Shown: positions 1 to 31,309 of the stretch, one piece after another | How positions within the stretch are numbered: position 1 is the first letter of the stretch | How the letters are laid out: each line of letters begins with the position of its first letter | Assembly: GCA_017503445.1 (NCBI GenBank) | Contig: JAFVTB010000065.1 | Coordinates: 1-31,309 of the forward strand | Origin: Clostridia bacterium | GTDB taxonomy: Bacteria; Bacillota; Clostridia; Christensenellales; UBA1242 | Length of the DNA stretch: 31,309 nucleotides | Direction: 5' to 3' | Notes under the pieces: generated by a model | Told to the model about the DNA's origin: nothing | Databases searched by the model: none | What the model saw: the letters and a program-made list of their open reading frames with translations, nothing else | Made by a program: the position numbers and the translations under genes

Positions 1-1
1 A

Positions 2-229
2 CTTTTGGATTATGCGGACATTGTGGTGATTTCATATCAAGAAAAAATTGCAAAACCAAACCCGGAAATATACCAAAAAGCCATTGCCAAGTTTGATGAA
101 AAATTTGACCAAATTTTTATGATTGATGACCGCAAAAAAAACCTTGACCCAATGATAAAAATGGGATATCAAGGCATCTTATTCACCACCCCAGAAGCCC
201 TTAAAGCCGAACTGACGGAATACCTTTAA
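2..229 (+). CDS. HAD-superfamily hydrolase/phosphatase (HAD-IA type), C-terminal part; 5' end lies outside the window
   Basis: Frame is open from the window edge. It contains ISYQEKIAKPNPEIY (motif III Lys, K-P-x-P-x-I-[YF]) and FMIDDRKKNL (motif IV acidic pair), typical of HAD-IA phosphatases. TAA stop at 227-229. Confidence 0.85.
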   Translation, partial: LLDYADIVVISYQEKIAKPNPEIYQKAIAKFDEKFDQIFMIDDRKKNLDPMIKMGYQGILFTTPEALKAELTEYL

Positions 230-258
230 AAAAATGATACGCGAAGTATCATTTTTTT
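228..258. terminator. Bidirectional intrinsic terminator between the convergent HAD and phosphohexomutase genes
   Basis: Perfect 13-bp inverted repeat AAAAAAATGATAC-gcgaa-GTATCATTTTTTT with A7/T7 tails on both sides, lying exactly between the two stop codons (229 and 260). The stem is AT-rich. Confidence 0.75.
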
Positions 259-259
259 A

Positions 260-1666
260 TTATTCTTGGCGGGTTTTAAGGCGGATAAGCTTTTCATATT
301 CCGCAATCATTTTTTCCGCCATTTCTTGCGTTGGCATTTCTGCAAACAGGCGAATAACATTTTCATTGCCACTGAAGCGAAGCACGCCCCTATAGCCATT
401 TTCGTAGGTGATTTTCAGCCCATCATCATAGGAGACACTTTCAACCTTCAGCCCAAGTGATTTTGGCAAGCGTTTTTCTTCAAAAAGGGTTTTTTGGATA
501 AAAGCGCGCTGGCTGTCGGTGTGCGGATAAGCGAACTCCAGCACTTCACAAGGGTAATTATATTTCTTTTTCAACGCCTGGATTTGCTTTGAAAGTGGCC
601 TTTGATTTTGCGCGATTATGCCCGCAATTTTCAGCCCCGCAAAAATGCCATCTTTGAAAAGCAAATGATTTGCAAATGCAATCCCGTTGCTTTCAGCGCC
701 CAAAAAGGCATTTGGGTTTTCAAGCATTTTTTGGGCGGTGTGCTTAAAGCCCGTTTTTGCGATGATCACCTTTTGATTGTGCGCGGCGGCGATTTTATCA
801 ATCAGCCCCGTCATTGCACAGTTCTTAACGAAATCGCAAGGTGCACCCTTTTGACAAAGATTGTCATATACAAGCGCAGCAATATAATTGCAATCATAGA
901 ATTTGCCATTTTCATCAAGGAAGCTTACGCGATCGCCATCACCGTCCAAAGCAAAGCCAAAACCCGCTTTTTGTGCCTTGATTTCAGCCATTTGATCACC
1001 AAGATTGCCTTGATATGGCGCAGGCAAGCCAAAGCCAAAATTTGGGTTGACATGGGCATTGATAACCTTTGCGTTTGCCCCAAGTTTTGAAATTAGATCA
1101 TTTAAACATTGTGCGCTGCTGCCGCCCATGGCATTGATTATGAAAGGTTTTTGAATGGCTTTTAATGCCGATTTATCAACATTTTTAAGCACTGCATTTT
1201 GATATGCACTTAAGGATTTTGTGCAAACGATTTGCCGCGATTTTTTTGCAACATCAAAATCAAGTGTTTTGATTTTTTTTGCGCGGTTTGCAATCTTTTC
1301 AAGGCGGGCGTTTTCTTCGGCGGTGAATTCGCGCCCGCCGATTTTGAAAAGTTTGATACCGTTGTAATAATATGGATTGTGACTTGCGGTGATCATGATG
1401 CCAAAAGGATTGTTTGCAGTTTCAAACGCAATAAGCGGTGATGGCACACTTGTTTCAAAAAACTTCACCTTAAAACCATATGCCACCAGCACCTCGGCCA
1501 CCCATTTTGCAAAATGGCAACCCATAAAACGATTATCAAAGCCCAAAGGGATTGTCCCTTCGCTTTTATGAGTTTTTGCAAGCGCAAAAGCCACCTTTTG
1601 AACATTTTCTTTTGTGAAATTTTGAGCAATCACGCCGCGAAAACCACTTGTGCCAAACTTAATCAT
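260..1666 (-). CDS. Phosphoglucomutase/phosphomannomutase family (alpha-D-phosphohexomutase), 468 aa
   Basis: Motifs: N-terminal IKFGTSGFRG, GFDNR, phosphoserine loop ITASHNP, metal-binding DGDGDR, KDGI, C-terminal LRFSGNE. Start placed at ATG 1666 (MIKFG): it has GGAG upstream and overlaps the TGA of the upstream gene (ATGA). The ORF track uses 1678. Confidence 0.93.
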   Translation of the reverse strand: MIKFGTSGFRGVIAQNFTKENVQKVAFALAKTHKSEGTIPLGFDNRFMGCHFAKWVAEVLVAYGFKVKFFETSVPSPLIAFETANNPFGIMITASHNPYYYNGIKLFKIGGREFTAEENARLEKIANRAKKIKTLDFDVAKKSRQIVCTKSLSAYQNAVLKNVDKSALKAIQKPFIINAMGGSSAQCLNDLISKLGANAKVINAHVNPNFGFGLPAPYQGNLGDQMAEIKAQKAGFGFALDGDGDRVSFLDENGKFYDCNYIAALVYDNLCQKGAPCDFVKNCAMTGLIDKIAAAHNQKVIIAKTGFKHTAQKMLENPNAFLGAESNGIAFANHLLFKDGIFAGLKIAGIIAQNQRPLSKQIQALKKKYNYPCEVLEFAYPHTDSQRAFIQKTLFEEKRLPKSLGLKVESVSYDDGLKITYENGYRGVLRFSGNENVIRLFAEMPTQEMAEKMIAEYEKLIRLKTRQE

Positions 1667-2247
1667 TGCGCGCTCCATTGCGTGGTGAGGGTGATTTTGA
1701 TATCTTGGCTGACTTTGAAACTGCTGTTGAGTGTGACAAGGGTGTATTTGAACACAAATTCAAAGTTTTCTGTTGAACCAGAGAATGTTTTTTCAAACAA
1801 AGGTTGATCTTTTGTGATAACTTTGCTTTCAACAGCGGTGTCATCACAAAGCAAAATCACTTCTGATTTAAACCTTGAGTGTTCATCATACGCAACACCT
1901 TCAATTTTCACCGTGAAATCATACAAGTTATCCTTGTTAAAGTTGTGCATCTTAAGTTTGATAGTTTCTGGGGTGGTGGCGCTTTGCTGAGTTAAGCGCA
2001 AATCTTTAAGCCCCCAAACTTGCGTTATGATGCCGCTGGGGCCGGTTTGGGTTTCAAATTTATCGGCATCGTCGCCCCAGCTGGCTTCACCATTTATGCC
2101 AATGTTAATGCTTTGGTCTTTAACATCAATCTCCACTTGTGATTTACGATCAGAATTACTGATTATCAACGCATACACGCCAAAGCCCGCAATTGCGATG
2201 ATTAAGAACATTGTGATGATTGACTGAACGATTATTGATTTTTTCAT
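1663..2247 (-). CDS. Hypothetical exported or membrane-anchored beta-rich protein, 194 aa
   Basis: GGAG-AAAA-ATG start at 2247 (the ORF track starts at 2277). Begins MKK plus one hydrophobic segment (SIIVQSIITMFLIIAIAGFGVYALII), followed by alternating beta-strand-like sequence. Its stop overlaps the phosphohexomutase start. Confidence 0.8.
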   Translation of the reverse strand: MKKSIIVQSIITMFLIIAIAGFGVYALIISNSDRKSQVEIDVKDQSINIGINGEASWGDDADKFETQTGPSGIITQVWGLKDLRLTQQSATTPETIKLKMHNFNKDNLYDFTVKIEGVAYDEHSRFKSEVILLCDDTAVESKVITKDQPLFEKTFSGSTENFEFVFKYTLVTLNSSFKVSQDIKITLTTQWSAQ

Positions 2248-2265
2248 TTTTCTCCACTTTTTGTT

Positions 2266-2271
2266 ATTATA
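2266..2271 (-). promoter_or_regulatory. Possible internal -10 hexamer (TATAAT) upstream of the 194-aa gene
   Basis: Perfect TATAAT on the minus strand 19 nt upstream of ATG 2247, in the 48-bp gap after giant B. No convincing -35. Confidence 0.3.
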
Positions 2272-2295
2272 ATACAATCAAAGATAAAAATGCTA

Positions 2296-5200
2296 TTAAA
2301 TTAAGGCGTTTTCTGTGTATCGGGTTTGAATATTGCCTGTTTGTGCGGGCAAGGTGATATATTCTGTCTTCAAAAACTCTGCACGCACTGTGCAATCTTC
2401 GTCTTCCCACTTGCCAGCATATTCTGGTGAGGTTTTATTTGCAGGGGTTTGAGATGTTTCCAAAAGCACGCCCCATGGTTTGTTTTTGTAATCATATTTG
2501 CCAATAAGGGTTGTGTGGCTGCTGACCGCATTGCCATAGCCCAAAATGCCACCAAACCATGTGACAAGTTGTGCAGATGATTTGTTATCCACCACAGAAA
2601 CATTGATTTTGCCATTTGCCAAAGATTGATAATTGCCCAAAAGGGCGTTTTCTGTGGCTTTGTCAAATATCACAATTTCGCCCGCATAAAGTTTTGTGTT
2701 GTCTGCAAACGTTGCACCAACAAGGCCGCCAACATATGTTGTCAGCACACCACCATAAATTGTGCAGGTGGTTTCAATATCCATATTGTTTTGCACGCCC
2801 ACAAGTGTGTGCGTTGCGCGTGGAAGGGTTTTGAAAATTGTTTGTGTGCCATCTTGCTGGGCGCGCGTGTCTGCTGCATCATAAACCATAACCACTTGGC
2901 CAACTGCGCCACCTGCATAAATCATCATCACATTCACAAGGTTCAAGTTGATTTTTCCTTGCGTTACAACAAATGCAATTTTTGCGTTTGTTGGCGTGAT
3001 TGAACTTTGGGTTTGTGCGGCAATTGTGCCGGCAAGGCGCCCAACAATGCCACCAACAGAAATTGATGTGATGTTATATGCGTTGTTTGATGCGTTTGCC
3101 AAAATATTGCCATCAAATTGCACGGCGGTGATGTTGCCACCAATCATATCACCCGCAACGCCACCAATGTTTTGTGGGGCAATAATGTTCCAAACAAGGT
3201 TGATTTCAATGTTTGCATTTTGGATTGTGCCACCACAAAGCAATCCACAAATGCCGCCGGCGGCAATTGCCGATGTGGCAGATGTGTCGGCTTTTTTGAT
3301 AAAGTCTGGGGCTGTTTCGCCAAGCACATGAATGTTTTGAAGTGTGCCAGAAATCATGCCCGCAATCACACCACCATAAACCAACGGGGTGATTGAATGA
3401 TTTTCGGTGACTTCTTGCACAATATTTTTCACTTCAACATTTTTGCCAATCACACCAAACACAAGGCCACAAACTTCTGCAATTGCAGAGCCATTGTTTT
3501 CAAACTTGGCGCCCACAATTTTTCCGCCGCTGTGCGCAATGCCAACAACGCCGCCTGCACAAGAAACATTTTCAAGATTTGATGCAGTTTGGAAAAGTGT
3601 GAACTGTTTCTTTGAAAGCGCGCTTGAAAAGCTTGCATTTGCAGAAACACTTGATGTGATGTTTTGCATTTTGAAGCTGCCGCTTGCGATGCCAATCACA
3701 CCACCAACTGCATTTTGGCCAACAACCTTCACACCATCGCTTTGGGCGCTGAACCCATCACACAAGATGTTGAACACTTTGCCGCTGGTAAGGGCACCGG
3801 CAAGAGTGCCGGCGGCTTTGGCATTTGGTGTGTTAAGATAGTATGGCGAAAGCACAAGATTTTTCACAACACCGCTTTGGCCAATTTGGCTGAACAGGCC
3901 TTTTGCATCGGCTTTTTCGCGCGTGTCAATTGAAAAACCGGAAATTTCCATATTGTTGCCTTCAATTGTGCCCAAAATTTTCAGTTTGTGGGTTTGGCTG
4001 ATATTCACAGAATCGCGATAATCGATATCACTGATAATCCGGAAGTTTGCGGAAACAACATTTTCAATTGCATTGCCGTTTAAATAACTTTCAAAGGTTT
4101 CTGCGCTGTGGATAAGGATTGGGTTATACACACTTCCCGCCGCGGCTTTGGTTTCAATATAAGAATAAATTGTTTCGCCGGTTTCGGGGCTTGTGGTGGT
4201 GTTTTCTGCATCCAAAACTTTTTGCGTGTTTGCCAAAAGGTTTGCCGCAACAAGTTCTGGACGTCCAAATGTGAATGAAAGGTTTGCGGTGAGGGTTTTA
4301 AATTCACTTTCAACACCTTTTGCAGGCCAAAACCACACACCTTCTGTTTTGTTGATGTTTGATGAAATTGCAAAATTTTCAAAATTTGATGCATTTGCAA
4401 AATCTGTGTCGTTTAAGGCAGTTAAGCCATCGATGAAAAGCTGTTTGTTTGCTTGGGCATTGACATTGCCCACAAGGAAGAAGCAATCTTCATAAGTTCC
4501 AACCGTGCCACCATCAATACGATTTGATTGCACAAAGATGTATGTTACTTGGCCAGGAATAGAGAATGTTGATGTTGTATAGGCGCGCGCGATATGCCCA
4601 CTGTTTTCTTTTACAAAGCCCGCACAAATTGAACTTGCGTTTATCAAGATGTCTGAATAACAATCTTGAATTGAATTGAAGTTTGAATACACAAATCCCG
4701 CAACGCTTGGCATACTGCTGATTGATTTTGTTGGGGTTTTAGAATATATGCTGGTGGTGGAAGTTGCCCCCGCAACATAACAACCACTTATTGCCGCATT
4801 TGAATTTGCGGAAGAGCCATTTGTGATTGCAAAACCCGCGGTTTTGTGTGATGAGTTTGAACTTTTGTTGACAATCATGCTTTCACGCACAAAGCTTGAT
4901 GAAACTTTGCCATTATTGATGCCCACAAAGCCCGAAACATTTGCCGCCGCAGACATATCCACAGAAACAAAACTGTTTGTGATAAATCCATTGTTGATCC
5001 CCACAAGACCGGCAACATAATTTTCAGGGGCATTTTCACTTTGATTTGGAAGTGACACAGAAAGCTGTGCAAACGCGCCACCAACAATTTTGCAGTTTGT
5101 GATGATGCCATTGTTTTCGCCCACCAGCGCACCAAAAGCAATTGTGGCTTCATTATTTGAAATAATGATTGTGGTAATACTTGGCACAGAAAGCGTGATG

Positions 5201-8200
5201 TTTTTCAGCACAGCACCTTCATTAAGTGTGGCAAATAAACCAAAGCGATCGCCTTCTTCAAACAAAAGATTTGCCGGCAAAGCGATTGTGTGGCCATTGC
5301 CATCAAAACTTGCAATTGCGGTTTCAAGCGGTGCAAAGTTTGTTGGCAACGTGATGTCTTCCATAAGGATATAATGCGCGTTATCACTCATTGCCAAAAA
5401 TTCTTGCACATTATTCACAGGGATGGCATTTTCCAAACTTGAATTTGGATAAACATCCAAAACAAAATCGGTTGAAACATCAAATGCATTTGCGTTTTGC
5501 CCAAACACCGCTTGGCCAAGTTGATAATGATATGCCCCTTGATATGAAAGATAATATTTTGTGTTTTCACATTCATTAATGCGAAGTGGTGTGATTGTGT
5601 GGCCGGCAATTCTCAGATAATTGCTTGTTAAATTTGTTTGGCTTGTGATTTGCAAACTTTGCACAAACTTGCCAAGCACTTCGTCTGCCATATCCACCGC
5701 TGTGATTGTCCAGCCCCCGTTTTGCGAAAGTGAATCTTCAAAGTTTTGAACGCGGTTGAAAATTTCATCGTTTGTTTCATCAAATTCAATTGTTTGCCCA
5801 AACACAAATTCATTTGCAAGGGCAAATGGGTTGCCAACAGCAAGCCCAACAGTTGCACCGGTTGCACCGGAAATAAGAGTTGATTTATCAAAATTTGAAA
5901 GTGGTTCATTTGCATTGTATGCACCCAAATTTTGTTGCAAAATCACAAAATCAACAATAATGATTTTCATGGTTGAACGTCCACTTTGATATCTGATGCC
6001 GTCCACAATGTTTTCTGCATAAGTGGTGATTTCAACCGCAAAGCCCTGTTGATTTTGACTTGCAGAGGTATAGGTGATGTTTTTTGCAATAACAAGTTGA
6101 TATTGCCCGTCAATTTTTTGCACACGTGCAGCGGTGGTTGCAATGCCTTCATGCGTGATTTCAATTTTCACTTGATCTTCCGTGAAGCCATAGATGTTTA
6201 ATGAAAGATCATATGTAAGGCCGCGGGCAAGATAATATTCATCTGCATCTTCGCGTGCATCAATTGTGAAGAACACGCTGTCTTTCACCACAACATTCAG
6301 TGGCAAAATGTTTTCTGTGATTGGGGTTTGATTTGGTGATTTATATGTTGAAACCACAATTTTTGCTTGTGTGTCAACGGTGGCTTTTGAAACGGTTGTG
6401 TATCGCACAAACAGCCGTGCAACATCTGCACCCAAAAGTTTTTGCGATGTCATGACATCTTTTGAAATCACAATGCCATCAGGAAGATATTCCACACCCG
6501 GCAAAAGCACAAAATTGTTTTGGGTGTCAAGCATCATCACCTGCATCAAAAGCACATTGTTTTTGTCATAGTTTTCTTCATGGTTTTTGATGACGATATA
6601 ATCATAATCTGCAAAATATGGATAAAGGTTGACTTCCATAAGATTATAATCACCGCTTGAAACTTGATTGCTTTCTTTGCCACCAATTTGATATGTGGTG
6701 TCAATGTCATAATAATTTTTCAGGGAAACACTTTCGATGTTTTGGGTTGCAAGGTTTGCGATGATTGTCAAACTTTTTCCATTTTGCGCAGTGAATGAAA
6801 GATAGTAAACACCTTCATAACCACTTGAATATTTGTTATAATCAAAAGCAATTTTCAGGGCATAAACATTTTGATATGTGTTTGTTTGTGGGTTAAAGGT
6901 TTGTGTTTTTTGTTGGCTTTTGATTTTGAAATAATCTTGCGGTCCACCAATATTGTCTGTTATCTTCACCGCTGCAAAATCAAGGGTGTCATCTTCAAAA
7001 TCGGTGATTTGAATAATTTCAAGGTTAAGGTCGTCCACGGGTTCAACACTGGCATCTGCAAAATTTGATGAAATGCTTTGTGTGCCAAGTTTTGAAAGAA
7101 CATCAATTTCCACACCGCCAATATTTTGGCTTATTGTATCAAAATTTGTCATTGTGGCAGAAATATTTGAACCGTTTGCAATGAATGAAACCTCAAAACT
7201 TGGGGTGAAAGAAACGCTGTTTAAATGATTTGTGCCAAGCGTTTGATTTGTGCTTGTGAAGATAATCATATTGCCGTATTTTTGTGCGGTTGTATAATAA
7301 TAATCCGAAACTTCATATTGAATATTCACCGTTGGTTCAGATGCATTTGCAAACTGCACTTCAACAATTTGCCCCATATCTCCCGCTGCAAGGATGCTTT
7401 GTGCAGTGAATGAAAATTTGATTGATGCAGGGCTGTGATTAAACACATTTATGAATGCACCACTTGCAATTTCATCACCCGAAAGGGTTTGAATTTTCAT
7501 GGCATCAAACGCGGTTGAAACATTTATGAAAACTTTGTTTGTGATGCTGGTGTCAAGCACACTTTGAATTTGCAATGTTGCAACACCGGTTTTATAAAGC
7601 GTGATTTTTCCAAAGCCATCAATACTCAGGATTTCAGGTGAAAGCGAAGTGATGATGATGCTGTCGGCCTGGGCAAACACAAACGGGATATCACGGTTTG
7701 TATTCAAGTGGTTCACAAGGGATTGCTCTTGTGGGTTTTCCGCCACAAATATGAACATATTGGCAAGTTGATTTGCACCAACACCAACAACCTTGTCAAA
7801 TTTTTGGGCTGTTGAGGTTTCAGTTATGCCTGTTATGGCAATTGCATCAGTGGTTTCAATAAATGCACCCTTTGATGCCATTTGATACGCCCCGTTAAGG
7901 AAGTGATAAAGCATTGGTGCACGCTTTTGTGCAAGATCAATTTCAAAAAAGCATTGTGCAACATTGCCGTTTGCAAGATATGCATTGTCTGCCAAAACAT
8001 TGCCACAAAATGCACCAATGTTTCCACCGCTTGAAATGGCGGTGAGAAGCGGTTTGACATTAAATGCCTTTGCCGCTTGAACTTTATTGTTTTGTGCATT
8101 TTGTGGGGCGTTGTCAAGACCAACAATGCCACCAACAAAATCAACTGCGCTGATTTGCGCGCGCATTGTTGCGGCTGTGATGATTGCAAAGTTTGCCCCC

Positions 8201-11200
8201 GCAACGCCGCCAACATTTTGCCCGCCTGAACCATTATTGGCAATGGCGCTGATTGTGCCGCTGATGGCCTGATTTTGAATGCATGCGGTTGCATTATCTG
8301 CTGCACCATTTTGCCCAACAACGCCACCTGTTTGCGCAAAACCAACACTTGAGATATTAATGATTTGCGTATAGTTGTTATTGTTAAAAATTGATTTTTG
8401 ATTTTCTGCGCGCGTGATTGTGCCAAGGTTTTTGCCCACAACGCCGCCAAAGCCGTTTTCAACAGATTTGCCCGCATAAGATGCTTCAAACGCCCCAATT
8501 GTGGTGATTGATGTCAAATTGAAAATTGTGTTTTTAAAATTGAACATTTGGGCACTTTTGTTTGCATGAGTGTTGTGACCATTTTGAATTGTGCCACTGT
8601 TTGTGCCAACAATGCCACCAACAAAGATTTTGTTTGATGTTGCATTGTCTTCAAGCGCAACATTTGAATTTTCAAGGCGCACACTGATATTATTTAGCTC
8701 GCCCAAATTTTCGCCCGCCACAAGCCCAATGTTGTATGTTTTGTTTTCGCCAAGGTTTTCAATGGCAACATTGATGCTTCCTTCAATCACAAGGTCATTA
8801 AGTTTTGCGCCCGCCAAAATGCTTGGGAAAAGCCCAAAATTGTTGATGCCGCTTTGGGCATTTTTGTCGGTGATTTGAAGATTGACATTCACAAGTTTTG
8901 CGTTTGCGTTGCCGCCACTGATTGAGCCAGCAAGCGGTTTGACATTTTCAAAAGTGTATCCCGCAAGGTCTATGCTTGAGATAATCAAATAATGTTTTGC
9001 GGCGGTGTGCGTTTGGGTGATTGCTGTCATAAACTCTTGGGCTGTGCTGATAAGTTCTGGAAATGCCTCATCCGTGCCATCTGAATAGACAACTTTCACC
9101 TTTTGCACACGATCTGTTGGGAAAGTATCCCCCTCTGCAAACATTGTGCGTGGCACAAAGTAAAGCGTTCCGCTTCCGTTTGCAACGGTGCTGTTGTGCT
9201 GAACGTAAACTTGACTGCAATCGCCATTCACACTGACATTCACCAAATTTGCATATTGCGGCGCACTTGGCACAAACACAACATCAAATTTTTGGATATC
9301 GGCAAGTGGATCCATATATGTGAAGAATGTGAAATTATCATTTGTGCCTGAAAGATAAAGTGTTTCTTGATAGTTGGTTATACCCACATATTCAAGCGGG
9401 GTGAATGTTTTGACATTGATTGAAAGTGCTGCGCTGTGCGAAACATTGTGATGCGTCAGAGTGATTGTGAACACGAATGTGCCTGTCAAGGCAGCATCAT
9501 AATTGCAATTGAACAAAAGTGTGTTGCCTGAAATTGCAAAATCACCAAACTGATTGATAAAGAAATTTTCGCCGCGGCTGATCAGCGCGCCATATGATGT
9601 CATAACGCTGATTGCGCCATCATATTCACTGAACACATTTTCAATCACATCGCCGTTGGTTAATGTAACGCGAAAATCACATTGGGCTTTTGCAAGGGTG
9701 TCATATTTGTATCCCACATCCCCCAATCGATTCAGGGCAAAGCCGGATATTTCTGTTTCCACAGGTTTGCCGGCATCGTCCTGTTTAGTCTGCACAAATT
9801 GCAAACTTTCAATTGGGCAATAAACATAAATTTTCACAGTGAATGTTATGTTGTTTTCGGGATTTTGAGTGTCAATGATTTCAAAGTTTTCTGAAACCTC
9901 TTTCTTTGCAAGTGATATTGAAAGGGTTGCAAACTCATCATCTTGCGTCATATCCAAAACGCGCACAGTGATGATGCCATTTTGCACCTTTGCAACATCT
10001 GCAATTTGTGTTTTATCAACCTGGCTTTGCAAGGCAAAAAGTGTTGCATCGCTTTCTTTCTTTGTGATTGCAAACATAAGTGTGTTTTCGCCCGTGTATG
10101 CCACTTGAAGTTCGGCAATATTGCCATTTGCGTCTGCAGTTGTTTGGGTGATATCTTCACTTGGATTCACAGAAAGTGTTGCACCTGAAAGGGATTTGAC
10201 AACCTGGAATTCCAAATCTGCAAAGAAGCCATCTTGAGCGGTGATGCGCACTTGCACAAAGCCGGTTTTGTGTGGCACAAGCTCAAGCTTTTTGGTGCGG
10301 GCGCCATGTTCTGTGATTTGCGTGATTTTCAAAATGCTTTCATCGCCGGTTTTGTATTCAATATCAAAATCTGCAAGTTCAACACTTTCAAGGTTGATGA
10401 TTTCAAAACCATCAAACACTTTTGCGCCGCCATCCACATCAAGATAAAGCGTTTTTGGAAGCGTCAAGCCGCCTTGTTGAATTGTATATTGATCTGCAAG
10501 AGTGAAACTTTTAATCCCTTCCTTGATTTGCACAGGCACAATGGTTTGCACATCTGCCGCAATTGGCGCTGCACCTTCAATTTGAAGCGGTTGAACCGTC
10601 AGCACAACAAAGATTGGTTGCGCAAACACATTTTGCGCCAAAATGTTGATTGGAAGGATGCTTGTGTTGTTTGCAAAATCGGTGAATGGAATTTCAAACG
10701 CCGCGGTTTTTGTTTGGTTTTTATATGTGATATTCAAATATTCAAAATATTCATCACTTTCAAGCAAATCCCCCGCAAGATTTTTTGTTGCAAGTGAAAC
10801 TTTCACGCTTTCAAAACTTGAAAGTTTATCAAGCACATTCACAAAGATTGCATAAGGCGTTTGTGTGTTGTCATAGATTGCAACGGGCTCGAGCCACTCG
10901 GCAATATTGTTCGCATTGATTTGATATGGCGATGTGATCACAACCACATCAAACGAAAGTTGTTTTTCATAGGTTGTTTGCCCAAATGTTGTGTTTGATG
11001 TATAGCGTAAAGTGATTTTGATTTTATCGGTGCCCACACTTGTGCCTTGCACGCTGAAAAACTTGCTGTTTGAATGCGATGAGGCATATCCTTCAAGCTC
11101 TGCAATATTGTTTGGTGCAATTTCTGTGCATTCGCAAATGTTTGATGAAATTGACATTTGCACATCAGGCGTATCACATTCAACCTCAAACACAAGATAT

Positions 11201-12051
11201 GAATCTGAGATTTTGTTTTTTATGATTGTGACAACATCGTCATTACCAACCACAAATTTGTTTGCTTCGTCATAATATTTTGTTGCACTTGAAAGGATTC
11301 CACCTTTGCGAAGAAGACGAATGTCACCCGTTTCAATTTGTGGCACAATTTGGATTTGCACTTCTTGCCCGGGCATTGATGTCATTGGCGCACCGGTGGT
11401 GTAATCCAGCGGGGTTGCCGAAAGAATTATCTCGCCCTGTGCAAATTTGATATCCCCGCCATTTGCATCGGTAAGGTTTTCACCATCCGGATTTTGAAGT
11501 TTCACAAAGTTTTTGCCATTTTGATCTGCTTCAACCACAAGGGCGGCAACTTCGCGATCATTATACATGAATTGCATTTGCGGCGCTTTGCAATTTGCGG
11601 GAAGAAAATTGAAATATGATTGATTTGCAAGTGTCACACGGTTGCCATTTTCTGCCACGATATAAAGCCCAGTCTTGGCTTCAAAACTGGTGGCAGGTTC
11701 AAACACTTCAACATCAAATGTTGCGGTTTTTCCGGCTTCATAACTGAGAACTTGCACAGTGGTTTTGCCCGTTTTTATGGCCTTGATTTCAAAGAAAACT
11801 TTGTTATCTTCCGGCACACTTGAAACAACGCTGAAAAGACTGTTCACATTGCCAAGATGCACATCAGTGCTGAAAGAATTTGGTGCGTTTTCAAACTGCA
11901 AATTGAATGTTTGCGTTTCGCCCACAGCCATTTCAATTTTGTTTGTGCTTAGGGACATTGAAACATTGTCATAGTTTGGCGTGCATGCCGAAAAAGCCAG
12001 CCCACAAAAGCCAAGCATAACACATAAAATTGTCCCAAAGATTTTTTTCAT
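2296..12051 (-). CDS. Giant surface lipoprotein B, 3,251 aa: Ig-like (Big-type) stalk segments alternating with three GLUG-type beta-helix modules
   Basis: Uninterrupted 9.75-kb ORF. AAGGAG RBS at 12063-12058. Signal peptide MKKIFGTILCVMLGFCGLA-FSAC with lipobox Cys23. Many rungs such as VGGIVGTNSGTIQN, FGGVVGKNLGTITR, VAGLVGINNGFITN. Module-start motifs DGTDEAFPELISTAQEF, SSLENAIPVNNVQEF, GSVYNPILIHSAETF. No LPxTG, SLH or C-terminal TM seen. Confidence 0.9.
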   Translation of the reverse strand: MKKIFGTILCVMLGFCGLAFSACTPNYDNVSMSLSTNKIEMAVGETQTFNLQFENAPNSFSTDVHLGNVNSLFSVVSSVPEDNKVFFEIKAIKTGKTTVQVLSYEAGKTATFDVEVFEPATSFEAKTGLYIVAENGNRVTLANQSYFNFLPANCKAPQMQFMYNDREVAALVVEADQNGKNFVKLQNPDGENLTDANGGDIKFAQGEIILSATPLDYTTGAPMTSMPGQEVQIQIVPQIETGDIRLLRKGGILSSATKYYDEANKFVVGNDDVVTIIKNKISDSYLVFEVECDTPDVQMSISSNICECTEIAPNNIAELEGYASSHSNSKFFSVQGTSVGTDKIKITLRYTSNTTFGQTTYEKQLSFDVVVITSPYQINANNIAEWLEPVAIYDNTQTPYAIFVNVLDKLSSFESVKVSLATKNLAGDLLESDEYFEYLNITYKNQTKTAAFEIPFTDFANNTSILPINILAQNVFAQPIFVVLTVQPLQIEGAAPIAADVQTIVPVQIKEGIKSFTLADQYTIQQGGLTLPKTLYLDVDGGAKVFDGFEIINLESVELADFDIEYKTGDESILKITQITEHGARTKKLELVPHKTGFVQVRITAQDGFFADLEFQVVKSLSGATLSVNPSEDITQTTADANGNIAELQVAYTGENTLMFAITKKESDATLFALQSQVDKTQIADVAKVQNGIITVRVLDMTQDDEFATLSISLAKKEVSENFEIIDTQNPENNITFTVKIYVYCPIESLQFVQTKQDDAGKPVETEISGFALNRLGDVGYKYDTLAKAQCDFRVTLTNGDVIENVFSEYDGAISVMTSYGALISRGENFFINQFGDFAISGNTLLFNCNYDAALTGTFVFTITLTHHNVSHSAALSINVKTFTPLEYVGITNYQETLYLSGTNDNFTFFTYMDPLADIQKFDVVFVPSAPQYANLVNVSVNGDCSQVYVQHNSTVANGSGTLYFVPRTMFAEGDTFPTDRVQKVKVVYSDGTDEAFPELISTAQEFMTAITQTHTAAKHYLIISSIDLAGYTFENVKPLAGSISGGNANAKLVNVNLQITDKNAQSGINNFGLFPSILAGAKLNDLVIEGSINVAIENLGENKTYNIGLVAGENLGELNNISVRLENSNVALEDNATSNKIFVGGIVGTNSGTIQNGHNTHANKSAQMFNFKNTIFNLTSITTIGAFEASYAGKSVENGFGGVVGKNLGTITRAENQKSIFNNNNYTQIINISSVGFAQTGGVVGQNGAADNATACIQNQAISGTISAIANNGSGGQNVGGVAGANFAIITAATMRAQISAVDFVGGIVGLDNAPQNAQNNKVQAAKAFNVKPLLTAISSGGNIGAFCGNVLADNAYLANGNVAQCFFEIDLAQKRAPMLYHFLNGAYQMASKGAFIETTDAIAITGITETSTAQKFDKVVGVGANQLANMFIFVAENPQEQSLVNHLNTNRDIPFVFAQADSIIITSLSPEILSIDGFGKITLYKTGVATLQIQSVLDTSITNKVFINVSTAFDAMKIQTLSGDEIASGAFINVFNHSPASIKFSFTAQSILAAGDMGQIVEVQFANASEPTVNIQYEVSDYYYTTAQKYGNMIIFTSTNQTLGTNHLNSVSFTPSFEVSFIANGSNISATMTNFDTISQNIGGVEIDVLSKLGTQSISSNFADASVEPVDDLNLEIIQITDFEDDTLDFAAVKITDNIGGPQDYFKIKSQQKTQTFNPQTNTYQNVYALKIAFDYNKYSSGYEGVYYLSFTAQNGKSLTIIANLATQNIESVSLKNYYDIDTTYQIGGKESNQVSSGDYNLMEVNLYPYFADYDYIVIKNHEENYDKNNVLLMQVMMLDTQNNFVLLPGVEYLPDGIVISKDVMTSQKLLGADVARLFVRYTTVSKATVDTQAKIVVSTYKSPNQTPITENILPLNVVVKDSVFFTIDAREDADEYYLARGLTYDLSLNIYGFTEDQVKIEITHEGIATTAARVQKIDGQYQLVIAKNITYTSASQNQQGFAVEITTYAENIVDGIRYQSGRSTMKIIIVDFVILQQNLGAYNANEPLSNFDKSTLISGATGATVGLAVGNPFALANEFVFGQTIEFDETNDEIFNRVQNFEDSLSQNGGWTITAVDMADEVLGKFVQSLQITSQTNLTSNYLRIAGHTITPLRINECENTKYYLSYQGAYHYQLGQAVFGQNANAFDVSTDFVLDVYPNSSLENAIPVNNVQEFLAMSDNAHYILMEDITLPTNFAPLETAIASFDGNGHTIALPANLLFEEGDRFGLFATLNEGAVLKNITLSVPSITTIIISNNEATIAFGALVGENNGIITNCKIVGGAFAQLSVSLPNQSENAPENYVAGLVGINNGFITNSFVSVDMSAAANVSGFVGINNGKVSSSFVRESMIVNKSSNSSHKTAGFAITNGSSANSNAAISGCYVAGATSTTSIYSKTPTKSISSMPSVAGFVYSNFNSIQDCYSDILINASSICAGFVKENSGHIARAYTTSTFSIPGQVTYIFVQSNRIDGGTVGTYEDCFFLVGNVNAQANKQLFIDGLTALNDTDFANASNFENFAISSNINKTEGVWFWPAKGVESEFKTLTANLSFTFGRPELVAANLLANTQKVLDAENTTTSPETGETIYSYIETKAAAGSVYNPILIHSAETFESYLNGNAIENVVSANFRIISDIDYRDSVNISQTHKLKILGTIEGNNMEISGFSIDTREKADAKGLFSQIGQSGVVKNLVLSPYYLNTPNAKAAGTLAGALTSGKVFNILCDGFSAQSDGVKVVGQNAVGGVIGIASGSFKMQNITSSVSANASFSSALSKKQFTLFQTASNLENVSCAGGVVGIAHSGGKIVGAKFENNGSAIAEVCGLVFGVIGKNVEVKNIVQEVTENHSITPLVYGGVIAGMISGTLQNIHVLGETAPDFIKKADTSATSAIAAGGICGLLCGGTIQNANIEINLVWNIIAPQNIGGVAGDMIGGNITAVQFDGNILANASNNAYNITSISVGGIVGRLAGTIAAQTQSSITPTNAKIAFVVTQGKINLNLVNVMMIYAGGAVGQVVMVYDAADTRAQQDGTQTIFKTLPRATHTLVGVQNNMDIETTCTIYGGVLTTYVGGLVGATFADNTKLYAGEIVIFDKATENALLGNYQSLANGKINVSVVDNKSSAQLVTWFGGILGYGNAVSSHTTLIGKYDYKNKPWGVLLETSQTPANKTSPEYAGKWEDEDCTVRAEFLKTEYITLPAQTGNIQTRYTENALI

Positions 12052-12057
12052 TTTTTT

Positions 12058-12063
12058 CTCCTT
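12058..12063 (-). promoter_or_regulatory. Shine-Dalgarno (AAGGAG) of giant lipoprotein B
   Basis: Minus strand reads AAGGAG-AAAAAA-ATG (ATG at 12051). Confidence 0.8.
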
Positions 12064-12118
12064 CTCAAAGCCAAAAATTGTGTGTGATTGTAAGTTGTTT
12101 AAATTTATTCGTTTGTGT

Positions 12119-12688
12119 TTATTCAGTCGTGCTTGCAGGTTTGTATTGGAAAATTGTATAGGTTATATTTCCGGATGTGAATGTCATGCCATCGGTGTAT
12201 GGCTCTGCACTTTCAAAGATATATCCTTGGATATACACATCGCCGCTTTGCGGAACAAGATACATAAGAATGTTTGTGTCTTTTTGCCAGTGCAGGATTG
12301 CATACATTCTTTCATTGCCTGCGCCTGTCCATGTTGCAAACCAAACGGCTTTGCCTGTGTCGGCAAATTCTTGGGTATAAGTGTAGGTGCCGCGCATAAT
12401 GCTGTATTCGCCGTCCATTGGCGCATAGGTTGTGCCATTAAGGGTGATGCTTTCGCCGCTTTTCCAAACTGCCACTGTGTCACCAGAAATGATATCATCA
12501 TCAATATCCGGCGCGATTGAATCATAAGGTTCTTTATCTGGGAATGGAATTTGTGCAATCTTTGCAGCGTCGTCTGCAATTTGAATATTAAGCAGTTTAA
12601 ATGTGCTGTAATCTTCTGAAAGTTTATAATATGATTTAGTGCTGAAAATCTTGCCATCTGTGTTTGAAAGGTATATGCAAAACTTGGA
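12119..12688 (-). CDS. Giant lipoprotein A, C-terminal fragment (frame open for 189 codons; the ORF track calls only 12119-12475 from a GTG)
   Basis: After TAA at 12691-12689 the frame reads ...YLSNTDGKIFSTKSYYKLSEDYSTFKLLNIQIADDAAKIAQIPFPDKEPYDSIAPDIDDDIISGDTVAVWKSG...YKPASTTE*. There is no RBS before the GTG at 12475. Confidence 0.75.
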   Translation of the reverse strand, partial: SKFCIYLSNTDGKIFSTKSYYKLSEDYSTFKLLNIQIADDAAKIAQIPFPDKEPYDSIAPDIDDDIISGDTVAVWKSGESITLNGTTYAPMDGEYSIMRGTYTYTQEFADTGKAVWFATWTGAGNERMYAILHWQKDTNILMYLVPQSGDVYIQGYIFESAEPYTDGMTFTSGNITYTIFQYKPASTTE

Positions 12689-15600
12689 TTATTAAAATTA
12701 TCCTTTGTTGGGAAATCACATTTACTGCCACCAGCATAGTATGCTTTATAAGTTGCTAGAGAGTTTAATGTTATCCAACATTCACTTGATTGCACATTGT
12801 TTTTTAATGCTGTCCATTCGCTGGTGTTATAAAGTGGCTCAATGATTTTGCTCTCTTTGAATACTATTTCCCCACTTGATGTTATTTCAGGCACATAGTA
12901 ATAATACAAAGTTATAGGTTCGTCTTCTTTTGTTTCTTCATTATAATAAGTGCTTGGTCTTTCATAAATATGAATGTATGGACCGGTGAATGTGGTTCCT
13001 TCATTTGTTTCATTTGCCATAAAATAGAATGCTGGACAATAAATTGAAGAAGATGGCGAGTGTTGTTGAAGTTTTGTGCCTGCTGGGAAAAGAACAGTTG
13101 TTGAAGATGTGAGATGATAACTTGGATAATAACTTGCATTGTATTGTGCATAATGCATGGTTGTTGCAGCATTGCCAGTTTGAGTTGTTGAATCAGCTTT
13201 TGACCAATCTGTTGTAAGGACATAGTTACCTGCATCAGCAGAATTTGCCAAAGGTGTGAAACCATACTGGCTGCCGGTTTCATATTTATAATAATCGTTG
13301 CTTGCGTTTGCCGCACCCACAAGTTTGATGCCTTCTTTTTCTGCTTTTATCCATGCTTGGGTGCCGGCGGGATCATTTTTATAAATTTCTTCAAACAAAT
13401 TATTGATATCTTTTTTGCCGCCGTCTTCTGTATAGGTGAAGCTGTAGCCAAGTGCATAGGTTTTGTAAAGATTATCTGTATCTGTTTTATCTTCATCGGT
13501 TGTGAAAAGGTTAAATTCAACTTCGCCGCCACCGGTGATTGTGCCGCTGTTAAGGCATTTTTCAAGGGTTGATTCAGGTGACATAAATGCCGCAACACCC
13601 GCCGCATAAGCATTTTCAGTTTCTTTTGCATAATGCGCATAGGCATCATAACTGTAATATCCCCAAATGTTTTGCACATCATATCTGCTTGAACTGGTTA
13701 TAGCAAGTTGCGGTTTGGCCTTTGCGGTTACGGTGCCGCCATTTTCAACCAACTTAAAGGTTGTTTTATCGCTTGCATAACCCGCAATGCCCGCTGCATA
13801 AGCAGTTTCGGCACCTTTTGATGCCGCATTAACTTGCTGCACGCGTTTTTTCAGTTTTTCTTTGGTTTTATCTTGCTGATATTCATCATCGTTTTGAGAG
13901 TCATACCAGAAGAAATCGCGCGCAGTGAGTTTGTCTTTGCTGGCGATTGTTTTCCAGCCCGCTTGAACTATGGCGGTTGATTTGCACGCCTCTATTGTGC
14001 TGGTGCCTGAAACCTTGCCCACAACGCCGCCCGCATAAGATGCGGTTACAAGTGGCTTTTTCGCTTCATTGCCATCACCTTCGGTTGATATAATTCCGCT
14101 TATGTTGTTGTCATAATAATTATTTGTGCCGGTGATGTCTTGGCTGGCGCTGCCGGTGATTGTGATATCACTACCCAAGCCAACAATGCCGCCGGCGATA
14201 TATGTGCCGGTGATTTTTGTTACGCTTTGCACGGTGATATATGTAAAGGTTGCATCATTTGCGCTTCCCGCTACGCCGCCAACAGCAACACCGCTTGGCG
14301 CGCAAAGTTTGTCATAGGTTGCAAGTTCAGTTATATTGCCACCAATGGTGATATTGGTGAACTTGCCTTTTGCTTTACCGGCAATGCCGCCAACAAAGGC
14401 AACATCACTTGATGAAACGTTGCCTGTAAAGGTGGTGTTTGTGATTTGGCCATCATCTTCGCCAACCTTGCCCGCATCATAATCCCCAACAATGCCGCCA
14501 ACAAACAAATCGCTTCCTTTTTGTGATTTTTCAAGGTTTGCCGAAACGCTTGAGCTAATATTCACGCCAATAATGCTGAGGTCTTCACCCTTGCCCACAA
14601 GGCCGCCGGCAAAGCCGCCTGTTTTGATTTTGATTTCAAGGGTTGAGGTGCTTTCACCATCAATGGTTCCACTCATGCTTCCGGCAAAACCGCCAATATA
14701 TGATGTGGCTTTTTGTTCGACATCTTCTTTATTGCCGTCGGCATCTTCAACTTCTTTGGTTGGAATATCGCCTGTTTCAAGCGTGCCGCCGTCAATCTTG
14801 ACATTTGAAAGGGTTGAATTGTTTTCAATTTTGCCCGCAACGCCGCCTGCATAGGCAATGTTGCTTGAGTTAAATGAGGCGGTGAGATCTGGGTTTGAGA
14901 TTGTTACATTTTGAAGCGTTGAACCGGTGATATAACTTGCAACAGCGCCAATTTGTGTGCCTTCAAGCTTGATGCTTTCAATTGTTGCAGTATTAACTTC
15001 ACTGCCATCCAAATATCCTGCAAGACCACCAAGATGAATATCACTTTTTGTGTGATCGGTGATGGCAAGATTGTTTTTAACGGTTGTTACGCCACTGATA
15101 CCATTAAGCTTTGTTTGGTTTTGTGCAAAGCCCACAAGGCCACCAACTGTAAGCTCTGATGCATCTTGATTTTTTCCATCTTCCACACCAAAGATGAACT
15201 TATAAGATTGCAAATCAACATCTTTTGCATGAATTTCTGTGCCATTTGCATTGCCCACAATGCCACCAAGGTTTGACAAGCCAGCTTTTTCATTTGCGAT
15301 TGTTGCAGCAGGTGCAAAACCCTTGATTGTTGAACCCGCATCACTGCCGGCAATGCCGCCAGCAACAAGCGTGCCAACATTCTTTTGTGTGATGTTGATG
15401 CCCGTTACGGAAAGTGGGCTTTCACTTGCGCTTTCAATAACACTGTTCGCAAGCGTGCCCGCGATGCCACCAAGGCAGTTTTCTTCTGCGGTGGTTGAAT
15501 TTGATGTCAAGGTGATTATTTTTGCATTTGCCGAGAATGGAACTTGCACAGAATTATTGTTTTCATCTTCTGCATATGCTTTGCCAACACCACTTGCTGT

Positions 15601-18600
15601 GCCAAAGAAGCCACCAAAGGTGGTTTGTCCCGTGCCTGTTGATGTAAGCGATATATTATCAAGCGTGACATTGGTTGAAGAAATTGTTTGTGCATTGCCG
15701 GCAAGACCACCAAAGATTGCACTTGCACTGCCTGAGTTTGTGATTGAAATTTCACCCTTAAAGTTGATTTCGCTTGCAAACACATTGCTCACATTGCCCG
15801 CAAGGCCACCGCCAATATTTTCACCCGTGCCTGTGGCAACAATTTCAAAGCCATTTGCAAAGGTGATGCCTTTAAGCATTGTTGCATTTGTGCTTTGCAT
15901 GTTTGCAATCAGGCCACCAATGGTTGCGTTGGTTGATTTATCTGCCTGAAGCTTTGTGATTTCAAGGTTGATATTGGTGATTTTGCTGTCGTTGTCTGCA
16001 TCACTTGTTGCGCCAACCAAGCCCGCAAGCGCCACAGTGCCCGCAGCAGTTGATTTAACTACGCCGGCATCAAGTGTGATGTTGTCCAATGTTGTGCCAG
16101 AAATTTCTGTGGCAAGCCCAGCAAGGGTTTTTGCATTGATTTCAAGGGTTGAAGAATATTTGATTTCAAGGTTTGAAATGTTTGCATTTTCAACCTTTCC
16201 AAAAATTGCCCATTCAGTTCTTTCAATTGATGTTGTGAAATCTTGGATGGCATATTTGCCATCTTCGCCATACGCGCCAGAAAGTGTGCCCTTGAAGTTT
16301 GCAATTGGCGCCCAATCAATAACTGCAAAGTTTTTGTTGAACTGCTTATAGGTTTGTGCTTTCATTGTGGTAAACATTGATTTCATATCGTCCGTCACGG
16401 CCATATCGCAAATCAGTTGATAGTGCAAATTGTTTGTTGCAGCATCAGAAATTTGTTGAAGTTTGCCCACACTGCCGATAAACATTGGGTCATCTTCTGC
16501 GCCTGTTCCGGTTGCAATGCCGCGCATATAATCAAGGTTTGCATATGCGCTTGCTGCAAAGGTTGGATATCCAAAGTTTTCGCCAACAACATATGCAAAT
16601 TTTTTATCAGATTGCGCATTTTCAAACAACAGTTTTTTGTTTTCTGCGGTGTCAAGAACGCTGAAAGTTTTTGTGTCGGTGGTTTCGGTGGCAGATGATT
16701 TTTTGCCAACGGAATAAAGGTCATAGAAACTGTCAACAACGGTTTGGTTTGTGCCAAACACGCCCGCGGTGGCAGGTGAAGCCGTGTATGAAGAATACAC
16801 CGCGCCATCGCCCTGCGTGAACGCAAAGCCGCCATCAACATTGCCAACGGAATAAGTGCTGATGATGTTGCCGGAATTATATCCCGCAACACCGCCCGCA
16901 TTGCCGTTTGCGGTGATGTTGATTGCACTGAAGCTGTCCATAATCACACCGGTGTTATAACCCACAATTCCACCAACATATGCGCTGCCGGTGTGGGCCA
17001 AACTGGTGTGTTCGTGTGCAGAAATATTTGTGGTTTTCACCGCACACGCAAACACAAACCCATTGTTGATGTTTGCCACTGTGCCAACGGCGCTGGCGTT
17101 AAGATCTGATGATGTGGTTGGGGTGAGTTTTTCAATTGATGGAACAAGCGAAAGCCCTGAAATTGCACTTTTTTCATCAATGCTTGCAAAAAGCGTGCTG
17201 TGCGTGATGATTTGATGTCCATCACCCATAAGGTGTGCAAGCTTTCCATCAAGCGGGGTGATGTTTTGATCGTATGTGAATGGCCCTGTGATAAGCCCAA
17301 CAACTTTTTTGGTTTTTTCTGCCGCAAAGATTTCTGCCGCGTTTTGCATATCAGCCATTGAATCAATTTCAATTGGGTTCAGTTTTGTGCCTTCTTCAGG
17401 TTCGCCAAAAAGTGTGGCAATATATGGTTCAAGCAAATCAAGGATTGAAAACTGTGAAGCTTGTGTGGTTTGTTTGTAATAAAGATTTGTTGCGCCAATG
17501 CCATCGTTGAAATCAAGACAAAGCGACATTTGATGTGCATAGAAATTGCTTTCACTAGCAGCCGCTTTTGCGCCGTTTGCCTGGCCAACAAGGGCATTTA
17601 TATGCACGCCATCAAGCCCAGAAGCCGTTTTGCTTGCAAGCGAAACAAGACTTGTGTTGTTTGAAAGGGTTGTGCGATCGCTGCCCAAGCCAACAAGCCC
17701 ACCAACATAAACCTTAACGCCAAGCCCGTTTTGCGCATAATAATCATGCAACACATTGATGTCGCCAAGTGCCAAACAGTTTGAAAGCGTGACATTCGGT
17801 GCGGTGATTGAAGCTGCAGATTTACTGTTGCCAAGGATGCCGCCAATCCATGCATCACCTGTCATTTTGGAAAGGGTGATTTCCCCGTCGAAAACGGCAT
17901 TTTGAATAAGCGATTGCGAAAGGATGTTGGTGTCTGCCTTCAAGGCGCCAAGGATGCCGCCCGCGGCAATATTTTCACCAGAAACAATGATTTGCCCCGT
18001 ATATTTTGTGCCAAAGTTTTCATCGCCAAGCACAAGCGCGCCGCTTGTGGCGGTATAAGCGCCCAAGATGCCCCCAACAAACGCGTTTTGGCCAACAAAT
18101 TTCAAGTTTGTGTTTGAAACGGTGTTTGCAATTTCAATGCTTGAATTCAGTGTGCCAACAAGCCCACCAAGGTTTGTTTCAAGCGTGCCTTTTGCATTGA
18201 TTTCGCCAAAAGTTTCAAGGTTTTCAATTTTTGAAAGGTTTGCCGCAAGCCCAACAAGCCCGCCCGCATTTATTGTTTTTGCAACAAAGTTTGTACCAAC
18301 ATCGGTTGCAGCAAACTTGGTTGCACCTGTGGTTGTGTTTTGGATGCTTGCCGTGGTTTCAACCTTGCCAATAATTCCACCAAGGTTTGCCTGTGAAATG
18401 CTTGCAAAATTGCCAAGTGCATCACCCGTTTGATTGATGCCGCCAACCACTTGAAGTTTTTGGGTTTGTACCGTGCGTGCAAATGCCACTTTCATTGTGT
18501 TCACCTTGCCAAACAAAAGCCCCGCGTTGAATGTTTTTACATTTCCGCTTCCTGAAAGCGTCAGCACAGTGCCTTTTGGGTTTTGTGCGGTGGATGCGCC

Positions 18601-21600
18601 AAGATGATATTTTGCAAGTGTGCTTGTTGCAACGCCAATGCCTTTCACCAAATCACCTGCAGATTTTGATGAAAATGTTGTTGCAACATTGCCAATGGTT
18701 TCACCAAAGATTGCGCCAATGCTGATTTCAGTGTTTTCAAGGTTTGTGCCATTAAGATCCAATTGCACATTGTTTGTGCCGTTGTTTTGGAAATTGCTTT
18801 CACTTGAAGTTTGATAAACGCAAACATCAGTGATTTGACAAATTGCATTGCCAAGGGTTTGAAGTTGCCCTGCAACCATACCAACATTGATAAACGGCAG
18901 TTCATTTGCGTTGATGTTTTGTGCAACGCGCGCATCAACAACGCTGTCTTGCACGCTGATGCCATTCATATATCCGCCAACAAGTTTGTTTGCCAAAAGC
19001 CCAACATTGAAGTTTGTTTCAGAAATTTGTGTGGTGGCATAACAATCTTTAATCAAAATGTTTTCAAAAGATGTTTGGGTTGCGGTGTCGATGAATGCCT
19101 GGTTTTGTGAATTAAGTGCATTGCCTTTTCTGCCGATTTCTTGGATTGTAAGGTTATAAAAACTTGCGCCCGTGGTTGCCAAGATGAATGATGATTTTCC
19201 TTCAAAATCGAAACCATAATTTAAGCTGTTATCCATGCCTTTCAATGTGCCAGAGAAGTTTGCCAAAATCAAATTTGTGTTTTCAATATAATTTCCAACC
19301 GGGATGATTGTTGAAGGTTGATTAAGCCCGCGCACAATGAATGTTGCATATGGGTGATAAAGCATTTTTTGAAGGTCTGCCGCAACATCGATATAATAAC
19401 ACATTGATTCTGTGAATGTGACAAGTGATGGAAGAAGATCATTTGTTTGGGTGTAGCGAACCCAATAGTTTGAATCCCAGTTTGCCTGAATGAAATATGT
19501 ATCCATTGCAAGCCCATTTGTTGCGGGATCTGTTAAATCAAAATATGGTGTTACGGCCTGGGAAGAAATTTCTTCTGCACCAGTTTTTTGGTTTGTTTGA
19601 AGACCATAATATGGATCATAAACCAAATTATATGGCGCGCCGCCTTCCATAAATGCAAACGATGGTTTGATATATTCACTGATTGCATCGCTGCCGCTTG
19701 CAAACTTCACTTCTGTGATTGCAAACATATCTTCAGGATTGCTGGTGGTGATGATTTTTGGAAGGGCGTCTGTGCCGTTCATTGAAACAACATTGTTTTT
19801 CACGTCGTATGTTGCAAGGGTGTTCACATTGCCCGCGTTAGTTGCGCCATAAATTTGGAATGCGTTGTCAGGAATATGATATTCGCCATCTTTGTCAAGC
19901 ACAAGCCCCCAAAGGTTGACGGCATTGACTTTTGTCATAATCACTGTACGTGTGTTTTCAATGTATCCCACTGCACCGCCTGCAGCATCATTTGCCAAAA
20001 CATCACCAAAAGCGTATGTTTCAAAAAATGTGATTTTGTTGCGATCGTGCTTTGGGTTTTGGCAAGCGGAAATCTTGCCCACAAGGCCACCGGCAAAGTT
20101 TGAATTTGGATTTTTCACATTCAATTTTGAATATGAATGCTGAATTTCGCCGGTGATCAGGTTGCCCACAATGCCGCCAATTGCAACCGGCGCATATGTG
20201 CTGATGATATAGCCATCAGAAGTGTCGTCAAACAAATCAAGGTTGCCACGTTGAATATCATTTTCTGGGTTTTGATAATATGCTGAAACATTGTTTTCAA
20301 TTTGTTTTTGGGTGATGGCATCATGCTGTGCTTTTGCCATATCAATATTACCAAAACATTCACCCACAATGCCGCCCGCATAAAAATTGTATGCAACAAT
20401 TTTTGCAATATCGGCAGGGCTTTCGAATGTTGCATCGCGAAGATTTGCTTGTGGCCCCAAAAGCCCAATCACGCCACCCGCTGTGGATGCGCGAACCTGC
20501 ATATTGCCATTTGCCACAAGGTTTGAAAGATTTGAGGTTTGGGTTTCGGTTTTGCGGGCCCATGATGATTTTTCTGCGCTTGTAAAGATATCTGCAATGC
20601 CAATCACACCGCCCGCATAAGAAAGCGATTGATTTGTGATGCCGCGAACAAAGTTTTGCGAAGTTGTTGCCAGCGCATTTGCCTTGACGCCAAGTGATGT
20701 GATTGTGATATCCTTCACTTCACTTTGTCCGCTGACAAGCCCAACAAGCCCGCCAACAACATTGTTGCCCAAAATTGTGCTGTCGGCAATATCACTTTGA
20801 TTTTTGATTGTGATTGAAAGAATCTTAGAGTTTTCAACCGTGCCGGCAAGTGTGCCAACAAAGCGCACTTGTTTTGCACTTACGGAAACAACACTTATGC
20901 TGAGGTTTTTTATGCAGGCGTTGTTTTGAAGCGCCTTGAAAAGCCCAAAGTTTTCAATCACGGTGTCAGAATTTGCCGTAAGGTCAAGCCCTGAAATCAT
21001 AAGCATATTGCCATCCAAAACGCCGCCATCAAGCGTCATGTTGGTTGAACTTATGCTTGCGGTTTGGCTGTTGTCAGGATTAAGGTCTTGCAAATTGATG
21101 TTTGAAATTATGCGATAATTGCCAAACACAGTTTGCTGGCCAAGGTTGTAATATTGCGAAATTGCTGTGCCGGCGTTTTCGTGATCACCACCCACAGCGC
21201 GATTGAATTCGGCAGCTGTGCGAATGATGATTGGGTTGATTTGGCTGCCATATTCATATCCCGCGGTGTATGGCAGGTTGTATGAAAGCAATTCGCCCGT
21301 GATTTCATCGCGTTTTTCATTGGCGATGTATCTGTTTGAAACTGCGATTTGGTTTGCAGAAACAAGGTCAATACCATATCCGGTTGAAAACCACACGCCA
21401 TTCACAGATGTGGCACTGTCGGCAAAACTGAAGCCATAGAAATTATCTGGATTATTTGGCTCTGCCACACGCACAACATTAAGGTTTGCAGTTTGATTTG
21501 AATATGCATCGCCTTCAATTGTGTCAGCGTTGTAATAATATCCATTTTTGATTGTGCCGGTGTTCAAAAGGTTGCCGGCATCATCAACGCCCACAAATGC

Positions 21601-23907
21601 CATTTGTGTGGTTTTGGCGTTTTCAATTTTGCTGGCGGTGAAGCAACTGGTGATTTTGCCCATATTGCTGTGCACAAAGCCCGCAGACAAACGGCCACTT
21701 TGCGCCAAATCTTGACTTGCAAGCAAGATGTTTGCATAGCAGTTAGAGATTTCGCCATTATTAATCGCAATAAATCCCGCACCCGTGCCGGCGGTGGTGA
21801 TGCCCTTGCCAAGCAAGGTGAACGCATCTTCACCCGTGCCTTTTGCATAACTTGTGGTGATGGTGCCGGTGTTGTATCTTGCAAAGCCACTGGTGGTTGA
21901 AGAAAGGGTGCCAATTGTGGCGTTTGTAAGCGTGCCATTTGCAAAGAAACTGCTTGAAATTGTGCCGCTGTTGGTGTCCACAAATCCGCTGATGTTGCCC
22001 TGGGCGGTGATGTCAAAAACTTCAAGACGGGCGGCTTTGCCATTAACTTTTTCAAGGGTTGTGCCACCCACACGGCTGTTGGTGATGAAGCCATTGTTTG
22101 TGACAACAAACCCGGCGGTGATGCTTATGAATGTGTCTGTGATATTGCCGCCATAAGAAACATCAATGCCTGCGTTTGCGCTTTGATTTTCTGCATATGC
22201 CACAACTTGGCAGTTGTATATAATGCCATCATTGGATATTGCCAGCCCCGCAACCCTGAGTTCATCAACAACGTTTGTATTTACATCAATTTGATTATCG
22301 CCATAAAGGTTGATTGTCAGGTTCTTAAGGGTGGTGTTTTGGGCAACATTATCAAAAAGTGCAAGTGAAAGACTGTTTGATTCAGTTTCAGTGTTGAAAG
22401 ATTTGATATGAATTGTGAAGTTGTTGCCATCAAGACTGTTAATGGCATTGGTTGAAAGCGGTGAAACATTTTCAAGATACAAATCATTCATAAGAATATA
22501 ATCTTGTGGTGTATCGCTTTCAAAAGCGTCATAGAATGCTGTTTCATTGTCAATAATCAGTGGCAAATCTTCATCACTGAACGGTGCAACAACAATCGTG
22601 AAATCAAAAGAAATTTCATAAAGGTTTGTGATTGTTGTGTGCGGATATTGAATTTGCATCACAAAGCGCAAATTCACTTCGCCCTGGCGCTTGCCAATGA
22701 TTTTTATTTGGCCGTTTTCTTCTGTGAAAGTGAAATAGTTGTTTGGTTCAAAGCTTCCATCATCATTCAAAAGTGCATATTGGGTTGAGCCGTTGACATA
22801 GTAAAGATTGCCCAAAAAGCTTGCTTTGCCCGCCTTGCCAACATTCACCACATAATTGCCATAACTGTTTGTGTTTGACAAACTTTCATAATAAAAGTTT
22901 TGAAGGAACGCTTGGAAAGAAGGGTTTTGATTGGTGTTGCTTTTGCCATCAAAATCAAAGTTTAAGATGTTTTGCACACCGATGTATGAATAAAATGTTG
23001 ATTTATCTGCTTTGTCTGTCAGAAGCGTGATTTGGTCAACCTTGAAATCAACAATGCCAACTTCACATGTGCTGACTTTTCTTTGCATTTTTCCATTTAC
23101 GATCCAAGAGGTTGTAACCTCGATGGTGATATAATTTTCTGCATTGTCAAGTTGTGCTTCGCTGCCCACTTCCAGTGCATAAGCATAGGTGCGTGTTAAA
23201 GAAAATGCATCTTCAATGATTTGTGTGCGTGTCAGGGAAATTGATTTTTCTGCACCACCAAGCCCATTTGTCACGCCCAAAATATTCACAAAATCAAGTG
23301 TAAGGTTTTGTTCCTTTGGAAGAGTGATCAAAAGTGTTGATGTTGTGCCGCGCGCCACAGTTGAAACGCTGTTGCCAGCATTATCCACAATTTGGATCAT
23401 TGCATCTTCAAGATATTCAACCACCAAATTGAATGACGAAACCTTTTGATTGTTTGCCACAAGATTGATGTCAAACACAGCATCTTTGTTTGTTGAAATT
23501 GGAAGATATGTGCCAAGATAAAGCGTTGTTACGGCATTTGTGTTTGCCGCGTCAACACCAAAAATTCTTATGCCATTTTCAAGGGTTTGCACGCGCTTAT
23601 GTGATTGACGGAATCCCGCATTGCCGTTTTGCGGATTGACATATTTTTCCATGAATGCCAGTGCAAGGGACAGATCTTGCCCATTTTGTTGAGTGTAGGT
23701 GATGTCAAGATAATCCCATGTTGCAAAGCTTGGATATATATCAATTTGCAAAAGCCCTTCTTCGCCAGGAGCAATAATGTTGTTTGAATTTTTTGTGTTG
23801 TATTCATAAAACACAAAGTTTGTGTTTTGGGTTTGGTCAAGAAGCACAGATTTGTTTTGAATTTCAAAATGATTGATTGTAACAGAAAGAATTTCTTGGT
23901 TATTCAC
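12184..23907 (-). CDS. Giant lipoprotein A, central fragment (3,907-aa ORF): Ig-like segments plus five GLUG-type beta-helix modules; the last ~160 codons are off-frame
   Basis: No signal peptide or RBS at the GTG 23907, and the frame is open upstream to 24075. Dozens of GG[ILV]VG rungs. Module motifs FSDEDLPLIIDNETAF, YGSQINPIIIRTAAEF, YYIDVAADLQKM, EGTKLNPIEIDSMADM, GTGAEDDPMFIGSVGKL. Confidence 0.85.
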   Translation of the reverse strand: MNNQEILSVTINHFEIQNKSVLLDQTQNTNFVFYEYNTKNSNNIIAPGEEGLLQIDIYPSFATWDYLDITYTQQNGQDLSLALAFMEKYVNPQNGNAGFRQSHKRVQTLENGIRIFGVDAANTNAVTTLYLGTYLPISTNKDAVFDINLVANNQKVSSFNLVVEYLEDAMIQIVDNAGNSVSTVARGTTSTLLITLPKEQNLTLDFVNILGVTNGLGGAEKSISLTRTQIIEDAFSLTRTYAYALEVGSEAQLDNAENYITIEVTTSWIVNGKMQRKVSTCEVGIVDFKVDQITLLTDKADKSTFYSYIGVQNILNFDFDGKSNTNQNPSFQAFLQNFYYESLSNTNSYGNYVVNVGKAGKASFLGNLYYVNGSTQYALLNDDGSFEPNNYFTFTEENGQIKIIGKRQGEVNLRFVMQIQYPHTTITNLYEISFDFTIVVAPFSDEDLPLIIDNETAFYDAFESDTPQDYILMNDLYLENVSPLSTNAINSLDGNNFTIHIKSFNTETESNSLSLALFDNVAQNTTLKNLTINLYGDNQIDVNTNVVDELRVAGLAISNDGIIYNCQVVAYAENQSANAGIDVSYGGNITDTFISITAGFVVTNNGFITNSRVGGTTLEKVNGKAARLEVFDITAQGNISGFVDTNSGTISSSFFANGTLTNATIGTLSSTTSGFARYNTGTITTSYAKGTGEDAFTLLGKGITTAGTGAGFIAINNGEISNCYANILLASQDLAQSGRLSAGFVHSNMGKITSCFTASKIENAKTTQMAFVGVDDAGNLLNTGTIKNGYYYNADTIEGDAYSNQTANLNVVRVAEPNNPDNFYGFSFADSATSVNGVWFSTGYGIDLVSANQIAVSNRYIANEKRDEITGELLSYNLPYTAGYEYGSQINPIIIRTAAEFNRAVGGDHENAGTAISQYYNLGQQTVFGNYRIISNINLQDLNPDNSQTASISSTNMTLDGGVLDGNMLMISGLDLTANSDTVIENFGLFKALQNNACIKNLSISVVSVSAKQVRFVGTLAGTVENSKILSITIKNQSDIADSTILGNNVVGGLVGLVSGQSEVKDITITSLGVKANALATTSQNFVRGITNQSLSYAGGVIGIADIFTSAEKSSWARKTETQTSNLSNLVANGNMQVRASTAGGVIGLLGPQANLRDATFESPADIAKIVAYNFYAGGIVGECFGNIDMAKAQHDAITQKQIENNVSAYYQNPENDIQRGNLDLFDDTSDGYIISTYAPVAIGGIVGNLITGEIQHSYSKLNVKNPNSNFAGGLVGKISACQNPKHDRNKITFFETYAFGDVLANDAAGGAVGYIENTRTVIMTKVNAVNLWGLVLDKDGEYHIPDNAFQIYGATNAGNVNTLATYDVKNNVVSMNGTDALPKIITTSNPEDMFAITEVKFASGSDAISEYIKPSFAFMEGGAPYNLVYDPYYGLQTNQKTGAEEISSQAVTPYFDLTDPATNGLAMDTYFIQANWDSNYWVRYTQTNDLLPSLVTFTESMCYYIDVAADLQKMLYHPYATFIVRGLNQPSTIIPVGNYIENTNLILANFSGTLKGMDNSLNYGFDFEGKSSFILATTGASFYNLTIQEIGRKGNALNSQNQAFIDTATQTSFENILIKDCYATTQISETNFNVGLLANKLVGGYMNGISVQDSVVDARVAQNINANELPFINVGMVAGQLQTLGNAICQITDVCVYQTSSESNFQNNGTNNVQLDLNGTNLENTEISIGAIFGETIGNVATTFSSKSAGDLVKGIGVATSTLAKYHLGASTAQNPKGTVLTLSGSGNVKTFNAGLLFGKVNTMKVAFARTVQTQKLQVVGGINQTGDALGNFASISQANLGGIIGKVETTASIQNTTTGATKFAATDVGTNFVAKTINAGGLVGLAANLSKIENLETFGEINAKGTLETNLGGLVGTLNSSIEIANTVSNTNLKFVGQNAFVGGILGAYTATSGALVLGDENFGTKYTGQIIVSGENIAAGGILGALKADTNILSQSLIQNAVFDGEITLSKMTGDAWIGGILGNSKSAASITAPNVTLSNCLALGDINVLHDYYAQNGLGVKVYVGGLVGLGSDRTTLSNNTSLVSLASKTASGLDGVHINALVGQANGAKAAASESNFYAHQMSLCLDFNDGIGATNLYYKQTTQASQFSILDLLEPYIATLFGEPEEGTKLNPIEIDSMADMQNAAEIFAAEKTKKVVGLITGPFTYDQNITPLDGKLAHLMGDGHQIITHSTLFASIDEKSAISGLSLVPSIEKLTPTTSSDLNASAVGTVANINNGFVFACAVKTTNISAHEHTSLAHTGSAYVGGIVGYNTGVIMDSFSAINITANGNAGGVAGYNSGNIISTYSVGNVDGGFAFTQGDGAVYSSYTASPATAGVFGTNQTVVDSFYDLYSVGKKSSATETTDTKTFSVLDTAENKKLLFENAQSDKKFAYVVGENFGYPTFAASAYANLDYMRGIATGTGAEDDPMFIGSVGKLQQISDAATNNLHYQLICDMAVTDDMKSMFTTMKAQTYKQFNKNFAVIDWAPIANFKGTLSGAYGEDGKYAIQDFTTSIERTEWAIFGKVENANISNLEIKYSSTLEINAKTLAGLATEISGTTLDNITLDAGVVKSTAAGTVALAGLVGATSDADNDSKITNINLEITKLQADKSTNATIGGLIANMQSTNATMLKGITFANGFEIVATGTGENIGGGLAGNVSNVFASEINFKGEISITNSGSASAIFGGLAGNAQTISSTNVTLDNISLTSTGTGQTTFGGFFGTASGVGKAYAEDENNNSVQVPFSANAKIITLTSNSTTAEENCLGGIAGTLANSVIESASESPLSVTGINITQKNVGTLVAGGIAGSDAGSTIKGFAPAATIANEKAGLSNLGGIVGNANGTEIHAKDVDLQSYKFIFGVEDGKNQDASELTVGGLVGFAQNQTKLNGISGVTTVKNNLAITDHTKSDIHLGGLAGYLDGSEVNTATIESIKLEGTQIGAVASYITGSTLQNVTISNPDLTASFNSSNIAYAGGVAGKIENNSTLSNVKIDGGTLETGDIPTKEVEDADGNKEDVEQKATSYIGGFAGSMSGTIDGESTSTLEIKIKTGGFAGGLVGKGEDLSIIGVNISSSVSANLEKSQKGSDLFVGGIVGDYDAGKVGEDDGQITNTTFTGNVSSSDVAFVGGIAGKAKGKFTNITIGGNITELATYDKLCAPSGVAVGGVAGSANDATFTYITVQSVTKITGTYIAGGIVGLGSDITITGSASQDITGTNNYYDNNISGIISTEGDGNEAKKPLVTASYAGGVVGKVSGTSTIEACKSTAIVQAGWKTIASKDKLTARDFFWYDSQNDDEYQQDKTKEKLKKRVQQVNAASKGAETAYAAGIAGYASDKTTFKLVENGGTVTAKAKPQLAITSSSRYDVQNIWGYYSYDAYAHYAKETENAYAAGVAAFMSPESTLEKCLNSGTITGGGEVEFNLFTTDEDKTDTDNLYKTYALGYSFTYTEDGGKKDINNLFEEIYKNDPAGTQAWIKAEKEGIKLVGAANASNDYYKYETGSQYGFTPLANSADAGNYVLTTDWSKADSTTQTGNAATTMHYAQYNASYYPSYHLTSSTTVLFPAGTKLQQHSPSSSIYCPAFYFMANETNEGTTFTGPYIHIYERPSTYYNEETKEDEPITLYYYYVPEITSSGEIVFKESKIIEPLYNTSEWTALKNNVQSSECWITLNSLATYKAYYAGGSKCDFPTKDNFNNPSFAYTFQTQMARFSALNHIINFQKITAHLNCLIFKLQTTLQRLHKFHSQIKNLMIQSRRILMMISFLVTQWQFGKAAKASPLMAQPMRQWTANTALCAAPTLIPKNLPTQAKPFGLQHGQAQAMKECMQSCTGKKTQTFLCILFRKAAMCISKDISLKVQSHTPMA

Positions 23908-23957
23908 CGTGATTACAAATGGTTTATATACAAGGTTAAAGCCAAAATTTTGCTGAT

Positions 23958-26900
23958 TTAAAAGTGCGGTTTTTGATGTGATTGCAAATTCAAATGTTGC
24001 GTTTGCAAAATCTTGGGCACGATATTCTTGATTGATTGAAAACTTAACTTCAAAGTTATAAACAAATATTTTGCATCAGCACTGTCCGACAACATGGTTT
24101 GCAAATCCGCGCTTGTATAAAATTTGGTTTCAAGAAGGTTTATTTGATAATCAAACAAATTGCTTGGGAATGTGCCAAAGGTTTGTAAAACAATTTCCAA
24201 TCCTTCACCGTCTTCAAGTTTCACATCTGTGAAAATTTGCACATTCAAAGTTGTGATATCCGCCGGCTGCATTATGGCATCTGCTGCAGAAATTTCAATT
24301 TTATCCGCACCGCGATAAACATTGATTGTGAATTTGCCTGAAAATTTGTTGCCCAAAATTTCGTTAAGGATATCATCTGTGTTTGTGCCGGCAATGTTAA
24401 GTGTGTAGGTGATTTGTGTTTTTCCATCTGCAAGTGTTGCAGTTGACACCGTGAATGGGCCACTTCCGCTGCCGGTGATTGCCAAGTTATCAAACAAAAC
24501 ATCAAAATCTTGGGTGACAAAATCAATCATTCGCGCATCCAAAACTTTGCTTTGGGCAATTGAAACATTAAAGCCCGCGCCCGCTGATGTTTTCACATTC
24601 AAAACAAAGTTTTGCGCATATTGATTTACACCAACAATAAAAGTTGGATTTTTGATTGGGTTAATAACAAAAATTTCAAAGGTTTTAAGCACTTCGGCGT
24701 TATATTTTGAATAAAATGTCACTTGCGCCGCGCCGGTGCCAACAATTTGCAAGCCAACAGGCGTTGCCGCAATCACCGCCGCATTGTTTGAAAATGCCCT
24801 TATGCCAAACGCGTTTTCAAACAAATCTTCAAACGCAACAAAGTTCAGGTTTGCAAGTGCCAATTTTTCAACATTTGAAAGTGTTTCTGCAGTTTGCCAA
24901 AACATCAAAATTGCCTTTTGATTGGCACTGATGAAATCACCAGCAAACATGTCCGGAATTTGGGTGATTGGCGCCGTCAGTTTCACCGCTTTGAAAACAG
25001 GAAGCGTTCCGCTGGCATCCCAAACATCGTTTGTCTTGATTGCGGCAAGATCACCAGCAGCCCCGGTGTTTTCGATTTTGACAAAGTTATAAAAATATGT
25101 GCCAAGCATCGCCGCATCATCGGCCGCTTTGTATGTGATATATGCATTTTCAACAAACAAGTTTTCTGTTCCAGACATTTGTGCAAACATATCTTTTTGA
25201 TTTTGCACAAAGCCAAAAGATGTGTTGACCTTGCCCCCAAAAATTGCCCCCACAAGCACACCAACTTTGCCACCTTGCAAAAGTTGGGTTGCTTTTTCAA
25301 GCGGGATATATGATTGGATATATGAATTTGTCAGTTCGCCATCGGTCAGTTTGCCCACAAGGCCACCAACAGTTGCGGCGGCGCCATCAATTTTGCCAAG
25401 TTGGGTTTGGGCACCTTGGGTTTCAACATATGCACAAAGTTCAACTGCGCAAAAATCAATTGTGCCGCGGTTTTCACCCGCGATGCCGCCAACACTTTGT
25501 GTTGATAAAAGATTTTCACCAATTATTTGCCCGGCAAATGTTGTGTTTTTGATGCTGCCCGCATTGATGCCAACAATGCCACCAATGGCTTGACTTTGAC
25601 TTTCAGCCAACAGCACACTTGGTTTGGCGAACGCGCCAGTTTGCTGCTGGGCATCAACAACAACATTTTGGATAAGCCCATTGTTTTCTGTTGCAACAAA
25701 TCCTGCGCCTGCCACTTCACCACAAATCATAAGATCTGCAATAACAGCTTTTTCAGAAAGTGTGCCAAAAAGCGGCAAAGTTGTTGTGATGATGGCTTTT
25801 TCGCCACCTTCAACAAGCGCGCCATAAAGCCCGCCGGCAAAATTTGCGCTGATTGCAAAAGATTCATCAAGTGCGCTTGCACTGTTGACTATGATATTGT
25901 CAACAAGTGTGAAATGCAGGTGCTGCATCTGATTTGGATTTTGTGCATAAGCTTCAAAATCTGAAAGCGATGACACGCGGAAAGATGTTTCGCGGCTTTG
26001 GCCATCGGCAACCACCAATGTGAAATAAAGCGCGATATCATTTGCACCAGGGGCATATTGATTTTGGGCATTATATCTGTCTGCAGGTGCGATGCGAATT
26101 TGCCCATAAGTGCCTTCTTTGGCATTTGCGGCAACGGTTAAAAGCCCGGTGGTTTTATTCAGGGAAATTGCACTTGCAGGCGCAGTGATGTATGGCAAAA
26201 ATTCATAAACCAAATTGGTGTTATGCGGCATTTTGCCACCTTCACCCACTTGCACATTTGCCACAATTTGGCGGGTGATTGCCTTGCCGTCATATGTAAG
26301 GGGGATATAAATGCCTGTGTCAAGATTGACATTGTGCGCAACAATTTTTTCCACCTGCACCGCACGCGTGATTTTCACAATCACTGAAAGGCGATATTCG
26401 GTGTTGAACTCTTTGATAAGTGCTGTGAACGCAAATTCCACTTCATCTGCCAAAACAGGATTGCCCGCATCATCATAAATCCAAGTTGAAAGGGCGGTGA
26501 TTGACAGGGTTTTGTTATTATCACTGATTTGGGTTTTGTAAACATCTTTACCATTCACTTGATAAAGCGGGCTGGCGCCAAGCCATGTAATGTTTTGATA
26601 TGTCGCATTATTCAAACTTACCACAACATCGGCCGCGGTTTTGTGATAATCTTCAAACCCAACACTTGCCTGGCTGAACAAATTCAGTGCATAAGTTGAA
26701 AGGGCAAAATTTTGCACAGGAACATATCCTTCCACAAGGAAATAATATTTGTATTGCACTTCGCCAAGTTGAAAAATTGTTTTGCCATTTAAGGTTGTTT
26801 CTTCAAGCTTTAATCCTTTTGCAACAACTTGCACCCAAGCTTTGCCAACGGTGGCGGGCTTGATTTGATCAAGCGCCAAAAACTTGGTGTCAAGCACGTT

Positions 26901-28922
26901 GCTTGTTGTTTCATAGGCCAAACCGCTTGGGTTTGCTTGGTTTTCGGCAAAAAAGTTTTCATAATCCGTTTGGTTGTCATCGGATTTTATTATATCAAAA
27001 AATCCATATTCCACACCTGTAACACCAAGCCCTTCACGCGTAAGGGTGATGCTTGCACCCTTGGTGATTGCCACGCGGAATTGCCACGCAGCATCATTTT
27101 GACGTTCCATAAATCCAACTGCGGAATTTGTTTGCGCAGAAGGAACAAAAAACTGCACTTCATCTTCCACAAGCTCATAAATCACGCGCACAAATGCCTG
27201 CACAAAATATCCGTTTGCTTGGCGCAAAGTTATTGTGGCTGTGCCTTCCTTGCCTAAAACACTTTGGATTGTAAACTGGAAGAAATCTGTTTGTGCGATT
27301 GGGGCGCTGGTGATTTGGATCACGCTTCCACTTTGTTCAACAGAAAGGCCACGAAGATCCACCGTGTCGGCCGTGAACTGCACAACTTGCGTCATCACTT
27401 GATTGCTTTTAAGATTGTAATAATACATCACTTCGCCATTTGGGGCGGTGATTGTTTCACTGGCATTAATAAAACTCATTTCTGTTGTGCCTGCAGCGGC
27501 GCTGAACGTCAGCACTTGCTTCACAACAGGGTTTTCTTTTGCATAAATCTTCACCTGTCCGGCAAGGGCATTATGTGTGCTTGCCTTAACAAAGATTTTG
27601 CTGTCGCCACTAAACTCAACCTTTCCATCAACAAACTCAAGACCTTGTCCGTCTTCATCAAAAAATTGATATGCGCCCGCATTCACGCCAAGCTCCAAAA
27701 CCAAAAATTTTTCGGCATCTGAAACTGTTGTTGGCAAAACATTGAATGAAAGTTCAAGCCCAAGTTTGTTTTTGTATTCGTTATAAACGGTGAACTGGGT
27801 TTGATTTGAAAGTATGCCATCAACAAACAGTTGGATTTTATTCACGGTGTCCTTCACCACAACTTCAATTGGCTTGGTTGTGAAAGAAAAATCAAAATCG
27901 TTGTATTTGGCCACAAAGCAAATATCATCTTTGCCAAGGGCATCTTCCGCAGAAAGTTCAAACACATATTGTGTTGCCACAAGGTTTCCGTTGCCGTCAG
28001 TAACTTCGGTTTTCTTGCCAATTGCAAAACTGATGTATTTTGATTGTTGACCATTAGTGCTTAAAACATATGGGGTGATTGTAAGCGGCTTGTTTGATTG
28101 CACTTCAATCATAAATTCCACAGATTGCCTTGCCGCAAGGTTTGCGGAAAGTTCAATTGTTTTTGGAAACTCGTCTGTTCCTGGCTGATAAATTGGTTCA
28201 AGTTCCACGCCCGCGTATGTGATTGACTGCACAAGCACAGAATTTTCATCAAGCGGCGCCAAGACATCAACCGTCAAAATTACATCACTGCCCGCAAGGT
28301 GCGGACTTGTGGCACGAATGTCCACCGTTGGTGCGGCATAATCCTTGCCCACCAAAATCATCCCATTTGCAAGGGATATATTTGGATTTGGCACAACAAG
28401 TTCAAAATCCAAAGTTTTTTGAGTGGTGTTTGATGGTGTGAAAGCCACAAGATTTGCGCTTGCCAAATTTTTGGCTTGTCCCTTCACCACAAAAAATTGA
28501 TCCAAAGCTGATGCAGGGGAAATCATCTGCACCGGCACTTCAACCGTTACGGTGAATGTTGCACTTTTGCCGCCCTCAAGGGTTTTCACCTCCACAACCG
28601 CATTTGTGCAAACCGCACTTGCCGAGATTGAAATAACCGTTTCCTGCTGATCATTCATGCTTGTGGTGATGTTCAGTTGGGTGGCATCGGTGCTGACAGA
28701 CAATTCACGGCTTATACCTTCTGCCCCCTCCACCATCGCAATAACCTCTTTAACCTCCGAAACACCGTTTTCAATTTTCAGCACGATTTCAGAAACCGAA
28801 AGATTGACTTTCAGGTTTTCATATTTATCGCCACAGCCGGACAAACTTGCACCAAAAAACATCAGCGCAAAGCACGCCAAAAAGCCCAAAAAAACATTTG
28901 TGATTTTTGCAATTTTTTTCAT
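23958..28922 (-). CDS. Giant lipoprotein A, N-terminal fragment (1,654-aa ORF): lipoprotein signal, Ig-like repeats, first GLUG-type module; the last ~36 codons are off-frame
   Basis: GAGGGT RBS at 28936-28931. Signal MKKIAKITNVFLGFLACFALMFFGAS-LSGC with canonical lipobox Cys30. Rungs such as IGGIVGINAGSIKN and VGGIAGENRGTID. The N-terminus resembles giant B (GC.GDKYENLKVNLSVSEIVL vs AC.TPNYDNVSMSLSTNKIEM). Confidence 0.88.
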   Translation of the reverse strand: MKKIAKITNVFLGFLACFALMFFGASLSGCGDKYENLKVNLSVSEIVLKIENGVSEVKEVIAMVEGAEGISRELSVSTDATQLNITTSMNDQQETVISISASAVCTNAVVEVKTLEGGKSATFTVTVEVPVQMISPASALDQFFVVKGQAKNLASANLVAFTPSNTTQKTLDFELVVPNPNISLANGMILVGKDYAAPTVDIRATSPHLAGSDVILTVDVLAPLDENSVLVQSITYAGVELEPIYQPGTDEFPKTIELSANLAARQSVEFMIEVQSNKPLTITPYVLSTNGQQSKYISFAIGKKTEVTDGNGNLVATQYVFELSAEDALGKDDICFVAKYNDFDFSFTTKPIEVVVKDTVNKIQLFVDGILSNQTQFTVYNEYKNKLGLELSFNVLPTTVSDAEKFLVLELGVNAGAYQFFDEDGQGLEFVDGKVEFSGDSKIFVKASTHNALAGQVKIYAKENPVVKQVLTFSAAAGTTEMSFINASETITAPNGEVMYYYNLKSNQVMTQVVQFTADTVDLRGLSVEQSGSVIQITSAPIAQTDFFQFTIQSVLGKEGTATITLRQANGYFVQAFVRVIYELVEDEVQFFVPSAQTNSAVGFMERQNDAAWQFRVAITKGASITLTREGLGVTGVEYGFFDIIKSDDNQTDYENFFAENQANPSGLAYETTSNVLDTKFLALDQIKPATVGKAWVQVVAKGLKLEETTLNGKTIFQLGEVQYKYYFLVEGYVPVQNFALSTYALNLFSQASVGFEDYHKTAADVVVSLNNATYQNITWLGASPLYQVNGKDVYKTQISDNNKTLSITALSTWIYDDAGNPVLADEVEFAFTALIKEFNTEYRLSVIVKITRAVQVEKIVAHNVNLDTGIYIPLTYDGKAITRQIVANVQVGEGGKMPHNTNLVYEFLPYITAPASAISLNKTTGLLTVAANAKEGTYGQIRIAPADRYNAQNQYAPGANDIALYFTLVVADGQSRETSFRVSSLSDFEAYAQNPNQMQHLHFTLVDNIIVNSASALDESFAISANFAGGLYGALVEGGEKAIITTTLPLFGTLSEKAVIADLMICGEVAGAGFVATENNGLIQNVVVDAQQQTGAFAKPSVLLAESQSQAIGGIVGINAGSIKNTTFAGQIIGENLLSTQSVGGIAGENRGTIDFCAVELCAYVETQGAQTQLGKIDGAAATVGGLVGKLTDGELTNSYIQSYIPLEKATQLLQGGKVGVLVGAIFGGKVNTSFGFVQNQKDMFAQMSGTENLFVENAYITYKAADDAAMLGTYFYNFVKIENTGAAGDLAAIKTNDVWDASGTLPVFKAVKLTAPITQIPDMFAGDFISANQKAILMFWQTAETLSNVEKLALANLNFVAFEDLFENAFGIRAFSNNAAVIAATPVGLQIVGTGAAQVTFYSKYNAEVLKTFEIFVINPIKNPTFIVGVNQYAQNFVLNVKTSAGAGFNVSIAQSKVLDARMIDFVTQDFDVLFDNLAITGSGSGPFTVSTATLADGKTQITYTLNIAGTNTDDILNEILGNKFSGKFTINVYRGADKIEISAADAIMQPADITTLNVQIFTDVKLEDGEGLEIVLQTFGTFPSNLFDYQINLLETKFYTSADLQTMLSDSADAKYLFITLKLSFQSIKNIVPKILQTQHLNLQSHQKPHF

Positions 28923-28963
28923 AGATTTCGACCCTCAAAACCGCTTGGTTTTTCCTTTGTTAT

Positions 28964-28993
28964 ATTATACCAAATTATGTAAAATACTGTCAA
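28964..28993 (-). promoter_or_regulatory. Consensus sigma-A promoter of the giant-lipoprotein operon
   Basis: Minus strand: TTGACA (28993-28988), 18-nt spacer ending in TGG (extended -10 TGn), TATAAT (28969-28964), 41 nt upstream of ATG 28922. Confidence 0.8.
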
Positions 28994-29483
28994 ATTAAAT
29001 GCCCGCAAAGTTTGACATTTTTCGCCCAAAATGGCGTTATTTTATGTTGTGCAAAAGCATCAAAAAAATTGCATGTTTTTTGGGTGGAATTTTTGAATTT
29101 TTAAAGCATTTTTCCATGCACTAAAAAATTTTTACCATTTTTGAAAAAGTTTTTTTGAATATAATTCTTTGTTTTTTATTATAAAAACATTTATTTTTAT
29201 TTTATTTTTTGCATTTTTATTTATTTTTTTGCAAAAAAAACAAAATTTGTTTTAAGCAAACCGATTTCACAAAAACAAAATCATGCTTTTGTTTTTACAA
29301 TAAAAAAAATGCCCAAAATCTTCAGAAATTTTGGTAATTTTTTTGGCTTAAGAAAACATAAAAACACACGTTTCTTTTTTTATAAAACTCTTAAGAAAAT
29401 TAAAAACTTTTGCGAAAAAAATTGATAGTTTTTTATATAAAAAAAACACATTTTTTTATCATTAAGAAATAATAAAAACAATT

Positions 29484-29741
29484 TTATTTTTTATTAAGAT
29501 TTAAAAATTTTTTCTTGGTGGCCAGGCCGCCACGAATGTGCTTTTCTGCAAAATTTTTTGCCAAAACAAATTGCACTTTTTGATAAAGCGCAAAATCAAT
29601 TTTTTGAAGCTTTTTGGACACATCATTATGCACAGTGCTTTTGCTGATTCCATAAACATCTGCAGTTTGGCGCACCGTTTGATTGGTTTGTATGATATGC
29701 TTTGCAAGACTTATCGCGCGTTGTTTTAAGATTATATTCAA
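29484..29741 (-). CDS. spoIIID: Stage III sporulation transcriptional regulator SpoIIID, 85 aa
   Basis: TVRQTADVYGISKSTVHNDVSKKL (HTH) and AEKHIRGGLATKKKF match the SpoIIID family signature. Start placed at TTG 29741 behind GGAGG (29753-29749); the ORF track starts at 29795. Confidence 0.93.
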   Translation of the reverse strand: MNIILKQRAISLAKHIIQTNQTVRQTADVYGISKSTVHNDVSKKLQKIDFALYQKVQFVLAKNFAEKHIRGGLATKKKFLNLNKK

Positions 29742-29765
29742 CTTTTCCCCTCCGCAATTTTTATC

Positions 29766-29794
29766 AATATATGCGGAAATTTTGGGAAAAATCA
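29766..29794 (-). promoter_or_regulatory. Putative sigma-E-type promoter of spoIIID
   Basis: Minus strand TGATTTT-N14-CATATATT, compared with the B. subtilis sigma-E consensus of about TCATATT-N14-CATAcanT. spoIIID is sigma-E dependent in characterised spore formers. Confidence 0.55.
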
Positions 29795-29828
29795 CAATTT
29801 TTTAAAGAAAATTTTTACCGCAAGACAT

Positions 29829-29851
29829 AAAAAAATGGCGATATACGCCAT
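29829..29851 (-). terminator. Intrinsic terminator of acpP
   Basis: Minus strand ATGGCG-tatat-CGCCAT followed by a T run, starting 7 nt after the acpP stop (tandem TAA TAA). Confidence 0.7.
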
Positions 29852-29857
29852 AATTTA

Positions 29858-30088
29858 TTAGTTCAATTTTGATTCAACCACTTTCACAACACCAGCGATC
29901 GTTTTCATTTGTTCAACTTCTTCATCCATAATGCTGATGCCAAATTCATCTTCCAGAACCATAAGCATTTCCATTATATCCAATGAATCCGCGCCCAAAT
30001 CTTCAATCAATCGTGAATCTTCGGTTATTTTTTCAACAGGTTTGCTAAGTTGTGAAGCCACAAGTTGTTTAACTTTATCAAGTGTCAT
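29858..30088 (-). CDS. acpP: Acyl carrier protein, 76 aa
   Basis: LIEDLGADSLDIMEMLMVLEDEFGISI carries the phosphopantetheine-attachment DSL serine; small and acidic. GGAGG-N8-ATG start at 30088 (the ORF track starts at TTG 30103). Confidence 0.95.
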   Translation of the reverse strand: MTLDKVKQLVASQLSKPVEKITEDSRLIEDLGADSLDIMEMLMVLEDEFGISIMDEEVEQMKTIAGVVKVVESKLN

Positions 30089-30111
30089 TAAATTTTCCTC
30101 CAATGCATTAT

Positions 30112-30140
30112 ATTATAGCATTATTCATCACAATTGTAAA
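30112..30140 (-). promoter_or_regulatory. Sigma-A promoter of acpP
   Basis: Minus strand TTTACA (30140-30135), 17 nt ending TGC (extended -10), TATAAT (30117-30112). Confidence 0.75.
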
Positions 30141-30149
30141 GCCAAAAAC

Positions 30150-30740
30150 TTATTTTGATTCAAATTCAAGATAATTTGCCGGATCAATCTTTTTGTTGTT
30201 TTCAATCATAGCAAAATGCAAGTGTTTTCCGTCTGCCGCTTCATTGGTTGCAGTGCTATCAGCTGCACCAAGCTCGGTTCCCGCTTTCACTTTATCACCC
30301 TCTTTCACAAGAACGGTTGAATTAAGCGAACCATACACACTTGAAAGCCCATCTGTATGCTTAATGGTGATGGTTGTGCCATAAAGACTGCTGTTTTCAA
30401 CATCCACAACTTCGCCATCTGCCACCGCAAAAACTTTCATGTCGGAACTTACAAGGTCGATACCATCATGAAATTCCCAGCGTCCAAGCGTTTTACTGAA
30501 GAACAACTCTTCGCTTGAATAATCCTTCAAAAGCTGTGCATTTGCCATTGGCATAGAGAACGTAAGCGGAATCGTACCCACGCTTACAACTGGGTTTTTT
30601 GCCGATGTGTTTACCTTTTGAACATTGGCGCTTAGCCCCGTAACCAAAATTACACCTGCAATTGCCACCACCAGCACCGCCGCCGTGGCATATGTGCCAT
30701 ATTTTTTGAACCATTGAACAATCTTGTTTTGTTTTTCCAT
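30150..30740 (-). CDS. spoIIQ: SpoIIQ-like M23/LytM-family membrane-anchored protein, 196 aa
   Basis: AAGGAGG RBS. N-terminal TM segment (ATAAVLVVAIAGVILVTGL). M23 motifs HDGID (HxxxD) and HLHF (HxH). SVYGSL replaces the YxHL of typical active M23 peptidases, as in SpoIIQ-type proteins. The position upstream of spoIIID matches the conserved clostridial locus. Confidence 0.75.
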   Translation of the reverse strand: MEKQNKIVQWFKKYGTYATAAVLVVAIAGVILVTGLSANVQKVNTSAKNPVVSVGTIPLTFSMPMANAQLLKDYSSEELFFSKTLGRWEFHDGIDLVSSDMKVFAVADGEVVDVENSSLYGTTITIKHTDGLSSVYGSLNSTVLVKEGDKVKAGTELGAADSTATNEAADGKHLHFAMIENNKKIDPANYLEFESK

Positions 30741-30756
30741 ATATCCTCCTTGCCAA

Positions 30757-30785
30757 AAGTGTTGCCACTTTGCTGCATTTTAAAC
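30757..30785 (-). promoter_or_regulatory. Putative sigma-F-type promoter of the spoIIQ-like gene
   Basis: Minus strand GTTTA (30785-30781)-N14-GGCAACACTT (30766-30757), compared with the sigma-F consensus of about GYWTA-N15-GGnnAnAnTW. The spacer is one base short. Confidence 0.5.
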
Positions 30786-30821
30786 ACAAAATTTTATTTT
30801 TTTCATTTTTCAAACAGTTTT

Positions 30822-31277
30822 TTAATATCCACCCAAAATAATTGGGCTGCCAACAATCACAAATTCATTTGAAAAGGCAATCTGAATGTTGATTTTTTGC
30901 CCGCCAACAAAATCAAAAAAAACTCCGCCTTGCGCAAGGCCATAATATATTGTTATATCATCTTGCATTTCGGTTTTCAAAACCCTGATTTGCGAAAGCA
31001 CATCATCCAAAACATTTTTGTTTTGATACCTGACCGAAAAGCCAAAACAGTTTGAAACATTTTTATAAACACTGGCGGCATCAAGTGCAGCGCAAGTGAT
31101 GATTGCACCATCACCATTTTTTTGAACAATTGCATTTTCAACCTGTTGCAATTGTCCGCAATAAAAACAAACGCGTGCATTTTCATCCAGCATCGCAAGA
31201 CGCGAAAGCAAATTGCCATGCAAACTGCACGCACCCAAAAGACAAAAAACAAAACCCAAAACCAAAACTTTTTTCAT
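30822..31277 (-). CDS. YwmB-family-like exported protein (possible lipoprotein), about 151 aa
   Basis: The C-terminus GQKINIQIAF...VIVGSPIILGGY* resembles the YwmB-family ending (INLQIA...GTPII..EY). The N-terminus MKKVLVLGFVFCL-LGAC is lipobox-like. ywmB normally heads the ywmB-murA-spoIID-spoIIQ-spoIIID locus. The frame is open to the window edge, so the start is uncertain. Confidence 0.6.
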   Translation of the reverse strand: MKKVLVLGFVFCLLGACSLHGNLLSRLAMLDENARVCFYCGQLQQVENAIVQKNGDGAIITCAALDAASVYKNVSNCFGFSVRYQNKNVLDDVLSQIRVLKTEMQDDITIYYGLAQGGVFFDFVGGQKINIQIAFSNEFVIVGSPIILGGY

Positions 31278-31309
31278 TTGAAAAAATATTAACAAAAAAA
31301 TATTTTTTA

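What the first reader, a model, noticed from the sequence alone, without database searches (positions are those of the whole stretch)
2296..28922. Giants A and B are colinear paralogs; A is B plus a ~2,350-aa distal extension
Ordered motif pairs (A vs B): VVADGQSRETSFRVSSLSDF / VYSDGTDEAFPELISTAQEF; NIIAPGEEGLLQIDIYPSFATWDYLDI / NQVSSGDYNLMEVNLYPYFADYDYIVI; VGIVDFKV / IIIVDFVI; AGFVVTNNGFITNS / AGLVGINNGFITNS; NGVWF...DLVSANQIA / EGVWF...ELVAANLLA; YGSQINPIIIRTAAEF...NYRIISNINL / AGSVYNPILIHSAETF...NFRIISDIDY. Similarity persists to about position 20,000 in A, where B is near its end. A then adds at least three more modules. Identity looks low, so the duplication is old and both copies have been kept. 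That suggests distinct roles, for example short and long reach or an obligate pair.
Basis: seen in the sequence. Interest (0 to 1): 0.75.

Follow-up and report, generated by a model that had tools for sequence, protein, structure and literature searches.

The report
Long and short giant lipoprotein paralogs
Two neighbouring genes filling 27 kb of a roughly 1 Mb gut-bacterium genome encode a long and a short version of one giant membrane-anchored surface fibre; the duplicate pair is ancient, is kept across a family of genome-reduced Clostridia, and only the long copy carries a swappable tip.

Summary
B (2296-12051, 3,251 aa) and A (12119-28922, 5,601 aa once two 1-nt gaps are bridged) are colinear paralogs.

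- **Colinearity:** BLASTP gives only three diagonal blocks. Profile-profile tiling puts 28 of 29 tiles of B1-2218 on A's diagonal, and the double beta-helix core follows it at P 97-99.
- **Extension:** B ends near the end of the third beta-helix module. A adds three more modules and a Tyr/Trp-rich tip, about 2,500 aa in all.
- **Folds:** the non-repeat parts model as Ig-like arrays and the core as two right-handed beta-helices.
- **Anchor:** both proteins start with a lipobox.
- **Age:** the pair occurs in 76 of 101 sampled genomes of the family and in 0 of 145 from other families of the order. The long copy lies upstream in at least 20 genomes, and the long and short trees mirror each other.
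- **Taxon:** a near-identical strain is a published UBA1242 (Christensenellales) MAG.
- **New points:** A is intact in four other metagenomes and five other assemblies, so this window carries a broken allele. A's tip consists of two cassettes exchanged between strains that are otherwise 98-99% identical, whereas B shows no such exchange.

An adhesin role is inferred. Physical pairing of A and B is untested.

The parts
12119..28922 (-). Gene A, the long giant lipoprotein. It has 5,601 codons when the two 1-nt gaps are bridged. In this window it is split into ORFs 28922-23958, 23907-12184 and a third frame that runs to 12119.
   Evidence: Intact orthologs of 5,193-5,591 aa align end to end. Conspecific strains have an intact 5,636-aa ORF ending 67 nt before B.
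24063..24064 (-). Frameshift 1. One T is missing from a T4 run on the coding strand.
   Evidence: Contigs of 4 of 4 runs from 4 studies insert one base behind 24063. The 99.4%-identical contig L061 and protein P0018 read through in frame.
12671..12672 (-). Frameshift 2. One A is missing on the coding strand. The intact reading is F-A-Y-N-L-S-N-T-D-G-K.
   Evidence: Contigs of all 3 covering runs insert one base behind 12671. L066 has one gap here. Orthologs show the same motif.
2296..12051 (-). Gene B, the short giant lipoprotein (3,251 aa), intact.
   Evidence: Full-length orthologs at 84-34% identity. Five strain copies of 3,251 aa differ by 6-21 residues.
28833..28922 (-). A signal peptide with lipobox (L-S-G-C), followed by a conserved x-x-x-Y-x-N motif.
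   Evidence: Read directly. 121 of 140 related giants have a lipobox-like motif within residues 11-40.
11983..12051 (-). B signal peptide with lipobox (F-S-A-C), followed by the same post-Cys motif.
26031..28832 (-). A first beta-rich array, presumed Ig-like and not modelled here (about A31-964). Colinear with B24-987.
   Evidence: hhalign tiles. No Pfam family.
25173..26030 (-). A beta-helix module H1 (about A965-1250). Colinear with B988-1333.
   Evidence: Module HMM hits. Pfam Glug scores 24.4 bits against a cut-off of 20.5 when the module is scanned alone. hhalign P 97-98.
22615..25172 (-). A second Ig-like array (about A1251-2103). Colinear with B1334-2192.
   Evidence: hhalign P 93-98 over B1425-1559 and B1637-1944. 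The B counterpart models as a string of Ig-like sandwiches.
19669..22614 (-). A double beta-helix core, H2+H3 (A2104 to about 3085). It is the best conserved part; A2104-2860 aligns with B2193-2904.
   Evidence: BLASTP E 4e-45. hhalign P 97-99. AF2 pLDDT 85 and pTM 0.89, two right-handed beta-helices.
13179..19668 (-). Distal extension of A with no counterpart in B. It holds beta-helix modules H4 (about A3090-3830), H5 (about A3845-4130, resembling H2) and H6 (about A4139-5100, rungs resembling H3), plus the start of the Tyr-rich region.
   Evidence: Cap motifs at A2559, 3845 and 4139. Module HMM hits. Off-diagonal BLASTP hits of A3883-4067 and A4654-4777 to B2234-2436.
12550..13178 (-). A tip cassette 1 (about A5249-5458). 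It is replaced by a non-homologous 735-nt version in L061-L064.
   Evidence: blastn identity is 98-99% up to 13179 and then lost. Protein identity drops from 98-100% to 41-61%.
12119..12549 (-). A tip cassette 2, the terminal domain plus stop codon. It is replaced in L066 (73% identity with 50 gaps) but kept at 97% in L062-L064.
   Evidence: No Pfam family.
9091..11982 (-). B first beta-rich array, presumed Ig-like and not modelled here (about B24-987).
8053..9090 (-). B beta-helix module H1 (about B988-1333).
5476..8052 (-). B second Ig-like array (about B1334-2192).
   Evidence: AF2 pLDDT 84. Foldseek probability 1.0 to multi-Ig arrays: NUP210, titin I65-I70, DSCAM, Sap S-layer.
2299..5475 (-). 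B double beta-helix H2+H3 (B2193 to about 3190) and a 60-aa C-terminal tail.
   Evidence: Among strains the C-terminal 250 aa carry 0-1 differences.
28964..28993 (-). Promoter-like site about 40 nt upstream of A's ATG: TTGACA, 18-nt spacer, TATAAT, with TG before the -10 element (12 of 12 consensus positions).
   Evidence: This is a consensus match only.
1663..2277 (-). Small membrane protein after B. It is 194 aa if translation starts at 2247.
   Evidence: 27% identity (E 2e-17) to the 201-aa gene in the same place in L005. A 194-aa gene is called in the strains.
260..1678 (-). Phosphohexomutase (PGM/PMM family). It overlaps the small gene's end.
   Evidence: NCBIfam hits, all below the equivalog cut-offs. 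The gene sits in the same position in L005 and L062-L066.

Best explanation
**Shown.** A and B are ancient tandem paralogs.
- They share one domain order: lipobox, beta-rich array (presumed Ig-like), beta-helix H1, Ig-like array, then a double beta-helix H2+H3.
- B stops after H3. A continues with three more beta-helix modules and an aromatic-rich tip made of two cassettes.
- The long/short pair is older than the radiation of its family. That family is UBA1242, Christensenellales: 0.7-1.6 Mb genomes from animal guts.
- The pair is retained in most sampled members, usually in tandem with the long gene first.
- In this species A's two tip cassettes are exchanged by recombination between strains that are 98-99% identical elsewhere. 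The five full-length strain copies of B differ from the window's B by 6-21 residues with no replaced block.
- The window's own A allele carries two frameshifts.

**Inferred.**
- Both proteins are lipid-anchored by their N-terminal Cys and extend outward as rigid fibres of two lengths.
- The C-terminus is therefore the distal end.
- The variable tip of A binds a strain-specific ligand, most likely a glycan on a partner cell, host surface or particle.
- B presents a constant distal beta-helix nearer the cell.
- Together they serve attachment in organisms that published genome analysis predicts to depend on partners.
For: **Colinearity**
- Pairwise and profile comparisons.

**A is one gene**
- Orthologs of 5,193-5,591 aa align end to end.
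- P0018 reads through both breaks.
- Contigs from 4 studies insert exactly one base at each break and show no other indel over 12 kb.
- Conspecific strains have an intact 5,636-aa ORF.

**Folds**
- Core: AF2 pLDDT 85, pTM 0.89. Foldseek hits PL6 and GH55 two-beta-helix enzymes, IgA1 protease 7uvl/6xja (probability 1.0) and BACOVA_03286 3n6z (0.99).
- B1330-2190: pLDDT 84, multi-Ig arrays at probability 1.0.

**Anchor**
- Lipobox in A, B and 121 of 140 relatives. No LPXTG motif in either protein.

**Age and retention**
-.

**Taxon**
- B is 99.4% identical to the product on JBKSMU010000066.1.
- That accession is MAG KA0036-72, family UBA1242, genus UBA5489, in Table 1 of PMC12306168.
- The same paper predicts a partner-dependent lifestyle for UBA1242.

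**Tip exchange against constant B**
-.
- The tip has Tyr 9.9% and Trp 1.7%, against 3.8% and 0.4% in the rest of A.

**Expression signal**
- A consensus promoter lies upstream of A.
Against: - No experiment or expression data. The only RNA run found holds 5% of the sampled words.
- Lipidation, surface exposure and binding are all inferred.
- The tip has no recognisable family and was not modelled.
- The beta-helix fold is shared with polysaccharide lyases and hydrolases, so an enzymatic role is not excluded.
- The tree is unrooted, and the short/long split has 89.9 support (not starred).
- Three genomes (G044, G004, G021) carry two long-clade copies instead of a long and a short one.
- In this window's strain A is broken while B is intact. 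At least this lineage therefore persists without full-length A, unless the breaks are artefacts.
Confidence: 0.7

Rival explanations
1. The A-B similarity is only generic beta-helix rung (GLUG-like) similarity plus chance motifs, not colinear homology.
For: Many off-diagonal rung matches exist. A960-1155, A3883-4067 and A4654-4777 all hit B2190-2436. Pairwise tiles are silent over A180-960, A1260-1620 and A1770-2100.
Against: 28 of 29 profile tiles of B1-2218, most of them outside beta-helix modules, have their best hit on one diagonal. P is 86-100 in the N-terminal 375 aa and 93-98 in the second Ig-like array. The post-lipobox motif is shared.
Confidence: 0.02
2. The giants are secreted or anchored enzymes, such as polysaccharide lyases, glycosidases or proteases built on beta-helices. 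In that case the pair differs in substrate rather than in reach.
For: The top Foldseek hits of the core are PL6 alginate lyases and GH55 glucanases, which also have two tandem beta-helices (E 5e-6 to 5e-4). IgA1 protease follows at probability 1.0. There is a sub-threshold Peptidase_M26_N hit in A's H6 (20.2 bits against a cut-off of 27.7).
Against: TM-scores are low (0.13-0.26) and identity is 8-14%. No Pfam or NCBIfam catalytic family reaches its threshold. The IgA1 protease match covers only part of that chain (about 400 aligned columns of about 1,285 residues), and no M26 catalytic-domain family is found in A or B. About half of each protein is Ig-like stalk, which is typical of fibres.
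Confidence: 0.1
3. A and B are structural envelope components, such as an S-layer-like coat or spacer, rather than adhesins. On this view they are kept because the reduced cell needs them for integrity.
For: They are retained family-wide, have a strong consensus promoter and are cotranscribed with a phosphohexomutase. The Ig-like array also resembles the Sap and SbsB S-layer proteins.
Against: Cassette exchange confined to A's distal tip is the pattern expected of a ligand-binding end, not of a lattice former. About 25% of sampled family genomes show no hit. This window's strain tolerates a broken A.
Confidence: 0.13
4. A is a contact-dependent toxin-delivery filament (CdiA- or WapA-like) whose variable C-terminus is a toxin.
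For: A is a giant beta-helical filament with a sharply delimited, exchangeable C-terminal region.
Against: No immunity-sized ORF follows: B starts 67 nt after A's stop. No VENN-type pre-toxin motif is present. The tip pieces hit no toxin family. The tip is aromatic and beta-rich rather than nuclease- or deaminase-like.
Confidence: 0.04
5. A and B form an obligate heteromeric fibre. This sub-hypothesis of the reader is compatible with the best explanation.
For: The two are co-retained, co-oriented and show mirrored phylogenies. The N-terminal approximately 150-aa domain is the best conserved non-helix part between them (P 100, E 1.5e-24).
Against: In several fairly contiguous genomes the two genes are far apart or on different contigs: G010, G013 and G004, and genus g52 with 17 kb of ordinary genes between them. 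This window's strain keeps B with a broken A. There is no positive binding evidence.
Confidence: 0.15

Closest known systems
Giant1-5 cluster of Apilactobacillus kunkeei (PMC12863079)
   Same: Consecutive paralogous genes for extracellular proteins of 3,000-8,000 aa that take several percent of a small genome (6% of 1.5 Mb there; about 3% of about 0.9-1 Mb here). [quoted passage not shown]
   Different: There the beta-solenoid sits at the N-terminal end and resembles the SRRP binding region. Here the N-terminus is a lipobox, beta-helix modules are interleaved with Ig-like arrays, and the variable part is the C-terminal tip. No sequence relationship was tested. The taxon differs (Lactobacillales against Christensenellales).
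GLUG-motif beta-helix of M26 IgA1 proteases (PDB 7uvl, 6xja) and BACOVA_03286 (3n6z)
   Same: Right-handed parallel beta-helix with Gly-rich rungs. Foldseek probability is 0.99-1.0 over 340-410 columns. Pfam Glug passes its cut-off on A's H1 module.
   Different: No M26 catalytic domain is present. Identity is 13-14%. B has no Glug hit at all. The modules here are repeated 3-6 times per protein and separated by Ig-like arrays.
Serine-rich repeat adhesins and other fibrillar Gram-positive adhesins (e.g. L. reuteri SRRP, 5nxk)
   Same: A beta-solenoid domain combined with a long stalk is a known adhesin design. 5nxk is a weak Foldseek hit (probability 0.77).
   Different: There are no serine-rich repeats and no LPXTG anchor. 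The anchor is predicted at the N-terminus via lipidation, so the polarity is reversed.
Phage tail fibres and CdiA-type filaments, as examples of exchangeable distal cassettes
   Same: A conserved shaft with a sharply bounded, recombining distal end.
   Different: There is no phage context and no immunity gene. Two separately exchangeable cassettes sit on a chromosomal lipoprotein gene.

Membership tests
Pfam PF07581 Glug / GLUG-type beta-helix | Glug HMM at or above the gathering score (20.5 bits) | tested here: inconclusive
   A's H1 scanned alone: 24.4 bits with 2 stretches, a pass. Whole ORFs and other A pieces: 15.6-18.5 bits, below the cut-off. B: no hit at E<=1.
Pfam PF07581 Glug / GLUG-type beta-helix | Right-handed parallel beta-helix fold like solved GLUG-bearing proteins | tested here: met
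   AF2 model of A2100-2860: pLDDT 85, pTM 0.89. Foldseek probability is 1.0 to IgA1 protease 7uvl/6xja and 0.99 to 3n6z. B's core is homologous to it (E 4e-45).
Bacterial lipoproteins (Lgt/Lsp substrates) | N-terminal signal peptide ending in a lipobox with an invariant Cys | tested here: met
   A has L-S-G-C with Cys30. B has F-S-A-C with Cys23. 121 of 140 related giants have the motif. This is a motif check only; no predictor was run.
Bacterial lipoproteins (Lgt/Lsp substrates) | Actual diacylglyceryl modification and membrane anchoring | not testable with these tools
   Needs biochemistry or proteomics.
Fibrillar Gram-positive adhesins (SRRP / LPXTG giants) | Tandem Ig-like stalk domains | tested here: met
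   B1330-2190 model has pLDDT 84. Foldseek probability is 1.0 to titin, DSCAM, NUP210 and Sap arrays.
Fibrillar Gram-positive adhesins (SRRP / LPXTG giants) | C-terminal LPXTG sorting signal or serine-rich repeats | tested here: not met
   No LPXTG anywhere in A or B. The C-termini are not hydrophobic.
CdiA/WapA-type polymorphic toxins | Variable C-terminal toxin followed by a cognate immunity gene | tested here: not met
   The tip is variable. However, B starts 67 nt downstream, there is no small ORF, no VENN motif and no toxin family.
Long/short giant pair of family f1 (UBA1242) | Two core-profile hits per genome, one in a >=5,000-aa ORF and one in an ORF of about 3,000-4,300 aa, in tandem with the long one upstream | tested here: met
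   Window: 5,601 aa followed by 3,251 aa, 67 nt apart. The same layout occurs in at least 20 sampled genomes and in L005, L006 and L007.

The most novel reading that the evidence does not exclude
The long/short pair is the family-defining attachment apparatus of UBA1242, a spore-forming but genome-reduced and probably partner-dependent lineage. A's two-cassette tip would set partner or host specificity strain by strain. B would be a constant proximal co-fibre. Natural A-null alleles such as this window's would mark strains that have changed or lost their partner.
Probability: 0.25. Interest if true: 0.85.

Novelty: new variant of a known kind. Interest (0 to 1): 0.6.

Why it matters
UBA1242 bacteria are common in livestock and poultry guts and have genomes under about 1 Mb. 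They lack most biosynthesis and standard transporters, and they are suspected to live off other cells (PMC12306168). How they make contact with anything is unknown.

This pair takes about 3% of the genome. It has no family annotation apart from a Glug-motif hit on one module. It has survived genome reduction across most of the family.

The pair gives a concrete, testable candidate for the contact structure:
- two fibre lengths;
- a defined variable tip with mapped recombination boundaries;
- an invariant partner gene as an internal control.

It also shows that pairwise comparison of giant repetitive proteins can miss full-length colinearity that family profiles recover.

Tried and rejected
- **Ungapped profile dot-plot.** Too insensitive. 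Only scattered colinear maxima appeared in the Ig-like regions.
- **Full tile-by-tile hhalign matrix.** Timed out. It was replaced by tiles against the whole profile.
- **First hhalign round with only 9 and 8 sequences.** Colinear top hits came at non-significant E-values in B150-975. Enlarging the families fixed this.
- **phmmer of B1330-2190 against 1.84 billion representatives.** Only 21 hits, all B-type at colinear positions.
- **Complex prediction of the N-terminal domains A31-180 and B24-168.** No verdict (score 0.15 against a mark of 0.34). This counts neither for nor against binding.
- **Protein-atlas search of an ortholog's tip, P0019:5060-5580.** No usable hit.
- **Pfam and NCBIfam on whole ORFs and on non-repeat pieces.** Nothing above threshold.
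- **The look-up of encoding contigs.** It refuses proteins above 5,000 aa, so contexts were reached through the B-type partners.
- **The search for related loci with the core alignment.** Failed because no conserved 7-10-column stretch exists. A single-sequence scan gave organism titles only.
- **RNA runs.** One metatranscriptome holds 5% of the words, so there is no usable expression evidence.
- **Programmed frameshifting at the two breaks.** Considered and set aside. Neither site is a slippery heptamer, and other strains simply carry the extra base.
Full report
**Layout.** The window is a whole 31.3-kb contig of a 0.87-Mb, 183-contig MAG (89% complete, 6.7% contamination).
- The minus strand carries ORFs of 1,654, 3,907 and 3,251 aa, followed by a small membrane-protein gene and a phosphohexomutase.
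- Upstream lie spoIIID-like, acyl-carrier and M23-peptidase genes.
- A perfect TTGACA-18-TATAAT site sits about 40 nt before the first giant ORF.

**A is one gene.**
- The tails of the 1,654-aa and 3,907-aa ORFs look out of frame, and a neighbouring frame continues plausibly at each break.
- Bridging both breaks with X gives 5,601 aa. Orthologs of 5,193-5,591 aa align to this end to end.
- A 99.4%-identical contig (L061, product P0018) reads straight through the first break.
- Contigs from four metagenome runs of four studies were laid on 12300-24400. They differ from the window by only two indels: one base inserted behind 24063 (4 of 4 runs) and one behind 12671 (3 of 3 covering runs).
- The window's breaks are therefore 1-nt deletions. 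The first removes one T from a T4 run. The second removes one A, so the intact reading is F-A-Y-N-L-S-N.
- One other assembly (L065, ENA ERZ28653793) calls the same 3,907-aa ORF and is gap-free against the window across the second break.
- The broken allele is thus either real in a sub-lineage or derives from related data. Conspecific strains L062 and L063 have an intact 5,636-aa gene ending 67 nt before B.

**Colinearity.** BLASTP of A against B gives three diagonal blocks:

| A | B | identity | E |
|---|---|---|---|
| 1-173 | 1-161 | 26% | 2e-7 |
| 1706-1747 | 1787-1827 | | 0.002 |
| 2100-2952 | 2188-3007 | 26% | 4e-45 |

- There are also off-diagonal module hits.
- Shuffle-calibrated tiles confirm these blocks but are silent in most of the Ig-like regions.
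- Family profiles built from 9 and 8 sequences put the best hit of most tiles on the diagonal, but often at poor E-values.
- Profiles built from 38 A-type and 17 B-type sequences settle it. In 28 of 29 tiles of B1-2218 the top hit is colinear, with the offset drifting smoothly from 0 to -118 and back to about -80. P is 86 or higher for B1-375, 858-1368, 1425-1559 and 1637-1944.
- The double beta-helix core follows at P 97-99 up to B2904/A2860.
- B2900-3251 matches rungs all over A.
- A continues after about residue 3085 with three further cap-delimited modules and a tip. The extension is about 2,500 aa.

**Folds.**
- The core (A2100-2860, 15-sequence alignment) models at pLDDT 85 and pTM 0.89 as two tandem right-handed beta-helices.
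- Foldseek finds two-helix PL6 and GH55 enzymes. With probability 0.99-1.0 it also finds the beta-helix of IgA1 proteases and BACOVA_03286.
- Pfam Glug passes only on A's H1 module scanned alone. B has no Pfam hit.
- B1330-2190 (27-sequence alignment) models at pLDDT 84 as beads of beta-sandwiches. These match titin, DSCAM, NUP210 and Sap arrays at probability 1.0. 'Ig-like' is therefore justified for this array.
- Both proteins begin with a lipobox followed by a shared Y-x-N motif, as do 121 of 140 relatives. Neither has LPXTG.

**Age and distribution.**
- B has full-length orthologs down to 34% identity and A down to 33%.
- In L005 the order A-type, B-type, small gene, phosphohexomutase is identical to the window.
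- More distant B-types also follow a giant gene: 6,514+3,176 aa and 4,685+2,875 aa. One relative, P0014, is solitary.
- A profile of the core finds hits in 76 of 101 sampled genomes of the family and in 0 of 145 genomes from other families of the order.
- 44 genomes have exactly two hits. At least 20 have a long and a short ORF on one contig and strand, 14-20 kb apart, with the long ORF upstream.
- Trees of the core separate short from long copies.
- In a 42-row tree of 20 genomes plus the window, the 18 short/downstream rows form one side of a branch (support 89.9). Mirrored sub-clades hold the same genomes.
- Three genomes carry two long-clade copies instead.

**Taxon.**
- B is 99.4% identical to the product on JBKSMU010000066.1.
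- That accession is MAG KA0036-72, family UBA1242, genus UBA5489 (PMC12306168).
- The paper describes the family as under 1 Mb, spore-gene-bearing, lacking most biosynthesis and probably partner-dependent. It does not mention these genes.
- A Candidatus Onthoplasma genome also has the pair, 6,245+3,497 aa.
- I found no paper in the held library describing the pair.

**Tip exchange.**
- A is 98-100% identical to P0018 up to about residue 5200 and then 41-61%.
- At the DNA level identity ends exactly at 13179 in L061-L064. There a 735-nt version replaces the window's 629 nt. Identity resumes at 12549 (97%).
- L066 keeps the window's first cassette but has a different terminal cassette (73% identity, 50 gaps).
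- This gives three cassette combinations among six assemblies.
- In the same species the five full-length strain copies of B differ from the window's B by 6-21 residues spread evenly, with 0-1 in the last 250 aa.
- The tip is rich in Tyr and Trp.

**Interpretation.**
- Paralogy, colinearity, antiquity and tip exchange are shown.
- Lipid anchoring, outward polarity, fibre geometry and ligand binding are inferred from motifs, folds and analogy with fibrillar adhesins such as the A. kunkeei Giant cluster (PMC12863079).
- Physical pairing of A and B was not supported or refuted.

Noticed in passing
G000:C65:347-2896 (another contig of the same MAG): An open frame of 977 aa is 80% identical to A's residues 150-1000. 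It is probably a co-binned related species or strain (bin contamination 6.7%) rather than a third paralog.
   Followed up: no
window 12119-13178; L061-L066: A's tip is built of two independently exchanged cassettes with shared breakpoints at 13179 and 12549. Some metagenome contigs also skip 12550-12645 (96 nt).
   Followed up: partly
L065 (ENA ERZ28653793, contig of 29,784 nt): A second assembly carries the same 3,907-aa ORF as the window, and therefore both frameshifts. Its B differs at 6 residues. The broken A allele may be real in a sub-lineage.
   Followed up: partly
window 28964-28993 (-): A 12-of-12 sigma-70 consensus promoter with an extended -10 TG lies about 40 nt upstream of A's start, in a 560-nt AT-rich spacer after spoIIID.
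   Followed up: no
window 1663-2277 (-) and 260-1678 (-): A 194-aa single-pass membrane protein with a beta-rich ectodomain and a phosphohexomutase follow B. The order is conserved down to 34%-identity orthologs (L005). It is not kept in more distant pairs (L006 has rpoB/rpoC there).
   Followed up: partly
L060 = G052:C1:74500-93000: In genus g52 the long and short genes are on one strand but separated by about 17 kb of ordinary-sized genes (largest 942 aa), not by a third giant.
   Followed up: yes
G044, G004, G021 (loci L050-L053, L058-L059): These genomes carry two copies of 4,700-7,000 aa that both fall in the long clade. This suggests a secondary duplication, or replacement of the short copy.
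   Followed up: no
window 29484-31309: spoIIID-like, SpoIIQ-like M23 peptidase and a lipoprotein gene sit in a genome under 1 Mb. This agrees with the published surprise that UBA1242 keeps sporulation genes.
   Followed up: no

Follow-up and report, generated by a model that had tools for sequence, protein, structure and literature searches.

The window, which is the whole 31,309-nucleotide stretch of DNA analysed here, is also the entire longest contig (C59) of MAG G000. Its minus strand carries a very large lipoprotein gene, giant A, followed by the gene of a 3,251-aa paralogue, giant B, which resembles giant A only in the signal peptide and the repeat modules. In the window giant A appears as two long open reading frames (ORFs) and is short of one base at each of two places. 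The features on which the analysis turns are as follows.

12119 to 28922, minus strand: giant A, the whole lipoprotein gene, 16,804 nt in the window, with its stop TAA at 12121-12119.
23958 to 28922, minus strand: ORF A as present, 1,654 aa, from ATG 28922 to a stop at 23960-23958.
24064 to 24066, minus strand: the break, a T3 run (A3 on the plus strand) that is T4 in all intact conspecific sequences.
23958 to 24075, minus strand: the stretch with both frames open, a 118-nt overlap of the 1,654-aa and 3,907-aa ORFs.
12672 to 24066, minus strand: the native middle of giant A, in the downstream frame; orthologues align from its first codons.
23905 to 23907, minus strand: GTG, the first start listed for the downstream frame and the start of the 3,907-aa ORF.
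23915, minus strand: a SNP, GTA (Val) in two T3 sequences and GAA (Glu) in three T4 MAG contigs.
12671 to 12672, minus strand: a further deletion of one base, the window having TATACC where other sequences have TATAACC.

Once both missing bases are counted, giant A is 5,601 codons long; the full-length conspecific forms (P0007 and P0015) have 5,636 aa and the same N-terminus, MKKIAKITNVF...LSGC. ORF A starts at an ATG (28922) preceded by a GAGGG ribosome-binding site. Alignment to orthologues identifies its first 1,619 residues as native, down to the Tyr encoded by TAT at 24068-24066, and its final 35 residues (LFITLKL...KPHF) as off-frame; a counterpart of these last 35 residues was sought in relatives by alignment, and none was found. 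The downstream frame opens at 24075, directly after a TGA at 24078-24076, and runs to 12184, with 3,963 codons beyond the break and no stop among them. In the intact gene the GTG at 23907 encodes a Val inside the protein (KPFVITVNNQ), and the residue is internal in P0004 as well. No Shine-Dalgarno sequence lies before this codon, the upstream aaaccatttgtaatcacg containing no purine-rich stretch, and a signal peptide is absent from the 3,907-aa ORF; the next gene, giant B, unlike GTG 23907, has AAGGAG before its ATG at 12051. Reading the locus with genetic code 4 was rejected, as the long frames contain no TGA and the alternative code added only spurious ORFs; table 11 fits. The 1,654-aa and 3,907-aa ORFs are one gene.

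At the break the minus strand reads GAT GCA AAA TAT TTG TTT ATA ACT, and reading T3 as T4 joins the 1,654-aa ORF with the 3,907-aa ORF. Orthologue alignment places the break at one codon boundary, between Tyr (TAT, 24068-24066) and the next Phe, the window having DAKY in its upstream frame and FVYNFEVKF in its downstream one. Across this point the sequence of the nearest relative is GAKYFAYVFKVKL, and the restored conspecific reading with the extra T is DAKYFVYNFEVKFSINQEYRAQDFANATFEFAI; where the intact protein has the junction peptide DAKYFVYNFEVK, the truncated form has the off-frame tail of ORF A. A preliminary description of the locus had reported the minus-strand letters, the ORF overlap at 24075-23958 and the T run at 24066-24064, all of which proved exact. 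It had also proposed that a single missing T separates the two ORFs, and T4 is seen directly in other samples; the restored peptide that it predicted is matched letter for letter by conspecifics.

We used the first 700 codons of the downstream frame as the query against relatives. All seven same-genus genomes match it from residue 2-7 without stops, in open frames of up to 5,631 aa, and several same-family genomes likewise match from residue 2-7. At the relatives' loci the same frame is open for the full 1.5 kb upstream of the match start. Across the 350 codons centred on the junction there is no stop in any of 18 relatives, whose identities extend from 57% for a 'Clostridia bacterium' MAG of goat colon down to ~26% for MAGs labelled Christensenellaceae. 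We also looked for the arrangement that would contradict a single gene, namely two proteins in relatives with a conserved stop near 23958 and a ribosome-binding site and start near 23907, and did not find it. The suggestion that giant B is continuous at the same point fared less well: the paralogue gives no significant match at the junction (BLASTP 21 bits, E 0.87), and the case for one gene therefore rests on the orthologues.

The position of the break was also assessed structurally, in an AlphaFold2 model of a 350-residue segment of the nearest relative built from an 18-sequence alignment (mean pLDDT 77). The break falls where strand 170-181 begins, in a beta-rich domain that is modelled well, so that the model places it inside a folded beta-sandwich domain and not at a linker. 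In Foldseek searches this junction model matched tandem Ig-like ectodomains, among them those of receptors, and S-layer proteins, with E values of ~1e-4 and low TM scores (0.2-0.28); pilins were matched as well.

The N-terminus of giant A (MKKIAKITNVFLGFLACFALMFFGASLSGC) was inspected by eye against the SPase II pattern of a basic n-region, a hydrophobic h-region and a lipobox of the form [LVI][ASTVI][GAS]C. It has the features of a lipoprotein signal, with LSGC as the lipobox, and is identical in the full-length conspecifics. Against the GLUG family (PF07581, gathering score 20.5 bits), whole ORF A scores 17 bits and its segment 900-1654 scores 22.3 bits; segments of the downstream part score 20.1, 15.6 and 11 bits, all below the gathering score. 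The repeat part of Peptidase_M26_N is matched weakly as well. Most of the protein is without a Pfam match, and no Pfam Big_2 match was found in giant A; its neighbours in a language-model atlas are Big_2 clusters (0.94-0.96) together with GLUG clusters. Giant A resembles GLUG or Peptidase_M26_N-like surface proteins with Big_2-type stalks in its GLUG matches, most of them below the gathering score, its modelled Ig-like beta-sandwiches and its neighbours. It differs from Peptidase_M26_N-like proteins in being without the peptidase domain, and both its lipoprotein anchor and, for a genome of ~1 Mb, its length of ~5,600 aa are unusual. The host is a ruminant-gut Clostridia MAG of ~1 Mb, Christensenellales-like. 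The GLUG matches and the Big_2 and GLUG neighbours, taken with the lipobox and the modelled Ig-like junction fold, support giant A as a lipid-anchored stalk-and-repeat surface protein, in which predicted Ig-like beta-sandwich domains are followed by putative GLUG-type modules. From this architecture we infer a putative role in adhesion or in a surface layer.

Conspecific sequences were examined in several collections. Logan contigs were compared with the window over 11900-24700 for 4 of the ~20 public runs that hold the locus. In all four of these animal-gut metagenome runs, which come from four studies, an A is added behind 24063 (plus strand) on contigs that bridge the site by hundreds of bases and carry 2-5 other differences per 1-2.8 kb. 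This insertion is the sole indel within ~11 kb on either side, the flanks being 99.8% identical, and the Logan contigs hold three indels in total: behind 24063, behind 12671 and, in one run, an intergenic A. T4 is likewise present in three NCBI MAG contigs (L093, L098 and L100). Between GCA_017506385.1 and the window, 21.9 kb contain 113 substitutions and two gaps only, a T at 24066 and an A at 12672.

At the protein level, six conspecific proteins, two of them 5,636 aa long, are continuous across the junction and read ...DAKYFVYNFEVKF...; this conspecific set is one cluster from the 'longer' length class of a word-index homologue search. The 90% protein cluster that includes the window's products also holds the 5,636-aa MBO5310379.1, a 5,636-aa ENA entry, partial proteins of three other NCBI MAGs and a further record, and its intact members all read ...SADAKYFVYNFEVKFSINQEYRAQDFANATFEFAI.... 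Searching the same word index with residues 1250-1633 in the 909-2,895 aa length class gave no matches, and an exact look-up of the 1,654-aa product, covering public assemblies other than the window's own, found no match. A pattern scan of JGI metagenome contigs returned zero matches for either allele, T3 or T4, and no RNA runs containing the giant A stretch were found. With the window set aside, T4 was present in every conspecific sequence examined but one.

The second deletion, at 12671/12672, throws the final ~185 codons off frame; the genuine C-terminus of giant A lies in the other frame, down to 12119. The lesion is in an AA dinucleotide (A1 against A2). A T is added behind 12671 (plus strand) in X1, X2 and X3, the three metagenome runs that cover the site, and the MAG contig L093 carries the extra A at the same place.

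The one further sequence with T3 is an ENA contig of 29.8 kb (L094; XIEF21-1_SAMN15830008 scaffold_3280). Its products of 1,654 and 3,907 aa differ from those of the window by 3 and 12 residues, respectively. Over 29270-11184 it aligns with the window with 0 gaps, both deletions being common to the two. Substitutions between them number 52-53 per ~15 kb; from 24284 to 23022 the two are identical. They also have in common the Val SNP at 23915, which is absent from the three T4 MAG contigs (site pattern 00111; KPFVITV with T3 against KPFEITV with T4). Over 8.5 kb the two T3 sequences differ by 32, within the 29-42 pairwise range of five haplotypes, and overall they are no nearer to each other than to T4 sequences. 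The five haplotypes form a star over this 8.5 kb and show many site patterns that are mutually incompatible, which fits recombination and mosaic consensus contigs equally. In giant A of another MAG we observed a nonsense codon, and in a third MAG a swapped distal tip.

The study behind SAMN15830008 used Illumina NovaSeq sequencing with MEGAHIT single-sample assemblies and co-assemblies, and binned contigs with a 1.5-kb cut-off (PMC8199421). This cut-off matches the shortest contigs of MAG G000, and the same study probably also produced G000. The ENA and G000 assemblies may share reads and so are not demonstrably independent.

The frame shift at 24066-24064 is a plain deletion. It had been attributed in the preliminary description to a sequencing or assembly deletion or to a recent inactivating mutation, an attribution that the single frame of relatives and conspecifics bears out. 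Between these causes, we lean towards a genuine deletion: part of the population would carry T3 as a truncation or null allele of recent origin, alongside the intact allele of most conspecifics. T3 would then be truly present in the reads of the source sample. The 12671/12672 deletion sits on the same sequence. In the window, translation from ATG 28922 leaves the native frame after residue 1,619 and stops 35 codons on. The remaining ~3,980 codons would be neither made nor exported, because they have no ribosome-binding site and no signal peptide, and a 1,619-residue stump would be the sole product.

The state of the downstream sequence bears on the age of such an allele. Among the listed SNPs relative to other samples, 30 of 40 are synonymous in the restored frames, as are five of six beyond the second break, and we saw no relaxed constraint or further stops after the first lesion of the kind that mark a decayed pseudogene. 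The scarcity of non-synonymous SNPs downstream implies that any inactivation is recent. The locus resembles pseudogene alleles of large surface proteins, and equally MAG indel errors, in that a short-homopolymer deletion splits an ORF to leave an off-frame tail and a start-less remainder, with intact alleles in conspecifics. It differs from these in that both deletions recur in a second, non-identical assembly. Thus, giant A is not an old pseudogene, its downstream frame being undecayed; nor is it clearly a private assembly error.

We give lesser, still appreciable weight to an artefact, in which the organism has T4 and the missing bases stem from read errors, read duplicates or a low-coverage consensus, with the second assembly repeating T3 through use of the same reads. 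The quality of the assembly is pertinent here. MAG G000 comprises 867 kb in 183 contigs (N50 6.4 kb) at 89% completeness and 6.7% contamination, a poor, fragmented and contaminated assembly. We surveyed it for other frameshifts by tblastn, running stop-to-stop ORFs of the MAG G004 (916 kb) and of a portion of G003 against all of G000 and covering ~378 kb of non-redundant conserved sequence outside the window contig. The first 136 kb surveyed contained no true frameshift, and extension to 378 kb brought three. After inspection, these three are true single-base deletions in conserved genes of G000:

thrS (C179, ~934): TCA(A)CT, giving FELS/TMPESHIG across the shift.
clpP (C69, ~15600): A7 shortened to A6.
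rplN, 3' end (C107, ~9976): CTA(G)CTCC, joining L14 in frame to L24.

Further candidates on C107 (1000-1732), C24 (~5640), C3 (~7500), C121 (~4680) and C98 (~3400) were rejected as antisense shadow ORFs or intergenic indels. Because thrS and rplN are single-copy in G000, their deletions can hardly be real and are almost certainly errors. The resulting deletion rate of G000 is ~1 per 100 kb. The reciprocal test on G004, a same-genus MAG, found no true single-base deletions in the same ~377 kb; its candidates, C4, C117 and C167, were again antisense shadow ORFs or intergenic indels. Recurrence could be looked up informatively for the rplN-rplX fusion alone, as the broken thrS and clpP products end at contig ends. 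The exact fusion product is on record for G000's own contig only, which speaks for a real T3 allele, in a look-up by exact sequence that a near-identical broken product could escape.

An artefact would thus be in keeping with the demonstrable errors of G000, and also with T4 in all but one of the other conspecific sequences examined, with the lack of any sign of relaxed constraint downstream and with the origin of the ENA contig's sample in the study that probably made G000. Against it, the two deletions are found again in an assembly made by another pipeline, with ~0.35% of sites different. De Bruijn assemblers output the better-covered path, and most of those reads would then be expected to have T3. 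A pair of deletions within 16.8 kb also lies above the genome rate: by our arithmetic, the probability of at least two of five deletions falling within 4.3% of the sequence is ~0.017, a value to be read with the caveats that detection is less sensitive elsewhere and that the window was picked because of its breaks. Finally, the same sequence context has been correctly assembled in at least 10 other assemblies.

A more specific form of the sub-population allele seems rather unlikely to us. In this form, T3 and the 12671/12672 deletion would together mark a circulating haplotype in which the distal ~4,000 residues have been lost under selection (for example by phage or host antibody) and the 1,619-residue stump has been kept. 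The nonsense codon and the swapped distal tip of the other MAGs would then be outcomes of the same selection.

It is very unlikely that the T3 site is programmed in any way. Functional recoding, in which T3 would be expressed at full length by -1 slippage (for example of P-site tRNA-Lys on A AAA to give ...DAKIFVYNF...), is highly improbable. The shift needed is indeed -1, an A4 run (GCA AAA) lies one codon upstream of the break, and the T3 haplotype occurs in two assemblies with mostly synonymous differences downstream. However, no X XXY YYZ slippery heptamer fits the zero frame (GCA AAA TAT TTG TTT ATA), and no upstream SD-like stimulator was found near the break. Folding of the 88 nt downstream is no more stable than that of shuffled sequence (MFE -10.3 kcal/mol, mean of the shuffles -9.84; z -0.18, with 83 of 200 shuffles as good). 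The earlier view that the shift is not programmed recoding is upheld by this absence of both slippery site and stimulatory structure. Nor is the shift conserved, as 18 of 18 relatives are in one frame and most conspecifics have T4. The second deletion, in TATACC and without a slippery sequence, would have to be bypassed too, and recency or mosaic contigs account for the synonymous excess. The locus has the -1 direction and the ~118-nt overlap in common with programmed -1 frameshifting as in dnaX, IS transposases and the phage tail chaperone G/GT; here, in contrast, there is no heptamer, hairpin or pseudoknot and no conservation, the orthologues being in frame.

Phase variation at a homopolymer tract was likewise rejected. 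Slipped-strand phase variation needs a tract of ~7-8 nt or more for useful slippage rates, and T3/T4 and A1/A2 are too short. Giant A is like phase-variable contingency loci in the change of homopolymer length in a surface-protein gene and in the presence of both states in the population, but here the tract is 3-4 nt and the second deletion lies in an AA dinucleotide. That the locus comprises two natural genes, one for a lipoprotein of 1,654 aa and another for an independent protein of 3,907 aa that begins at GTG 23907, has a negligible probability: both ORFs are long and separately listed in public records, but no relative has a stop or start at this point, the break lies at the start of a predicted beta-strand within a confidently modelled beta-sandwich domain, the second ORF has neither a Shine-Dalgarno sequence nor a signal peptide, and the last 35 residues of ORF A match no relative.

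In summary, the finding is a commonplace loss of one base from a very large gene. Its practical importance is for annotation and as a warning about the quality of this MAG. As had been anticipated, the giant gene is hidden in the public record, which lists the 1,654-aa and 3,907-aa products separately; one ~5,600-aa surface protein appears there as a lipoprotein of 1,654 aa plus an orphan of 3,907 aa that has no signal. G000 is apparently the species' entry in the one-genome-per-species collection that we searched, and the split could therefore propagate. Because G000 has single-base deletions in essential genes, claims based on frameshifts in this MAG need read-level support. For the organism, giant A takes up ~2% of a genome of ~0.9-1 Mb. 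Biologically the deletion is of modest interest, which would change were read-level data to reveal a truncation allele that is being maintained. A real allele would amount to a naturally shortened form of a giant host-facing protein, with which the role of the distal modules could be probed.

The giant surface-lipoprotein gene carries a second single-base deletion, and the metagenome-assembled genome from which the window derives (MAG G000) carries others in conserved genes:

12671-12672, minus strand: second single-base deletion in the giant gene, TATACC in the window versus TATAACC in the animal-gut metagenome runs X1, X2 and X3 and in the conspecific MAG GCA_017506385.1
G000 contig C179, ~934: single-base deletion breaking thrS, conserved and single-copy
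G000 contig C107, ~9976: single-base deletion at the 3' end of rplN, breaking this conserved, single-copy gene
G000 contig C69, ~15600: single-base deletion breaking clpP, also conserved

The deletion at 12671-12672 shifts the final ~185 codons of the giant gene off frame, its true C-terminus lying in the other frame and ending at the TAA at 12121-12119. The window shares this deletion with the contig assembled from sample SAMN15830008 in ENA. In G000, the rplN lesion generates an L14-L24 fusion in a 300-aa ORF. A reciprocal survey of the same-genus MAG G004 found no single-base deletions breaking conserved genes. The thrS, rplN and clpP breaks flag the G000 assembly as indel-prone.

Across 15817-24284, the five conspecific sequences show mosaic SNP patterns with many incompatible partitions, and SNPs are clustered (5-10 per 40-100 nt) at ~21121-21160 and ~17995-18094. 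Together, these patterns indicate either inter-strain recombination or chimeric consensus contigs.

Homopolymer lengths in non-coding sequence also vary between conspecifics. Upstream of the giant gene (29446-29478), GCA_017516685.1 has two additional Ts and, elsewhere in this interval, one T fewer; run X9 has an additional A at 12100, in the spacer separating the giant gene from giant B, the next gene. Positions 1-237 of the GCA_017516685.1 contig, corresponding to ~29500-29720 in the window, hold this conspecific MAG's version of the gene that lies upstream of the giant one; there it is called as SpoIIID (PF12116), a call consistent with a reduced Clostridia spore-former.

Conspecific sequences also differ from the window in the distal part of the giant gene, including at one codon:

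12347-12349 (~11936 in the GCA_017506385.1 contig): the window encodes Ala (GCC), X1-X3 and the ENA contig encode Glu (GAA), and GCA_017506385.1 has a TAA stop

The stop truncates the GCA_017506385.1 protein 74 codons short of its natural end. Runs X1 and X2 each contain a contig of low depth (4.4) that connects 12549 with 12646, omitting 96 nt in the region immediately ahead of the terminal mini-domain; this joint may be spurious, because its shorter side spans only 25 nt. Nucleotide alignment of the window with the conspecific MAG GCA_017506755.1 ends at ~13198 (region ~12560-13198). The distal ~350 residues of the protein encoded there (P0004) are strongly divergent from the window, whereas identity is 99.5% over the 11 kb that precede them. 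From these alignments, the distal tip of the giant gene looks like an exchangeable cassette.
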